A DNA stretch of 64,000 bases, from the NCBI GenBank assembly GCA_965209085.1, contig OZ242376.1:768001-832000 (forward strand), in the 5' to 3' direction. The DNA comes from Nitrosopumilaceae archaeon. GTDB lineage: Archaea > Thermoproteota > Nitrososphaeria > Nitrososphaerales > Nitrosopumilaceae. Shown here piece after piece: positions 1-64,000 of the stretch. Under the pieces are notes generated by a model, which saw nothing but the letters and a program-made list of their open reading frames with translations, searched no databases and was not told the DNA's origin. Both the position numbers and the translations under genes were made by a program. The stretch's first letter is position 1. The number at the start of each line of letters is the position of its first letter.

Positions 1-688
1 TGCCTCGCGCCAGCGCGGATACGGGCCGGGGAGGTTTTCATTCAACGTCTCAGAGGGGAGGTGTTTTTCATGCGAGGGTGATGGTGTAAAGCAGATAGAG
101 ATGCAGTTTCTCTCCGATGTCTTTATCACATGCGATGAATGCAAGGGGAGGCGCTACAACAGTGAGACACTCTCCATTGTATTTAAAATGAAAAATATCT
201 CAGATATTCTTGCAATGACAGTAGAGGAGGCGCTTGAATTTTTTAAAAACCATCCGGCAATAGCCCGCAAACTGCAGACAATTTATGATGTCGGGCTTGG
301 GTACATAAAATTGGGACAGTCATCAACTACATTATCTGGCGGTGAGGCGCAGAGGGTGAAATTGGCCTCTGAGCTCTCAAAGAGGGATACTGGCAGAACT
401 TTATACATACTTGATGAGCCAACCACGGGTCTGCATTTTGCCGATGTTCAAAAACTCTTGGATGTTTTAAACCGTCTGGCAAACAAACAAAATACAATAA
501 TCGTAATAGAGCATAATCTTGATGTGATACGATGCTCTGATTGGATAATAGATTTGGGTCCTGAAGGCGGGGAGATGGGCGGTAAGATTGTTGCATGCGG
601 TACGCCCAAAGATGTGGCAAAATCCATGGGGCATACTGGCAGATATCTTGGGGGTGCAAATAAAGATGCAAAAAAACGCCGGGTATAG
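1..688 (+). CDS. uvrA: Excinuclease ABC subunit A, C-terminal part (gene starts before window)
   Basis: Zn-finger CxxC pairs, [15 protein letters not shown] signature, [12 protein letters not shown] Walker [15 protein letters not shown]; adjacent to uvrC. Confidence 0.96.
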
Positions 689-2288
689 CATAAAACCTGA
701 TTCCATACCAAAGGATCCGGGCGTGTATATAATGATGGATTCTGCAAACTCGGCAATTTACGTGGGCAAGGCTAAAAATCTTCAAAACCGTGTTCGCACG
801 TATTTTGCAAAAAACCGCGATTACAAGACGCAGAAATTAGTTGAAAAAATAGCCGACATTGAATTTGTAATAACTGATACTGAAGAGGAGGCGTTTTTGC
901 TTGAATCAAATTTGATAAAAAGATACCGGCCGCACTATAACATTGAGTTGAGGGATCAGCAAAAATACACATATTTGAGAATTACTGATGAGAAATATCC
1001 CCGGCTGCTTGTCGCGCGGCGCACAAGGTCTGGAAAATTTATGGGTACTGGGAAAACGTACGGGCCGTTTACGCACGGTACATCAAAGCTTTTAACAATT
1101 GGAATGCTTCGAAAATCATTCAAAGTGCGCATATGCAAAACTTTGCCAAAAAAAGCGTGCCTTGAATACCATATTGGAAATTGCGATGCCCCATGTGAGT
1201 TTGCATCGGGGGGAGAAAAATATGCCGGACACATAAAAGAGCTGCATAATGTATTAAGTGGCAGGAAGGACATGGTACGGTACGAGCGCACACTTGATAA
1301 AATGATGCGCGAGGCATCAAATGATGGCCGCTTTGAGGATGCAATACAGATACGGGAAACTCTCCGCCGGCTTCAAAGCCTAAAGGGGAGGCAAAACATG
1401 GAGAGATCCTCATCCATACCTGATGAGGATTATGTGGGGATTTTGACTGTATGTGATAGCGCGCATGTTATGAGTTTGACGCAGTCTAATGGAATAATCC
1501 GCGACAGGGAGCGATTCTCATACGATGAGATTGCAGATAATACGTTTTCAAATTTCCTCTACCAGTATTATACGACGCGTAAAGTGCCCTCTGTAATTTT
1601 GACAAATATTGCACCTGCACGAAAGATTACCTTGGAGAGGATGCTCTCAAAGCAATCCGGGTATGAGGTGCGCATAAGGACTCCTGGGAGGGGGCGGCAG
1701 AGGCAGATAATGGATCTTGTAATGCGCAACATTGCCCTTGCAGTATCTGGTGGTGTGGAACCGGCAATAGCTGAGATGCAAAAGATGCTCGGGCTTGATA
1801 CCATACCCCACAGTATGGAATGCTTTGATATATCAAATCATGGATTCGATTATGCCGTAGGGTCAATGTCCAGGTTTGTTGACGGACAGCCAGATAAATC
1901 CGGATACAGGAAATTTATGATAAAAACTGTGAGTTCACCTGATGATTATGCAATGATTGCTGAGATTGTACATCGCCGGTATTCCCGTCTGAGTTTGGAG
2001 AAAAAACCCCTGCCGGACCTTGTTTTAATAGATGGAGGAAAAGGGCAGCTTGGCGCAGCATATAGGGAGATAAAACGTCTTGGTTTGAAAATACCGTGCG
2101 CCTCGCTTGCAAAAGAATTCGAACACGTATTTGTTTATGGCAAGTCTGCGCCGATAATAATGCCGCACAGCAACAAGGCGTTAAAAATTCTCCAGTATGC
2201 CCGAGATGAGGCTCACAGGTTTGGAGTTGCGTATAATAGAAATGTGCTAAAAAGGAAAACTTTGGGTAAGACTAGTTTACAGAGATAG
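666..2288 (+). CDS. uvrC: Excinuclease ABC subunit C
   Basis: GIY-YIG ([15 protein letters not shown]), UVR region, RNase H-like ECFDISN...LIDGGKGQL...RDEAHRF; start moved to ATG 666 overlapping uvrA end; ends without an obvious HhH tail. Confidence 0.95.
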
Positions 2289-2928
2289 TGCCGCTCATCC
2301 ACGGATGAACTATGCAAAAGTATTCAAATGATCCTGCATCATAAAAGGTATATTCGAACGTGGCACCACTTGAGATTAGACCGCTGTTAAAAGTGCCGCT
2401 TTCACCTGATGTAATGCTGCCACCGGTTGCAGTATGCGCTGCAGTATCATCATTTGACCATACGATACGGTCGCCGGCATTGATTGATATGCTATATGGG
2501 ATAAAGCACTCGTTTGTCTCATCACATCCTTGAACAAACGTACCTGATGGTATTGAAACGGATTTTGTTACAGGTCCGGTTTCTTTTTCCATCATCATCA
2601 TCTCCTCTTCCATCATCATCATCTCTTTTTCCATCATCATCATCTCCTCTTCCATCATCATCATTTCTCTGTCAGCATTCATCATTTTCTCCATATCTGT
2701 CATCTCATCTCCCATCATTTCTCTGTCAGCATTCATCATTTTCTCCATATCTGTCATCTCCTCTTCCATCATCATCATCTTATCATACATCATCTCCTCC
2801 TCATCCATCATCATTGCATCCTGATTTGATTCGGATTGATCAATGGTAGTACCTATAACGGCTATACTTGCACCAAATAGAACGATGACCATGGTCCAAA
2901 CAATTGCTGCTTTGTCTACTGATCCCAT
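2272..2928 (-). CDS. Membrane-anchored plastocyanin/cupredoxin with Met/Glu-rich linker
   Basis: N-terminal hydrophobic helix; C-terminal WSNDDTAAHTAT...YFCIVHPWM type-1 Cu ligands; thaumarchaeal GCDETNECFIP motif. Confidence 0.88.
   Translation of the reverse strand: MGSVDKAAIVWTMVIVLFGASIAVIGTTIDQSESNQDAMMMDEEEMMYDKMMMMEEEMTDMEKMMNADREMMGDEMTDMEKMMNADREMMMMEEEMMMMEKEMMMMEEEMMMMEKETGPVTKSVSIPSGTFVQGCDETNECFIPYSISINAGDRIVWSNDDTAAHTATGGSITSGESGTFNSGLISSGATFEYTFYDAGSFEYFCIVHPWMSGTISVN
2581..2815. repeat. Coding (ATG/GAG)n microsatellite and tandem duplications in cupredoxin linker
   Basis: Runs of CAT/CTC on + strand; duplicated EMTDMEKMMNADREMM and MMMMEEEMMMMEKE units. Confidence 0.9.
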
Positions 2929-2962
2929 GATTTGACCCGATCAGATGTGAATATAAGCGTTT

Positions 2963-3100
2963 TTTGACCGGGTTCTGTGTAGAATACGGGAGCTTGACTA
3001 GAGTGTGTAATTTCGGGAGTTTTTTGGACGATTTGCGATCAGAATGCGACATACTCACGAATATCCGAATAAATTCTGTTCAAATCACTATTGGGTAAAG
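2963..3100 (+). mobile_element. GGTTCTGT-type element end preceded by 8-mer TTTGACCG; left junction of island
   Basis: TTTGACCG (2963-2970) then GGTTCTGTGTAG..GTGTGTAATTTCGGG..TTGCGATCAGAAT; homologous to 37709-37870. Confidence 0.75.
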
Positions 3101-3294
3101 GATGTAGGATTTATGTTGTGGTTGCAGCACAGTTCTGCAAGAGTGATGTGCGTGTTTATTGACTCCATGATGATACGCACCTTTTCGTCTGGAGCATGAT
3201 GTGATCTTTTCATTGATGAATACCTCCAAGACTGGATAAAATTTGTTCCACTTTGGGCGTTCTCATTTTATGGGGCCCACTCCACACAGCAGCA
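3100..3294 (-). mobile_element. IS3-family left-end fragment (IRL + 5' orfA)
   Basis: Matches the 5' end of the IS3 copy starting at 26907 (TGGAGTGG..ATAAAATGAGAAC). Confidence 0.85.
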
Positions 3295-3403
3295 CGGATA
3301 CTCCCACTCACTCCAAAGGTCTCACGAACCACGAACTCAGGGATTTGCCAACACTTCAAGTGTATCGGACTTGCATGTTTTCAGTCCAGTCCAAATTCTA
3401 AGA

Positions 3404-6400
3404 CTAGGTATCATCGTATATGATTATAGTTCTAATTTTGCTCTCAGGCATGTTGCCGGCCGCATCGGGGGGCGCAATGTATTCTATAAAATACATTCCA
3501 GGCTGTAAAGTGCTCAGAGCAGTAGAGTTTTCACGCGTCGTACCCTGATACGTTGGATCATTATCGTGTACAGAGGCGCCAGCATCCGTATACTCGGATC
3601 CTGCAGGAATTCTCGCTGTAAGATTTCCGTCCAGTTGGATTGTAGGCGCATCCATGTCCACAAAGACGTTTGGTGAGTCAAGATCTGATTCGATTGCAAA
3701 TACGGTTCTGCCAGCAGAGTCAACGGCGGTAATGGCAAAGGTTGCATGACCGGCATCGCCTGCCAGTACGGATGCGCTTGCATATACTATATTCTCTGTA
3801 AAGACAACATTTGCATCCCTTCCCATAATGGTTGCAGATGCATCCGCAATATCTTCACCCAAAACCCATCTTATGGTGAGCAGATCGCCGGCATTTGCGT
3901 ATTCATAGTTTGGATTGTTGGATTTTATAATCAGACCTTGCTCGTGTTTTGGGTCTTTGAAATTGGCAGCAGCTACTCTGATTGAATCAAGCATTGATTC
4001 GTATGATTTGTCACCGTGCGCCGGAGTGCCACCCTGCGACGAGATTGGGTTTGCAGACGGACCAAGACTGACTGTCTGAATTCCCTCACCGTTGCTGCCT
4101 ATAACAGCATACAGGTCTGAATTGATTTGTACTGCCGAGACGCTTGTAGCAAGACCTGTGGATACAAAGCCGCCATAGCCATCACGGATTCCTGCAGCAG
4201 GTGTAGGATTGGAAGGATCTGTAATGTTTAATATCTGCACGCCGTCATCCTCGTGACTTGCCACAAGTGCATACACAAGTTGCCCTGATTTTACAATATC
4301 AACACCCATTGGAGCCTGCAGTGATTCAAAGATTGTTGGATGACGCTCAAAGCTGTCTCTGGGCGAAGATAAAACGCTCGGTGCGGTGGGGTTTGTAATT
4401 TCTATTATGTATACCTTGTTGTAATATGTGGAAGATATGACCGAAAAGGTTCTGCCATCATTCTGCACTATGTCGTTTGTGTTGAAATGGTATGGAAAGT
4501 ATACATAGTAAAATGGATTGGCGTTTATAATTAGTGTTACAAATGGGTTTGCAGGATCTGAAATGTTTATGAATAAATTCGAACCCCAGCCGGTTGAACC
4601 CAAAACGATAGCAAACGTTTCAGTACCGATTCGTACCGTATCTACATGGTAGGGGTCACCGCCAGTGAACGCAAATGTGGCTGTCGGATTTGTCGGATCG
4701 GTAATGTTTATGATTTGAAGTCCGTCATTCTCGCTTGCAATTATTGCAAACGTGTCATCGCCTATCTCAAAGGCGTCCACATCAAAGGCTCCATCAAGCG
4801 CTGTAAACGGTGTTGGGTTTTCATCCGTACTGTCAGTTATGCCCGCCACTGCGATGGGGTTTGTCGGATCTGTAATGTTTATGATTTGCAATCCGTCATC
4901 ATCATAGCTTGCAATTAGGGCATACGTGTTTGTGCCTATCCTTGTCGTATCCACGTTGCGAGGACCCTGCAGTTCCGTAAAGCTGTCCGTCCCATCGACC
5001 ATGGAGCTGATGGCAGCAGGGTTTGCAGGATCGGTAATGTCAGTTATTCTGGCATTACTTGAATGCCAATCCACGGTTATGGCATATGTTCCAAAACCGA
5101 TCTTTACAGTCTCTACATTATATACAGGATCAAATGCAAACTGACCGCCAATGCGTAGATTACCCAAAGCTACAGGATTGTCCATTGCTGCCGGATCTGA
5201 ATTTGTCGTGCCAGTTATGTTTACGGTGCGGGTTGTACCAACTAGTCTGTTACCACTATTGTCTCCGCCTCTGTTTCCGCTTGGATCTGGGGTTATATGA
5301 TATACGATCGTGTATGTTCCTACTTTGCTCGTGTCAATAAGGTTGGCATTGGATGTAACGGTTCCCACGTATGTGGGATCGTTATCGCGTGCTTCCACAC
5401 CTTGTTCATAATACTGGGTGCCGCGAATTATCACAATATTCAGATCTCCTGTTAGGTGTAATGTTGGAGGGGTTGTATCCACGAATACGTTTTCGGAGAT
5501 TAGATTTGATTCAGTTACGTTTAGCATGTTGCCTAGTCCATCTTGTACTATAATCTCAAAGGTAGTATTGCCGTTTGTATCATTCCACCATACGGGAATG
5601 CTTGCAATAATGGATGTTACATTGGATGATATGCTGGCATTTTTGTCCAGTATTGTGGCAGTTACAAGATTAATCTCCATGCCTGCGTGCAATACGACGG
5701 TTATAATATCATCTGCCCTTGCGCGGTGTACGTTTGGATTGCTACTGTATATGTCCAGACTGTACGAGATTGATTCGGTAATGGTGATTGGTTCCTCCCC
5801 TGTCACGTTCACGATGCGGGTTATGATCGGTGCCTGGTTTCCTGCAAGATCTGCGTCTGCGGTGTATTCTATGATGTGTATGTCGGGTACGGAGGTGCTC
5901 ACATCCGTGGCATTTGAGGTAATATTGCCTTTGTATGATGGATCATTGTCGGATAATAATGCTCCCGGGTCTACATATTCTTGTCCTATCTCTATATGAA
6001 CAATTGGCATGCCAATTAGGGTCAGATTGGGCGCGATTGTATCAACGTAGACGTTTGTATCTGTCAGATCGTGTTCTGATATTTTGAGTCTAGAGAGTAT
6101 GTCTATTAGTGAAATCGCAAATGTGAGATTACCGTTTGTATGATTTTCATGTATGGTAAAAGTTGCAGTCAATGTGTTGTTGTTTATGATCGGCAGGATG
6201 GTTTTATTCAAGACGGTCATTTCTGCACCGTATATGAGTCTGTTTGTTTGCAGTTCAAGTGTAACGTCATCTCCAGTTTTGGCATATGCGTGATTTTGCC
6301 CGTTGGATGTGGCACTAAACAAAGTTATCGCATACGGGACTGGATCAAATACTGTTACGGTTCGCGTTTTATTTTCAGGTATATTTCCTGCCTGATCTGC

Positions 6401-9400
6401 ATCAGCTGAACATTGTATGGTTTGATTTCCCAGTTTGGATGTGTCAATCAGTGTGTGATTTGAGGTTACAATGCTGGCATAGGATGGATTGTTTGCATCA
6501 GATACTGAACATCCCAGATCAAAGTAAAAGCTGTTATGCACTTGAGTTACGGGGTTGTCTCCTATTATGTCGATGATTGGTTTTACTGTGTCCACTATGA
6601 TATTGGCGGATGTTAAGTTGTCATGAGTTGCAAGCAATATTTTATTTCCGGGTGCATTTGCCATGATTGTAAATGATACAGGACCGTTTGTATCCTCAGT
6701 CATTACAGTCTGTACCGCACTTATTGAACCATTTTGTATTAGAATTGTGGCGTTGCGATCCAGTATCATGGCAGTAATGTTTGATATGGGTCCTGTTACA
6801 TTCATTGTTGCGGTAATATTGTCTCCAGTTTTTGCGTAGAGGTTATTGGTATTGGAATTTGATATTGTAGGAATTATGAATTTAGTTTCGTAGTTTATTT
6901 TAAGATCACCATATATATGAATGTCATTCAAATATACATGTTCGTTATGACTGTCGCTAGCGACTGTAAAGCGCAGTGTAAGACTGTCACTGTAGATATA
7001 TTTGCCAATATCTATATTATCACTAGACCATTCTATACCGAAACGTTCCTCGTTATTGTGGCGCTCCGTATAATTTGCCACCTGCTGCCAGCTGCCATTT
7101 CCGTCATTTGCTTCAATTTTTAATCCCTCATCGTTATAGTCATCAACATTTGTCATACGATATGAGAAATTAAGATGAACTTTTTCATAAGGGGTCATAT
7201 TCAAACCGTTTTTCATAACAAGTATACAATCTTGATCACAGTCAACCGCATGAAAGACAGTATCATCAACATTGTTTTGGTTTGTGGTGTTTGTGATTAG
7301 CCAATCTTCTCCTGAGCGATCCCACTCTTGGAACGTATCTGCATGATCTTGGAAAATTGTCACATTTTTGGATTTTATTTTTATTTCTATTGTTTCTGTT
7401 CCTGTAATGTTTGCATCGTTTATGCGTATAATTTCATCACTCTTACTACTAATGGCCGTTACGCGCACGTTAAAATTCTCACTGGATGAATATTCATCCA
7501 AATTCATGTTCATTTCAGTCCATGTGAATGAATCTGTGTTTACATCATCAAAAAATGCAATCTCGTGCCACGAGTTAGATACGTTGGATACTTCTATTCT
7601 GAGACCTTCATTTTGGTATGCATCTATTCTGCTTGATAGATAATACCAGAGATTCAAGTTGGCATTATCATACTCTGTTAGATTCATACTTTGTATCGTA
7701 ACTAGTTCGCACTCGTTATCGCAATCACTTGCCTCCAGCACCTCGTCCATTACGCCGTACTGGTTTATAACTGACTCATCTGTCCATGGGGAATTTGAGT
7801 TCCATAATATTTCAGCAAGTTTAGTTATCTCTTTTATGATATAATGACCATCATCATCATCATGATACAAATAGATGAAATCTCGGGCTATATTCCCTTG
7901 TGCATCTTCTGCCATTGCAGTGACCGTATTGGTAGAACGGGATAATGATATTGTGGTAGACCAGATGTGCAAATTATTTGTCAGATTGGAATTGAGCACA
8001 TCATTAACAAAAATCGTTATAGAAGTGACATTAATGTTATCTGATGATGTTCCATTAATGACAATGTTTTTACTTTGGAATGTGGATCTATGTGACGGAT
8101 GCGTGATTTCAATTTGTGGATTGGTTTTGTCCACATAATATCGGATGTTATTATGATGAAAGTTTAATCCTAGTGATGGATATCCCAAATTGTTCCAATT
8201 ATTTTCAAAGTCAAAGATTGTTGATGAATTATCATATTTAAATGCGCGCCATAACTGGGATTCAGTAGAAAGTGTGTCGTTGATTTCATTGGCATCATCA
8301 TATATATCCCATAAAGAGGCTGCCACCCATGATTCATATTTGCTGCCAGTAATGTTAAATCGATCAGAAAAAGGATATTCTGTAGTAGTACCAGCGTTGA
8401 AAGTTGCATACTCAAAATCAATTGGATCAACATAAAACCCAGGATACAATATGGGCGAATCCCTCATCCATATTGTAAAAAACCAAGCCCAACCTTCAAC
8501 CCATCCGCATTTATCGGTGTAATGGCTATCAATATTATGACCACGACATATGGGTATTTCTGAATTTAAATTTATATAAATTTGATCTTGAATATGATGG
8601 GCGTATTCATGTGGGAGTACAGCAGTAATGTTATAATTCAGCACATATGGAATATAGATTGTCGCATTTAGATAGGATGCCGGTCTAATATCATTTAATG
8701 TTACGTTAACGGTAGGTGCATCATACGACACCTTTGAGTATAATAAATCATGCATGGATGTCACATCAGCATACATTTGATGTGTAATTGGATAATTCAT
8801 CGGATATTGGTTTACGGTACCTACGTAAATTATTCTATCTTGTATGCCATAACGTATATTTGCAAGTGATTCATAAAATTCCACAGGTTTGTTATTGTTT
8901 ATAATTTTAACTGCATCATTTACTAATGATACACCAATAAGTAAATCCATGTATCCCCCACCAGGATTTGGATCCTCATTTATTCCTATTAATTTAAAGA
9001 AGCCATTAGAATATGATCGAGTACAAACATCACGGTCGCCACTTTTTAATATAGTCATATCACTATTATTGTGTATATTAACATCGAATGCACATATGAG
9101 ATAATCATCTGCTGGAACATGATTTAGATCCTCATTTATGGTATTATAATACCCATATACATAAAATTGAAGCGGAGCTGCTGCTGTCACCTTGGGTAAA
9201 AAAAAATCATTAAATATTGTATTTTGTGTTGAAAATTCCGGATATGCGTTAAAAAAATCATCTACAAAATCTTCTGAAAGATTTTCATCCATCAGCCAAT
9301 TTTTAGTAATTTGAATACCTTCATTTTTTTCCACTGATCTTAAAAATTCGGCAAGGCCTTCCCAACCTGGTTGAGGCACATATCCGGGTTCTTTAACTAC

Positions 9401-10402
9401 ATTTGGCGGCGGAGTAAATTGTTGGACAGGTTGAGGTTTTGGTATGTAATCAGGCAGACCACTTGGCAATGTTTCAAATTCCCGATCGCCACTAAACCAT
9501 TTTTGTGTTGTATGATTAAAGGACAATCCGAAATATTGTGTGGTATCGCGATAACTAGATACTCTAAATTCCGGATCTGTGTTGGATATAGCTTTTACTC
9601 CATGTTCAGTAGGGGTTAGTTGTAAATCCAATCCCACATCATGCACCCCTACACTAAAGATACTATCTGTATGCACCAGTGGTCTTGTTAATTGAAACTT
9701 TATGGAACCGTGGACAGTTTCATTAGTAAAAAATATGGGCTCTCCATGATAAACTACTTTCAGATATCTTATATGAGGACTTGCTGCGATTGATTTAGGT
9801 TTGAATGAATCAGTCAGCATGATAAATTCAGAGTGTAATATAATCTTAGGAACAACCATCACATCGTTTCCATGTATATCGAGATATCGAATATTACCAT
9901 TTTCATCAATACGATGAGGTCTACCATCAGGTACAGCATATTGAGGAGTGCCATCCTCATCAAGCCAATCCACGGTATAATTTATTATAGATGTTTCATT
10001 AATTTTGATATCTCGTGAAACTTCTAATGAAATAAATGGACTCACAAGATTTATAAAAGATTGATGTGATCCGCTAGTGATGGTAATTTTTCCATCATTG
10101 GCATTTGTTTCTCTAGATGTATTTACGGCAGGATATTTTATTTCAGTATGTTGTGTATTGGTCAATACCGACCATCCGAGTTTTTGAGCGGTTTTTTCTG
10201 ATACGCATGCAATTTTATCCATTCCTCGATCAACGAGTAAAAGATCGTCTCGGCATACTATATTATGCGGCATCGTTCCACTATCAAGCTGTTTTTTTGG
10301 ACTTTGAACATAATCTGAGGGTTGCGCGTATGTGGTAGAGATTGTGACAGTTGATAATATTATAATTAATGTGAGAATGAATAAAATTTGATAGTTTGGC
10401 AT
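3404..10402 (-). CDS. Giant (2332 aa) secreted/surface protein: putative Zn-peptidase domain, repeated Ig-like/DUF5011-like modules, LVIVD-like propeller
   Basis: Signal peptide; SPKKQ..C..ACV..LGW thaumarchaeal motif; HEYAH + EGWA zincin motif; four S(N)xxxxYAxxGD...VDTxxP..G modules; repeated QIINITDPTNP. Confidence 0.8.
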   Translation of the reverse strand: MPNYQILFILTLIIILSTVTISTTYAQPSDYVQSPKKQLDSGTMPHNIVCRDDLLLVDRGMDKIACVSEKTAQKLGWSVLTNTQHTEIKYPAVNTSRETNANDGKITITSGSHQSFINLVSPFISLEVSRDIKINETSIINYTVDWLDEDGTPQYAVPDGRPHRIDENGNIRYLDIHGNDVMVVPKIILHSEFIMLTDSFKPKSIAASPHIRYLKVVYHGEPIFFTNETVHGSIKFQLTRPLVHTDSIFSVGVHDVGLDLQLTPTEHGVKAISNTDPEFRVSSYRDTTQYFGLSFNHTTQKWFSGDREFETLPSGLPDYIPKPQPVQQFTPPPNVVKEPGYVPQPGWEGLAEFLRSVEKNEGIQITKNWLMDENLSEDFVDDFFNAYPEFSTQNTIFNDFFLPKVTAAAPLQFYVYGYYNTINEDLNHVPADDYLICAFDVNIHNNSDMTILKSGDRDVCTRSYSNGFFKLIGINEDPNPGGGYMDLLIGVSLVNDAVKIINNNKPVEFYESLANIRYGIQDRIIYVGTVNQYPMNYPITHQMYADVTSMHDLLYSKVSYDAPTVNVTLNDIRPASYLNATIYIPYVLNYNITAVLPHEYAHHIQDQIYINLNSEIPICRGHNIDSHYTDKCGWVEGWAWFFTIWMRDSPILYPGFYVDPIDFEYATFNAGTTTEYPFSDRFNITGSKYESWVAASLWDIYDDANEINDTLSTESQLWRAFKYDNSSTIFDFENNWNNLGYPSLGLNFHHNNIRYYVDKTNPQIEITHPSHRSTFQSKNIVINGTSSDNINVTSITIFVNDVLNSNLTNNLHIWSTTISLSRSTNTVTAMAEDAQGNIARDFIYLYHDDDDGHYIIKEITKLAEILWNSNSPWTDESVINQYGVMDEVLEASDCDNECELVTIQSMNLTEYDNANLNLWYYLSSRIDAYQNEGLRIEVSNVSNSWHEIAFFDDVNTDSFTWTEMNMNLDEYSSSENFNVRVTAISSKSDEIIRINDANITGTETIEIKIKSKNVTIFQDHADTFQEWDRSGEDWLITNTTNQNNVDDTVFHAVDCDQDCILVMKNGLNMTPYEKVHLNFSYRMTNVDDYNDEGLKIEANDGNGSWQQVANYTERHNNEERFGIEWSSDNIDIGKYIYSDSLTLRFTVASDSHNEHVYLNDIHIYGDLKINYETKFIIPTISNSNTNNLYAKTGDNITATMNVTGPISNITAMILDRNATILIQNGSISAVQTVMTEDTNGPVSFTIMANAPGNKILLATHDNLTSANIIVDTVKPIIDIIGDNPVTQVHNSFYFDLGCSVSDANNPSYASIVTSNHTLIDTSKLGNQTIQCSADADQAGNIPENKTRTVTVFDPVPYAITLFSATSNGQNHAYAKTGDDVTLELQTNRLIYGAEMTVLNKTILPIINNNTLTATFTIHENHTNGNLTFAISLIDILSRLKISEHDLTDTNVYVDTIAPNLTLIGMPIVHIEIGQEYVDPGALLSDNDPSYKGNITSNATDVSTSVPDIHIIEYTADADLAGNQAPIITRIVNVTGEEPITITESISYSLDIYSSNPNVHRARADDIITVVLHAGMEINLVTATILDKNASISSNVTSIIASIPVWWNDTNGNTTFEIIVQDGLGNMLNVTESNLISENVFVDTTPPTLHLTGDLNIVIIRGTQYYEQGVEARDNDPTYVGTVTSNANLIDTSKVGTYTIVYHITPDPSGNRGGDNSGNRLVGTTRTVNITGTTNSDPAAMDNPVALGNLRIGGQFAFDPVYNVETVKIGFGTYAITVDWHSSNARITDITDPANPAAISSMVDGTDSFTELQGPRNVDTTRIGTNTYALIASYDDDGLQIINITDPTNPIAVAGITDSTDENPTPFTALDGAFDVDAFEIGDDTFAIIASENDGLQIINITDPTNPTATFAFTGGDPYHVDTVRIGTETFAIVLGSTGWGSNLFINISDPANPFVTLIINANPFYYVYFPYHFNTNDIVQNDGRTFSVISSTYYNKVYIIEITNPTAPSVLSSPRDSFERHPTIFESLQAPMGVDIVKSGQLVYALVASHEDDGVQILNITDPSNPTPAAGIRDGYGGFVSTGLATSVSAVQINSDLYAVIGSNGEGIQTVSLGPSANPISSQGGTPAHGDKSYESMLDSIRVAAANFKDPKHEQGLIIKSNNPNYEYANAGDLLTIRWVLGEDIADASATIMGRDANVVFTENIVYASASVLAGDAGHATFAITAVDSAGRTVFAIESDLDSPNVFVDMDAPTIQLDGNLTARIPAGSEYTDAGASVHDNDPTYQGTTRENSTALSTLQPGMYFIEYIAPPDAAGNMPESKIRTIIIYDDT

Positions 10403-10437
10403 AATATTATATATATTTCATAATATTAATACATATC

Positions 10438-10522
10438 GGTTGTTTACTCTGTTAACTCTTATGTCTTTTCCACTATTTCAGACCTGCTGTTAATTTAGAG
10501 TGTTTTTCTGTTAACTTGGGGA
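10438..10522 (+). repeat. 85-bp repeat, copy 1 (identical to 17571-17655)
   Basis: GGTTGTTTACTCTGTTAAC...CTGTTAACTTGGGGA; three CTGTTAA motifs. Confidence 0.85.
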
Positions 10523-10652
10523 GGTGAGATAAAATTGGATCGTAATATGTCCATCTATTGTTAACATCCGAGAAAATCTAGCAGGCATATTCCATAACGT
10601 GGTAGAATTTCATATAATAGCACATTTATAATCATGCCACAATAATATCAAT

Positions 10653-10970
10653 ATGCAGTACATGATAATAACTCATTATCAAATATTAAAAATACTGTAT
10701 ACCAAATGGCCATACGGCATAACTGGCACTGAAATCTTGAAATATCTTCATGATAACAGTAACACTACGATTGATAATGGTGCTTTGAAAAAATATATGC
10801 TACAACTTGAAAAGGTTGGCCATATCAAGATAGGCGACTCGCCTTCATCATTAAATATTGACGACACACGTTATTTCTTAACACCAATCACGTTTTTGGC
10901 GATTTCTGAAAAATCAAAACATCCAAATTTACCATTTCCTGATGTGGAAAATAAACGCATACTTACATAG
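10653..10970 (+). CDS. Small putative winged-helix protein, possibly truncated by IS5
   Basis: ILKIL..GITGTEI..L..LEKVGHI..RYFLTP wHTH-like pattern; TAG stop is made from TA target + first IS base. Confidence 0.5.
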   Translation: MQYMIITHYQILKILYTKWPYGITGTEILKYLHDNSNTTIDNGALKKYMLQLEKVGHIKIGDSPSSLNIDDTRYFLTPITFLAISEKSKHPNLPFPDVENKRILT

Positions 10971-12403
10971 GTCATGTCACAACTATTGAAAATTCTATTG
11001 GAAATTCCATCCAAAATGACAGTAAATATTTCAAAAACACACATCTGTCATCGATATCCGGACCCATTTGTTATCAAACCGTAATTTTACACAAAAATCT
11101 TCCAAAATTCACACATCTGCATACAGCGTCCGCTAGGCTTATTGCAGTTTGTGTCAGTGTACGGCACATATTAACAAATTGTACACTAGGATTTTCATGC
11201 CAATTTCTTGCTTTATGTTTTTCATATGTCTTGATCATACATGTTCTCCAAACCTTTCTTTGAATATTGCAAAAACAATTTCAGAGTGCCATCTTTTTCC
11301 ATACTCTATATCTTTTTTCCATTTTTTCAGATTTTCCTTTCGTTTTTGTATTGAAACATCATCCATTGTACGCTTGCTTGCATCTCCTCCAAGCTGATCT
11401 TGCACCGCCGTATTGCGTTCATGACTGCCGCCTGACAGTGCTGAATTGATACGCACCTTTAACAGACCAGACATGCAAAGTTTGTCACACACGTTGTAAT
11501 TTTCTTTTGTACCGTATGCCCCATCGCCAAGAATTTTCATCATTGTGTTTTTGTATTTGGCAGTCTCTTCAGTTGAATCCATCTCAGATATCATGTGCGC
11601 AAGCTGCCATCTGATCTTTTTGCGTGCCTTTCTTATCATCTGTGGAAACTGTGATGCATCCCCCTTGTTGCTTTTTGTTATCTTAAAATCGAGTATTTCA
11701 AGCGTTTCTACGTTTATGATAAGATGCAGTTTTAGAAACGGACTTGATATGCCCCATTTTTCTTTTATCCATGATCCAAGTTTTGATAGTTTCAGTCCGC
11801 TTGAATCAATAGAGATGAGCATCGTAGGCTGTCCGTTCATGCGCCTTGTCGGATCAAGTGTTTTTAAAGACAGACCACACATGCGGGCCATCTTTTCCAA
11901 TCCGTTATCAGAAATGTCCAATCTCTGTATGCGTTTGTATATCGTACTGCTAGATGGAGATGCATCATCCATTACTTTTCTAACCATCCCTTCAATAGTG
12001 CAGCTTGAGTAACTTGTGCACGCTTGGATTACCGATAATACCCAAAAAAGCTTGTCCGGATACATGTAACGTCTGCCGTTCTTACATTTGTTCATGCATT
12101 TGAGTTCTTTTTTGTATTCTTTTGGGACTGCAAACTGGCTCAGATGGCCAAACAGCATGGATGCAGCACGGCTTTTCAGGTTTTTCTCGGCAATTCTTTT
12201 TTATCCGCCTCTTTGGTTTCTGCATTCGATATTTTTATTACACAGTGCTTTCTACTCATAGTGGATCATCTCCGTGGGTGTTTCTCATAATTCGTCCACT
12301 TTGTGGGATGATCTAAATCTATGGAATCAAAATTGTCGCCAACTTGGATATTTTAATATCGTTTTAGTCAAAATGTCAGAATTAGGCAGGTTGTGATATG
12401 ACC
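10970..12403 (-). mobile_element. IS5-family (IS903-like) element copy 1; transposase 11235-12158 with premature stop
   Basis: TIRs GGTCATGTCACAAC/GTTGTGATATGACC, TA flanks; IDSSG..KLHL..GDGAY..RWHSE DDE motifs; CGA>TGA versus copy 2. Confidence 0.9.
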
Positions 12404-12628
12404 TATGACTCGGTGCCCGTTATTATTTAATAGATGAATTCATACAGGCACAGATTTCATATATAAAACAAAGTTTAGTTTAAATGTATGAGGCAACATT
12501 GCCAAATTGATTCTGGTACGATCAATCCCATCATGTTACGATAGTTAGGATTATTACACGAGTTCACTCTTGCTTAGCCTCAACTTATAATGGTCATAAC
12601 GTGCATTTAAACTTTTCTAATAGAATTA

Positions 12629-12710
12629 TGTATGAGGTCAGCACCTCGTGCTATTTTATGCCTACATCTTCATTTATTGCATAAATTCTAGGCATGACGT
12701 GACCTCACCA
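12629..12710 (+). repeat. ~80-bp imperfect palindrome (TGTATGAGGTCA...TGACCTCA), copy 1
   Basis: Near-identical copies at 19458-19540 (reverse) and 27689-27765. Confidence 0.85.
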
Positions 12711-12757
12711 TGAAATTAAAGTTAATATTCACAATTCATCTATAATTATAGTATATA

Positions 12758-13708
12758 TTGAAAATCCTAATAATTGGTACCTCCAGCGTTATTGGTTCTG
12801 CATTAACTGAGAGATTCCTAAAGATGGGAATTGATGTAACATGCTTGGATATTTGCCGAATAGATGAAGCTTGGAGACTAAACAACGTATGAGATCAGAT
12901 AAAATACATCTGGAAGGCCTCAAACGACCTATTGTTAGACGATATTAGAGGAATTGATGTAATAGTAGACAGCGGGGTAGGGGTGGCAGATCGACCACTT
13001 GGAACATCTAGCCCAACACATACGTTTACTGCAAACCTCGCCCCATCATTTCGGATTTTGGAAACGGTCAGCAAGATGGATGCAAAAAAACCCACAATAA
13101 TCTATCCAAGCTCCTTTAATACGCTGTATGGACATCCTGCAGGATCCGTATATGTTTCAAAAATGCTCCCAAACCCCTCTTCTGTATATGGCTGGACCAA
13201 GGCTGCCGCAGAACTACTTTACAGTACATACCACAAAGCTCATGGAGTACCCTGCGTGATAACACGGGTAGGTAGTGGATATGGGGCTAGAATGAGAAGT
13301 GATGAATTTCCGGCCCAGTTGATATTGAATGTGTTAAAAGGCAGGGATATAACCGTCAGATCTCCAAATGCCAAGAGATTGTGGACATTTGGAGATGACA
13401 TTATTGAATTTTATGCAAAATTAATAGAAAATCTAGACCAGTACATAGGTCAAACACTGCACTGTGCAGGAAATGCTGGAAACAATATTGTCAAGAATAC
13501 GACTCTAGCAAAAATGGTTACAAAAATTGGTAAAAGTGACATCAATATCAAATCTGGCGAATATGAACCGGGCGAGCTGGTCGATGGCAAACCCATATCA
13601 TTTGACATTGAGAGTCAATCCCCAATGTGGAAGCCAAAATTTACCCTGGAAGAAGGATTGACAATGACATACAAGTGGTTTGAGCAGAATTTATTTAGAT
13701 ATTCATAG
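12758..13708 (+). pseudogene. NAD-dependent epimerase/dehydratase (extended SDR) with in-frame stop
   Basis: TTG 12758 gives MKILIIGTSSVIGS Rossmann start; in-frame TGA at 12890; YGWTK (YxxxK) motif downstream. Confidence 0.82.
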
Positions 13709-13902
13709 TATACCATACCATACTCTGATCGAAAATCTTCCAAAATCACATACTTCGATCTAATATATGAAAAAATCTCTCAAAATTGATACTTTCGTAG
13801 GCATATTGTTAAACAGATCTCATAACCAAATGGTGAATTCATACCTTTCTGATCGCAGATTCTGTAAAAACCCTGAAATTTCACATCTAATGATTTTCGT
13901 AA

Positions 13903-14250
13903 GAGTTTGACTCGTCTAAAACTAGATCGCTATTTCAAAAAAACCCTGATCGCAAATATCCACGTGATGCTTGTACCAACCCCCGAATTTACACACTATT
14001 TTGTATATAAAGCAAAAACCCCCGAAATTACACACTCAGGCATAACCCCCGTGGATTACACAGAACCCGGTCAAAGGTTCTGTGAAGTTGGCGGGGGTTG
14101 TGGCTAGGTGTGAAGTTTCGGGGGTTGTTTCTTTATATACAAAATGGTGTGAAATTTCGGGGGTTAATGTAGTATGTTGAGGTATTATTATGGATATTTG
14201 CGATCAGAATTTTTCTAGAATAGCGATCTAATTTTAGATGGGCAGAATTC
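13903..14250. repeat. ~350-bp foldback: two GGTTCTGT ends head-to-head around 8-bp spacer CGGTCAAA
   Basis: ...TACACAGAACC (to 14067) CGGTCAAA GGTTCTGTGAA (from 14076); arms with iterated CCCCGAAATTACACAC motifs and GATCGCAAATATCC. Confidence 0.9.
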
Positions 14251-14252
14251 AA

Positions 14253-14874
14253 TGGTGCGGACCCCTGTAGAGGGAGAATGATTTTTGTATTAAAAATGAT
14301 AGGATCAGAGGGCTCATTTTATCATTGCCCTCCGTGCGGTGCCAAATTCTGATGGCGTCGCATATCCTATTGCAGTGTACCCGGTTCTGATTGTAATCCT
14401 CAAAGGCGTATGATATTGTAGCCTCTGCGTCCTGGAACGTCTCAAAGTCGCGCGGCCAGACATACTCTTTCTTGAGACTCTTATGGAAGGATTCCACATA
14501 ACCGTTTTGCTCTGGCGTGTGATAGTGGATGAATTCCTGCCTCACACCGTATGCTTTTACAGCCTTGCCAAATTGCGCTAAAATATACTGGGAACCGTTA
14601 TCTGTTCTTAGGGTAAGATTTGAGCAATCCGGTTTCTTGGATGCCAAGGCTTAAGTTAATGCTGCAATGGCACCGTCCGTGACCGCTCTTGGCTCAAACG
14701 CATATCCTACCCATTCGCGGGTAAATGCAAAGGATGTTGAATAGGTAACACCATCTGTCCTGACCGCACCAAATGTACATCATGTCAGCCTGCCAAAGTT
14801 GATCAGGTCCTGTGGGTTTTGGGCGCTTCCTTGAGCGAATGATCTCTTTTTTGGGCTTTGCAGGCGTACTCCAG
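14253..14874 (-). mobile_element. IS3-family right-half fragment (degraded orfB)
   Basis: IRR TGGTGCGGACCCCTGTAG; TDNGSQY..PEQNG..ESFH rve motifs; stops/frameshifts. Confidence 0.88.
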
Positions 14875-14912
14875 CCCCCCGAGTGTGGATGTTTTTTGTG
14901 TATGCGTTGATA

Positions 14913-16130
14913 TAGTATAAGAATTTATAATTTACATTTTATCACAAACACACCGAATACAATCTCCATAGTAACAATTACCCCACATTATTGTTTCTAA
15001 AAAATTAGATAATCGTGCAGTTTGACAAGTTTCATCTGATTAGACAATATGACCCGGTCAATTTTCTTTTTCAGGTGTCTGATCGATTCAAAATGCCCAT
15101 TTGATATGCATTTTCGTAAAACACGCCACTGGATTTCTATTGGGTTCAGCTCTGGCGTATACGGTGGAAGATAAATTAAACTGATTCGTCCTTTTCTAGA
15201 TTTGATGTATTCAAATACGTCACGGTGACGATGATAAGATGCATTATCATGCACTATTGTCACACGGCCAAACTCTTTTTCCAGGATTTTTATAAAATCC
15301 AAATGACTGTCTTTGTTTGCTTTATCGTAAAACTCGAATATGAAAGAATCCTTGCTTAAAGCTCCAAACATGGTTATTCTGTGTCTGGTCGGATCTAATG
15401 GAACTTGGGGTTTGCTGCCTATGAGGTACCATGCGTTACGGATATTGGTTGTTGGGTAAAGATGAATCTCATCCATGGATACAGTTACTGCTCCGTGTGC
15501 CTCTCTTTGTGCCAATATGTGCCTAGCTTTTTTTTAAAGCGTTCCTGTTCACTCTTTGATGCAGCTTTGGGATGGTACTGACGGGGTTTTTGAATTGTAA
15601 ATCCAAGACGTTTGAGTAAATTTTGTACAGAACGTGGGACATATTGTACCTTGAATTTTTTCCAAATGTGATCCGTTACCATTACAGTAGACCATGCGGA
15701 CTGACTATATCCGCATTTTTCAGGTCCGGCAATCAGATCCTTTGTTAGTTTTTCAAGCTGTTTTTCTGAAAGATGGCATTCCCTGCCAAGACGTTTTATG
15801 TTGTATCTTGAGGCTAGTCCATCCTCCATTACCCGTATGAGCCATTTGCATACTGTTGTCTCTTTTACGCCAAGCTCCTCGCCAATCTTCTCCATTGTTT
15901 TGTCCTGTTTTCTTTTAATCCATGAGAGAAGACGCTGTTTTGCAACTGGAATCTTTTCTTTTGCATAACAATTTCTAAGATATGTGATGCTCATGTTTGG
16001 CATGAACTCGATGCCTGTCGGAATTCTGTTCTGTCGCGTCATATTTGCTCTTAAATCTGGTGCGATCTAAACGTAGCGATTAAATTTTTGTTACAGAGTG
16101 GTTAAACGTAATTAATAACTTCTTATACTA
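14913..16130 (-). mobile_element. IS630-family element, two ORFs (15485-16042, 14997-15515) joined by frameshift
   Basis: TA flanks, TIR TAGTATAAGAA; HTH ORF + MDE..HDNASYH..YTPELNPIE; A-run at overlap. Confidence 0.92.
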
Positions 16131-16134
16131 TATA

Positions 16135-17568
16135 GGTCATGTCACAACTATTGAAAATTCTATTGGAAATTCCATCAAAAATGACAGTAAATCTTCCAAA
16201 AACACACACCTGTCATCGATATCCGGACCCATTTGTTATCAAACCGTAATTTTACACAAAAATCTTCCAAAATTCACACATCTGCATACAGCGTCCGCTA
16301 GGCTTATTGCAGTTTGTGTCAGTGTACGGCACATATTAACAAATTGTACACTAGGATTTTCATGCCAATTTCTTGCTTTATGTTTTTCATATATCTTGAT
16401 CGTACATGTTCTCCAAACCTTTCTTTGAATATTGCAAAAACAATTTCAGAGTGCCATCTTTTTCCATACTCTATATCTTTTTTCCATTTTTTCAGATTTT
16501 CCTTTCGTTTTTGTATTGAAACATCATTCATTGTACGCTTGCTTGCATCTCCTCCAAGCTGATCTTGCACCGCCGTATTGCGTTCATGACTGCCGCCTGA
16601 CAGTGCTGAATTGATACGCACCTTTAACAGACCAGACATGCAAAGTTTGTCACACACGTTGTAATTTTCTTTTGTACCGTATGCCCCATCGCCAAGAATT
16701 TTCATCATTGTGTTTTTGTATTTGGCAGTCTCTTCAGTTGAATCCATCTCAGATATCATGTGCGCAAGCTGCCATCTGATCTTTTTGCGTGCATGTCTGA
16801 TCATCTGTGGGAACTGTGATGCATCCCCCTTGTTGCTTTTTGTTATCTTAAAATCGAGTATTTCAAGCGTTTCTACGTTTATGACAAGATGCAGTTTTAG
16901 AAACGGACTTGATATGCCCCATTTTTCTTTTATCCATGATCCAAGTTTTGATAGTTTCAGTCCGCTTGAATCAATAGAGATGAGCATCGTAGGCTGTCCG
17001 TTCATGCGCCTTGTCGGATCAAGTGTTTTTAAAGACAGACCACACATGCGGGCCATCTTTTCCAATCCGTTATCAGAAATGTCCAATCTCTGTATGCGTT
17101 TGTATATCGTACTGCTAGATGGAGATGCATCATCCATTACTTTTCTAACCATCCCTTCAATAGTGCAGCTTGAGTAACTTGTGCACGCTTGGATTACCGA
17201 TAATACCCAAAAAAGCTTGTCCGGATACATGTAACGTCTGCCGTTCTTACATTTGTTCATGCATTTGAGTTCTTTTTTGTATTCTTTTGGGACTGCAAAC
17301 TGGCTCAGATGGCCAAACAGCATGGATGCAGCACGGCTTTTCAGGTTTTTCTCGGCAATTCTTTTTTATCCGCCTCTTTGGTTTCTGCATTCGATATTTT
17401 TATTACACAGTGCTTTCTACTCATAGTGGATCATCTCCGTGGGTGTTTCTCATAATTCGTCCACTTTGTGGGATGATCTAAATCTATGGAATCAAAATTG
17501 TCGCCAACTTGGATATTTTAATATCGTTTTAGTCAAAATGTCAGAATTAGGCAGGTTGTGATATGACC
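16135..17568 (-). mobile_element. IS5-family element copy 2; transposase 16319-17323
   Basis: Same TIRs and length as copy 1; uninterrupted DDE ORF. Confidence 0.92.
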
Positions 17569-17570
17569 TA

Positions 17571-17655
17571 GGTTGTTTACTCTGTTAACTCTTATGTCTT
17601 TTCCACTATTTCAGACCTGCTGTTAATTTAGAGTGTTTTTCTGTTAACTTGGGGA
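17571..17655 (+). repeat. 85-bp repeat, copy 2
   Basis: Identical to 10438-10522; abuts IS5 TA. Confidence 0.85.
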
Positions 17656-17755
17656 TGTGGAGACTATTCTGATCGCAATATGTCGTAAAATATGATGTAA
17701 TTTATGCCAGTTTTCTTAAAATCTACTTATGTGGTAGCCCGAACCAAATTTAGTT

Positions 17756-17989
17756 CTACTTTGATGATCTTCTGAGAGTAAAAGATATGACTGCAAATAA
17801 TGCGCATATCGTCATTATTATGACTCCAGATTTGTCCAAGTATGGATTACATTGCATGCAATGATCTATAGCAGGAATGGATGCGATGATCAACACAATA
17901 CCAAAAAACATCACACCAAATGAGACTATCACATATTTGATGCCTGGACAAATGTTATCGGTCATAATGAACAAAACATATGGGTTCAT
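17756..17989 (-). CDS. Small two-TM hypothetical protein
   Basis: Two hydrophobic segments around CMQCNP. Confidence 0.45.
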   Translation of the reverse strand: MNPYVLFIMTDNICPGIKYVIVSFGVMFFGIVLIIASIPAIDHCMQCNPYLDKSGVIIMTICALFAVISFTLRRSSK

Positions 17990-18005
17990 AAAATAATCAA
18001 TTTAC

Positions 18006-18190
18006 GTAACTGTCTAGAGTTTTGAAGTTAAATTGAATAAATATTCTTCCAAATAATCATGAAAGTCCAGATTCCTCAGCCTGCACGTCTCCTTTATATT
18101 CATCAATATCTTGTGAGCTTTGGCGCCGTCCTCTGAGCGGTGACCATTTGTAATCTTGCATATTACTACATTTGGTAGAATCCCCTTGAG
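18006..18190 (-). mobile_element. IS66-family right-end fragment
   Basis: GTAACTGTCTAGAGTTTTGAAG and 3' transposase sequence matching 42506-42690. Confidence 0.88.
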
Positions 18191-18330
18191 CATATTCTGT
18201 TATGTAACATGTTACAATTTTTATCATATTATAGATATTTTGTTGTAAATATGCTAATTTGTGGTATATTGTTATTTGTACTAAATTGTTACAAATACCA
18301 CACCCCTATTTTGCCACGATACGAATGGTG

Positions 18331-18576
18331 TTAAGGTATGTATTTTGTGATTTTTTCTGTCATAATGCGGCAGAGTAAATATAATAAACTAAATAATATG
18401 AACACCAAAAGCATATTTACGTATGGTGGTATGTCACCTAGACCAAAAAAATCAATCTCCCACCAGGTTATTTCTGGAATGTCGGATTGTGTGAATATAC
18501 TCATAGCCATAATAAGTGTCAATATGGAACAAAAATTTTTATTATTAACGTATTTTATAATTCCAGTACCGACCAA
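18331..18576 (-). CDS. Small membrane protein
   Basis: Two hydrophobic stretches; overlaps upstream gene. Confidence 0.4.
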   Translation of the reverse strand: MVGTGIIKYVNNKNFCSILTLIMAMSIFTQSDIPEITWWEIDFFGLGDIPPYVNMLLVFILFSLLYLLCRIMTEKITKYIP

Positions 18577-18919
18577 TATTATATACGATGGGAATTATAA
18601 ACCCAACTGCTAAGATCAAATTATATGGTTCTGGAAGAAGTATATTAGCTGTAAAAGACATAAAAATCATTGCAATGCTGATGATGATAATATTTAATGA
18701 CATATTCACTTGTTTCATATATCGTTGTTTTTTCTTTTTTTTGGCGATTTGTGATCGTAATTTAATTAGTGTTAATTCAATTTCAGCGGATAATTCTATC
18801 TCAACTCTGTCATTCAGTTTTATTTGTGATGATTTTAACTGATCTAATATTTTTGAGTTTTTTACTTCTCTCATACATACTGCATTAAAATTAGAGATTT
18901 CTTCTGTTTTACTCATCAA
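18545..18919 (-). CDS. Hypothetical protein, coiled-coil plus two C-terminal TM helices
   Basis: 1-bp gap after upstream gene; basic stretch then 2 TMs. Confidence 0.5.
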   Translation of the reverse strand: MMSKTEEISNFNAVCMREVKNSKILDQLKSSQIKLNDRVEIELSAEIELTLIKLRSQIAKKKKKQRYMKQVNMSLNIIIISIAMIFMSFTANILLPEPYNLILAVGFIIPIVYNIGRYWNYKIR

Positions 18920-18920
18920 C

Positions 18921-19412
18921 TTACACTCGTCCTACAATGTTATATTTGTAAAGCTCGTCCCACATGTGTTCACAATCACTAACGTCAAAATACGACTTCA
19001 CAACATTGACCATATCTACTGTCTCTTTCTTGGTAGTTTTTATACGAACCCAATAACATATTGAAGATGAAAGCTCCAGTACATCAGCATTCGATTTTTT
19101 ATCGTTCATGAATTTCAGGAAAGAATTGAATTGTAATTGTGTCTCCTTGGATTTATATTCCATATTTATTTTGGGGATTTCTTGATAAATATCCATCAAA
19201 TCAAATCCATCAGATGTCAGATCTGGTGAATATACTCCATAACGATACCAGTTGTATTCATATCCTAAATCAATACCAAATGATTTTAGGATATATATTG
19301 TTTTTTGAAGTATTAGTCGATCATCAAACTTATTCATGTTGAAATAGTCGATATTCTTCAATATTATGCCCAAATGATAGATTCTCTTCTCGTCTTGATT
19401 CATTTTTATCAC
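18921..19412 (-). CDS. SocA/YwgA-like winged-helix protein (putative antitoxin)
   Basis: RLILQKTIYIL..GIDLGYEYNWYRYGVYSPDL..LEL(S)SSI pattern. Confidence 0.6.
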   Translation of the reverse strand: MIKMNQDEKRIYHLGIILKNIDYFNMNKFDDRLILQKTIYILKSFGIDLGYEYNWYRYGVYSPDLTSDGFDLMDIYQEIPKINMEYKSKETQLQFNSFLKFMNDKKSNADVLELSSSICYWVRIKTTKKETVDMVNVVKSYFDVSDCEHMWDELYKYNIVGRV

Positions 19413-19457
19413 TTATACTATGGTTGACATCATAATTAAGTATTCGATGGTTGTTAA

Positions 19458-19540
19458 TGTGCGAGGTCACGCCATGCCTAGAATTTATGCAATAAATGAA
19501 GATGTATGCACAAAATAGCACGAGGTGCTGACATCATACC
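19458..19540 (-). repeat. ~80-bp imperfect palindrome, copy 2
   Basis: Reverse complement of 12629-12710 with few substitutions. Confidence 0.85.
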
Positions 19541-19638
19541 ATAGAACCGAAATGTTTGTAAATGTCTAGAGTTTTGAAGTTGCATGCGTATTTGATCCTA
19601 AAATATGATAAATTTTAACATATTTTAAGCGTGTAGCT

Positions 19639-20881
19639 TGGTGCGGACCCCTGTAGAAGGAGAACGTTTTTTGCATTAAAAATGATAGGATCAGAGGGCT
19701 CATTTTATCATTGCCCTCCGTGCGGTGCCAAATTCTGATGGCGTCGCGTATCCTATTGCAGTGTACACGGTTCTGATTGTAATCCTCAAAGGCGTATGAT
19801 ATTGCAGCCTCTGCGTCCTGGAACGTCTCAAAGTCGCGCGGCCAGACATACTCTTTCTTGAGACTCTTGTGGAAGGATTCCACATGACCGTTTTGCTCTG
19901 GCGTGTGATAGTGGATGAATTCCTGCCGTACACCGTATGCTTTTACGGCTTTGCCAAACTGTAATGAAACATACTGGGAACCGTTATCTGTTCTTAGAGT
20001 AAGATTTGAGCAATCCGGTTTCTTGGAGGCCAAAGCTTCAGTTAATGCTGCAATGGCACCGTCCGTCACCGCTCTTGGCTCAAACGCATATCCTACCCAT
20101 TCACGGGTAAATGCATCAAGGACGTTGAATAGGTAACACCATCTGTCCTGACCGCACCAAATGTACGTCATGTCAGCTTGCCAAAGCTGATCCGGTCTTG
20201 TGGGCTTTGGGCGCTTCCTTGAGCGTATGATCTCTTTTTTGGGTTTTGCAGGCGTATTCCAGCCTAGATAATGGTATATTTTCTTAATCTTTTTGCGGTT
20301 TACGGGTTTGCCTGTAATACGAGACATGGTGGTTGCCATTCTTCGTGTTCCATACGTGGGTCTGTTCGAAGCAACCTGTTGCACTAGTTTTGAGATTTCT
20401 TTATCAATTCCGATAACGCGTGGTTTTTTGACAGCATACAGTCTCTTGTTGGACGCTCCAGTATAGCGTGCGGATTTGCGAAGACTCAAACCTTGCTCCT
20501 GCATGAGTGTAACGGCTTTCATTTTATACTCCCCAGTAACGTTTTTTTTAAAACATCATTGGCGATGGTCAGCTCACCAATGAGCTTTTTGAGGGATTCA
20601 TTTTCACTTGTAAGCGTCTTGACTGCATTGTCTCTGGGCTTGCCTGAAAGAGCAGCTTTGCCAGATTCAATGAATGACTCCCTCCAACGACTGAATGTTA
20701 TCGGACTGATGTTGTGTCTACGGCACAGCTCAGCTGGGGTAATGTGTGTGTTTATTGACTCCATGATGATACGCACCTTTTCATCTGGAGCACGATGTGG
20801 TTTTTTCATTGACAAATCCACTCCAGAGGGGGTAAAATTTGTAACACTTTGAGTGTTCTCATTTTATGGGGGCCCACTCCA
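19639..20881 (-). mobile_element. IS3-family element (orfA 20519-20821, orfB from 20522), most complete copy
   Basis: TG..CA TIRs; HTH orfA, A-run slippery site, orfB WQADMTY..DNGSQY..ESFH; 2-bp deletion near HSAIGY end. Confidence 0.92.
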
Positions 20882-21310
20882 ATCCTCGCAATGAACATGT
20901 AATTCAATTATTTTTATTTTTTATTCAATATTATGACATTCTAGTTATGTGATATTGGCAATTGATCTCTGTTACCTTGACGTAGACTAGCTTTGGCAGG
21001 TACCTGTCGTTCGTTACATCCAGGGCATACGGTGTATAGCTAGAATTCATCCACTATTACACGTTAGAGCGGAATACCATCTTTGGTAGGTGAATACGAC
21101 GTATGTTTGAGGAGGTCTAGACAGATGGTGTCCCACGTTAAACGTACTGGACGCGTTTATCCGTGAATGTGTTGGATATGCGTTCCGTCTAAAAATCATG
21201 ACATAAGGTATCATTATTGTACTTACAAAAGATTTGGCATCTGTATGACATATTTATTTTTAGAATTCTAGATCGATAGATTTAAAGAAAACATTTATGC
21301 AGTATAAAAA

Positions 21311-22795
21311 ATGGATTATGAGGACATACTACAAATATGTATGAATAAAAAAACAAATTATACACTATCTGCAACCGACATAAGCCGATATGTGGAATCT
21401 CCATTCTTTCTATATTGTCATAATTTTGTATCTGAATCAGAAAAGGACACGATATTAGATCTCTATCTCGAAAAGCTTATTGAAATAGGAAATATGCACG
21501 AATCACGAATAAATAATGAAATGTTTCCAAATTTAGCACCACTGGTTTTTAAAACTCCAAAAGAAGGATTTAGTGATGTACTTCAGCAGATGATATCTGG
21601 AGCTCCAGCTATCCTTAACGCGCCATTATATTTTCTACCTAAAGGATTGTATGGTACAACAGATCAGCTTGTAAAAGAGAACGGTTCGTCAAGTTTTGGC
21701 GAGTACCATTATATTGTAAAAGAAATAAAATCTGCAAAAACTATAAAGGAAGGGCACAAATTACAAGCCGCTTTGTATAATTATGTTATTGGTAAAATAC
21801 AAAATTATATTCCAGAGACATTTTATATCATAAACATGGAAAAACAAGTATTTCCATTTAAATTTACAGAATACGAAGATAAATTATCTGATATAATCGA
21901 AAAAGTGTTTCAACTCAAGGGTGGGGAACGGCCAACTCCTACATTTGATTCGTGTAGATATCCATGGAAAGATTACTGTAATAGGATGGCAATTGAAGAA
22001 AAAGATGTTTCAATACTTCCAAATGTGGGTCCTAAAATGAAATCTAAACTTGTTGAAGCTGGATATCCAAAACTTGATGATGTTGTTAGAATCGGAAAAC
22101 AAAAACTTTTGGAAATAAAAGGGATTGGTGGAAAAACTGGAAATGTCATGTTCAATTCTGCTAAAGCGATACTTTCCAATGAAATATTGTGTATTGGACC
22201 GCCTAAATCACTACCACATAGATCGACTGAGATATTCTTTGATTTGGAAGGCATTGATCCCATAACCATAATGCATCATAAATTAGACATGACAGACTAT
22301 CTTATAGGAACTCTTGTGCGTAAAGATGATGGAGAAGAATATTTTCCGTTTATTGCAAAGGATGTTAATTCGGAAGAAGAGATGATGCATAAATTTATAG
22401 AATTCATTAAAAAACAAGAAGATTACATCCTATACCACTGGCATCATTATGAAAAAACACATATGAAAAAAATGATGGACAAGTATAACATATCTGATGA
22501 TGAACAATGTATTATACTGCACCCTGATGTATTATGTGATTTACACCCTGTAGTAACATCTTCGTACGTATTTCCTATACCGGGCACCAGCATCAAATCA
22601 ATAGCAAAATTGTTGGGATATGAGTGGAAACATCAGGATGTTGGAGCAATGTCTTCAATAGGCCTATATTTTCAATACATAAACGATCCAGTTGGAAGCT
22701 CAAAATCTCTGGATATGATATTGGATTACAACAAGGACGATTGTGTTGCAACTAGAGTCATAAAAGATTGGTATGTGAAACAAAATAATAAATAA
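21311..22795 (+). CDS. TM0106-family RecB-like nuclease (PD-(D/E)xK + HhH + RNase H-like)
   Basis: GTTDQL..VKEIK..QAALY; CRYPWKDYC; HhH GIG motifs; FFDLEG..YNKDDC. Confidence 0.85.
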   Translation: MDYEDILQICMNKKTNYTLSATDISRYVESPFFLYCHNFVSESEKDTILDLYLEKLIEIGNMHESRINNEMFPNLAPLVFKTPKEGFSDVLQQMISGAPAILNAPLYFLPKGLYGTTDQLVKENGSSSFGEYHYIVKEIKSAKTIKEGHKLQAALYNYVIGKIQNYIPETFYIINMEKQVFPFKFTEYEDKLSDIIEKVFQLKGGERPTPTFDSCRYPWKDYCNRMAIEEKDVSILPNVGPKMKSKLVEAGYPKLDDVVRIGKQKLLEIKGIGGKTGNVMFNSAKAILSNEILCIGPPKSLPHRSTEIFFDLEGIDPITIMHHKLDMTDYLIGTLVRKDDGEEYFPFIAKDVNSEEEMMHKFIEFIKKQEDYILYHWHHYEKTHMKKMMDKYNISDDEQCIILHPDVLCDLHPVVTSSYVFPIPGTSIKSIAKLLGYEWKHQDVGAMSSIGLYFQYINDPVGSSKSLDMILDYNKDDCVATRVIKDWYVKQNNK

Positions 22796-22925
22796 ATCGC
22801 ATGTTGAACCAAACCTAATTAAATCCGAACACTGACTCAATGCGTAACTTGAGCAGTCAGATTATGCCTCGTTTGTCACAAATGCCACAATTTTCTTTGC
22901 ATCTTACGTTCGTGATTCCTTCGGC

Positions 22926-23912
22926 CTAATGATCTGCAGGATATATTTTAGACATTTGAATATTTGTCCGGACAGAATTATTAATCAAAATTAACATATA
23001 AAATGAAAGTGTAGCGATATTTTTATCACTGTTATAATATGGATTTGGATGGGCACTATCATCTCTGTATTTCTTAATTTTAATAAATGCCTCTTTAAAT
23101 TGATCATCAAAAATTATATCGAAATGACGATTTTCTGACAACATATTTAATTTATTAGCAATTGTTTTAGGTTTCACATTTTTTTTCATATGTTTTAAAT
23201 TTATATTTAATAATCCTTCGATAACTACAATACATTGTATTGCTGATGAGGAGAAATAACCATCACAGTATAATTCTCGCATTTCTTTAACATGATTTTT
23301 TAGATTTAAAAATGGAGACTCATCAAATGAATCTAGATTTGGTGTCATATCGAATATAAATTCATGTAATGCGTCATCTATATGTAAATTTTTAGCGTTA
23401 TATGATGCAGGTTTTTCTAATTGATATAATGTCTCGTCCATGATATATTTAAAAATACCAAATGATTCTAAAACCTTTTGTAATAAATAGGTTATACGAG
23501 AAATTAACTGAGTAACCGGTTCTTGTTTTAATTTTGGCAATAATATTACATATCTGTTCATAGATTTTTTAAAACGCAATATGGATTGTTTCAATTTATT
23601 AGATATGACAAAATTCTTATCTCTAACATATTTTTTGTCTAATTCATTAATTATTTCTTGTATAAATAATAAAAATTTATTAATTATATTGATTATTACT
23701 TCCAACATCGGTTCATTTGAATTATGTTTTAAATATGGACTGTCAGTAAAGAATGTTAATGTTTTTTGGAGTGGCACAAATATATTTTTTATGGCTGCAT
23801 TGGACATATTTTCAGTTTCTGTTGAAGCACCATCCAACATTTTTGTAAGTAAATCATCGGACATTTTGAAATATTTCATTTTTTGATCGTCTGAAGAATG
23901 ATGTGATATCAT
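22926..23912 (-). CDS. Helical protein with C-terminal HEPN (DUF4145-like) domain
   Basis: YCDGYFSSSAIQC..IEGLL ... YRDDSAHP (Rx4H). Confidence 0.6.
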   Translation of the reverse strand: MISHHSSDDQKMKYFKMSDDLLTKMLDGASTETENMSNAAIKNIFVPLQKTLTFFTDSPYLKHNSNEPMLEVIINIINKFLLFIQEIINELDKKYVRDKNFVISNKLKQSILRFKKSMNRYVILLPKLKQEPVTQLISRITYLLQKVLESFGIFKYIMDETLYQLEKPASYNAKNLHIDDALHEFIFDMTPNLDSFDESPFLNLKNHVKEMRELYCDGYFSSSAIQCIVVIEGLLNINLKHMKKNVKPKTIANKLNMLSENRHFDIIFDDQFKEAFIKIKKYRDDSAHPNPYYNSDKNIATLSFYMLILINNSVRTNIQMSKIYPADH

Positions 23913-23965
23913 ATATCATATAAGAAATGAGAATATAAAAATTGTATCGTAATAATAACTAGATA

Positions 23966-25060
23966 TATAGCGGCGATCAAAAGTTCATGAGTATTTTTGG
24001 AGATTTTCTAAATATATAATTTGCAATCTCCAGATTGAATTTTATCATCCTTAAATATTCCGACACCACATTCTGCATAATGGTAAACGTTGGATAATAT
24101 TCTGATATCACCAATGCATATTTGCTAATCTTCCAGCACAGTTTGATCATGTTCAAATATGGTGATCCCTTTGGCAACCAAATTAATTTGACATTGGAAT
24201 TGTCTGTTAGAAATTCTTTGACTTTTTTTGATGTGCACCGAAGCGCGATCCAACATTATTGAGATTTTTCCATACCTGTATTGCAACTCTTTCAAATATT
24301 TCACAAATGTTACAGAATTGAATTTTTTGTAAATTCTAAACATTTGATTCCCATTCTCCAACATGGTTCCGTATACTGCAAAATTTTCATGTTTTCCAAC
24401 ATGTGGTAAAAATATTCGTTTTGTAACAAGTGACCAATATTTACGTCCTGCTTTTACATCTCTAACAAAGAACGCCTCATCCAACATTGCAATGGTAAAT
24501 CCATTCTTTTTTAGGCGTGAAATTTTCTTTTTCATATATTGTTGCCAGTTGCGTACTGATGCAGTACTTGCATGATTTATGTGGCATTTCTGTGCAGTCT
24601 TGGCAAACATGCCATACTGATGCATGATCTTTCTAACATATGTAATATGAAATTTTTCTCCAGTAACATCAGCTATTCTTTGTTGTACTGATACAGGCGT
24701 TGCTATAGAAGATGTTATTTTGAGCATTATGGAATCCATTTGTTTCTTTGAGACAATTCTTGGTCATCCACTTCTTGGGCGATCGCGGAGGCCATCAAGA
24801 CCATCCGCATCAAAACGATCCACCCACATGCGTACTCAATTCGGGTAATGCCGCAGCATATTTGCAGTTTCTTGCACTTGTTTACCATCTTTGCGAACCA
24901 TGAGTACTGCAAGCATTCGTTTTGTTACTATATTGGAACGTTCTTTCTTGTACGCTTTTTCAAGCTGTTTTAATTTGTTCATGTGTATTGCAATAATTTG
25001 GCGATCCAAATACTTTTCGGTTCGATAAATTTATCTCATGAATTTTGGCGTGTGACTATA
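23966..25060 (-). mobile_element. Second IS630-family element, frameshifted
   Basis: TATAGCGGCGATCAAAAGTTCATGAG / CTCATGAATTTTGGCGTGTGACTATA; LDEAFF..LDRASVH..SPYLN fragments. Confidence 0.85.
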
Positions 25061-25100
25061 TGTGATATTCCCAAGAATAAAATAAAACCAATTACATGTT

Positions 25101-26579
25101 TTATGAAAAATGTTTAAAAAAAGTTTTATGTGAAATTATGTTCACGTTAAAACATCTATTGATAATTGGTGTAAATTTTGTTATGACAAATCCTTGTATT
25201 GTATATTCTGAAAATTTATGTTGTAATTTAAACGGAAAAGATTTAAAATTTTTGATAAAATATTTTTTACGTTCATTATGCCTATATGCAATATCCATTA
25301 ATCCACTTCTTTTCTCCAATATTAAATCTTTAATAAAATTTTTTGTTATAATTGATGCAGCTGACATGTCTTCAAATTTTGCTTCAATCAACATTATGGT
25401 TTTTTCTTTTTCGTTAATTGCGATACAATCATATTCATATTTTATTTTTAATTTATTATTTTTGTCAGGGTATGTCATAAATCCTTTTTCTATCAACCGT
25501 TTTCTAATATCTATTTCAAATAAAGCTCCAGATTTTTGTCTTTCGTTAGATAACGCATTTTTTCCTGTTAATTTTTGTTGTTTAATACATTTTTCATTTC
25601 TTGTGTAAATATACAGAATATACATGTATAAAGTTTCAAAACTCGTTAAATATTTTTCCCCATCAAAAATTAATACGGGGACGTATTTATTAGAACAATA
25701 ATTTTTTTCAAATTTTAAAAAATTACCATTTAAATTATACTCCAACATAAATGCATCATATGTTTGTTTAAGTTCAGAACGTGTCAACGATATGTATTCT
25801 TTTTTATTTAAGTTACATAATAGCCCATATAACATTATCAAATCTTGTGTGTCTCCAGGATGATCATGCATGTTTGCAACGGTTTTAATATATCGAAATG
25901 CATAGATCAATGATATTACTATAAGATAATTTTTACAAAAGATTCCATGTATATCATATAACCCTGCGGGATTATTAGTTGATCTTTGATTTATTATCTC
26001 AGAATAATTATTTTTATCTATATCTTCAATTGTGTTTTTTCCATCCTCGATTATACCTAAATTTACTTTAAATTCATCATTTATGGTTTTTGAGTATTTC
26101 GACGTATATTTATTTGCGGAATAATTTTCAATAATTCCAATAGATTGTTTTGTCGGTATATCCTCTTCCATGTACATTATTTGGTCAAATTTTTCAAAAG
26201 ACTGATGAAGAATTTTTTCAAATTGAACATCATTCACAGACGTTCCCCATTTTTTATAATCACCCATTTTTATTATAATATAATTAATATGTATTAATTT
26301 TTTAAAATTAAATTTACCATCATTGAAATAATTTGATATAATATTATGACGTATTTTAAATAGATGTTTGAAAAAATATTTTTTTGGAAAATCTAAAAAT
26401 TTTTTTAAATATTTTTCATGCTCGATTTTCATATTTTCTAACGATTGTGTTGAATAATTATATGATACAATAGTTGATCTTCGTACACAATTTGGACAAT
26501 TTGTATTTACACATATCTCATTTTTATTTATATCAACATAAATTGGATCATAACATAACATACATAAATAATCTGACAC
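25101..26579 (-). CDS. Large protein with N-terminal Cys cluster and C-terminal PD-(D/E)xK nuclease fold
   Basis: CxxC..CxxxxCxxC; GALFE...EYDCIAI...LIEAK. Confidence 0.6.
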   Translation of the reverse strand: MSDYLCMLCYDPIYVDINKNEICVNTNCPNCVRRSTIVSYNYSTQSLENMKIEHEKYLKKFLDFPKKYFFKHLFKIRHNIISNYFNDGKFNFKKLIHINYIIIKMGDYKKWGTSVNDVQFEKILHQSFEKFDQIMYMEEDIPTKQSIGIIENYSANKYTSKYSKTINDEFKVNLGIIEDGKNTIEDIDKNNYSEIINQRSTNNPAGLYDIHGIFCKNYLIVISLIYAFRYIKTVANMHDHPGDTQDLIMLYGLLCNLNKKEYISLTRSELKQTYDAFMLEYNLNGNFLKFEKNYCSNKYVPVLIFDGEKYLTSFETLYMYILYIYTRNEKCIKQQKLTGKNALSNERQKSGALFEIDIRKRLIEKGFMTYPDKNNKLKIKYEYDCIAINEKEKTIMLIEAKFEDMSAASIITKNFIKDLILEKRSGLMDIAYRHNERKKYFIKNFKSFPFKLQHKFSEYTIQGFVITKFTPIINRCFNVNIISHKTFFKHFS

Positions 26580-26738
26580 AATACCAATTAGACCATGATT
26601 TATGTAATTTGGATCTCTGCGGAATAATTTGGGATTTTGTTTAAATGATGTAATAAATGAAAAATCTGATATGTCTTGTCACCACACTCACAATATGAAT
26701 CTAATACCACATTATTTATTTTTTATGTTATTTTTGTG

Positions 26739-26832
26739 TATAACCACACGCAAAAGTTCGTGAGCTAAAAATAGTCTCAATTCGATAGTACATAGACGGT
26801 CAAACGCTTATGAACTTTGGCGTGTCGCTATA
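26739..26832. mobile_element. ~95-bp MITE derived from the 23966-25060 IS630 ends
   Basis: TATAACCACACGCAAAAGTTCGTGAG...CTTATGAACTTTGGCGTGTCGCTATA. Confidence 0.75.
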
Positions 26833-26906
26833 TGCCTATAATAGACCTTATCCATGTGAATATTTTTTAAAGGTTTCTTGATTTTTTGTGTCATGCGGTA
26901 TGGCTT

Positions 26907-28231
26907 TGGAGTGGACCCAATAAAATGAGAACACCCAAAGTGAAACAAATTTTACCCAGTCTTGGAGGTATCCATCAATGAAAAGACCCCATCATGTTCC
27001 AGACGAAAAGGTGCGTATCGTCATGGAGTCAATAAACACGCACATCACTCCTGCAGAACTGTGCCGCAAACATAACATAAATCCTGCATCCTTTACCTGG
27101 TGGAGGGACATATTCTTTGAATGTGGCAAGGCAGGCATAAAAAAACCGTATAATCGTAATGAGAGTAAAAAGCACGATCACGAGATGGACAAGTTGAAGA
27201 GAATCATTGGAGATATAACCATAGCCAATGATGTTTTAAAAAAACGTTAGAGGAGAGCACAAAATGAAAGCATTGACCCTCATGCAAAAACAAGGTTTCA
27301 GTGTCCGCAAATCCATACGTTATACCGGAATATCCAACAATATGCTGTACGCTCCGAAAAAACCACGCATTATTCAAATCGACAAGGAAATCTCAAAGAT
27401 GGTGTAACAGGTTGGTCCGAGCAGACCCACATATGGAACATGAAGAATGGCTACCACCATGTCCCGTATTACTGGCAAGCCTGTAAACTGCAAAAAAGTG
27501 AAGAAAATATACCATTATCTGGGCTGGAGTGTACCTGCAAAACCCAAAAAAGAGATCATTCGCTCAAGGAAGCGCCCAAAACCTGCAGGACCTGATCAGC
27601 TCTGGCAAGCTGACATGACGTACATTTGGTGCGGTTAGGACAGATGGTGTTATCTGTTTAACGTCCTTGATGCATTCACACGCGAATGGGTATGAGGTCA
27701 GCACCTCGTGCTATTTTGTGCCTACATCTTCATTTATTGCATAAATTCTAGGCATGACGTGACATACGCGAATGGGTGTGATATGCGTTTAAGCTCAGAG
27801 CAGTTACGGACGGTACCATTGCAGCATTAACTGAAGCATTGGCATCAAAGAAACCAGACTGCTCAAAGCTTGTTTTAAGAACCGACAACGGTTCCAAGTA
27901 TGTTCATTACAGTTTGACAAGCCGTAAAAGCATACGGTGTACGGCAGGAATTCATCCACTACCATACGCCAAAGCAAAATGCTCATGTGGAATCCTATCA
28001 TAAGAGCCTCAAGAAAGAATATCTCTGCCGCGCGACTTGAGACGTTCCAGGACGCAGAGGCTGCAATATCATACGCCTTTGAGGATTACAATCAGAACCG
28101 AGTACACTCTGCAATAGGATATGCGACGCCATCAGAATTTGGCACCGCACGGAGGGCAATGATAAAATGAGCCCTCTGATCCTATCATTTTTAATGCAAA
28201 AAACGTTCTCCTTCTACAGGGGTCCGCACCA
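26907..28231 (+). mobile_element. Degraded IS3-family copy with inserted palindrome
   Basis: Both TIRs; several nonsense codons; orfA core differs from the 20.5 kb copy. Confidence 0.88.
27689..27765 (+). repeat. ~80-bp palindrome copy 3, inside IS3 orfB
   Basis: Flanked by direct repeat ACGCGAATGGGT (27680-27691, 27766-27777). Confidence 0.85.
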
Positions 28232-28276
28232 AATCTACATCATAAAAAAACCAATGACCAACAGATCAGATCTTTG

Positions 28277-30157
28277 TTATGTATGATTGTTTTTAATAAT
28301 ATATTTTAAATGGTTCCACATATAATAAAAATCTGTTATTTTACTATCCTTTGAAAACTCTCTTATAAAATGATATGCTAATGCTGGCTTATGATTATGT
28401 TGTTTTTTTATCTTGTAAAATAATGATCCATTTAAATTTTCCATATATGCTTCCAAATCCTTTTTTAATTCATACATGATATTTTTATCATGAAAATCTG
28501 TTTCATCGATTTTTAAATCTGATGGCAATTTTGTTATTTTTGCACGATCAAATTTCCCAGGAGCACCGTTATCCATTAATAATAAACATGGGATTTTAAA
28601 TGCATCCATAAATTTTTTAAATTTTGGCATAGATGTACTTCCATATGTACTAATAATCATAACATCATCTGTAAAATAATTTGAATCATTAATGCTATTT
28701 AATAATGCATTGAAAAATATTTCGTCTGATGCACCTTCTACAAGAATAACGCCTTTTGAAAATAGTACATCTAATTTTAATAAATGAAAAGTTGGTAATT
28801 CTCTAGTTATCCATATTTTGTCATCATCAGATGGTTGAGTTATCATACTTGTATTATTTTTGAATATTCTGATAATATTTGACATGGATAATAATTTAGT
28901 ATTTGATACAATCACAGAGGAATGAGTAATAATGACAAGTTGATTTTGTTCATATTGTTCAGAAAATATTTCAATCATTAATTTTTTAATCAATGTAGGA
29001 TGTAAATTTATTGCAGGTTCATCCATAAAAATTATTGATTGTTTGGTATCAAAATATTTTGTAATTAAAAACAATATTTCTCTAATTCCAGCACCCGATT
29101 CCATGAATTTTATGGGATCATCTGGCGAACTATGTTCATTTCGAAATGTAACAGATACTTTATCACGTTGTGTTGATGATTGTCCAGTATCATTGTTACT
29201 AGGATTCTGCATTGATACATCAAATGACATATTTTCACTCTTCATAATTTTTGAAAACGTACATTGAATTTTCTTAAATAATTCACGATTATATAGATCT
29301 TGACTATTTTGTAACCGATATAGATAACTATGTAAATTGTCACCATTATTTAGCAATGGTGACGTGTTTGGAATATTTTCAGGAACAAAATGTCTTTCTT
29401 CCGACATGAATGACATTTTTTGACCAAATAAATAACCTAACATATGTAAAAATGATAATTCTCTGCCGGGGCTTATTGATTGATTAGATAAAGATAATAT
29501 GAATTTTATTCTTTCTGAAATATAAGGATCGCGATTATCTTGAAATAATCCTTCATGTCTAAAACCATATACTATGCACTTTGAATTAAATTTATTCAGA
29601 AAAGCAGATTTTGTAAATTGTTCTATTCCAACAGATTCAATTATTGAAACAAATGTTGGATTATCATTATTTAATGTTTCAATATCAAATTTATGGATGA
29701 ATGGGCCATGATTTTTATCATATGTGATTTCTATGTCCAAATCCAGAATTTTCATTGAAAAATTATCTATATCGGCATCATCACCATAGGGATTATCATC
29801 CCATTGCATAGTTATTTCTATATTTTTAAATTTATCAATAAGTAATTCAATTATGTGTGATGAAGCCAATGTGTATTTATCTCCAGTTTTATAGATAGTT
29901 AACAATTCAACTATATATTTACTTTCTAAATCAGTTAATGATATTTCTAAGGTCAATTTGTGATTAGATTGCGATTTCCATTGTTTTGGTAACCTATAGT
30001 GTTGTGTTAATGACTTTATAAAAAAATTAATTGCTTTAAATATTGAAGATTTTCCAGAATTATTGTGTCCAACTATAAAATTTTTACCATTCAAATAAAT
30101 CGTTTGTTTAGATTTATACGAATACATCCCTTCAATATCAATACGATTAATTTTCAA
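28277..30157 (-). CDS. OLD-family ATP-dependent nuclease (ABC ATPase + TOPRIM)
   Basis: VGHNNSGKSS, SGAG, FMDEPAINLHP, ITHS, VILVEGASD, LLMDNG. Confidence 0.88.
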   Translation of the reverse strand: MKINRIDIEGMYSYKSKQTIYLNGKNFIVGHNNSGKSSIFKAINFFIKSLTQHYRLPKQWKSQSNHKLTLEISLTDLESKYIVELLTIYKTGDKYTLASSHIIELLIDKFKNIEITMQWDDNPYGDDADIDNFSMKILDLDIEITYDKNHGPFIHKFDIETLNNDNPTFVSIIESVGIEQFTKSAFLNKFNSKCIVYGFRHEGLFQDNRDPYISERIKFILSLSNQSISPGRELSFLHMLGYLFGQKMSFMSEERHFVPENIPNTSPLLNNGDNLHSYLYRLQNSQDLYNRELFKKIQCTFSKIMKSENMSFDVSMQNPSNNDTGQSSTQRDKVSVTFRNEHSSPDDPIKFMESGAGIREILFLITKYFDTKQSIIFMDEPAINLHPTLIKKLMIEIFSEQYEQNQLVIITHSSVIVSNTKLLSMSNIIRIFKNNTSMITQPSDDDKIWITRELPTFHLLKLDVLFSKGVILVEGASDEIFFNALLNSINDSNYFTDDVMIISTYGSTSMPKFKKFMDAFKIPCLLLMDNGAPGKFDRAKITKLPSDLKIDETDFHDKNIMYELKKDLEAYMENLNGSLFYKIKKQHNHKPALAYHFIREFSKDSKITDFYYMWNHLKYIIKNNHT

Positions 30158-30251
30158 TGCGTTTTTTGATCAATCGCTTTATATAAATTAGTAGCGGATA
30201 TTTGTATGAGGTCATATATTAAATGATGTCGAGTACGCATATTGGCATATT

Positions 30252-30476
30252 TTATTGGAATTCATCAGGTGCTTTTATGAAGTCATATTCCGAGTGAATT
30301 TTTTTAAATATTATCCACATCTTTCCTTCAAAAAAAACTACTTGTTTTCCTCCACTTGGCAATCTTTGCACACAATTGTCAACATCAGTACGGGTATTCA
30401 TTGGTAGTATTTCGTGAAATGGTTTCTCGTATTTATACGGGATTATGTCAAAATCCTCCGAATCAGGCATATCCAT
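30252..30476 (-). CDS. Small hypothetical protein (MDMPDSEDF...); ORF-track 5' extension is repeat-derived
   Basis: ATG 30476 lies 42 bp from element end with TATA-like box between. Confidence 0.4.
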   Translation of the reverse strand: MDMPDSEDFDIIPYKYEKPFHEILPMNTRTDVDNCVQRLPSGGKQVVFFEGKMWIIFKKIHSEYDFIKAPDEFQ

Positions 30477-30518
30477 GATACAGTTTATTGGGCATAATTC
30501 ATAAAATTTATGTTTGAT

Positions 30519-30730
30519 GGCTCTGAAATCCGTGGAGGTTGTGACTAGGTATGAAGTTTCGGGGGTTTTTCTATATGTACTATAAAGTGTGTAAAATTTG
30601 GGGTTGGTGCAACATGCCGAAGTATTATTTGGGATATATACGATCAAAATTTTTCTAAAATGACGATATAATTTTAGATGTGTCAAATTCTTATAACACA
30701 GATCAAATATGATGTTTCAGGGTTTTTTGG
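30519..30730 (+). mobile_element. Degenerate GG(C/T)TCTG element end
   Basis: GGCTCTG..GAAGTTTCGGGGG..GTGTGTAAAATTTGGGG..GATCAAAATTTTTCTA..ATTTTAGATG matches 14076-14250. Confidence 0.75.
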
Positions 30731-30951
30731 AGGATCCACGATCATAATGGTGTGGGTAAGCAGGTTAGTCTTGGTAACCACTGCTATGTAATAGAAGATT
30801 ACCCTCACCCATAGTGGGATATTTTTGTTCTGATAGGAATGATCATTTTTGTACAAAATTCCTTTTTCCACATCCAATACATTAAAATCAATTCTCCGAT
30901 CTAACCAACTGCCATTTTTGGATTTTTTCTAGTGATTTACTCCAGCATTTA

Positions 30952-32169
30952 TAGTATAAGAAGTTATTAATTACGTTTAACCACTCTGTAACAAAAATTT
31001 AATCGCTACGTTTAGATCGCACCAGATTTAAGAGCAAATATGACGCGACAGAACAGAATTCCGACAGGCATCGAGTTCATGCCAAACATGAGCATCACAT
31101 ATCTTAGAAATTGTTATGCAAAAGAAAAGATTCCAGTTGCAAAACAGCGTCTTCTGTCATGGATTAAAAGAAAACAGGACAAAACAATGGAGAAGATTGG
31201 CGAGGAGCTTGGCGTAAAAGAGACAACAGTATGCAAATGGCTCATACGGGTAATGGAGGATGGACTAGCCTCAAGATACAACATAAAACGTCTTGGCAGG
31301 GAATGCCATCTTTCAGAAAAACAGCTTGAAAAACTAACAAAGGATCTGATTGCCGGACCTGAAAAATGCGGATATAGTCAGTCCGCATGGTCTACTGTAA
31401 TGGTAACGGATCACATTTGGAAAAAATTCAAGGTACAATATGTCCCACGTTCTGTACAAAATTTACTCAAACGTCTTGGATTTACAATTCAAAAACCCCG
31501 TCAGTACCATCCCAAAGCTGCATCAAAGAGTGAACAGGAACGCTTTAAAAAAAAACTAGGCACATATTGGCACAAAGAGAGGCACACGGAGCAGTAACTG
31601 TATCCATGGATGAGATTCATCTTTACCCAACAACCAATATCCGTAACGCATGGTACCTCATAGGCAGCAAACCCCAAGTTCCATTAGATCCGACCAGACA
31701 CAGAATAACCATGTTTGGAGCTTTAAGCAAGGATTCTTTCATATTCGAGTTTTACGATAAAGCAAACAAAGACAGTCATTTGGATTTTATAAAAATCCTG
31801 GAAAAAGAGTTTGGCCGTGTGACAATAGTGCATGATAATGCATCTTATCATCGCCACCGTGACGTATTTGAATACATCAAATCTAGAAAAGGACGAATCA
31901 GTTTAATTTATCTTCCACCGTATACGCCAGAGCTGAACCCAATAGAAATCCAGTGGCGTGTTTTACGAAAATGCATATCAAATGGGCATTTTGAATCGAT
32001 CAGACACCTGAAAAAGAAAATTGACCGGGTCATATTGTCTAATCAGATGAAACTTGTCAAACTGCACGATTATCTAATTTTTTAGAAACAATAATGTGGG
32101 GTAATTGTTACTATGGAGATTGTATTCGGTGTGTTTGTGATAAAATGTAAATTATAAATTCTTATACTA
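30952..32169 (+). mobile_element. IS630-family element, inverted copy of 14913-16130
   Basis: Identical proteins (31040-31597, 31567-32085); TA flanks. Confidence 0.92.
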
Positions 32170-32171
32170 TA

Positions 32172-32381
32172 TCTCTGGCCGCGCAACTTTGAGACGTTCC
32201 AGGACGCAGAGAATGCAATATCATACGCCTTTGAGGACTATAATCCAAACTGGGTACACTGCAATAGGATGTGCGATGCCATCAGAATTTGGTCTCGCGC
32301 GGAGGGCAAGACAAAAATGAGTCCTCCGATCATATCATTTTTAATACAAAAAACGTTCTCATTGTACCGGGGTCCGCACCA
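32172..32381 (+). mobile_element. IS3-family right-end fragment
   Basis: Ends GGGGTCCGCACCA. Confidence 0.8.
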
Positions 32382-32415
32382 ATCTTTTAATAGTATCCGC
32401 ATTAATAATTAATTC

Positions 32416-32868
32416 ATGGTAATCGAAATTACCAAGTTAGAATTACCTGCGTTAAAACGATTATCAAAGATAATAAGTGTTAGAACAGGCACCGAAATTA
32501 CAGATTTATTTAGAAATGCAGGATATGGGCATATTAAACATGATGAAAGAACAAAATGGAAATTTCTTTATCAAACGTTTGATGAATTCCAGGATCAGAG
32601 TAAAGGTCAGTATATTATTATTAAATTTTTAGAAACTGCGTGTAATCCTCAAGAATTTTTTGAATATCCCGATAGTAGAAAATCTTTTGTAGATGAGATT
32701 AATACTGTATTGGCATTTTATAATTTAAAAATTAACGATCAAGGAAAAGCACAACATGTATCTGAAAAACATACAACAATATCAGATATTGAAACCATAG
32801 ATGAAAAATTATTTGAACAAAGAAACTATCATGAACAAATTATTAAGCATGTATACCCCAGATCATAA
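32416..32868 (+). pseudogene. TIGR02391-like protein N-terminal part, truncated by IS630
   Basis: TGTEI..TKWKFLY..CNPQEF..INTVLAF..RNYHEQIIK pattern; ORF runs into TIR at 32852. Confidence 0.6.
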
Positions 32869-33964
32869 ATTCGTTTAAAAATTCACCAATTCTGGTTTAA
32901 AATAATCAATGACATTACCCGGCAGTTTTCTCGTACGCAGATATTCCATAAACCTAACCCTCTTCTCTTCAAGTTGGGGATAATATTCCGAATGATCCAT
33001 ATCCCGCTTGGCGACAAGCCAGATCGTCTCCATGATGTTGTGTTGCGGTGATGCTCTTGGGAGGTATTCTATCCGAATCTTATCCTTGTTCTCTTTGATG
33101 TATTCTTCAAGCTTTATCGTTTTATGCTGCCGGGCTCTGTCTACGATTACCAGTATTCTGCCGTATTTTGCTGCTGCATCTTTTATGTATCTTAAAAACG
33201 TCAGACCATCAAACTTGTCGTATGATCTAAAAAATTTATCCCCTGAAACTGAAATCATTCCGTATGTTATGAATTTTCTGCGATCCCCCTTCCATGTATA
33301 GGTGGGGCGTTCATTCTCATTGCACCAGTATTTTTTAGTCAGTTTACCATCACTGCTCACTATGGTCTCATCCTGGACAAAGATCTTTGTCCCTCTTGCC
33401 ATTTCGTGGGCAATAATGCACATTATGCGCCTATACCATGCATAACGCTCATCGTATGATGCAGCATTAGCGTGTATTTTTTGCGGTACCTTTGATTTTA
33501 GTTTCCATTCCCGCATCAGTCTGCATATGTGCGTAATAGGATATGTTATTCATGTCATATTTTTAATGTAATCGCGGACCTGCTTTGGAAGCGTAATGGT
33601 TCCAATTTTTGTAAACTTTTTTTCCATCTGCATCATGATATTTTGTGAAATCTTTGGCGGTCGTCCGCATCGGGACCCTTCCTCCAGGCCTATGAGTCCG
33701 TATTTTTCGTATCGATCGTGCCATTTGTGTACAAACTGGTACGTTCGGAATACGAGATCCGCGGTTTCTTGTATGTCGTAGCCGCGTATTTGCACCAGAC
33801 ACATCGCATGCAGTCTTGTTTCTACGCGAGAATCTTTGCAGCCATTATAAGCCTGGAGGAGATCCTCATTGCTAACTTGCATGAATTGGTTCCGATGTCG
33901 TGATCAAAAAACGTTGCTACTGTGTAATGGTGGATTTTTAAACGAATTTATGCTTGCGGGTATA
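32852..33964 (-). mobile_element. Third IS630-family element (ORFs 33550-33882, 32875-33516)
   Basis: TIR TATACCC..CATAAATTCGTTTAAAAAT.CACCA at both ends; QDET..VDRARQH..SPQHNIME. Confidence 0.88.
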
Positions 33965-34049
33965 GATCATAGATCTTTCTATTTGTAAAAATTGCTTTTT
34001 TGGTTAATTATGCATAAGGTCTATTGTCAACCACTATGAGATGAGCCTG

Positions 34050-34514
34050 CTAGGAGAGCCATGGGTGCAAAATAAACCAAATGTAAGTGAGGCCAATTAC
34101 AGTTATTCCCACCCTCTTAAATGTTTTACCTGCGATAATCATACTTACTAATTCTTTTGGGTTACGTTTTCTGTATTTTTTTATCGCGTGCATTTGAATT
34201 GCAAATGCTATCGGCATCCAAAATATTAAGTTTGTAGTTAATAAAAAAACAAATGATTCCACGTCACCAGCAAAATACAATTGATAATCTATGAATCTAA
34301 AAGTCATCGCTATATCAAACCAAATACCTAAAATAAATGCCGGATTTAATAATATAATAAAATGGGTTAAAAAATGATGTTCATGTGATAACGGATCATA
34401 TAGTATTATCATATTTATGATATTTGTACCGTAAGCATATCCCCACAAAATAACATATATCAACCATTTATGGCGTATGCAAATAAAATAAAGAAATGAC
34501 GACATTATATCCAA
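34050..34514 (-). CDS. Multi-pass membrane hypothetical protein
   Basis: About four hydrophobic segments. Confidence 0.45.
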   Translation of the reverse strand: MDIMSSFLYFICIRHKWLIYVILWGYAYGTNIINMIILYDPLSHEHHFLTHFIILLNPAFILGIWFDIAMTFRFIDYQLYFAGDVESFVFLLTTNLIFWMPIAFAIQMHAIKKYRKRNPKELVSMIIAGKTFKRVGITVIGLTYIWFILHPWLS

Positions 34515-34555
34515 TAATAAATTTTATATATATTAAAACTTTGTATTCAGTGATA

Positions 34556-34854
34556 TAGTATAAGAATTTATAATTTACATTTTATCACAAACACACCGAA
34601 TACAATCTCCATAGTAACAATTACCCCACATTATTGTTTCTAAAAAATTAGATAATCGTGCAGTTTGACAAGTTTCATCTGATTAGACAATATGACCCGG
34701 TCAATTTTCTTTTTCAGGTGTCTGATCGATTCAAAATGCCCATTTGATATGCATTTTCGTAAAACACGCCACTGGATTTCTATTGGGTTCAGCTCTGGCG
34801 TATACGGTGGAAGATAAATTAAACTGATTCGTCCTTTTCTAGATTTGATGTATT
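34556..34854 (-). mobile_element. IS630 right-end fragment (same element as 14913)
   Basis: Matches 14913-15211. Confidence 0.9.
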
Positions 34855-34874
34855 AGGCCTTATGCATAATCATA

Positions 34875-36307
34875 GGTCATATCACAACCTGCCTAATTCT
34901 GACATTTTGACTAAAACGATATTAAAATATCCAAGTTGGCGACAATTTTGATTCCATAGATTTAGATCATCCCACAAAGTGGACGAATTATGAGAAACAC
35001 CCACGGAGATGATCCACTATGAGTAGAAAGCACTGTGTAATAAAAATATCGAATGCAGAAACCAAAGAGGCGGATAAAAAAAGAATTGCCGAGAAAAACC
35101 TGAAAAGCCGTGCTGCATCCATGCTGTTTGGCCATCTGAGCCAGTTTGCAGTCCCAAAAGAATACAAAAAAGAACTCAAATGCATGAACAAATGTAAGAA
35201 CGGCAGACGTTACATGTATCCGGACAAGCTTTTTTGGGTATTATCGGTAATCCAAGCGTGCACAAGTTACTCAAGCTGCACTATTGAAGGGATGGTTAGA
35301 AAAGTAATGGATGATGCATCTCCATCTAGCAGTACGATATACAAACGCATACAGAGATTGGACATTTCTGATAACGGATTGGAAAAGATGGCCCGCATGT
35401 GTGGTCTCTTTAAAAACACTTGATCCGACAAGGCGCATGAACGGACAGCCTACGATGCTCATCTCTATTGATTCAAGCGGACTGAAACTATCAAAACTTG
35501 GATCATGGATAAAAGAAAAATGGGGCATATCAAGTCCGTTTCTAAAACTGCATCTTGTCATAAACGTAGAAACGCTTGAAATACTCGATTTTAAGATAAC
35601 AAAAAGCAACAAGGGGGATGCATCACAGTTCCCACAGATGATAAGAAAGGCACGCAAAAAGATCAGATGGCAGCTTGCGCACATGATATCTGAGATGGAT
35701 TCAACTGAAGAGACTGCCAAATACAAAAACACAATGATGAAAATTCTTGGCGATGGGGCATACGGTACAAAAGAAAATTACAACGTGTGTGACAAACTTT
35801 GCATGTCTGGTCTGTTAAAGGTGCGTATCAATTCAGCACTGTCAGGCGGCAGTCATGAACGCAATACGGCGGTGCAAGATCAGCTTGGAGGAGATGCAAG
35901 CAAGCGTACAATGGATGATGTTTCAATACAAAAACGAAAGGAAAATCTGAAAAAATGGAAAAAAGATATAGAGTATGGAAAAAGATGGCACTCTGAAATT
36001 GTTTTTGTAATATTCAAAGAAAGGTTTGGAGAACATGTACGATCAAGATATATGAAAAACATAAAGCAAGAAATTGGCATGAAAATCCTAGTGTACAATT
36101 TGTTAATATGTGCCGTACACTGACACAAACTGCAATAAGCCTAGCGGACGCTGTATGCAGATGTGTGAATTTTGGAAGATTTTTGTGTAAAATTACGGTT
36201 TGATAACAAATGGGTCCGGATATCGATGACAGGTGTGTGTTTTTGGAAGATTTACTGTCATTTTTGATGGAATTTCCAATAGAATTTTCAATAGTTGTGA
36301 CATGACC
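34875..36307 (+). mobile_element. IS5-family element copy 3, frameshifted transposase
   Basis: Same TIRs, TA flanks; 2-bp deletion near 35408. Confidence 0.9.
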
Positions 36308-36331
36308 TACCATTATGCATACGCTCTAATA

Positions 36332-37497
36332 TGTAATATTCAGATTGAATTTTGGGATATCCTAAAAGTAGTATACCCCTTACTTTGCATCATATTCCTC
36401 CCCTGCCTGCTCGTCAATAATCCTTTCGCCCGGTTCTGGCATCTTTCTTGCAAATGCCTGTACTGGCGTCTCTCTGTTTTCTGTATCCAATGACATGTGT
36501 ACTCTGTCCATGTGGTACCATCGCATGAACAAATCTATAGGATTGTTGACTCGCTGCATAATGCTCTCAAACTGGGGCAGTTTGTGCTGTATCTCACCAT
36601 GCAGACGCTCAAGCTTGCCATTGGTCTGGGGATGATTCACGCGTGCCAAAATATGTTTTATGCTAAGATCTACAAGTTTCTTCTCAAATTTGGACGGACC
36701 TTTCTTTTTCATCTCTGATACATTGGCGTAAAACTGTGCATCATGGTCAGTCATCACTGATGCAGGTTTGCCGTGCTCTTGTATTGCCTTTTCTAAAACA
36801 GTATGGCATTATCAACAGTTGCATGCTCAAATGTACAATATCTTGTAACAAAACGTGAGGCATCATCAAGATAGCACAGAAACCATCTGCCATCATCTAG
36901 CAGTTTATAGTCAGTATGCCCACATGGAATTGGAATATCTGCGCTCATATCGAACCCATTTGCGCTGTTTACTCTTTTTTGGATACTTTGAGGCCAGATC
37001 CTCGTCTATCAATATGCGGTGTATTGTATTGTGAGTGATATGCATGCCTGTATTTGATTCGATGTCTTTTTCCAGATCAGTTGCCCCGTTGTGTTGTCTG
37101 CCGTGTGCACAGTACTGCAGAGTGTTCTGTGCGTCCTGTAAGGCTGTTACACGGTCTTCCCATTTGGACCCGATATGATATTTTGCCCTAGTATGCCTGT
37201 GTTTGGCCCAAAGCTTTTTGATCCATACTGCAGATACTTGCATTGTATCAGCCATCCTACTAGTAGCAACTCTCTTGTGTTTTTGCGATATTATCCAGTT
37301 TACCTTGGCCTCATCAAGCTTTTTCATTATGCATATACGCCGTCTGCCAATTGCCTCCACGACTTGAAATGTTTAGCCACGCACACCATTGTTTCCTGCG
37401 AGTAAGACAGATACTGTGTTTTTGAGTATCTTGATACCCTGGGTCTAGGGGCATACTACTTTTAGGATAATAGATCCAAATATCGCAATCATTACCA
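36332..37497 (-). mobile_element. Degraded IS481-family element
   Basis: TGTAAT..ATCCTAAAAGTAGTATACCCCT long TIR at both ends; RYERRYSNSMW..MTDH..HPQTNGKLER. Confidence 0.82.
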
Positions 37498-37533
37498 ATA
37501 TCCAAGATTTAGATCACCTATGATGGTTTTCAT

Positions 37534-37820
37534 GAGTTCTGCCCATCTAAAACTAGATCGCTATTTCAAAAAAACCCTGATCGCAAATATCCCAAATAAT
37601 GCCTCAACATATTGCATCAACCCCCGAATTTACACACTATTTTGTATATAAAGCAAAAACCCCCGACATTACACACTATAGACCAACCCCCGCCTGTTAC
37701 ACAGAACCTTTGACCGGGTTCTGTTCAGAATTCGGGGGGTTTGGGTTGGCGTTCAGTTTCGGGGGGTTTTTTGCTTATATGTAAAATGGTGTTCAATTTC
37801 GGGGGGTTTTGCGATCAGAA
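37534..37820. repeat. Second head-to-head GGTTCTGT end pair around TTTGACCG
   Basis: ..TACACAGAACC (37708) TTTGACCG GGTTCTGTTCAG (37717); same iterated arms as 13903-14250. Confidence 0.9.
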
Positions 37821-37869
37821 TACGACATATTACGAATATCGGAATAAATTCTGTTCAAACCACTACCAG

Positions 37870-38059
37870 GTAAAGGATACCGGATTTATGTTATGTTTGC
37901 GGCACAGTTCTGCAGGAGTGATGTGCATGTTTATTGACTCCATGACGATACGCACCTTTTCGTCTGGAGCATGATGTGGTCTTTTCATTGATGGATACCT
38001 CCAAGACTGGGTAAAATTTGTTTCACTTTGGGCGTTCTCATTTTATGGGGTCCACTCCA
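37870..38059 (-). mobile_element. IS3-family left-end fragment
   Basis: Same arrangement as 3100-3294. Confidence 0.85.
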
Positions 38060-38355
38060 TTCATCGTATGACAGTTGTTGCATTGTTTTTAGGGCAATAT
38101 ACACAGTCATTCCCAGGGAGTCAAAGCCGTGTTGTCCTAATGGATTCTGTTTCCATGGCTTTACCCCTTGATTTTTTGCTTTCATTATAATCGAGGTTAA
38201 CATTTGGTGTGATCTGGCAAGATTTCCTCGTCGTTTGTGCTTTGTTGATTTCATTACATTGGCTCTGATCTACTGATCTAAAGCTTTTTCGGTCATTCAC
38301 GTTCATGATCTAAAAGCTTTATGGTATGTTTTTGATTTTATTCATGGACAGAGCC
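38060..38355 (-). mobile_element. Possible truncated IS left end with 5' transposase remnant
   Basis: GGCTCTGTCCATGAAT terminus (similar string at 39842-39856); basic ORF from 38254 cut by IS3 end. Confidence 0.4.
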
Positions 38356-38402
38356 CCATCCCCAATATGCATTTTTATATAACATGTAACATATATTAAT
38401 AG

Positions 38403-39824
38403 TTGATCAATATCTCATCAAAACTATTGGCAGTGATATTGATCAGTGTCGTGGCATCAATAATACTCACTATTACACTACCAATAATGGCAGAGATAAA
38501 CCAATCTCCACATGATCAATTAAACGATGTTTTACTAGACATTGAACACACATTCAATTTTACATCCGACGAATACAATGATGTGCAAACATCTGATGTA
38601 ATACCAGATTTGGGATCACGTGAACAGGATATAGATCCAATTGATGTTTACAATGGTTCGTTCCCATGGGATGCAAACAACGAATTTGCACTAAAAATGT
38701 ACAAAAATATAGTTGCGAAAAATCCTGACAAAAATATCTTTTTCTCCCCTACAAGCATAATGATCGCCATGGCAATGGCCTATGAAGGAGCAGGCGGCAA
38801 CACCGCACGGGAAATGTCCGATATTCTGCACATATTACCAGACGATGATGCTCGCAGAAACAATATCTTGTCTGCAATCAAGAGTGTTAATAAACAGAGT
38901 TCAAGGAATGGTATGCCCAGTGAGGTAACTAACGTTGTAAATTCACTGTGGATAAAAGACGGGTTTACCGTACATGATGAATATGTAGATATTTTGAGTA
39001 AATACTATAACAGCACAGTGGGTACGTTTCATACAGGACAATCCGGCTATGATAAAATCAACGATTGGGTTAGTGATACTACTAGAAAAAGCATACAAAA
39101 GGTTGTCACCCCACCTGATCTTTTTGGTGCAAAAACCGTACTTGTCAACACAGTATACTTTGATCATGATTGGCCATTTGTTATAGAACTGTATCATACA
39201 CAAAAAGCAGATTTTTGGATAACACCTAAAAAAAGCACAAATGTTTACATGATGCATTTTATCGATGATTTCCCTTATACGCATACAGACGGTATAAAGA
39301 TGATAAACCTGCGTTATTATGATCACAGATACTCTATGCTGCTTGTACTACCTGATGATCCAGAAAATATGAATTTTATAGAGAATAGCTTGTCCACGAG
39401 TAAATTATCTACATGGTTGAATAATGCCACATTTATTACGGTTAGAGTAAACATGCCAAAATTCATAATGGATACAAATTACGACATTAAACTAATTTTG
39501 CAAGATTTGGGAATAAATGATGCATTTGGAGGGCATGCTAATTTTTCCAAAATGTCCGAGCAATCCACACACATATCAAGCATAAAGCATTTTACATTTG
39601 TAGAAGTAGATGAGGTCGGAACAAAAGCTGCAGCAGCAACATATGTTACCTCTATAGTGGGAGGCGGTATGCAATCATCAGCGAAATTCAATGCAGACAG
39701 ACCATTCATATTTGTAATATGGGATCATGAAACTAAAAGTATACTCTTTATGGGCAAAATGGCAGATCCAACAGGTCTATCCTTATGCGGGCAAATTCAA
39801 AAAGAGTATGGTTTTTGCGAATAG
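38403..39824 (+). CDS. Secreted serpin (serine protease inhibitor)
   Basis: Signal peptide; NIFFSPTSI, INDWVSDTT, LVNTVYF, MPKF, hinge EVGTKAAAAT, FNADRPFIFVI..ILFMGK..DP. Confidence 0.95.
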   Translation: MINISSKLLAVILISVVASIILTITLPIMAEINQSPHDQLNDVLLDIEHTFNFTSDEYNDVQTSDVIPDLGSREQDIDPIDVYNGSFPWDANNEFALKMYKNIVAKNPDKNIFFSPTSIMIAMAMAYEGAGGNTAREMSDILHILPDDDARRNNILSAIKSVNKQSSRNGMPSEVTNVVNSLWIKDGFTVHDEYVDILSKYYNSTVGTFHTGQSGYDKINDWVSDTTRKSIQKVVTPPDLFGAKTVLVNTVYFDHDWPFVIELYHTQKADFWITPKKSTNVYMMHFIDDFPYTHTDGIKMINLRYYDHRYSMLLVLPDDPENMNFIENSLSTSKLSTWLNNATFITVRVNMPKFIMDTNYDIKLILQDLGINDAFGGHANFSKMSEQSTHISSIKHFTFVEVDEVGTKAAAATYVTSIVGGGMQSSAKFNADRPFIFVIWDHETKSILFMGKMADPTGLSLCGQIQKEYGFCE

Positions 39825-39915
39825 ATTTTATGCATAACCGTACTCCGTCCATGAATTAGTATTTTTTGTAAAAATCCAATTAAACCCATTCAAAATTATG
39901 TCATATATCGTAGAG

Positions 39916-41154
39916 TGGAGTGGACACCATAAAATGAGAACACTCCAAGTGTTACAAATTTTACCCCCTCTGGAGTGGATTTGCCAATGAAAAAACCACA
40001 TCGTGCTCCAGATGAAAAGGTGCGTATCATTATGGAGTCATTAAACACACGCATTACCCCCGCAGAGCTGTGCCGCAGACACAATATCAGTCTGATAACG
40101 TTCAATCGTTGGAGGGAGTCATTCATTGAATCTGGCAAAGCTACTCTTTCCGGAAAGCCTAGGGACAATGCAGTCAAGACGCTTACAAATGAAAATGAAT
40201 CCCTCAAAAAACTCATTGGAGATCTGACCATAGCCAATGATGTTTTAAAAAAAACGTTAGAGGAGAGCACAAAATGAAAGCCGTCGTACTCATGCAGGAA
40301 CAAGGTCTGAGCCTCCGCAAATCCGTATGTTATGCTGGAGCATCCAATAAGAGACTGTACGCTGTAAAAAAACCACGTGTTATCGGAATTGACAAAGAAA
40401 TTTCAAAGATGGTATAACAGATCTGTCAGAGCAGACCAACGTATGGAACACGAAGAATGGCAGCAGCCATATCTCGCATTACCAGCAGGCCAGTAAACTG
40501 CAAAAAAGTGAAAAAAATATACCATTATCTGGGCTGGAATGTGCTTGCAAAATCCAAAAAAGAGATCATTCGCTCAAGGAAGCGCCCAAAGCCCACAAGA
40601 CCGGATCAGCTCAGGCAAGCTGACATGACGTACATTTGATGCGGTCATGACCGATGGTGTTACCTATTCAACATCCTTTGCATTTACCCGTGAATGGATA
40701 TGATATGCGTTTGAGCCAAGAGCGGTCACAGACTGCCATTGCAGCATTAACTGAAGCTTTGGCATCCAAGAAACCTGATTGCTCAAATCCTACCCTAAGA
40801 ACAGATAACGGTTCCCAGTATGTTTCATTACAGTTTGACAAGCTGTAAAAGCATACGGTGTACGGCAGGAATTCATCCACTATCACACGCCAGAGCAAAA
40901 TGCTCATGCGGAATCCTTCCACAAGAGTCTCAAGAAAGAGTATGTCTGGCCGCGCGACTTTGAGACGTTCCAGGATGCCGAAGCTGCAATATCATACGCC
41001 TTTGAGGATTACAATCAGAACCGAGTACACTCTGCAATAGGATATGCGACGCCATCAGAATTTGGCACCGCACGGAGGGCAATGATAAAATGAGCCCTCT
41101 GATCCTATCATTTTTAATGCAAAAAACGTTCTCCTTCTACAGGGGTCCGCACCA
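39916..41154 (+). mobile_element. Degraded IS3-family copy (orfA intact, orfB broken)
   Basis: Both TIRs; orfA 39975-40277; stops in orfB. Confidence 0.9.
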
Positions 41155-41245
41155 TACGATGCAAAGTAAGAGTGGAACTACTTTTGCAATATCCCATTTA
41201 TAATCTCATACAGATTTATATATTAAAAATACAATACTAATTAGT

Positions 41246-42409
41246 ATGCCACATTCAACTACGTATGCAATAATACTGGTAACCCTTGCATTTGTGGCGA
41301 TATTTTTAATTATGTATTCTCAACCATCTAGTTCCATATTCAATACCGAAGATCATATCGATACAGACATTAAATCACATATCAACAAGTCAAACGGACT
41401 AGATATAATTGAAAATCTAGCACAAAAAAACGATCCCATCATTGCAAACAAGTCGATATCCGATAATACGTCTTTAAACAGCATGTACCCATATGATGCA
41501 AACCCAAGTCATAGCAGTTTTATGTTGCCTCATTGGGAAGGTGATTTTTTAATTACCATGCCGAGTTCTGTACTTGTTAATGAAACATTTGATCTTGAAT
41601 ATACTTGGACAAAACGCATAAATTCAATATCGGAACGATATCTTCCTCTATGTGACACTGCACGTGATGGTTATTTTTGTAGCATGTCATCGGATATGGA
41701 CAATATTGCAATCTTGGTATACACTAATCTAAAATTTGTCAATACATCAAAAATTTCCACTGATACAAAATGTTTCATAGCAATTACTGATAACATTGAC
41801 GCATTGTCGGAAAACAAATATGATAGATCAGGTAAATTTACATTGAAATTCACCGAAATCCCAAATCCAAACCGTCATCCTATGTCAATAGCGTTAACAT
41901 CTGTGTATCACACATGGTTATTAATTAATGCGACAGATAACGGAAATGACATAATTAATTTAACCGTGTTTGGCTCAAATAATTACTCTAATCTAGAATC
42001 TGATTTCTGCAGTATCACTGACCATCTACAAGGAAGTAACTCTCCTAATGCAAACCAAACTGTACCTGAAATATCTACCATCGATCTCAAACCAGATTGT
42101 ATCGATAACAGATTATGGTCTGGCATATCTGAAAAAGATCGAAACAACATTTTAAACAATTCCACAACTTGCCAAATAATAAATGGTGAACAAATTACCA
42201 ATTTGCCTCCAATAGGTTATCAATTAATGCCCAAAGTTGCCTTTGAGGAACTAGAACTATTTATTTGTCATAATTATGGTACTGATCTTGAAGCTATGAT
42301 TCTTGATGGAGGTTTTACCGATCCTGTATGGATTGAAGACTTTACATCGAATTTTGACAATCTGACTGAACAATCTTGCAAAACAATGCTAGAGGATTAC
42401 TATGAATAG
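41246..42409 (+). CDS. Membrane-anchored/secreted hypothetical protein
   Basis: N-terminal TM; Cys pairs; resembles N-terminal module of giant protein. Confidence 0.7.
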   Translation: MPHSTTYAIILVTLAFVAIFLIMYSQPSSSIFNTEDHIDTDIKSHINKSNGLDIIENLAQKNDPIIANKSISDNTSLNSMYPYDANPSHSSFMLPHWEGDFLITMPSSVLVNETFDLEYTWTKRINSISERYLPLCDTARDGYFCSMSSDMDNIAILVYTNLKFVNTSKISTDTKCFIAITDNIDALSENKYDRSGKFTLKFTEIPNPNRHPMSIALTSVYHTWLLINATDNGNDIINLTVFGSNNYSNLESDFCSITDHLQGSNSPNANQTVPEISTIDLKPDCIDNRLWSGISEKDRNNILNNSTTCQIINGEQITNLPPIGYQLMPKVAFEELELFICHNYGTDLEAMILDGGFTDPVWIEDFTSNFDNLTEQSCKTMLEDYYE

Positions 42410-42505
42410 ATATGGAGATTATACGATTACCTAAATACAATATGCTAAAAATATCACCAACTGATATGCTACGATCAATAACCATGTGTATAATAATGAT
42501 GATTG

Positions 42506-44005
42506 GTAACTGTCTAGAGTTTTGAAGTTAAATTGGATAGATATTCTTCCAAATAATCATGAAAGTTCAGATTCCTCAACCTGCACGTCTCCTTTATGCT
42601 CATCAATATCTTGTGAGCTTTGGCACCATCCTCTGAGCGATGACCATTTGTAATTTTACGTATTACGACATTTGGTCGAATCCCCCTCTCGGCGGTATTG
42701 TTGTGCCAGTCAGTACCCGTTTTTAGAAACGTAAAGAGCATATCTTTTTCTCGCCTGATTCTTTTTACAAATCTGATACAGTTTTTCTCCTTGTACGGCT
42801 TTGAGATCAGTCTGTCAATTCTTACCTCTAGATTTTTCTTGATTTTAAGCCTCTTGATCTTGCTTTGTATCTTTGCAGCATCCTGTGAGTCGTAGAGTAT
42901 TTTTTGCAGACGTTTTGCAAATGGTTCAAACTCTTTGCCGGGGTTTTTATGATCTATTGTACCCAAGATCTCTCTTTTATAGTGAACATGGCAACGCTGA
43001 TGTGTTTTACCAGCATAATTCCATGCTGGCCATGAATCGCTTGTAACGTTTCCCTTGTATTCTTTTAATATTTTTTTTGGTACCTCGCGTCCACGTGATT
43101 TGTCAATTTCATATATGATGGTCCATTTTCCAACAAACACCCACAACCAGTGGTTGATGCCATCAATCCGCCAGCTGGTCTCATCTCCGTGTATGTTTAA
43201 TTCTTGGTTTAATTCCTTTATCATCTGCTCGTACAGCGAACCAAACGCTGTCGCCATTTTTGTTATCGCATGATTTATGGTGGAAGGTGTCACGTGTATC
43301 GAATACATTGTATTTACCAGTCGTGATATTTTTACATATGAAATTCCCAATAATTTGAGTGAGACGATAAACACTCCCAATCTGATCCCAAACCTACTGT
43401 TTGGAAGTGCGGTGTATATTTTTGGTGTGATTGTCTTTTTACAGTGTTTGCAATATCTTCGATATATCGTATATTCTGTATTGTACGTCTTTGCTGGAAT
43501 AATATCCTCCACCGTACGGGTGTATTTGTCGATGATTTTTGAGAGCTTGTTTCCACATCCACTGCACATCTTTTGATCCACATTTGTTTTATTGTCGATT
43601 CTGATGGGTTTTTTTCTGCTGGTTCTTGTATGATCAGAGTATTTTCTTTCTGTAAGAGTTTTGGAAATGTTGGGTTTTGCATGGATATTCTTTGCGACAA
43701 GTTCTTTTACTGCAAATTTTAGATCATCTATTTCTTTTTGTTGATCTGCAGATTTTTTTTCAAGCATGGAACATTTTTCCTCAGATGCAGAATATTTGCT
43801 TTTCAGATCTGTAATCTCGCTTTTCTGTCGTTTATTGATACGTTGTAACTGCGCAATTTCTTGCGATACATAATGTGACCTTTGGTTGTGGTCATTTTGG
43901 TCACGTTCTGACAACAATTCGTTATGTTTGTGCCCGATCCATAAAGATCACGGTGGAAAATACTCGATCATATGATCAAATCGCTTCAAAACTCTAGACA
44001 GTTAC
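42506..44005 (-). mobile_element. IS66-family single-ORF (ISBst12-like) element; transposase 42514-43917
   Basis: TIR GTAACTGTCTAGAGTTTTGAAG both ends; coiled coil, Zn ribbon, HGDETSW..SDSW..QRCHVH..NNTAERGIR. Confidence 0.93.
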
Positions 44006-44185
44006 GATATTTTGTATATTTCCTTTATATATCATTTTTTTATTGCGGGTCTCAAATCTTTTTTTCAATGTATCACATGCATCAGGATTGTTGTCATTTG
44101 CAAAAACTAATTTAAATCCGGCATTGACAAATCCCAGGGTATCTCCCCCACCCCCAGCAAATAAAGTTGATACTGTCGGTTTCAT
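44006..44185 (-). pseudogene. C5-cytosine DNA methyltransferase N-terminus truncated by IS66
   Basis: STLFAGGGG..GFVNAGF..FAND..A..T motifs I-II; G-N-I motif III then IS. Confidence 0.85.
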
Positions 44186-44515
44186 TTTATTTTATAGTTA
44201 TATCTTTAGTTTAAAAATAATTCGTTTTATTACTTTAACAGGTCTTATAGTACTTTTGGCATGTCTGCGAATGAGTGTTTTTGTAAAAATCCGATCAAAT
44301 CCATTCAAAATTGTGCAATACACCGGTAAATCTTAGGTCCAACATCAGTTAGGGCATACAGAAAAACTCCTTTGTATGTAAAACCCATATTTCCATGATC
44401 GTAGAAATTTCTGAATATTTCATCATAGTCTTTTGATCACATATTTCTCTAGAATTATGCCATATTACACATCATCAAATTAAATTTTGCAATAAATTCT
44501 GGTATGTGGTGAAAA

Positions 44516-44707
44516 TCATATATTTATTTGAGTTAAAATTGCCAACATTTCAAGAGCAATAATGCTTTTGTCCTTGATGCATTTTTTCAACATGCCCTTC
44601 CAGCCTGAAATTACTTTCCGCAGATTCCACCTCCACTCGTTATGAGATCTTTTTACAACTCTAGCTAAAAGATATGCTGCTAGAACAATCTCTGGTATGA
44701 ATTCCAT
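44516..44707 (-). CDS. Small hypothetical protein directly after NurA-like gene
   Basis: ATG abuts NurA stop; hydrophobic N-terminus. Confidence 0.35.
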   Translation of the reverse strand: MEFIPEIVLAAYLLARVVKRSHNEWRWNLRKVISGWKGMLKKCIKDKSIIALEMLAILTQINI

Positions 44708-45574
44708 CTATCCAAGCACCTGCCTTGCACCAATCTCTGTGCTAAATCCACAGATGTTTGATAGTCGATTCATATCTTGGTGCGTTATCGTGCATCTATC
44801 ATGAGCTAGTCTCAACGAATATGGATACCCTTTAAGGCTATTATTGGCAAGAGAGTTGATCAGTAATTTTATTTCAGATTCTGTATGACCGTTGCCAAAT
44901 AATTCCAGTTTTAACAGCGGACAGCAATCCGCAAGGCGTACATATAATGTTGAAATTATAGCATTAGACCCGTAACGCTCATCCTCAAATATTTTACTAA
45001 ATCCTGCATTATTGCACGCTTTACCGTAATAATAAATGTCTCCGACAGGATTTGTTTTCCCAAATTCAACTTTTGTATATGATGTTTTTGAGATAAATAC
45101 AATATTTCCAAACTTTTTCAATTTGGTAAACATCTGCCACGTTTTATCCAACTTTGCATTGAAAAACATTCCATTTGCAGCATCATGTTCTAGTATCTTG
45201 GAATGCAGAGATCCGTCCATAAGAACATGGTCCGCACTAGGTGCCACATCCCAGCACAAATCCATCTCTAATTCGCTGGCCACATGAGCTGCTCTCTCTC
45301 GTGATTTTTCAAGACCATATTTGAAAAGATCCAAACTTGTACTCCCGGATACATTGGTAGCAGACCCAGTAGACAACCAAAACTCCAATCCCTGGTATTT
45401 GGCGCTGTTGTAACTGCTATCTATCCCAACAATTTCAGACTCTGCTTTGATCGGATTGTATAAGGTCCAACGGGATTTTGCAAGATCTACTGTCTGTTTA
45501 AATTTTGAGTCATGTAATGCAGATACTAGCCTATCTTTGTTGTTAATTACGTGCTTGAATACATCCATATGCAT
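44708..45574 (-). CDS. nurA: NurA-family nuclease
   Basis: IVGIDSS, VLMDGSL, FISKTS, GYPYSLRLAHDRCTIT. Confidence 0.85.
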   Translation of the reverse strand: MHMDVFKHVINNKDRLVSALHDSKFKQTVDLAKSRWTLYNPIKAESEIVGIDSSYNSAKYQGLEFWLSTGSATNVSGSTSLDLFKYGLEKSRERAAHVASELEMDLCWDVAPSADHVLMDGSLHSKILEHDAANGMFFNAKLDKTWQMFTKLKKFGNIVFISKTSYTKVEFGKTNPVGDIYYYGKACNNAGFSKIFEDERYGSNAIISTLYVRLADCCPLLKLELFGNGHTESEIKLLINSLANNSLKGYPYSLRLAHDRCTITHQDMNRLSNICGFSTEIGARQVLG

Positions 45575-45576
45575 TA

Positions 45577-46949
45577 GAGTTTATGCATAATCAATCACTG
45601 AGACATACGGTTCCGACTATGACGCTGTCATGATCAAAGTACACATGGCCTAAAACCTTCAAGCAGACAACAAAATAAATCAAAATATCATATGCATGAC
45701 AAAAAGCAGAATATTGTGCGTGACCGTATGCACAAAGATGTGCTACTTGATTTGAGCGCAAACTTTTTCCAACGGTTCGATATACTTGCGATCCTTTAAC
45801 ATGATGTGCAGATTGGTCAGTCCTGTAACCACTTGGATTTCTGTATAAAACGCATCCATTGTATCATCATATATGGCACTCATTCTGCGGAACCATTTGA
45901 GCCGGTTTATGGCATGCTCTACTTTTATGCGCTTACGACTGATTCTCTTGCTGTATTCACGTTCCGTCTCTGTCAGCCCCTTACCCTTTGGTTTTTTGTA
46001 CGGCTGCTTTGAGATAATTCCAGGATAGTCTTTTTCCACGGACAGATATCCCTTGTCAGTATATAGCATAATTTGGCGCTCTTTTTTTGTATCAGAGTTT
46101 TTCATGCCATCGGTCCATTTGCCAAAATTTGGCGGATTACGCCGCAGTACCTCCATGTCATGTACTGAGCCATCTTCAGGTCCGCCAATGTCAAGTACCA
46201 ACCCGTCTTTGTTTGAGGTTATCTGTACGTTGTAGACGTGCCTCTTACGCTTTCCAGAGTATACTACCTCTTGGTTTTCCTGCGGTCTTTGAACCTGTAC
46301 AAACGTGGCATCAAGATACAGCTCGCCGCCGCCTCTGCCGGGTACGAATTTTTTAAACAACTCGCTTGTACGTATTGTCTGTATTGCAGCACCAATATTC
46401 TTAGCCGTTGGAAGAATATTCATCAACAATTCATCAGAAAAGGTCAGATATCTGCTAATGGTGCTCTGATCAACGCCTGCAATGGCCGCAAGCAATTCCT
46501 GTTTAGGATTGTTGCGTTTGCGGCACAGTGTGACAAACAAAATTTGAGATGCAGTGAGAATACAGGTGTTTCCAGGATCGTCGACATAATCTGAAAAGCG
46601 AGCGGTCTTGGGTGAATATTTGACAACTTTTTAGAACCGTTCTAGAATCCATTCAAACTCTTCATGGTTCATTCCGGCGTCCCGTACAAATAATTGTCAT
46701 CATTAATTATGTGGTTCAAATGTTCGTAGGCAGATTGTTGCTTTTCGACCTCATTATCATGTACCGTTTTTTTGTAGCGTTGGTTTTTGGCTTCTAGCTT
46801 GGAATTCCTCTTTTTCATTTCGGAGATTATCTCTGCCTGCCTGGAAATTACACGCTTGTCTGGGGTACACATGCTGTACGAATGTGATACTAGATCATAG
46901 ATCTTTTGATTTGTCAAAATTGATTTTTTGGTTAATTATGCATAAGGCC
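45577..46949 (-). mobile_element. IS5-family (ISL2/DDE_Tnp_4-like) element, frameshifted
   Basis: TIR (GGCC/GAGT)TTATGCATAAT, TA flanks; LDATFVQVQRP..YSGKRKRH..TDKGY..RIKVEHAI. Confidence 0.85.
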
Positions 46950-46961
46950 TAATGAATGCAG

Positions 46962-47996
46962 TTAGAGCATTTTTGAAGTAATGCATACATCGTAATTTTC
47001 CGGATTAGTAATTACATCATAAACATTTCCAGATTCATCCCCAACAAAATCCCAATGAGTGTCAAAACCAGCATCATACTCAACTATTTTTGCGTCTTTA
47101 CATGATATGCATAGTAATGACTTGGATAAAGTTGTCGAATTACCTCCTGAAACATATGCCTCACTTATGTCACCATATGTCGGAACATGCCGTATGATGG
47201 AAAGATCGTTTACTGTATTCCAAATTAATCTAAATAAAACGTGTTCAATAGAATTCAACCCCATTGAATTAGATGAATGTGCACCGTCTGCAAACCAAGG
47301 TTCCCAGCCACCAAGGAAATATTCTAACGAATTAGGAGAAATTTGTATTAAATATAATATGGGTAGGATTATTTCATCATGTTCTGTTTTTTCATAATAA
47401 TTTGTTATAACTTGTTTGATCTTTTCATCTTTAGTGCCATCACTTTTAGAACAAATTTCAGGATCCATGTGCGAAATTTCCATACTAGATGAACGAATAG
47501 GGAAAGCAATTGAAACATGATTTGGAAATATTTTATAGTTTTTATCGGATTTTTTTAATCGTTTTTCTAATAGTATGTGTTTATAAGCTATTATTTTCTT
47601 TGTAGATAATATCTCTCGAACAAGATCAGAATTAATCATTTGTTGAGCATATTTCGACATCATAAATGATGATGCATTTTCTTGCCAATCATGAGGATCC
47701 AATGTTGCCAAAGTTCTAAAAAACATTGAAGTTATAATTTTGAGAGATTTGGCATCTTTTGGCAAACTATAATGTAAAGTAGACTTACTATGATTTGGCG
47801 AGGAGATTAATTTTGAATGAAGCATGCCGTATTTTATCAATTTTTCACAAACAATTTTTGCGCCAACTCTGCTAATTTTTTTATTAGATATTTTTTCTAT
47901 CTGAGCTGGATAAAAATCTCCTTTTACACCGTATTTAAAAAAAAGATTCAATAGTAGCATTTCATTTTTATTTAAAGTTTTAATCACAATATTCAA
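46962..47996 (-). CDS. Hypothetical protein with N-terminal winged-helix-like region
   Basis: 344-aa ORF; ISRVGAKIVCEKLIKYGML..HYSL. Confidence 0.6.
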   Translation of the reverse strand: MNIVIKTLNKNEMLLLNLFFKYGVKGDFYPAQIEKISNKKISRVGAKIVCEKLIKYGMLHSKLISSPNHSKSTLHYSLPKDAKSLKIITSMFFRTLATLDPHDWQENASSFMMSKYAQQMINSDLVREILSTKKIIAYKHILLEKRLKKSDKNYKIFPNHVSIAFPIRSSSMEISHMDPEICSKSDGTKDEKIKQVITNYYEKTEHDEIILPILYLIQISPNSLEYFLGGWEPWFADGAHSSNSMGLNSIEHVLFRLIWNTVNDLSIIRHVPTYGDISEAYVSGGNSTTLSKSLLCISCKDAKIVEYDAGFDTHWDFVGDESGNVYDVITNPENYDVCITSKML

Positions 47997-48132
47997 TAGC
48001 CATTAATGTATTTTAATATTTATATATTTTAAAATTGTCTTAATTTTAACATCTGCAAGAACATATTGTAAAGTTAACTGACTTTAACTTTACAGTCATG
48101 TGATTATTATAACCCGATAATTACTGTAATGT

Positions 48133-48249
48133 ATGACCGAAATTACAAAGAAGGATGCCGCAAGGATCCAATCCCATGCAGACAAAACTGGAACAAACAA
48201 AGAATTTGCTAGTCGCATCCAGGCAGCTGCAGATAAAAAAAGCAAATAG
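48133..48249 (+). CDS. 38-aa SMP/LEA-like hydrophilic peptide (not in ORF track)
   Basis: MTEITKKDAARIQSHADKTGTNKEFASRIQAAADKKSK; internal A(A/S)RIQ repeat; TATA-like box upstream. Confidence 0.7.
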   Translation: MTEITKKDAARIQSHADKTGTNKEFASRIQAAADKKSK

Positions 48250-48254
48250 AACAT

Positions 48255-48307
48255 AAAAAAATAATGATTGATTTGCATCACATATGTAAATCAATCATAT
48301 TTTTTTT
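48255..48307 (+). terminator. Hairpin plus T-tract after small ORF
   Basis: ATGATTGATTTGCAT / ATGTAAATCAATCAT stem followed by T8. Confidence 0.6.
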
Positions 48308-48587
48308 AAATTTTTTATGAATCAAAATATATGCAGTAATGAAATAATTTAAGATTAATTTATCACATGTAGATTAGATCGTATGCATGACTGGTCCAAT
48401 TCACAATTTTTATGGATAAAAATGGCTGATTTGAACGATTATGCATACGATCTAATGATGCATACAGTAACGAATTTGAATCAAAAGTCAACATGACCGC
48501 TAGAAATAATCCAGTACGCAAATTTCACACCCAATCTCCATAGCGCAAAACTACTATAATTTTATACCCCTGAAAATTACCTATAAT

Positions 48588-49526
48588 ATGGTAAATCATG
48601 GAGGACCAGTATTGGACATTAACATATCTGAGAATACAAAAATAAGTAAAATATTTGAGGAGCTAGCTGAATCTGGAGGATTTGAATCAGTAAACATGGC
48701 CAAAGGCCTTGACATATTAGAATCAATGATAAGTGATGAAAAATGCGTTAAATTTGTCTCCTTTGTGGGCGCATTAATCTCAACTGGAATGCGAGGTATC
48801 ATAAAAGATATGATGCGCCGCAAACTCTTTGATGTTGCCATTACAACATGCGGCGCACTTGATCATGATATTGCAAGATCCGCCTCTAAATATCTAAAAG
48901 GATCGTTCACCATGGATGATTCAAAACTCCTAGATGAGGGCATTCACAGGCTTGGAAGCGTACTTGTTCCAAAAGACGTTTACGGACCTGCAATAGAGAA
49001 CATGATGCAGCCCTGGCTTGAGGATGCATACAAAGATGGCATGAAGCGTATGAATACTGCAGAGTTGTGCAAAATGATAGGCTCGCATCTTGGCGAGGAT
49101 TCTTTTCTATACTGGGCGTACAAAAACGACATACCTGTGACAGTTCCGGGAATAATGGACGGGGCTGTGGGAAGCCAGGTGTGGATGTTTTCCCAAAGAC
49201 ATCCTGATTTCATACTAGATGTAACAGGGGATGCCCAAATGCTCTCAGGCAAGGTATTTGGCGCAAAAAGCACGGGAGCTTTGATGATTGGAGGCGGCAT
49301 ATCAAAACATCACACCTTGTGGTGGAACCAGTACCGCGGAGGACTTGATTACGCCTTGTACATAACAACTGCAAACGAGTTTGACGGCAGCTTGAGCGGT
49401 GCAAAGGTAAGGGAGGCAATATCATGGGGCAAGGTTACAAAAACTGCAAAACAGACTACAATAACAGCAGAAGCTACTGCAGTGCTTCCTTTTTTATATT
49501 CAGCACTGCTCTCAAAAATCTCCTAA
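48588..49526 (+). CDS. dys: Deoxyhypusine synthase
   Basis: ISTGMRG, TTCGALDHD, MIGGGISKHH, FDGSLSGA..EAISWGK. Confidence 0.95.
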   Translation: MVNHGGPVLDINISENTKISKIFEELAESGGFESVNMAKGLDILESMISDEKCVKFVSFVGALISTGMRGIIKDMMRRKLFDVAITTCGALDHDIARSASKYLKGSFTMDDSKLLDEGIHRLGSVLVPKDVYGPAIENMMQPWLEDAYKDGMKRMNTAELCKMIGSHLGEDSFLYWAYKNDIPVTVPGIMDGAVGSQVWMFSQRHPDFILDVTGDAQMLSGKVFGAKSTGALMIGGGISKHHTLWWNQYRGGLDYALYITTANEFDGSLSGAKVREAISWGKVTKTAKQTTITAEATAVLPFLYSALLSKIS

Positions 49527-50815
49527 GATTGCACAGTATATGATACGCCGGTCAGGGAGCGCAGTTTTTTCTGCAAAAGTGATATGATTTCAGGTATTTT
49601 CCGCAGTGCTGATTCAGACTCCTCACGCATGCTCTCTGTACGGGTTATCTGATCATCTAGGCGCCGTTTTTCACGCAGTACTGATGATTCAAGTGATTCA
49701 AGGTCTTTTACACTAAATAATTTTGCAACCTCTGCTGTAAGCCCCTCACGCTCTGATTTTAAAACATTGTATGATTTTGCAAATTCTGGAATTTGCGATA
49801 AAATCTCATCTATTGCAGCAGATGACCTATCTGAATCCTTGACCGATACTGTACCTCCCACGACACCGGCACGAACAGTAGAGAGTATCGACTGTATATC
49901 CTGTACGCTTCCCTTGTGCATGGCAAGGTAGGGATCTTTGCACAAAATCCCAAGCAGTATCTTGCGTTCTTTATCCATGGCAGAAACGTATTCGTATTTT
50001 GCAAGCGGACGTGATATTTTGGTAAACTGTTCGTTGATACGTTTTCTCTCATTTTGCACAAGCTCATCATGTGCATCAAGTTTTTTGCAGCCATCAAGAT
50101 ATGCTGCATAATTTTCCCCAGCTTTCATCTCTGAGATATTTTTTAGAGTTTTTTGCACCAAATCCTGAATTTGTGCACTCTCCTTTTTTGCCTCTTTAAC
50201 CCTGTAATTTTTGGATTTTGAGGTTTCATTCAAATTCTCTATCTCTTTTAATCCTGCAATTATATCTGATGCATCCTTTTCTTGCGCAATGTTCTCTTTT
50301 GATAATTTGGAAGCTAGATTGAACGCTGACTCTAGCTCTTTCATGATGTTTTTTATGCGGTCTGCATATTTTTTTGCAAACAAGTTGATTACGCGGCTGT
50401 GGCGTCCAAGGGCATCCCCCGTACGTTTTATTCTGCGTCCTGCATCAGCGACGAATTTTTCAACATCCTCTGATTTTGAAATTTTCTCCATGGGTTTTCC
50501 TGACTCTTCTTTTACAATTTTTATTACCTGTTTTTTACCCCTCTGCACGATTATTCTGATATTGCGGTCAACATCATCTATCTTGAGATCGTCCCCGTCA
50601 AGCTTTGAAATTATTTTTGCAAGATCTGCAAAAAGATTGCCCATCTTTGAATGCAGTGCACTAGTTTCAGATACGAGTGTTTTTGAGCGTACCTTGAGCG
50701 CATCCTCAAGAACCTCTGGCACATCATTTAGATCCACTGCGCGTTCCATTTTTGGCGCCTCTTTTCGCGCCTGATCCCTGTTTTTTTTGCCCCACCCAAA
50801 TACCATATTGCACAT
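49523..50815 (-). CDS. Coiled-coil hypothetical protein
   Basis: Long helical ORF with core-like composition; MVFGWGKK start. Confidence 0.7.
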   Translation of the reverse strand: MCNMVFGWGKKNRDQARKEAPKMERAVDLNDVPEVLEDALKVRSKTLVSETSALHSKMGNLFADLAKIISKLDGDDLKIDDVDRNIRIIVQRGKKQVIKIVKEESGKPMEKISKSEDVEKFVADAGRRIKRTGDALGRHSRVINLFAKKYADRIKNIMKELESAFNLASKLSKENIAQEKDASDIIAGLKEIENLNETSKSKNYRVKEAKKESAQIQDLVQKTLKNISEMKAGENYAAYLDGCKKLDAHDELVQNERKRINEQFTKISRPLAKYEYVSAMDKERKILLGILCKDPYLAMHKGSVQDIQSILSTVRAGVVGGTVSVKDSDRSSAAIDEILSQIPEFAKSYNVLKSEREGLTAEVAKLFSVKDLESLESSVLREKRRLDDQITRTESMREESESALRKIPEIISLLQKKLRSLTGVSYTVQS

Positions 50816-50954
50816 ATGAAATTTGAGTTGATTAAAACGTTAAGACATAACACATACTTGCGCACGAATAAAGACTAAATGACGCAATGTTGTTTCCTGC
50901 ACTGTCGCATACTCTTGACATTGCATACTAAATTTGCCCCATATTATACAAGAT

Positions 50955-51494
50955 ATGGACATCCTTGCAATCGTACAGGAGCATGCGTTAGAGTCAGCAC
51001 TGATAGTTTTAGGAGCTGGCATTTTACAGGGTGCAGTCCTAGCTAGAGGGGTACGAAACAGATTTCCAAGACTAAAGCGGCATACAAGGTCAGTCTCTGC
51101 TGTATTTTTGATACTGCTCTCCATTAGTGCCATGGTAAACATTGTAAAATTTGCAAATCCTGAAAAATACGAATTTGTAGTGCCTGAAAATTTTAGTGCT
51201 GATTCTCTTTCACATGCAATAATCTCGCTGATTGGACTTGACGGCAGCCTTGCATCATCTTTCCTAATCCTACTCTCAGTAACGGTTTTTCTGATATTTC
51301 GCACCGCACGACTGCATAAAGTGACGCGTTATTTCATATTTGCATTAAGTGTGGTGACATTTGGACTGTTCTTGGCGGCAAGGTTTACGGATTTTATTCC
51401 AAATGCTTTGCAACTTTTACTATATGCTGTATATCAGGCAGGAATTGCACTTGGTGCGTTTGCAGTATCAAAAAGAGGCGTTAAAGAGGGATGA
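50955..51494 (+). CDS. Multi-pass membrane protein
   Basis: About five TM segments; ATG 50955 preferred over TTG 50934. Confidence 0.65.
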   Translation: MDILAIVQEHALESALIVLGAGILQGAVLARGVRNRFPRLKRHTRSVSAVFLILLSISAMVNIVKFANPEKYEFVVPENFSADSLSHAIISLIGLDGSLASSFLILLSVTVFLIFRTARLHKVTRYFIFALSVVTFGLFLAARFTDFIPNALQLLLYAVYQAGIALGAFAVSKRGVKEG

Positions 51495-51495
51495 T

Positions 51496-52344
51496 TTACT
51501 CGTATGAGGGTGGAGCCTTGCCCATCTTTTCTCCAGTTATCATCTCGTATACTGCCACATACCTTTGACTCATCTTTGATATGATCTCATCTGGTATGGT
51601 TGGAGGCACCGGCGTTTTTCCAGCATCGCGTTCTTTGAGAAATCTATCTGCGTGACCGTTTTCTGCAAGCCAGTCTCGCAGAATCTGCTTATCATATGAT
51701 TCCTGTATCTTTCCTTCCTGATATGATTCTGCGGGCCACAATCTGCACTCGTCTGGACCTATGCTGTCTGCAAGTTTTACCTCCCCATCTAATTTGCCAA
51801 ATTCCAGTTTTAAATCCGCGAGGATAAATCCTGCATCACCTGTGATTTTTGACATTTCCTCGTATACGCTGATGGTTTTCTTTTCAAGATCATCATATTC
51901 TGCACCGGTGAGGAGTCCTTTTGAAACTGCTGTTTTTTTATCAATGGGTATGTCATGTTTCTCTTTTGTACTTGGATCAAAGATTGGTACGGGCAGCTTT
52001 GAGGCCAATACGTTACTGGCACCTTTTGGCAAAACTATTTGACCGGATTTTACCCTGGAGGCATAGCTGCCGTATACGTATCCTCTCACCACGCATTCCA
52101 TGGGAATCATTTCCAACTGTTCCACTGTAATTTCAGTTGCAGACTGTCTTTCCACAAAGTGGTTTGGAACTGTAATCTTTGAAAACCAGTATTCTGCAAA
52201 CTTGCAGAGCACCTCGCCTTTTCTTGGTATATCCTGTATGAATTCCACATCGTACGCGGACACGCGGTCGCTAAATCTGAAAACAAGGTTCCCATCGTTT
52301 AGATCGTAAATGTCCTTTACCTTGCCGGATGAGAGAAACTGCAT
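51496..52344 (-). CDS. purC: SAICAR synthase
   Basis: [47 protein letters not shown]. Confidence 0.96.
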
Positions 52345-52583
52345 GATGTAATTGGAGGTGTTTGCACATTTAACTGATCATAAGATGTGCGATCGGTTTG
52401 AGATGTATAATTTTTGAATTTGTTTATCTTGGTATGCGAATACGGTATGGTGATACATGACTGATACAACTGGCCACATTATGGACATGTGAATCGTTTT
52501 ACCATCATGCACCTGCCAAACGCACCAATAACGCCTGCATGAGCGTCTAGAATTAATTACCTCTTATTGAGGAACATCAAAGT

Positions 52584-53399
52584 ATGAAGAAAATAGGTCT
52601 GCTTGGGTGCGGTGCTATAGGAGCTCAAATTGCACATGCAATTGATTCTGGTGAAATTCAGGCAAAACTTGTCTCAGTGTACGATCAGGATACTGAGCGG
52701 GCAAACGCCCTGGTGGCAAAGTTGTCAAAAAAACCGCGCTTGGCACAAAACGCCCACATGCTTTCATCTGAAAACGTTGACCTTGTAGTGGAAGCTGCAT
52801 CCCAGGATGCTGTACGGAGTGTGGCACTTAGCGTTTTACAAAACCGCAGAGATTTGATGATAATGAGCTCAGGCGCATTACTTGATGAATCAGTGTTTGA
52901 TGTACTCCAGGATGCATGCGCTGAATTTAACTGCACCATATACCTGCCATCCGGTGCCATAGCTGGAATCGATGCCATAAAGTCTGTAAAATCCGAGCTT
53001 GAATCAGTCTCGCTTGTAACCACAAAACCTCCAGCATCGCTTGCATCAGCCCCGTTTGTTATAAAATCTAAAATAAACCTCAAATCTATAACAAAACCTC
53101 TCACAGTATTTGAGGGCAATGCAGTAGATGCTGTACGGGGATTTCCAACAAACATAAACGTGGCAGCACTACTCTCAATAGCCGGCCTTGGAGCAAAAAC
53201 ACGCGTAAAAATAATAGCAGATCCTTTGGCCACTGAAAACTCGCATACGATAAATGCCACCGGCTCCTTTGGAACCATATCCATAAGCGTGCACAACAAA
53301 CCTGACTCACAAAACCCAAAGACCAGCCGCATGGCAGTCCTCTCGGCCATACAGTGCCTCAGGCAGATCTGCTCATCAGGCGTAAATTTAGGCACATAA
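52584..53399 (+). CDS. nadX: L-aspartate dehydrogenase
   Basis: GCGAIG, VEAAS, PSGAIAGID, FPTNINVAA, NPKTS; next to nadA. Confidence 0.94.
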   Translation: MKKIGLLGCGAIGAQIAHAIDSGEIQAKLVSVYDQDTERANALVAKLSKKPRLAQNAHMLSSENVDLVVEAASQDAVRSVALSVLQNRRDLMIMSSGALLDESVFDVLQDACAEFNCTIYLPSGAIAGIDAIKSVKSELESVSLVTTKPPASLASAPFVIKSKINLKSITKPLTVFEGNAVDAVRGFPTNINVAALLSIAGLGAKTRVKIIADPLATENSHTINATGSFGTISISVHNKPDSQNPKTSRMAVLSAIQCLRQICSSGVNLGT

Positions 53400-53474
53400 T
53401 ATACTGCATATAAAATACGTCCAAATCCGGCACGCGATTGATTTATTTAAATCGACTATAATCCAAATACGGAC

Positions 53475-54431
53475 ATGATGCAAGTACAGATTGCAAATTT
53501 GCGTGAAAAAGTGGAGGATTTGAAAAAATCCAAAAACGCCATTATTTTAGCACATAATTATCAGATTCCAGAGGTACAGGATGTGGCCGACTATGTGGGC
53601 GATTCTTTGGGGTTGGCACGCAAAGCTGCCAGCGTAAAACACGAGAGGATTGTTTTCTGCGGCGTGCATTTTATGGCAGAGACTGCATCCATACTGTGTC
53701 CTGAGAAAAAAGTGCTCATACCTGATATTGAAGCTGGATGCTCTTTATCTGATTCAATAACCGTAAAAGAGATGCGCGAGTGGAAAAAACGTCATCCGGA
53801 TGCAATCTCTGTAGGATACGTCAATACAACAGCTGAGATTAAAGCTGAACTTGACTATTGCTGCACCTCTTCAAACGCAGTCAAAGTGGTCCAGTCCATA
53901 CCAAAAGATAAAGAAGTGCTGTTTTTACCGGACATGTTTCTTGGCTCATACGTTGCAAAGGTGACGGGGAGAAAAAATATGCGCATATGGGCAGGCGAAT
54001 GCCACGTGCATGCGGGAATTACGGCAAAAGATGTGCAGGAAAAACTTGATACAGTACCTGGCGCTGAATTTTTAATCCACCCTGAATGCAGCTGCACATC
54101 ATCCATTTTGTATGATGTAGCAGCTGGCGGATACAAGGGAAGAAATGTCGGGATATACTCTACTGAAGGCATGATGAAGCGCGCATCTAAATCTAAGGCT
54201 AAAAAATTCATCGTTGCAACTGAAACTGGAATTTTACACCGCATGCGGGAGCAAAACCCGGGAAAAACATTCATGGCAGCTTCTGATAAAGCTGAATGCC
54301 AGTACATGAAGATGATAAATTTGCGCAAAGTGTATGATTCACTAGTATATGACAAGTATGAAATCAAAGTTCCAAAAGAGATTGCACTTAAAGCCCGCAA
54401 AGCAATAGATAAAATGATGCAAATATGCTAG
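53475..54431 (+). CDS. nadA: Quinolinate synthase
   Basis: ILAHNYQ, GDSL, FCGVHFMAE, GECHVH, HPEC, CQYMK. Confidence 0.96.
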   Translation: MMQVQIANLREKVEDLKKSKNAIILAHNYQIPEVQDVADYVGDSLGLARKAASVKHERIVFCGVHFMAETASILCPEKKVLIPDIEAGCSLSDSITVKEMREWKKRHPDAISVGYVNTTAEIKAELDYCCTSSNAVKVVQSIPKDKEVLFLPDMFLGSYVAKVTGRKNMRIWAGECHVHAGITAKDVQEKLDTVPGAEFLIHPECSCTSSILYDVAAGGYKGRNVGIYSTEGMMKRASKSKAKKFIVATETGILHRMREQNPGKTFMAASDKAECQYMKMINLRKVYDSLVYDKYEIKVPKEIALKARKAIDKMMQIC

Positions 54432-55255
54432 GATAAAATCTCCAAACTCAAATCTATTGCCGGAGCTGAGGATGTAATCTGACCTGATGATATGGCATCA
54501 ACTCCAGTCTTTGCATATGATGCTGCATTCTTTACAGTGATCCCACCTGATACCTCTATTGTAAGATTTTTACGTACGTTTGCCTTTTGCAGCATTTTCA
54601 CAGCGATTGCCGCACCTCTGGGGGTGAAATTATCAAGCAATACGGCACTGGCCCCGCACTTTGCAGCAATTACTGCCGAGCTTGCATCCTCCACTTCCAC
54701 CTGGATTTTTTTATGTCCTCTTTTCCTAGCTAACAGTACTAGCTCCTCAATACCATACCCTGAATCCAAATGATTATCTTTTATCATTACAGACGAGTTT
54801 AGGGACATTCTATGCCTAAACCCCCCTCCTGCCACCACTGCCTCTTTGTCAAAAAAACGCAGTCCTGGAGCGGTTTTTCTTGTAGCATATACTGCCGGAC
54901 CGCCTGCCGGAATTGATGATATCATCTTTTTTGTCATTGTTGCAATCCCGCTCATACGCGATGCAAGATTCAATGCCGTCCGCTCGCATTTTAAAACACG
55001 CTTTGCCTGACCCGTAACTGACACGATACAAGAGCCAGCTTTGATCTCTTTGCCTTCGCGCACTAACGCACGTGCACTGCATCCACCGATTGAAAATATT
55101 TTGGCAGCATATGATGCGCCAGATATTACAGCTACCTCGCGCGTTATAATTTTAGCTGAGATTTTTCCAGTCCCCAAAAGTGCGCAAGTTACATCGCCCT
55201 TTGATACATCTTCGGCAAGAAACCTCCGCAGACGCACCGCAAGGCTTGAATCCAA
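54428..55255 (-). CDS. nadC: Quinolinate phosphoribosyltransferase
   Basis: ERTALN, TRKTAPGLR, MIKDNH, VEVE, LLDNF, EVSGGI. Confidence 0.96.
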   Translation of the reverse strand: MDSSLAVRLRRFLAEDVSKGDVTCALLGTGKISAKIITREVAVISGASYAAKIFSIGGCSARALVREGKEIKAGSCIVSVTGQAKRVLKCERTALNLASRMSGIATMTKKMISSIPAGGPAVYATRKTAPGLRFFDKEAVVAGGGFRHRMSLNSSVMIKDNHLDSGYGIEELVLLARKRGHKKIQVEVEDASSAVIAAKCGASAVLLDNFTPRGAAIAVKMLQKANVRKNLTIEVSGGITVKNAASYAKTGVDAISSGQITSSAPAIDLSLEILS

Positions 55256-55256
55256 T

Positions 55257-55445
55257 CTATATTACCTTTAGGGCGTATTTTCCCTTTGTAGTTATCCCAA
55301 GCGTCTTTGCAATGTGCGATGTACCAGGTTCGACAATCAAAACAATGCCGTTCCAGTTTGGCGTAAGATCTGATGATTTGCATGCAGGACATATTTTTGC
55401 GGGGGTAATACACTTGCATTTTCTGCAGGCCATCTCCCGTGCCAT
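55257..55445 (-). CDS. spt4: Transcription elongation factor Spt4 (RpoE2)
   Basis: ACRKC..CPAC..WNG..S.IA..LGI..GKYALKV; follows rpoE1. Confidence 0.93.
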   Translation of the reverse strand: MAREMACRKCKCITPAKICPACKSSDLTPNWNGIVLIVEPGTSHIAKTLGITTKGKYALKVI

Positions 55446-56042
55446 TTATTTTTTCACCTTTTTTGGTGCGGCTTTTTCAACAGGTTTTGGCTTGCCGATA
55501 TTTTTTATCTCCTCTTTTATCCACTCATCAGCGCCCAAAAACGGCTGCCTGCATGTAATGCCAATTTTACCCATCGATGCGCCTTTGCCCAAAGAGACTG
55601 CCGTAATTCGAGTACGCATCATATTTCCGGCTCTTAATGTGCGGCCGCTTTGATTTGCAAGTATGATTCCAGATTTTGGATCACTCTTCAAATAATCATC
55701 CATCACCTGCGAGAGGTGCAGCAGGGCATCAGTTGGTCCTATGCGGACAAATGCGCCAAAGTCTGTAACATCTATAATCTCACCGCGCACAATTTCCTGC
55801 ATTTTTGGATAAAACGTTAACGCTTCAAATTCGGCCCTGTGAAAAGTGCCCCCGTCGCCGGCAACCATGCGGCCCATCTCTTCAACTTTGGCATCCATTA
55901 TCATAATTATATATCCAAGATCCGCACTGACCATGCTCTCGTATTTTTCCTTTAGTATGTTGATTGCCGCCTTTTTGAGTGTGGTTCCAAACAGACTCGG
56001 CGGTATGCGTACCACGTCAACAAGCGTTGATATTGAAAACAA
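55446..56042 (-). CDS. rpoE1: RNA polymerase subunit Rpo7 (RpoE1)
   Basis: DVVRIPP, GDGG, S1 domain FGAFVRIGP.DALLH.SQ, RQPFLG. Confidence 0.95.
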   Translation of the reverse strand: MFSISTLVDVVRIPPSLFGTTLKKAAINILKEKYESMVSADLGYIIMIMDAKVEEMGRMVAGDGGTFHRAEFEALTFYPKMQEIVRGEIIDVTDFGAFVRIGPTDALLHLSQVMDDYLKSDPKSGIILANQSGRTLRAGNMMRTRITAVSLGKGASMGKIGITCRQPFLGADEWIKEEIKNIGKPKPVEKAAPKKVKK

Positions 56043-56175
56043 TTAAACATCCGTCTTGAAGTTTAATTTATGAACGTTTTGTTAATTATTCTGTAACATT
56101 TGACAATATCTGCGATTTTGGCGCATATTTGATCCTTTATCCACGCCTAGCGGGGAATGCTGCATAGATGCGCTA

Positions 56176-57407
56176 GATTCTGTGTAAAATACAGGAGATA
56201 TGCACGGATATGAAATTTTGAGAGTTTTTCTCTGATCGTTTGTACATATTGATGAAAACCCTGTAATGGTTACTCTTTTGTTTTTTTGTAACTTGTATAT
56301 TTTTTTTGTATTTGAACCAAATATTTGCATGTTTGAATATAGAGACGTTCCAGGATGCCAAAGCTGCAATATCATACGCCTTTGGATTATAATTAACACA
56401 GGGTATACTCTACAATAGGATATGTTACGCCATCAGAATTTGGTCTTGCACGGAGGATGATGATAAAATGAGCCCTCTGATCCTATCATTTTTAATGCAA
56501 AAATCGTTCTCATTGTACAGGAGTTCGCATCAACTAACAATAATTAAAACCTTAATGTGTGAGGTCATCTATTAAACGATACTGAGCACCACTTCAAAGA
56601 CGCTTTTACCATGTGATCTCCACATCAAAACGCACGTTAGATAGTTTGACATTCTTCTCATAGATTCAGATCCTCTGATCTGTCATCTTATCTTACTGCA
56701 AACCACGACATCCCGTAATGCACGTTAGGCTGCATTGTTTGTAGATGAAATGTTTTCATGCTCTATAAAGGCAAACAGATTCATCGTCGCATTCTCCAAT
56801 TGTTTGATCAAACTCTGCATTTTGGACATTTCTGCACTGCAGTATTTATCTAACATGACATCAAGTGTGTACTCAAACGCATGTCGTACACTTGCACCGC
56901 CGTGGATATTATTTTTAGCATCGTTGAACAGTATGCACAGATTCTCGTAGAGTCTATGATGTGTACTGTCATGTGGTTAACCGCCCGCAGCTTGTGCACC
57001 CAGCACCGTTGGTGCATTCCTCCAGGATCAAATCTCGCGTATACTGGATATCCGTCAGTTACTGCAACATCAAATTTGTCCATATATGCGTCCATAACAT
57101 ACGCGCCGCGACTCTTGTTCATAATTATCGCAATATTTTTCTCGTATGCGATTGTCCACACCCAAACCATCAATCCATTCAGTATGTACGAGGTCTCATC
57201 AATATTGACAAACGGTGATTGACAACTGTGTTTGTTATTGTTTTTGCCTCCGTTTTCATTAGATCCAAGGCATTTGAGATCATGTTGATTATAGTGGATT
57301 TGGCAGACCGCATGTCAGCCTCTGAAAATTCACATTTTTACCAAATATCATCAAAAAACCCCCGAAAACTCACACCTACGCCTAGCTCATGCCTATTACA
57401 CAGAACC
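56176..57407. mobile_element. Complete non-autonomous unit bounded by G(G/A)TTCTGTGTAA ends with degenerate 8-bp target duplication
   Basis: ATGCGCTA|GATTCTGTGTAA ... TTACACAGAACC|ATGTGCCA; contains IS3 right end (56342-56532) and IS66 transposase debris (about 56640-57330). Confidence 0.75.
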
Positions 57408-57450
57408 ATGTGCCAATTCGTATAAATATTATCAATGATTTAACGATCTC

Positions 57451-58557
57451 ATGGTAGGCGTAGATACTGTACTTGAAAAACTCTCATCAGTAATTGATCC
57501 AGATCTGAAAAAAGACATAGTCTCAATGGGGATGATAAAAGATCTTGAAATAGATTCAGGCCATTTGAAATTTACATTAGAGCTGACAACTCCTGCCTGC
57601 CCGTTTAATGTCGAAATAGAAGAGGATGTGCGCCGGGCAATATCTGAAATTAAAGATGTTACAAAATTTGATCTGAATGTAACTGCCAAAGTAATGGAGG
57701 GGAGATCTTTAGAAGATGATGCTGGCATGGCTACTGTAAAAAACATCATCGGCGTGGCAAGCGGCAAGGGAGGAGTTGGAAAATCCACAGTCTCATTAAA
57801 CTTGGCACTTGCATTATCTAAAACTGGCGCCAAAGTGGGACTGCTTGATGCTGATATTTACGGTCCTAGCATACCCTTGATGCTTGGAATGAAGGATGGC
57901 TCCATGCAAGTTGAAGAGAACAAACTGCAACCGGCAAAAGCTGAAGGGTTGAGCGTGGTCTCGTTTGGATTTTTTGCACAACAGGATCATCAGGCGGCAA
58001 TATACCGCGGGCCGATAATTTCAGGGATTTTGAAGCAGTTTCTTGTAGATACAAACTGGAGCGACCTTGACTATCTGCTAGTTGATCTGCCGCCAGGTAC
58101 CGGGGATATTCCGCTAACTCTTGCACAGACAATACCCATAACTGGAATACTTGTGGTTACGACCCCGCAAGAGGTGGCAAGCAGCGTTGCAGTAAAAGCG
58201 ATAGGAATGTTTGAGAAACTAAATGTGCCAATGCTTGGAATAATAGAAAACATGAGCGGTTTTGTATGCACAAACTGTAATACAAGACATGAGATATTTG
58301 GATCCGGCGGTGCAGAAAAAATAAGCGAAAAACACAAACTGCCGTTTATTGGTACAATACCTTTAACCCCTGAGATAATGTCAGGCGCTGATGATGGCAA
58401 GCCTTTACTGTTATCGGATCCGGGATCCCCTAGTTCTGTAGCGTTTGTGGATGCTGCAAAAAAAGTTGCAGCACAGTGCAGCATACTTGCAGCCAAACTA
58501 CAAGAGGAGGCAAATGCCCCCCATGCCGATAAGATACCTGCAGAGCCGGGCACATAG
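57451..58557 (+). CDS. mrp: Mrp/NBP35 (ApbC) Fe-S carrier ATPase
   Basis: N-terminal DPDL..TTPACP, SGKGGVGKS, DADIYGPS, DLPPGTGD, ENMS..CxxC. Confidence 0.95.
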   Translation: MVGVDTVLEKLSSVIDPDLKKDIVSMGMIKDLEIDSGHLKFTLELTTPACPFNVEIEEDVRRAISEIKDVTKFDLNVTAKVMEGRSLEDDAGMATVKNIIGVASGKGGVGKSTVSLNLALALSKTGAKVGLLDADIYGPSIPLMLGMKDGSMQVEENKLQPAKAEGLSVVSFGFFAQQDHQAAIYRGPIISGILKQFLVDTNWSDLDYLLVDLPPGTGDIPLTLAQTIPITGILVVTTPQEVASSVAVKAIGMFEKLNVPMLGIIENMSGFVCTNCNTRHEIFGSGGAEKISEKHKLPFIGTIPLTPEIMSGADDGKPLLLSDPGSPSSVAFVDAAKKVAAQCSILAAKLQEEANAPHADKIPAEPGT

Positions 58558-58560
58558 GGT

Positions 58561-59067
58561 ATGGCAAAACTTGCCCCCTCTCAGCGGGCAGAATTTAAAA
58601 AACCCCTAGGTGCACTAATCCCTGACGCTGAAATTACTGCAAATGCAGTTATATCGCATGCAGGTGTTGATGCATCATACATTACGGTGGGGGATGCGAG
58701 CACAGAGAGGGCATCATCGCTTGGTTTGAATGTATGCATGGAGGTTGTAGATGGCCATGAAATGAGATCTTTACGCAGTGCACCAAAATTGCGTAAAAAT
58801 TTTACAATTATACGGTGTATAAATCCTCCAGGAGAGATAACATCTGATGCTGAATCTGTAATTTGTGCAGCAATGTGTAAAATTCCTGAAATAAAAGTGA
58901 GGATACTAGTTGATGGTGAGGAGGATCTCCTGCTTTTACCCGTATGCGCCAAGGCTAAAGATGGCTTTGCTGTACTGTACGGGCAGCCAAATGAGGGTAT
59001 GGTTGTAGTGCGTGCGAATCCTACCTCAAGGAATAAGGCTAAATCCATGCTTGATTCTATGCAATAA
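58561..59067 (+). CDS. GTP-dependent dephospho-CoA kinase (DUF359)
   Basis: KKPLG, ITVGD, VVDG..R, NPPGEIT, VDGEEDL, YGQPNEG. Confidence 0.9.
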   Translation: MAKLAPSQRAEFKKPLGALIPDAEITANAVISHAGVDASYITVGDASTERASSLGLNVCMEVVDGHEMRSLRSAPKLRKNFTIIRCINPPGEITSDAESVICAAMCKIPEIKVRILVDGEEDLLLLPVCAKAKDGFAVLYGQPNEGMVVVRANPTSRNKAKSMLDSMQ

Positions 59068-59175
59068 CGGGTATGATGACCCGGTGGCTGTATGATTTGT
59101 GATTACACACCAACATGTCTGACCCATCTTTAATTCCCCATGTGGTAATAAACAAAGTATGCCATATATGGTACT

Positions 59176-59553
59176 ATGAAATTGGATCCGGATTTAAGAT
59201 TGGCAATACTTGAAAAAGTGGGCGTATACTCTGTTAGATTTTCAATCCGCGAGCCTCATACTGTGCTATCCACAAAGGAGGTTTTACAAATGCCCTCAGA
59301 GATGACCACGGGGCGGCGTACTTCAGCTTACAAGTATTACGGGGTATCTTACATGCATCATAATCTAGTGTTCATCAATGTTCGAAAGATACCTGATTAC
59401 AAGGTTTTAGAGAATACCATTGTGCACGAGCTAATCCATATGAGGTTTCCATATTTGAGTCATGGCAGACGTTTTAACTCGCTTGTAAGACGTGGTTTGC
59501 GCGGGGGAGAATTTGCCCCGTATAAGAAATATCGTAAATGTATAGAGTTTTGA
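59176..59553 (+). CDS. Small zincin-like (SprT/YgjP-like) protein
   Basis: IVHELIH..HGRRF; last codons derive from an IS66-type end. Confidence 0.7.
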   Translation: MKLDPDLRLAILEKVGVYSVRFSIREPHTVLSTKEVLQMPSEMTTGRRTSAYKYYGVSYMHHNLVFINVRKIPDYKVLENTIVHELIHMRFPYLSHGRRFNSLVRRGLRGGEFAPYKKYRKCIEF

Positions 59554-59850
59554 AGCGATTCTATCACATGATCGAGTATTTTCTATCGTGATCTTTATGG
59601 ATCTGACACAAACATGACGAATTGTTGTCCGAACGTGACCAAAATAACCACAACCAAAGGCCACTGAATCGATATTGCCGTGAGTACATTTGGGATTAAC
59701 TGGATCGTAAATGGCTAGCCCTCCAAATCCCTCTCTGAGAGGATTTTAACCAATTCTGTGTGCGGATTGTTCCCACTCATACGCATGGTCTCATAAAAGA
59801 TCAGAATGACACCAAGCCATCTTGTGCCTTTTGCGTTTTTCAATCCTCCC
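59534..59850. mobile_element. IS66-family debris
   Basis: GTAAATGTATAGAGTTTTGAAGCGATT... matches IS66 left end; minus-strand GGLKNAKG.. resembles a TnpC C-terminus. Confidence 0.7.
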
Positions 59851-59896
59851 TTTTCCCATTGTTGATTTATATTTAAGATACTGGGCGTGCGGGTAA

Positions 59897-61936
59897 ATGG
59901 ACATAACGCAAGCACTTCCTATTGTGGCGTGCGCAGTCTCGTTTGCAATCGCTGGACTTTATTCGGCATGGATCCTGCGTCAGAGTCCGGGAACGAGCGC
60001 AATGCAGGAGATTTCAGAAGCTGTACGTGTGGGAGCTGCTGCCTTTTTGCGCCGTGAGATGAAGATTATAATCCCCATAGCCATAGGATTGGCCATCGTA
60101 ATTGGCTATTTTATAGGCGTATCAAACGGTGTCGCATTTGCAGTTGGTGCATCACTATCTGCTGTTGCCGGAATCATCTCCTTGAAGATAACTGTCAAAG
60201 CTGCGGTGCGAACTGCGTATTTGACAAACAAGGGGCTTGGACGCACGTTTGCACTGGCATTTCGCGGGGGGGCCACTGTTGGATTGGCGGTTCCGGCAAT
60301 GGCGCTTTTGGCAATAACTTTGCTATATTACGTATATCCTGATCCAATTACCATCGCTGGAGTTGGAATCGGTGCTAGCCTTATTGCGCTCTTTATTCGA
60401 ATTGGCGGGGGGATATTTACAAAGGCTGCTGACATGGGGGCTGACCTTGTGGGTAAAGTGGAGGCAAATATCCCCGAAGATGATCCTCGTAATCCTGCAA
60501 CCATAGCTGACAACGTAGGAGATAACGTGGGCGATGCTGCCGGAATGGGCTCTGATGTATACGAGTCGTACATTGTAACAATGCTTGCCTCGCTTTTGAT
60601 TGCAGCTCTTATTGCAGCGCCTGAGATACTGATATATCCTCTACTTATTGCAACATCTGGAATGATTGCATCCATAATTGGAACTGCGACAATCAGATCC
60701 AAAGATGTCAAAGATGTAATGAAGCCGCTCAACCGTTCATTTTACATCTCTGCTGCCATTGCCATTGGGTTAAACTTTGCATTTACCAAATTATTCCTAG
60801 GCGATACGCCACTAGCATACGCGCTGTTTGGAACCACAGTTGTCGGGGTAATTTTGGTTCCTGTCATACAAAAGATCACAGACAGGTATACAAATCATAA
60901 ACACGGTCCGGTAAAAGAGATAGCAGCTTCTGCAAAATGGGGATACGCCTCACTTACATTAATGGGAATAACCAAAGGACTCCAGTCTACAGGTCCGTTT
61001 ATGATTGCACTAGTTGCAGCAATTATAATCTCTTATGCTATTGCATCATCTGCAGCTCCGGATCCAGAACAGGCCGTTTTATATGGAATATTTGGAACAT
61101 CACTTACTGCAATGGCAATGCTAAGTTTGGCTGGAATCGTTTTGAGCATTGATGCGTTTGGACCCATTGCAGATAATGCCGGCGGAATAGTAGAGATGAC
61201 TGCAATGGGTGAGGAGAACCGCAAAGTTACTGATGAGATTGATGCTGTAGGGAATACAACCAAAGCTGTGACCAAAGGATTTGCCATAGCTAGCGCAGGT
61301 CTTGCCGCACTTGCAATGATGCAGGCGTTCCAGTTTGAGGCAGCTGAAATCTTTGATGGAGTATTGGATTTGGATTATACCCTTACAAATCCTGCAGTAA
61401 TTATCGGATTGCTAGTCGGCGGTCTTATTCCGTTTATTATATCCGGGCAGCTAATTGCCGGGGTATCTCGGGCTGCAACAAAGATGGTTGATGAGGTGCG
61501 CAGACAGTTCAAAAACGATCCGGAAATTCTCACCGGAAAATCAAAACCAGATTATGCAAGATGCGTGGATATTGCAACAGTTGCATCATTAAAAGAGCTG
61601 TGGAAATCAGCAAGCATTGCAATCGCATCTCCCATAATCATCGGGGTACTCTTGGGTCCGACCGCTGTTGCCGGTCTTCTTATGGGCTCTGTTGTATCTG
61701 GAATATTTCTTGCATACCATCTTGTAAATACCGGCGGCGCATGGGATAATGCGAAAAAACTCATCGAGATGCAAGGTCACAAGGGTTCAGAGGAGCACAA
61801 AGTTGCAGTGGTTGGAGATATAATCGGTGATCCCTACAAGGATACTGCGGGTCCGGCATTAAACACTGTCATAAAACTGCTAAATACAGTATCCATTGTC
61901 TTTGTGTCAGCATTTGTGGCAATTTTGGTACTCTAG
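59897..61936 (+). CDS. hppA: Membrane-bound H+-translocating pyrophosphatase, K+-independent type
   Basis: GGGIFTKAADMGADLVGKVE, EDDPRNPATIADNVGDNVGD, GNTTKA (Lys signature), GGAWDNAKK, GDPYKDTAGP. Confidence 0.96.
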   Translation: MDITQALPIVACAVSFAIAGLYSAWILRQSPGTSAMQEISEAVRVGAAAFLRREMKIIIPIAIGLAIVIGYFIGVSNGVAFAVGASLSAVAGIISLKITVKAAVRTAYLTNKGLGRTFALAFRGGATVGLAVPAMALLAITLLYYVYPDPITIAGVGIGASLIALFIRIGGGIFTKAADMGADLVGKVEANIPEDDPRNPATIADNVGDNVGDAAGMGSDVYESYIVTMLASLLIAALIAAPEILIYPLLIATSGMIASIIGTATIRSKDVKDVMKPLNRSFYISAAIAIGLNFAFTKLFLGDTPLAYALFGTTVVGVILVPVIQKITDRYTNHKHGPVKEIAASAKWGYASLTLMGITKGLQSTGPFMIALVAAIIISYAIASSAAPDPEQAVLYGIFGTSLTAMAMLSLAGIVLSIDAFGPIADNAGGIVEMTAMGEENRKVTDEIDAVGNTTKAVTKGFAIASAGLAALAMMQAFQFEAAEIFDGVLDLDYTLTNPAVIIGLLVGGLIPFIISGQLIAGVSRAATKMVDEVRRQFKNDPEILTGKSKPDYARCVDIATVASLKELWKSASIAIASPIIIGVLLGPTAVAGLLMGSVVSGIFLAYHLVNTGGAWDNAKKLIEMQGHKGSEEHKVAVVGDIIGDPYKDTAGPALNTVIKLLNTVSIVFVSAFVAILVL

Positions 61937-62071
61937 ATTAGACGGTACTGATACTTGTGCTGATTGCTCTAATATTTGGCGTGCATAATGCAAAATATGG
62001 CAGATGAAAAACATCATAACGTACAATCACACTTGACTGTAAATATATAAAAAATAAAAATTATCTGTATT

Positions 62072-62341
62072 TTAAGCGCAGCCTTCCATCTTTTGGATGA
62101 AATATCCTTTTTGTTGGATTTCCTGCTCGATTGGCTCCGATGCTCCCTGGGAATGGCAAAACTTACATTCCTCGGTGGTAATTTTGGAGTCTGCCTCATC
62201 AATTGACGAGAGCCATTCTTTGGCGTATCCTAGGGCTTTGTCGTGGTCTTTTTCGCTAGTGATTACATCAAAATGCATCGTGTGGCCGTCTTTTGCTTTG
62301 ACATATGTATCATATACGTGTACTTCCATGTTGTTTGGCAT
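62072..62341 (-). CDS. DUF2024-family protein
   Basis: VHVYDTYV..G.TMHFDVI..C.FCHS..G..I.KMEGC. Confidence 0.8.
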   Translation of the reverse strand: MPNNMEVHVYDTYVKAKDGHTMHFDVITSEKDHDKALGYAKEWLSSIDEADSKITTEECKFCHSQGASEPIEQEIQQKGYFIQKMEGCA

Positions 62342-62375
62342 TTTTATTGTGGGTTATTTATATTGACAGCAAAAG

Positions 62376-62440
62376 GGCTCTGTTACCTTGGTTGGTATTC
62401 TCTGAAAGTGTGTACTTTTGGGTGTTTTACGATCAGAATA
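62376..62440 (+). mobile_element. Degenerate GGCTCTGT element end
   Basis: GGCTCTGT..GTGTGTACTTTTGGGTGTTTTACGATCAGAAT resembles 2971-3045 and 37790-37821. Confidence 0.55.
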
Positions 62441-62811
62441 ACATGGGTTTGACATTTGGTTGTGATAAGTTCAGTCCCTAGTTTTTTGCATCATGCATAT
62501 CATACATTGAAAGCAGATCTAAAAAGATCCTGGCGGTTCTACATTGGTGTAATCGTCACACTTTATCAAATGCATTGGTTTTTGGTATTTGATATATATT
62601 TTCGATTCTGACACGCATGTCTGTAGTGTTGAATATCTCGGACATTTTCTGCTCGTTTGGCGCCCTGTGGTTTAGCGTAAGATAAGCGGGCAGATAAAGG
62701 GGCGTGACTCTATGAACAGGATGTCAAACTTTCTTACCTGCATCTTGACGTAAAAGATGCCAGGGGAAAAGTGTGTTTGATGAGGTGCCAGCTATTGTTT
62801 AACAGGTGAAT

Positions 62812-64000
62812 TCATACAAATTCTTTATTCCCGGCTTGCACATTCTCATCAAGTTTGTTCCTAAACACTATCAATCTTCGCAAAGCCTCAAAGTTTGCTA
62901 TAACTGCTAGGATGATCAGAATTATGGGAATTTGATTAGTCAAAGCACCAATCGTTATGAGCAGTAACCTTACATCCCTGCCCATTCTAAACTTTGATCT
63001 TTTTGCCATATCTTCATTTTTAAAAATTGAATCATACTTGTCGCTAGTGTAGCTATTAAGAAAGCTTCCAATTAGTGCAAAAAATCCAATTATCCATATT
63101 GTAACATCCCCGTGGATACTCCAGTAACCATAGACTAATCCCAAAATAATGGCAGCATCTGCATATCTGTCTAGAACTGAATCAAGCCAACCTCCATATT
63201 TTGTCTGTCTTATCTTAAGACGTGCTACCTCCCCATCACATCCATCCACTATAGAATGGATGTGAACTAGTATCCCTCCTAAAATTAGATAAAAATATTC
63301 TCCATTAAAGAAAAATGATGCACCAGCTAAACCAATAACAAAACTCAAAATTGAGATCTGGTTTGGCGTAATTCCTGTCTTTAGCAATAACTTTGAGATT
63401 CTCAGTGAAATTGGTCTGTTGAGTATCCGGGATACTGGCCCATCTGTATCTTTTTTGAGTTTGTTGCAAATGAGCGATTCGGCATTATTTCTGTCTGTTT
63501 TATCATCAACGTCAATCCAGAAATTATCCCCAAGTGGCATATACCTCATCTTGTGCCGTTGTGCTAGAATTTTTATTCCGCCAGAAAGACCCTCATCTCC
63601 TTTGGAGATGCTTTGTTCTAATACATCAAAAATTATAGGATTACAAATGAATATCCCAGTATCTATACAGTCGTATTTACTCAGATTCTTACCAATTACA
63701 TCAATTCTATTATCAACAGTCCGAACTTTTGTAGCATCATCTATGTTTAAATGATCTTTTGGATTTTTATCAACGCAAAGAATACATTCATCATTTTCAA
63801 TATTTGTTGTTAATAAACGATTTAATATTCTGTGGTCATAGTTGTGATCAGCCATTAATAGTACAAATGATTCTTTAAAATGATCTCTGGCCTTTAGAAC
63901 TGAAATACCATTGCCTTGAGCCCATTGGTCATTTTGAACGTACTGTATCTTTACACCATATTTTTTTCCATCAGAGAGACGTTCTTTGATCTTTTCACTA
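62812..64000 (-). CDS. Bifunctional NTP-transferase / CDP-alcohol phosphatidyltransferase (IPCT/DIPPS-like); 5' end outside window
   Basis: GNGISV..MADH..DATKV..IGK..DTGIF..WIDVD; DGPVSR..NRPIS, TPNQIS, DGCDGEVAR..GGWLDSVLDRYAD. Confidence 0.88.
   Translation of the reverse strand, partial: SEKIKERLSDGKKYGVKIQYVQNDQWAQGNGISVLKARDHFKESFVLLMADHNYDHRILNRLLTTNIENDECILCVDKNPKDHLNIDDATKVRTVDNRIDVIGKNLSKYDCIDTGIFICNPIIFDVLEQSISKGDEGLSGGIKILAQRHKMRYMPLGDNFWIDVDDKTDRNNAESLICNKLKKDTDGPVSRILNRPISLRISKLLLKTGITPNQISILSFVIGLAGASFFFNGEYFYLILGGILVHIHSIVDGCDGEVARLKIRQTKYGGWLDSVLDRYADAAIILGLVYGYWSIHGDVTIWIIGFFALIGSFLNSYTSDKYDSIFKNEDMAKRSKFRMGRDVRLLLITIGALTNQIPIILIILAVIANFEALRRLIVFRNKLDENVQAGNKEFV

Follow-up and report, generated by a model that had tools for sequence, protein, structure and literature searches.

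An archaeal clade of IS6/IS26-family insertion sequences probably chooses its target at a fixed spot upstream of the TATA box of host genes, leaving the promoter intact. Targeting to promoters is well supported, and we infer that the geometry is due to target choice rather than to selection after insertion. The elements were studied in a window of 64,000 nt, by which we mean the whole stretch of DNA analysed, from a Nitrosopumilaceae archaeon (GCA_965209085.1, contig OZ242376.1, positions 768,001-832,000 of the forward strand). The terminal sequence GGTTCTGT occurs six times in the window (2971+, 14060-, 14076+, 37701-, 37717+ and 57400-) against 1.46 expected occurrences, a count reached by 0 of 100 shuffles, and two degenerate ends, at 30519 (GGCTCTGA) and 62376 (GGCTCTGT), can be aligned to the other ends over 60-230 nt. 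The ends and their flanks are listed below in window positions; matrix scores come from a TATA/BRE matrix based on crude calls of the genes in this genome (the ORF set covers 80% of it), and offsets are counted from the terminus.

2971..3040, plus strand: IS6-type end, interior rightward, adjoining the cupredoxin promoter (matrix score 7.6 at offset 13)
2963..2970, cupredoxin flank: 8-mer TTTGACCG, with a TATA-like box at 2950-2957 (minus strand) and the ATG at 2928
13850..14067, minus strand: IS6-type end, interior leftward
14068..14075, unstranded: 8-nt spacer CGGTCAAA between head-to-head ends, the reverse complement of the cupredoxin 8-mer
14076..14250, plus strand: IS6-type end with three subterminal repeats GTGTGnAAnTTTCGGGGGTT
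30519..30754, plus strand: degenerate end GGCTCTGA (best matrix score 5.3 at offset 11)
37500..37708, minus strand: IS6-type end, interior leftward, 84% identical to 14076-14250
37709..37716, unstranded: 8-nt spacer TTTGACCG between head-to-head ends, with the letters and orientation of the cupredoxin flank 2963-2970
37717..37821, plus strand: IS6-type end GGTTCTGTT, 91% identical to 3032-3284 from 37808 on
56176..56236, plus strand: weak degenerate end GATTCTGTG, the partner in the rpoE-mrp spacer insertion (nhmmer E 0.0013-0.002)
57316..57407, minus strand: IS6-type end adjoining the mrp promoter (matrix score 7.1 at offset 13)
57408..57415, mrp flank: 8-mer ATGTGCCA, with TATAAATA at 57421-57428 and the ATG at 57451
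62376..62500, plus strand: degenerate end GGCTCTGT adjoining the DUF2024 promoter
62355..62362, DUF2024 flank: TATAAATA, with the likely start codon at 62329

In the window, most copies survive not as whole elements but as single ends, decayed or non-autonomous, at rearrangement breakpoints. A search for a transposase gene inside the window elements found none, no window-type end in the window retaining one, and the only genes adjoining these ends are cellular ones and those, whole or fragmentary, of IS3, IS630, IS4/5 and IS66; an IS3-family fragment starts at 14253, directly after the end at 14076..14250, and the stretch 37717-57407 contains housekeeping genes. Relative to a genome of the same genus (G019), gene order is interrupted at single ends, and the DUF2024 gene is inverted beside an end. 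Window positions 12788-14068 are 95.6% identical to genome positions 661076-662349, where the same end adjoins the msrA promoter, and the end at 62376 has about 125 nt in common with an end at genome position 843157. Two pairs of ends stand head to head 8 nt apart (14067/14076 and 37708/37717), and the cupredoxin 8-mer is found three times in the window, in both orientations. Downstream of the degenerate end at 30519, at a distance of 42 nt, comes a 74-aa ORF (30252-30476, minus strand), which itself precedes an OLD-family nuclease gene (28277-30157). Inverted IS copies are also present at 10968-12405 and 34873-36309, the duplication being too short to show whether inversion flipped the 14-kb junction.

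The GGTTCTGT ends are IS6/IS26-family termini of an archaeal clade. They read GGTTCTGT(G/T/A) or GGCTCTGT, combining a GG tip with a CTGT motif, and the 'caaa' motif further in is partly present only (AAAC in the autonomous copy); a family review gives the IS6 termini as a GG tip plus a cTGTt motif (PMC7986276), and IS257 and IS1216E begin 5'-GGTTCTGTTGCAAAG. An autonomous 3-kb copy B (1312905-1315944) and a second one, copy A (570889-575328), have 25-nt inverted repeats starting GGTTCTGT; copy A is bounded on both sides by the perfect 8-bp duplication TGTGATAA, while copy B, which is intact and carries further small ORFs, has no matching duplication (TGATATCA versus AAGAATCG). An 8-bp target duplication was thus found at copy A, as well as at elements in other genomes, and at the window's mrp insertion 6 of the 8 positions agree. 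The transposase consists of a DDE_Tnp_IS240 core behind a cysteine-rich N-terminal extension (zinc-ribbon; weakly SWIM-like) and scores as a DDE/helix-turn-helix transposase with 56.9 and 54.6 bits against PF13610 (cut-off 27). Against the NCBIfam IS6 model NF033587 (cut-off 125), the copy of this genome reached 116.3 bits, just below the cut-off, and that of L057, a related 1.4-kb element whose ends have the same r1/r2 repeats as the window ends, reached 133.8 bits. The family had gone unrecognised in an earlier sequence-only reading of the window, which had left the cognate transposase to be identified; an autonomous copy with the same tip in the same genome encodes a DDE_Tnp_IS240 transposase. 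With 1420-4645 bp and small passenger ORFs in some members, the elements depart from the small single-ORF format of about 0.7-0.9 kb. Tn7/Mu-like elements, IS21, casposons, hAT and ISL3, all considered from the subterminal repeats, were dropped because of the IS6-type autonomous copy, the shared tip and the 8-bp duplication. When the 14076-14250 end was used as a DNA query against 200 Nitrosopumilaceae genomes, there was no match outside this genome, since the ends diverge too fast, and relatives were reached by protein search; exact-pattern scans returned only three genome-contig stretches (Streptococcus, actinomycete) and two metagenome stretches, which are G/T-rich or GC-rich chance matches.

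The sequence-only reading had proposed that the ends sit at a constant distance from TATA-like boxes at four genes (cupredoxin, a small ORF, mrp and DUF2024), with every promoter intact and every gene pointing away from the element. Its four flank sequences agree exactly with ours, the best TATA/BRE matrix score falls 11-15 nt from the terminus at all four sites, and all flanking genes are intact and face away. Its start-codon offsets of 42, 42, 43 and 34 can all be read as given, except that the start of DUF2024 is most likely the second ATG (offset 46), since the alignment with relatives begins only at residue 5. The claim that the target duplication survives at mrp holds in part: no second exact copy of ATGTGCCA lies beside any end, and an imperfect copy, ATGCGCTA, matching at 6 of 8 positions, precedes 56176.

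Across the genome, hexamers resembling a TATA box are most frequent at positions -32 to -27 relative to start codons. We scored an end as fitting when an ORF of at least 70 aa started at offset 42-46 and the matrix score was at least 4 at offset 11-15. Six of 13 window-type ends fitted this joint rule compared with 6 of the 280 ends contributed by nine other repeat families (Fisher P = 1.7e-6), the thresholds having been fixed after the first four cases were seen, so that the rule was shaped on four of the six, and some ends being duplicates of one another and hence not independent. The two others, at msrA (genome position 661077) and at a 119-aa gene (843157), were found only afterwards, and 77 of 20,000 random positions fitted. 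A profile scan of the whole genome gave 23 ends of the family (nhmmer E < 0.05), nine of which have a TATA box at 11-15 nt together with a start codon at 42-46 nt; the five beyond the four already noticed include msrA and a gene just outside the window. Among the 14 non-fitting ends, four face another end and three belong to elements that fit at their opposite end; the end at 1315944 has a TATA box at 13 nt and no ORF, the end at 1529769 has an ATG at 46 nt and its best TATA score at 16 nt, and five single ends in this genome are without a TATA box. No tRNA or Rfam family accounts for the flank at 661 kb, where the gene is msrA, with a GTG start.

Judged from sequence and position, the flanks are native promoters. 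In G019 the cupredoxin, DUF2024, msrA and mrp promoters are free of the element, and likeness to these flanks extends up to the terminus; rpoE and mrp are adjacent in relatives. In the interval 55400-62900, the junction between 57407 and mrp is bridged by assembled contigs of runs X1 and X2, which may be the window's own source, and none of the contigs, which break at repeats, joins across an empty site.

The promoter-set position of insertion recurred in related genomes, where 35 elements with an 8-bp duplication were collected, 34 of them with duplications matching at 8/8 positions and one at 7/8; the cases are not independent, since nine lie at radA, two at the L12/P1 gene and three at one further locus, and the survey leans to well-kept elements because end pairs were obtained from only 14 of the first 30 loci. 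Flank scores of at least 4 peaked at offsets 13, 14 and 15 (16, 8 and 7 matches, versus about 2 elsewhere), and start codons were found at 42-48 nt in 18 of the 59 flanks that do not abut another end. When look-alike flanks were merged, 15 of 43 clusters had a TATA box at 11-16 nt. At least one flank had a TATA box at this distance in 26 of 37 elements, compared with 303 of 3,646 random positions in the same loci. The promoter was faced by one element end or the other in a ratio of 14 to 10, with no bias. Six elements had no flank scoring 4 or more and abutted no other end; three of these (L085, L127, L130) scored 3.3-3.9, and the remaining three (L066, L103, L114) showed nothing TATA-like.

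Nine elements occupy the radA promoter; their inverted repeats and 8-mers vary, and every one of them has a perfect duplication. One 8-bp radA site is shared, across genera, by elements whose inverted repeats differ, and it is reused within arrays. The radA site of the present genome is empty and holds, in the same place, CAAAAGCA, the sequence duplicated in L060 and L072. Head-to-head ends 8 nt apart were found at 9 of 37 elements, the other 28 abutting no other end, and where only one side abuts an end, the free side is the promoter in six of seven cases (four at radA, one at L12/P1 and one at the further locus; the exception is L092). Such an arrangement follows if repeated insertion at one promoter reuses the same 8 bp, which leaves the ends head to head and 8 nt apart.

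Several other explanations were weighed against target choice. TATA-like words are common beside intergenic insertions, since 58 of the 280 ends of other repeats score at least 4 somewhere at offsets 11-15, and with four cases only and a loose definition of "TATA-like" the pattern might have arisen by chance in AT-rich intergenic DNA; this is hardly credible and is already contradicted by the joint-rule counts in this genome, by the fit of the two out-of-sample ends and by the sharp peaks at 13-15 nt and 42-48 nt in the offset histograms of the 35 elements from other genomes. The exact 8-nt spacing of head-to-head ends, seen in both window pairs and in nine elements elsewhere, would suit an element that aims at the ends of resident copies, its link to promoters being secondary and inherited from a few founding insertions. 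We regard this as distinctly improbable: insertions beside promoters are mostly solitary, only one end is present at each of the msrA, mrp, DUF2024 and 843157 sites in this genome, and the prevalence of the promoter on the free side of one-side abutters is what repeated promoter targeting predicts.

Insertion might also be random or merely AT-preferring, with the geometry made by selection that spares promoters in a compact genome or might even favour sites adjacent to them, as in the case of the IS26 and IS257 hybrid promoters. The genome is indeed gene-dense, every flanking gene is intact, and the formation of hybrid promoters is described as a general IS6 property in a family review (PMC7986276). 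We nevertheless consider this account unlikely. The nine other repeat families live under the same constraint and rarely fit; although the rpoE-mrp spacer offered about 90 nt of free sequence, the end settled just 5 nt away from the BRE region; the near-uniform perfection of the duplications implies young insertions; and the same 8 bp at radA was used by different elements in different genera, repeatedly within arrays. Moreover, the element contributes nothing to the promoter, whose BRE and TATA box belong to the host. Selection after insertion could still add to the pattern, as IS6 hybrid promoters are known to be retained by selection (PMC7986276).

Under promoter targeting, the cue read by the transposase may be the promoter bound by TBP/TFB (or its bend) or the TATA/BRE DNA itself. 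A more specific and rather tentative proposal is that the transposase, perhaps via its cysteine-rich N-terminal extension, docks on a promoter already occupied by TFB/TBP and cuts the DNA where that complex ends on the upstream side. Whatever the cue, target choice places the end of the duplicated 8 bp 5 nt upstream of the TATA box, so that the tip lies 13-15 nt away from the box, immediately outside the BRE, with the start codon of a mostly leaderless gene at 42-48 nt. Both ends of the element can face the promoter, and promoter and gene remain intact and oriented away from it. The three to four subterminal repeats are putative transposase binding sites, and the single ends at gene-order breaks could have arisen by replicative or intramolecular transposition of the IS6 type, with the numerous IS copies recombining afterwards.

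IS6/IS26 elements rank with the best-studied insertion sequences of bacteria and are regarded as showing little target choice. If our reading is true, insertion at a set distance from the TATA box of archaea would be a new mode of target choice in prokaryotes, parallel to the finding of safe sites by some eukaryotic retroelements. It would explain how many copies are tolerated in a compact and very IS-rich archaeal genome, would single out promoters, radA among them, as repeated breakpoints in genome rearrangement, and would provide a simple experimental handle on archaeal promoter recognition as well as a possible starting point for promoter-proximal insertion tools. Should the docking proposal hold, this would be the first prokaryotic counterpart of Ty3 and TRE5-A, with the basal transcription machinery serving as a safe-harbour beacon, and each insertion would mark a promoter that was occupied at that time. 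No paper describing promoter-targeted archaeal IS6 elements was found in the literature searched, which left aside the IS tables in the supplements of the thaumarchaeal mobilome paper PMC6563490.

In comparison with known systems, the archaeal clade shares with IS6/IS26 members (IS26, IS257/IS431, IS1216E, IS6100) the GG tip and CTGT motif, the 8-bp duplication, the DDE_Tnp_IS240 transposase (with archaeal scores around the NCBIfam IS6 cut-off), the rearrangements with single ends at gene-order breaks and the frequent position beside promoters, and the first 8-9 nt of the IS257/IS1216E repeat are identical to the archaeal ends. According to the family review, typical IS6 members are 700-890 bp long with 14-20-bp repeats and no marked target choice, and a few longer ones of 1.2-1.8 kb are on record (PMC7986276). 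The archaeal elements differ in their length of 1.4-4.6 kb, in the cysteine-rich N-terminal extension of the transposase, in the three to four subterminal direct repeats that some carry over 100-200 nt, and in their fixed TATA distance, the whole promoter being host DNA rather than a hybrid with an IS-borne -35 element. Insertion at the ends of resident copies is also a habit of IS911, IS30 and IS26 in its targeted mode, and the junctions of IS911, IS30 and IS21 arise from circles or dimers or through attraction to a resident repeat. Their head-to-head ends with a spacer as long as the target duplication resemble those described here, whereas in the present elements the spacer equals the 8-mer next to the promoter, and insertions are mostly solitary. 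Yeast Ty3 and Dictyostelium TRE5-A are retroelements positioned by the Pol III factor TFIIIB, and they share with the archaeal clade the fixed short distance from a promoter or basal complex (in the archaeal elements 13-15 nt to the TATA box, with the start codon at 42-48 nt), the sparing of the gene, the safe harbour and the reuse of the same site. Those two are eukaryotic retrotransposons that have integrases and known protein contacts, whereas the present case is an archaeal DNA transposon whose position appears, from the sequence, to be defined by the TATA box and BRE.

The terminal sequence GGTTCTGT occurs six times in the window against 1.46 expected by chance. Stretches of 60-230 nt are common to all ends, beginning at each GGTTCTGT and including the degenerate sites at 30519 and 62376, and inward of each end lie three to four direct repeats of ~20 nt (GTGTGnAAnTTTCGGGGGTT) at ~40-nt spacing. 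Similarity breaks off abruptly at GGTTCTGT; between window 12788-14068 and a 1281-nt copy at genome 661076-662349, divergence starts exactly there. The ends are mostly single. The host is an archaeon, since its genome, a very IS-rich single contig of 1.69 Mb, carries TBP, TFB, RadA and RpoE; it may be an ammonia-oxidising thaumarchaeon. The DNA that separates the window ends holds IS3-, IS4/5-, IS630-, IS66- and DDE_Tnp_4-type elements and pieces of such elements, a 2332-aa surface protein, a serpin, an OLD-family nuclease and housekeeping genes, which rules out that the ends are borders of three large elements.

Genes and repeats of the window.
2272-2928, minus strand: cupredoxin, its N-terminal half made of Met/Glu/Asp-rich 21-nt repeats (MMMMEEEM...)
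3404-10402, minus strand: surface protein with Ig-like domains
12630-12706, 19463-19539, 27690-27763: 77-nt repeat, also at ~25 other genome places (51 ends counted)
21311-22795: 494-aa RNase_H_2/HhH protein, near the OLD nuclease
25101-26579: 492-aa protein without Pfam match, near the OLD nuclease
28277-30476, minus strand: OLD-family nuclease (AAA_15/AAA_21 plus OLD-like TOPRIM domain) behind a 74-aa ORF that belongs to no known family
48383-48456: second scattered repeat, ~75 nt (63 ends)
48.5-56 kb: housekeeping genes (deoxyhypusine synthase, purC, nadA, nadC, aspartate dehydrogenase gene, rpoE)

Parts of the surface protein are 92-95% identical to genome 1198668-1203215 and therefore reflect a recent partial duplication; repeats similar to those of the cupredoxin recur in the genome at 412.6-413.5 kb and at 132.3 kb. 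The nuclease and the 74-aa ORF may be a defence pair. Both scattered repeats look MITE-like and were used as control ends only.

IS257 and IS1216E of the IS6 family have inverted repeats starting 5'-GGTTCTGTTGCAAAG, according to two published accounts (bioRxiv 10.1101/2020.09.30.320143; PMC2920175), and the IS6 review lists as family hallmarks a terminal GG, the motif cTGTt and direct repeats of 8 bp (PMC7986276). A PF13610 search of this genome returned four strong matches. Two matches are copies of one element, copy B at 1312905-1315944, which is intact, and copy A at 570889-575328, which another IS interrupts, with 25-nt inverted repeats (GGTTCTGTAAACTTATCGGTGCATA) and, at copy A, a perfect target duplication (TGTGATAA). 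Both copies have a TATA-like box 13 nt from one end, TATATAAC, followed by an ATG at offset 44 counted outward from the terminus, and CTTATATA. The transposase scores 56.9 bits with PF13610 and 116.3 with the NCBIfam IS6 model, against a cut-off of 125, while that of a 1420-bp element at another fetched locus (L057) reaches 133.8, above this cut-off. The ends of the latter element have the same r1/r2 repeats as those in the window, which are thereby tied to an autonomous element of IS6 type; the L057 element stands outside the 35-element set described below because its flanking 8-mers differ.

Copy B (locus L038, 545-3464) also carries small ORFs beside the transposase: three coiled-coil-like ones of 78-96 aa, a 125-aa membrane protein, and AbrB-type-like 56-aa and ribbon-helix-helix-like 46-aa ORFs, both likenesses judged by eye. 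Its flank (genome 1315945-1316000; L038 3531-3590) is radA-promoter-like, with CTTATATA and then GTACCGTAC..ACGGTATG; no radA ORF was seen downstream and no matching duplication at the copy, which may have arrived along with a piece of foreign radA flank.

The sequence-only reading had described a terminus followed by 8 nt, 5 nt and a TATA-like box at four genes, namely cupredoxin (end 2971), the 74-aa ORF (30519), mrp (57407) and DUF2024 (62376), and all four flanks were re-read exactly as given. For an unbiased measure of TATA likeness, long ORFs were called crudely across the genome and a BRE/TATA matrix (AAnnTTTAWAT) was derived from their upstream regions. TATA-like hexamers concentrate there at -32 to -27 relative to the first ATG, as expected if genes are mostly leaderless. 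In the 5-60 nt beyond each terminus, the best matrix match lay at offset 13 for cupredoxin (score 7.6) and mrp (7.1), at offset 15 for DUF2024 (5.2, with 4.1 at offset 13) and at offset 11 for the small ORF (5.3). In a same-genus genome (G019), the cupredoxin, DUF2024, msrA and mrp promoters are all present without the element, and similarity to this genome reaches the terminus, or within a few nt of it, and then ends. On sequence comparison, the flanks beside the ends are native promoters. Gene order beyond the ends differs between the two genomes: cupredoxin in G019 has as its upstream neighbour the gene that here lies at window 49523-50815, and the DUF2024 gene alone (window 62048-62375 versus G019 locus L027) is inverted relative to its neighbours, with an IS6-type end at its promoter side, the G019 order being a 679-aa gene, DUF2024 and an aconitase-like gene in one common direction.

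Scanning the genome with the end profile added a weak end at window 56176 and two strong ones, at genome 661077, 44 nt upstream of the msrA GTG start with TTTAAACT at offset 13, and at 843157, just beyond the window, where CTTTAATA stands at offset 13 and the end precedes a 119-aa ORF by 45 nt. Relatives carry rpoE and mrp as adjacent, divergently oriented genes with a spacer of ~250 nt, and 56176-57407 is therefore one 1232-bp insertion in that spacer, with a TATA box adjoining its mrp-side end only. The target duplication said to survive at mrp does have a partner 8-mer, but the two (ATGCGCTA and ATGTGCCA) share only 6 of 8 letters. The rpoE-mrp spacer attracts insertions in both genomes; in G019 (locus L013) a different IS, with a 318-aa DDE_Tnp_1-like ORF, lies upstream of mrp where rpoE would be. 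A whole-genome tally (E < 0.05, n = 23) comprised nine ends with the full geometry, four facing another end, three far ends of elements whose opposite end fits, and five with none of the geometry features seen. End 1315944 has a TATA box at 13 nt and no ORF, and end 1529769 has an ATG at 46 and reaches its highest TATA score at 16 nt. Single ends of the copy A/B type, at 256787 and 1625967, also match the geometry.

Chance was gauged by a joint rule that asks for an ORF of 70 aa or more with its start at offset 42-46 and for a matrix score of 4 or higher at offset 11-15. This held at 6/13 window-type ends compared with 6/280 ends of nine other repeat families in the same genome (Fisher's test, p = 1.7e-6), and at 77/20000 random genome positions. 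Four of the six positive ends had served to shape the rule; the later-found pair also conforms.

The geometry recurs beyond this genome. Transposase relatives were present in 117 of 301 genomes of the family (seven unpublished genomes counted), and 107 loci were fetched (L038-L145 without L059). Pairs were kept if their ends began GGnnCTG[T/A] with at least 15 of 22 letters alike and their flanking 8-mers were at least 7/8 alike, a selection free of any promoter criterion. This yielded 35 elements of 1.86-4.6 kb, 34 of them with an 8/8 duplication. Flank matrix scores of at least 4 peaked at offsets 13, 14 and 15 (16, 8 and 7 matches versus ~2 per offset elsewhere), and among the 59 flanks not abutting another end, 18 had the start of an ORF of at least 60 aa at 42-48 and only three had one at 0-41. 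After look-alike flanks were merged into 43 clusters the peak persisted (9, 6 and 6 matches at offsets 13-15), with a TATA box at 11-16 nt in 15 clusters and a start codon at 42-48 nt in nine. Counting the two copies of this genome (37 elements), at least one promoter-type flank was found in 26, compared with 303/3646 random positions in the same loci. Either end may face the promoter (14 versus 10), without orientation bias. The flank consensus is rich in A at offsets 2-5, 8 and 10 and reads TTATAAA at 14-20, and the 8-mer showed no consensus across the flanks of the 37 elements. Target genes include radA (nine elements), the L12/P1 ribosomal protein gene (two), a histidine kinase, a phosphoesterase and an oxidoreductase.

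At radA the elements differ in inverted repeats and in 8-mers, every duplication being perfect, and the empty radA site of this genome has CAAAAGCA, the duplication of loci L060 and L072, at the same position, which points to one spot struck repeatedly and independently. Between the radA TATA box and start codon lies a conserved inverted repeat (GTACCGTAC...ACGGTA), seen across genera (L087, L094, L112, L122, L089, L085, L056, L072, L145) and in the empty site here (~345966-346020); it may be a regulatory hairpin or operator.

Ends standing head to head can be read in two ways. In the window the cupredoxin 8-mer TTTGACCG makes up both 8-nt spacers, inverted at 14068-14075 and direct at 37709-37716, and in other genomes another end abuts at exactly 8 nt in 9/37 elements. 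Seven of the nine have such a neighbour on a single side, and in six of these seven a promoter occupies the free side (radA four times, L12/P1 once, and once a third recurrent locus with no ORF), L092 being the exception. Attraction of insertions to resident ends could also bring ends together in this way; most simply, new insertions would have re-entered one and the same 8 bp, set by the promoter, to give the order P-X-new-X-old-X. For the geometry as a whole, we infer target choice and not selection, because other IS families behave differently, the duplications are young and perfect, the same 8 bp are re-used, and the BRE and TATA box belong to the host DNA. The duplicated 8 bp directly precede the BRE, where the TFB/TBP footprint has its upstream edge. 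Tethering to TFB/TBP would fit, and so would recognition of the TATA/BRE DNA itself or of its bend.

The literature searched yielded no report of such promoter-proximal target choice, and the word 'promoter' is absent from the main text of PMC6563490. The element itself belongs to a known kind, the IS6 family. New, as far as our searches reach, are its size, its choice of targets at a fixed position close to promoters, and the long ends that bear subterminal repeats.

Follow-up and report, generated by a model that had tools for sequence, protein, structure and literature searches.

Probable promoter-targeted stacking of IS6-like transposon units around one 8-bp target in a Nitrosopumilaceae archaeon

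The window considered here is the whole 64,000-nucleotide stretch of contig OZ242376.1 (positions 768,001 to 832,000) from a Nitrosopumilaceae archaeon, a host of the ammonia-oxidiser type, in which a cupredoxin gene and its predicted promoter border an island of three cargo-bearing units (Table 1). A-rich, BRE-like bases lie beside the TATA-like box of the cupredoxin gene at 2958-2963. The cupredoxin, surface protein, epimerase, nucleases and serpin that had been named from the letters alone were borne out by domain searches (PF00127 and others), and the cargo of Unit 2 includes a TM0106-family nuclease (21311-22795) and an OLD-type ATPase/TOPRIM protein (28277-30157). Multi-copy IS DNA accounts for 17.8 kb of the island, and the units, at present 11-24 kb in size, were probably enlarged after arrival. 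Two end profiles and an 8-mer scan that allowed two mismatches located neither a right end of Unit 3 nor a fourth 8-mer.

Table 1. Features of the cupredoxin island and of neighbouring members of the same element family (window positions).
Feature	Position	Strand	Basis or content
Host cupredoxin gene; the stack is anchored at its promoter, and its start codon lies 43 bp from tip	2272..2928	-	PF00127; syntenic in G001
TATA-like box CTTATATT of cupredoxin, predicted promoter; begins 14 bp outside tip	2950..2957	-	sequence; AACGCTTATAT conserved in G001
8-bp target TTTGACCG, promoter-proximal copy	2963..2970	+	sequence
Unit 1, tips A (2971) and B (14067)	2971..14067	.	2332-aa Ig-domain surface protein, IS5 copy, epimerase; no cognate transposase
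End B and epimerase	12788..14067	-	95.6% copy at C1:661077-662349
Reversed 8-mer, reads CGGTCAAA on +, between abutting tips B and C	14068..14075	-	sequence
Unit 2, tips C (14076) and D (37708)	14076..37708	.	nucleases; many IS3/IS5/IS630/IS481 pieces
Decayed nested tip inside Unit 2	30519..30754	+	weak TATA-like TTTATGAA at +14; cargo ORF start codon at +43
8-mer TTTGACCG between abutting tips D and E	37709..37716	+	sequence; spanned by X3 and X4 contigs
Unit 3, tip E (37717); right boundary inferred from synteny with G001	37717..49530	.	serpin 38403-39824, NurA-like gene, deoxyhypusine synthase
Separate 1.2-kb element, same IS6-like family	56176..57407	.	decayed duplication 6/8; TATAAATA at +14; Mrp gene start codon at +44
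Unpaired tip, same IS6-like family	62376..62444	+	TATAAATA at +14

Five transposon tips (A to E), each carrying GGTTCTGT, touch the three copies of the 8-mer, an arrangement of repeats and element ends that had been proposed in the original prediction and is confirmed by the sequence. The window holds 5 copies of TTTGACCG against 1.84 expected from shuffling, the two away from tips lying at 26797, within a multi-copy short repeat, and at 52038 in purC; with 39 copies genome-wide, the 8-mer alone is barely enriched, and the signal is that all five island tips touch the same 8-mer rather than its enrichment. The only head-to-head junctions in this genome are the two in this island. Contigs from two other sequencing runs cross the junction at 37709 with 0 differences (X3, 37213-38032; X4, 37306-37939), the junction at 2963 is crossed by one contig (X4, 2924-3144), and there was no contig piece across 14068 among the matches listed. 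Runs X1-X4, all four made up of contigs and of which X1 and X2 may derive from the source sample, showed neither an empty site nor an alternative unit number at the junctions. The joints listed in this contig comparison involve IS repeats. At the empty site of the comparison genome G001, which is ~70-78% identical even in coding DNA, the 8-mer matches at 4/8 positions, and the 11 bp with the cupredoxin TATA box are identical. The original prediction had named absence of the 8-mer from the orthologous empty promoter as a refutation; this formally holds in G001, yet at such divergence it carries no information. A search of G001 with the B/C junction DNA gave no match, and a TIR pattern search returned 2 ends.

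The window tips agree with those of IS6-like elements at other places in the genome, and tips and 8-bp duplications are common to the units and to autonomous members, which encode a SWIM/zinc-ribbon/DDE transposase. One autonomous element (C1:570889-575328) is bounded by 25-bp inverted ends that begin with GGTTCTGT, shows a duplication TGTGATAA and encodes an IS240-domain transposase, and an uninterrupted copy of it lies at C1:1312905-1315944, where the 371-aa transposase is encoded at C1:1313915-1315027. Transposases P0001-P0003, all encoded outside the window, score above the PF13610 cut-off, and the fold is RNase H-like DDE, with DDE enzymes as structure matches. A PDB sequence search with the transposase gave 0 matches and a metagenome scan with P0003 gave no match; an alignment scan for transposase relatives found 51 loci. 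The ISL3 family likewise has GG tips and an 8-bp duplication, and was rejected as the origin since its PF01610 transposase had 0 matches in this genome, with the control positive in 5/14 genomes. In addition, the Cas1 and PolB that a casposon would carry within its ends are absent among the 57 window ORFs scanned.

The nearest known elements are those of the IS6/IS26 family, in particular its long zinc-finger clade (ISCpe7), with which the present elements share GG tips with cTGT, found at all five window tips, the 8-bp duplication, and a DDE transposase with HTH and IS240-type catalytic domain (PMC7986276, PMC6807381). The best plasmid matches are of ISCpe7 type, at 28.6% over 76% of the transposase protein. 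However, where IS6/IS26 elements are ~0.8 kb with a single 210-255-aa ORF, the present transposases are 371-541 aa long with added SWIM-like and zinc-ribbon domains, the elements span 1.8-4.9 kb and enclose cargo between a single pair of ends, and the curated IS6 model NF033587, although the best match, scores 116, 106 and 112 bits, under its cut-off of 125; a fixed TATA offset and stacks of divergent elements are further differences. The archaeal IS6 members treated in PMC6807381 number 37 and measure ~0.7-0.85 kb, and 'Nitroso' is absent from its main text. There is no cognate transposase inside the window's units, the sole match in the window being an IS481 fragment, and the units, with their GGTTCTGT tips, were very probably mobilised in trans, likely by the genome's SWIM/zinc-ribbon/DDE enzyme. 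The window ends diverge from those of the autonomous element past the first 8-10 bp, and so their cognate transposase may be another, possibly lost, member of the family. Pairing of ends by similarity was tried and did not settle the true partners, since most pairs among A to D score alike (39-44/55); tips C and D are 85% alike over 144 bp.

Comparable stacks are found in relatives. Head-to-head tips 8 bp apart occur in 49/400 genomes of the host's family, against 16 for a reversed control pattern, with many different 8-mers. The relatives' stacks consist of 2-4 distinct elements around one locus-specific 8-mer, in which neighbours are no more than 68-79% alike, for the most part across the transposase, and therefore represent separate insertions; the locus-specific 8-mers, in turn, identify the 8-mer as a target duplication and not a recombinase core. 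The earlier proposals that head-to-head pairs elsewhere might carry their own local 8-mer, and that repeated insertion re-duplicates one 8-bp target, are thus supported in relatives, where each local 8-mer is repeated within its locus. Several of these stacks occupy one homologous promoter and are consequently not independent. At the TATA position, 2/13 of their outer ends reach 3 bits and 9/13 reach 2 bits. Phylum-wide, the junction pattern is present in 22/401 genomes against 3 control matches; among the 14 loci inspected, one has a transposase match within 1.5 kb and several resemble chance, so that the range is established no further than the order.

The promoter-proximal 8-mer ends 5 bp upstream of the predicted cupredoxin TATA box, and a similar spacing recurs at other family members. 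A strict TATA box at +13-16 is found at 28/133 free ends from relatives, against 1-8 in eight other offset windows, and a start codon at +43-46 at 28/129, against 0-9 elsewhere, whereas the ends of other IS in this genome have a strict TATA in 12/227 cases and no such peak. The offset is one-sided: of 19 transposase-found elements with perfect duplications, 13 score at least 3 bits at +14-16, against no more than 6 at distant offsets, and only 1 has a TATA signal on both sides, which argues that the offset is set at insertion. Moreover, of the 28 ends whose start codon lies at +43-46, 16 have no strict TATA, although many of the 16 show a near-TATA; this points to targeting that follows working promoters rather than a single motif. 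A is enriched at the BRE positions +10/+11 (57-63% A). The TFB-bound BRE comprises nine positions upstream of TATA (PMC2699501), and the target abuts or overlaps this position. The elements display the fixed insertion offset to a predicted core promoter that is a trait of basal-factor-targeted elements. Nevertheless, the strict TATA rule is passed by 8/21 duplication-paired elements and, in genome G408, by only 4/31 ends; the promoter offset is a bias, not a rule.

These observations are best accommodated, with a probability of about 0.78, by a promoter-targeted stack of IS6-like units that were moved in trans, docked beside TBP/TFB and re-duplicated TTTGACCG. The transposase would dock beside the TBP/TFB complex and so meet an 8-bp target at a fixed distance from the promoter, and every new arrival would re-duplicate the target and shift older units outward. 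Re-use of the site would follow from the position of the 8-mer at a fixed distance from the TATA box, docking beside basal transcription factors being likely to make one harmless landing site available repeatedly. That the bound complex, and not naked DNA, sets the offset is somewhat favoured. The original prediction had recognised the stacking, and left unnamed the IS6-like family, TATA distance as the reason for re-use of the site and the cause of the reversed 8-mer.

The transposase might instead itself read TATA-like sequence or bendable DNA, with the same family and stacking and no host factor. Such direct readout needs no partner, agrees with the TATA peak itself and could use the extra N-terminal zinc domains to bind DNA; however, it is made unlikely by the one-sided signal and the A enrichment at the BRE positions, by a start-codon peak at +43-46 that persists where a strict TATA is missing, and by TBP, which would often occupy these boxes in a cell. 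A history in which elements inserted at random, selection and adjacent deletions then trimmed their ends to the promoter edge, and newcomers were drawn to existing ends is considerably less probable. Many tips in this genome are indeed unpaired, lacking a partner duplication, and IS26 does target resident copies (PMC7986276), but intact 8/8 duplications are already at the offset (13/19), other IS ends under the same selection have no peak, and the targeted reaction of IS26 preserves target flanks and requires end identity, while here the elements are divergent and the 8-mers new. The tyrosine-recombinase core (lox/dif-like) that was originally offered as an alternative, with ACACAGAACC-8 bp-GGTTCTGTG as palindromic arms around an 8-bp spacer and the units as cassettes, can be discarded with near certainty, because the spacer varies among loci and genomes, a single arm faces the host promoter at 2963, lone elements between direct 8-mers encode a DDE enzyme, and no recombinase is present among the 57 window ORFs scanned.

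Within the promoter-targeted stack, the reversed middle 8-mer, a feature seen again in one relative, would reflect an inversion. One tentative explanation is that the two tips meeting at the junction of Units 1 and 2 were cut and then attached to the promoter-proximal target, which would have turned Unit 1 around and left the order P-t-[unit 1]-rc(t)-[unit 2]-t. An equally tentative explanation, for the inversion only, is that inverted IS copies in the two units underwent homologous recombination or that replicative intramolecular transposition occurred, the latter known for IS6 (PMC7986276). Near-identical inverted IS5 copies are available at 10968-12405 and 34873-36309, ends B and D show 87% similarity across 97 bp, and swapped duplications reveal such inversions in G408; however, the flanks of the IS5 pair are not swapped duplications, by which inversion through this pair was rejected, and the duplicated unit expected of replicative inversion was not seen. 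At locus L060 of a relative, an element with matched ends (22/25) lies between inverted 8-mers and the transposase of the adjacent element points the same way, evidence against inversion by homologous recombination at this locus.

Several known systems resemble parts of this arrangement. Tn7 at attTn7 inserts at a set distance from a bound landmark, leaves the host gene intact and builds islands, as the present elements do, but here no TnsA/B/C/D genes were seen, one transposase serves many promoters and the duplication is 8 bp, not 5 bp. Tandem casposons and tyrosine-integrase arrays of Thaumarchaeota likewise re-use one target to give tandem elements (PMC6563490); these, however, recognise a fixed sequence (ef-2 or tRNA genes) by Cas1 or integrase, whereas here the 8-mer varies by locus and the position is constant. 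In yeast Ty3, a DDE enzyme is placed at a fixed position by TBP-containing TFIIIB, giving harmless insertion (bioRxiv 10.1101/2021.07.27.453949), an established case of general transcription factors directing target choice. Ty3 differs in being a retroelement of a eukaryote that inserts at Pol III genes and whose contact with TBP has been solved, while the present elements are DNA transposons upstream of the BRE at protein-gene promoters, for which the TBP/TFB contact is proposed.

No report of transposon targeting by general transcription factors in prokaryotes was found in literature whose coverage excluded most subscription journals. There is perhaps an even chance that a widespread archaeal DDE transposon family uses the TBP/TFB complex as a landing beacon at the upstream edge of the BRE, as a prokaryotic counterpart of Ty3, with stacks becoming surface, defence and host-interaction islands, non-autonomous members (TnpB carriers included) being carried along and abutted 8-bp junctions acting as donor junctions that invert units. 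If true, this would account for large islands at archaeal promoters without integrases or tRNA sites, make insertion sites predictable from promoter geometry, mark active promoters in uncultured lineages and offer a single-enzyme, promoter-sparing integration tool for archaea. As a further observation, a copy of end B with the epimerase has reached the promoter of msrA, again at this offset; it has a different 8-bp flank and lies 13 bp from the msrA TATA box.

Host promoter DNA upstream of a cupredoxin gene meets the first of five element tips (A to E) belonging to a multi-unit island, and on re-reading the sequence the three 8-mers and five tips lie exactly where the original prediction placed them. 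Abundance of the 8-mer is by itself unremarkable (five copies in the window against 1.84 expected, 39 genome-wide); the signal is the contact of all five island tips with it. The window sits within one 1.69-Mb contig (C1) of an IS-rich archaeon (G000), the transposases of which have relatives in Nitrosopumilus, Nitrosarchaeum and Nitrososphaerales. In a genome of the same genus (G001), ~87 bp separate the cupredoxin promoter from the orthologue of ORF 49523-50815, and the island is therefore taken to run from 2971 to ~49530. Contigs from two other runs cross the 37709 junction and one crosses 2963; none of the contig pieces listed crosses 14068.

Coordinates of features (window positions unless marked C1)
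Feature	Position	Remark
Cupredoxin gene	2272..2928	minus strand
Degenerate 21-bp repeats	2563-2814	in cupredoxin gene; Met/Glu/Asp-rich tract
8-mer copies	2963-2970; 14068-14075; 37709-37716	middle copy reversed
Unit 1	2971-14067	tips A, B
Unit 2	14076-37708	tips C, D
Unit 3	from 37717	tip E
Tip-A geometry repeated	57407; 62376; 30519	62376 TATA only; 30519 weak TATA
Element with split transposase	C1:570889-575328	4440 bp
Intact copy	C1:1312905-1315944	3040 bp
Element with matching duplication	C1:469764-478719	9 kb
Palindrome promoter type	L058, L059, L062, L067, L071, L075; C1:1315944	L, loci from relatives
TFB and TBP genes	C1:75525-78791; C1:1070087-1073659	two of each
Giant surface gene	5928-10445
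Its paralogue	C1:1198668-1203215	92-95%
Piece of its upstream region	17571-17684	unit 2, adjoining IS5 copy
Deoxyhypusine synthase	48588-49526
IS3-family fragments	3093-3284; 14253-14877; 37865-38059; 56342-56533; C1:677226, 843280, 469845	just inside ends
Further IS-rich islands	C1:661077, 677181, 843157	start with such a tip
8615-aa protein	C1:697359-723206	near one such island

Two origins had been proposed for the shared 8-mer, namely repeated insertion re-duplicating one target and a tyrosine-recombinase core. Of 400 family genomes, 49 contain head-to-head tips separated by 8 bp and 16 contain a reversed control pattern, so about one third of the head-to-head matches may be chance. Twenty such loci, selected for multiple junctions or long contigs, were examined, and in 13 an outer tip carries the same 8-mer as the junction. 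Several hold two to four elements of ~2.3-4.7 kb, most with a transposase; neighbours, in either orientation, are just 68-79% alike, chiefly across the transposase. The 8-mer is local to each locus, as target duplication expects, and together with the divergent neighbours this bears out repeated insertion and contradicts both a recombinase core and unequal crossing-over. The stacks are best read from these comparisons as target duplication through separate insertions.

A genome-wide search of G000 for inverted tips having a common flank recovered three pairs. One is A-D, another bounds a 4440-bp element, and the last, with tips 88 kb from each other and 15/45 bases matching, was set aside as chance. 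The element has 25-bp inverted ends beginning GGTTCTGT, a duplication TGTGATAA, and an IS240-domain transposase split by IS5. Three transposases of the family (371, 541 and 378 aa) combine a SWIM-like motif (a weak Pfam match in one of the three), zinc ribbon, HTH and DDE. Their best NCBIfam model is IS6, with a score under its cut-off, the closest plasmid relatives are ISCpe7-type (28.6%), and a structure model (pLDDT 84.6) matches DDE enzymes. The tip motif and the duplication length of 8 bp fit the descriptions in the IS6 reviews, in the portions consulted (PMC7986276, PMC6807381). No such transposase was found within the window, nor ISL3 in the G000 genome. Databases already annotate the family as IS6-like; the part consulted of a paper on thaumarchaeal IS and tandem casposons (PMC6563490) makes no mention of promoter targeting, and a literature search for it found nothing relevant.

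Many 1.29-1.37-kb elements with the same tips and 8-bp duplications (e.g. L118:303-1496) occur in two relatives, G310 (L117-L144) and G408 (L145-L166), and in these the IS6-like transposase has no match. The three translated carry a TnpB-like ORF of ~400 aa, one of which, when scanned, matched NF040570 (129 bits, cut-off 100); several elements are placed at TATA +14. TnpB together with DDE elements has been reported (PMC10691335), in a paper whose main text does not name IS240.

Outward from tip A the DNA reads CGGTCAAA AAACG CTTATATT, with the cupredoxin start at +43; ends adjoining msrA and other genes repeat this geometry. A strict TATA at +13-16 is present in 11/26 family ends of G000 versus 12/227 ends of other IS/repeat families, and a start codon at +43-46 in 10/26 versus 10/227, the 26 being a discovery set hand-picked after the flanks had been viewed. 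The test set, from relatives only, comprised 133 de-duplicated ends facing no junction, gathered by tip pattern: 28/133 have the strict TATA (1-8 in eight other windows) and 28/129 the start codon (0-9 elsewhere). Because only one end of an element can face a promoter, 21% of ends implies roughly 40% of elements. Counting against the bias, 8/21 duplication-paired elements pass the strict TATA rule, and counts are low in G408 (4/31 ends). Nineteen transposase-found elements with perfect duplication were scored, one of them from G000, after leaving out a bacterial element, two duplicates and anything lacking an 8-of-8 duplication; 13 reach at least 3 bits at +14-16 and at most 6 do so at distant offsets, using a matrix learned from upstream regions of G000 genes; only one does so on both sides. 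Several relatives' stacks are located at one homologous promoter, which likewise counts against the bias. Overall the offset reflects a strong bias, established at insertion and with exceptions, rather than an absolute rule. One kind of promoter, which has a palindrome (TACCGTAC/TATACGGTA-like) immediately downstream of TATA, was struck repeatedly in different genomes and is likely a hot spot.

Upstream of the TATA box, the 8-bp target lies at -13 to -6, where it adjoins or overlaps the BRE, which is bound by TFB (PMC2699501, in the part consulted). Insertion there would spare BRE and TATA and restore the target, so that the next element could take the same 8 bases, shifting older elements outward. 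We infer, with a probability of roughly 0.55, that the transposase docks beside bound TBP/TFB, for which Ty3 with TFIIIB offers a precedent (bioRxiv 10.1101/2021.07.27.453949, as far as consulted). Direct reading of promoter DNA by the transposase seems less likely, and docking is favoured, because the signal is one-sided, A is enriched at BRE-like positions, and promoters without a strict TATA are also targeted (16 of the 28 ends with the start codon). G000 yielded only two genes each for TFB and TBP, few for this lineage, which would make docking simpler to examine.

Simple stacking would leave all 8-mer copies in one direction, but the middle copy is reversed. Such a reversal would follow from cutting at the junction of units 1 and 2 and joining its two abutting tips to the promoter-proximal target. 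The expected order, P-t-[unit 1 inverted]-rc(t)-[unit 2]-t (P, promoter; t, 8-mer), matches the one observed. The same flip surrounds an element with matched ends at L060, where the neighbour's transposase is co-oriented. Inversion by homologous recombination between the IS5 copies that lie inverted in the window is possible, although their flanks are not swapped; such junction attack and the other inversion routes combined are about equally probable. In G408, L162/L165 and L163/L166 are two copies with swapped 8-bp flanks, the mark of inversion between copies.

Cargo of the units, which are presently 11-24 kb, includes a 2332-aa Ig-domain protein, an epimerase, TM0106 and OLD-type nucleases, a serpin and a NurA-like gene, with 17.8 kb of multi-copy IS DNA. 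At the msrA promoter lies a second version of end B and the epimerase, 95.6% alike, with the same offset and a different flank, which shows cargo moving together with an end. Deoxyhypusine synthase is absent from the G001 empty site, and elsewhere G001 has two copies, each with a degraded tip-like motif at a distance of ~620 bp; its neighbours differ in 5/5 genomes checked, and it may be cargo. IS3-family fragments lie just inside many ends, and IS3-like elements may favour sub-terminal repeats.
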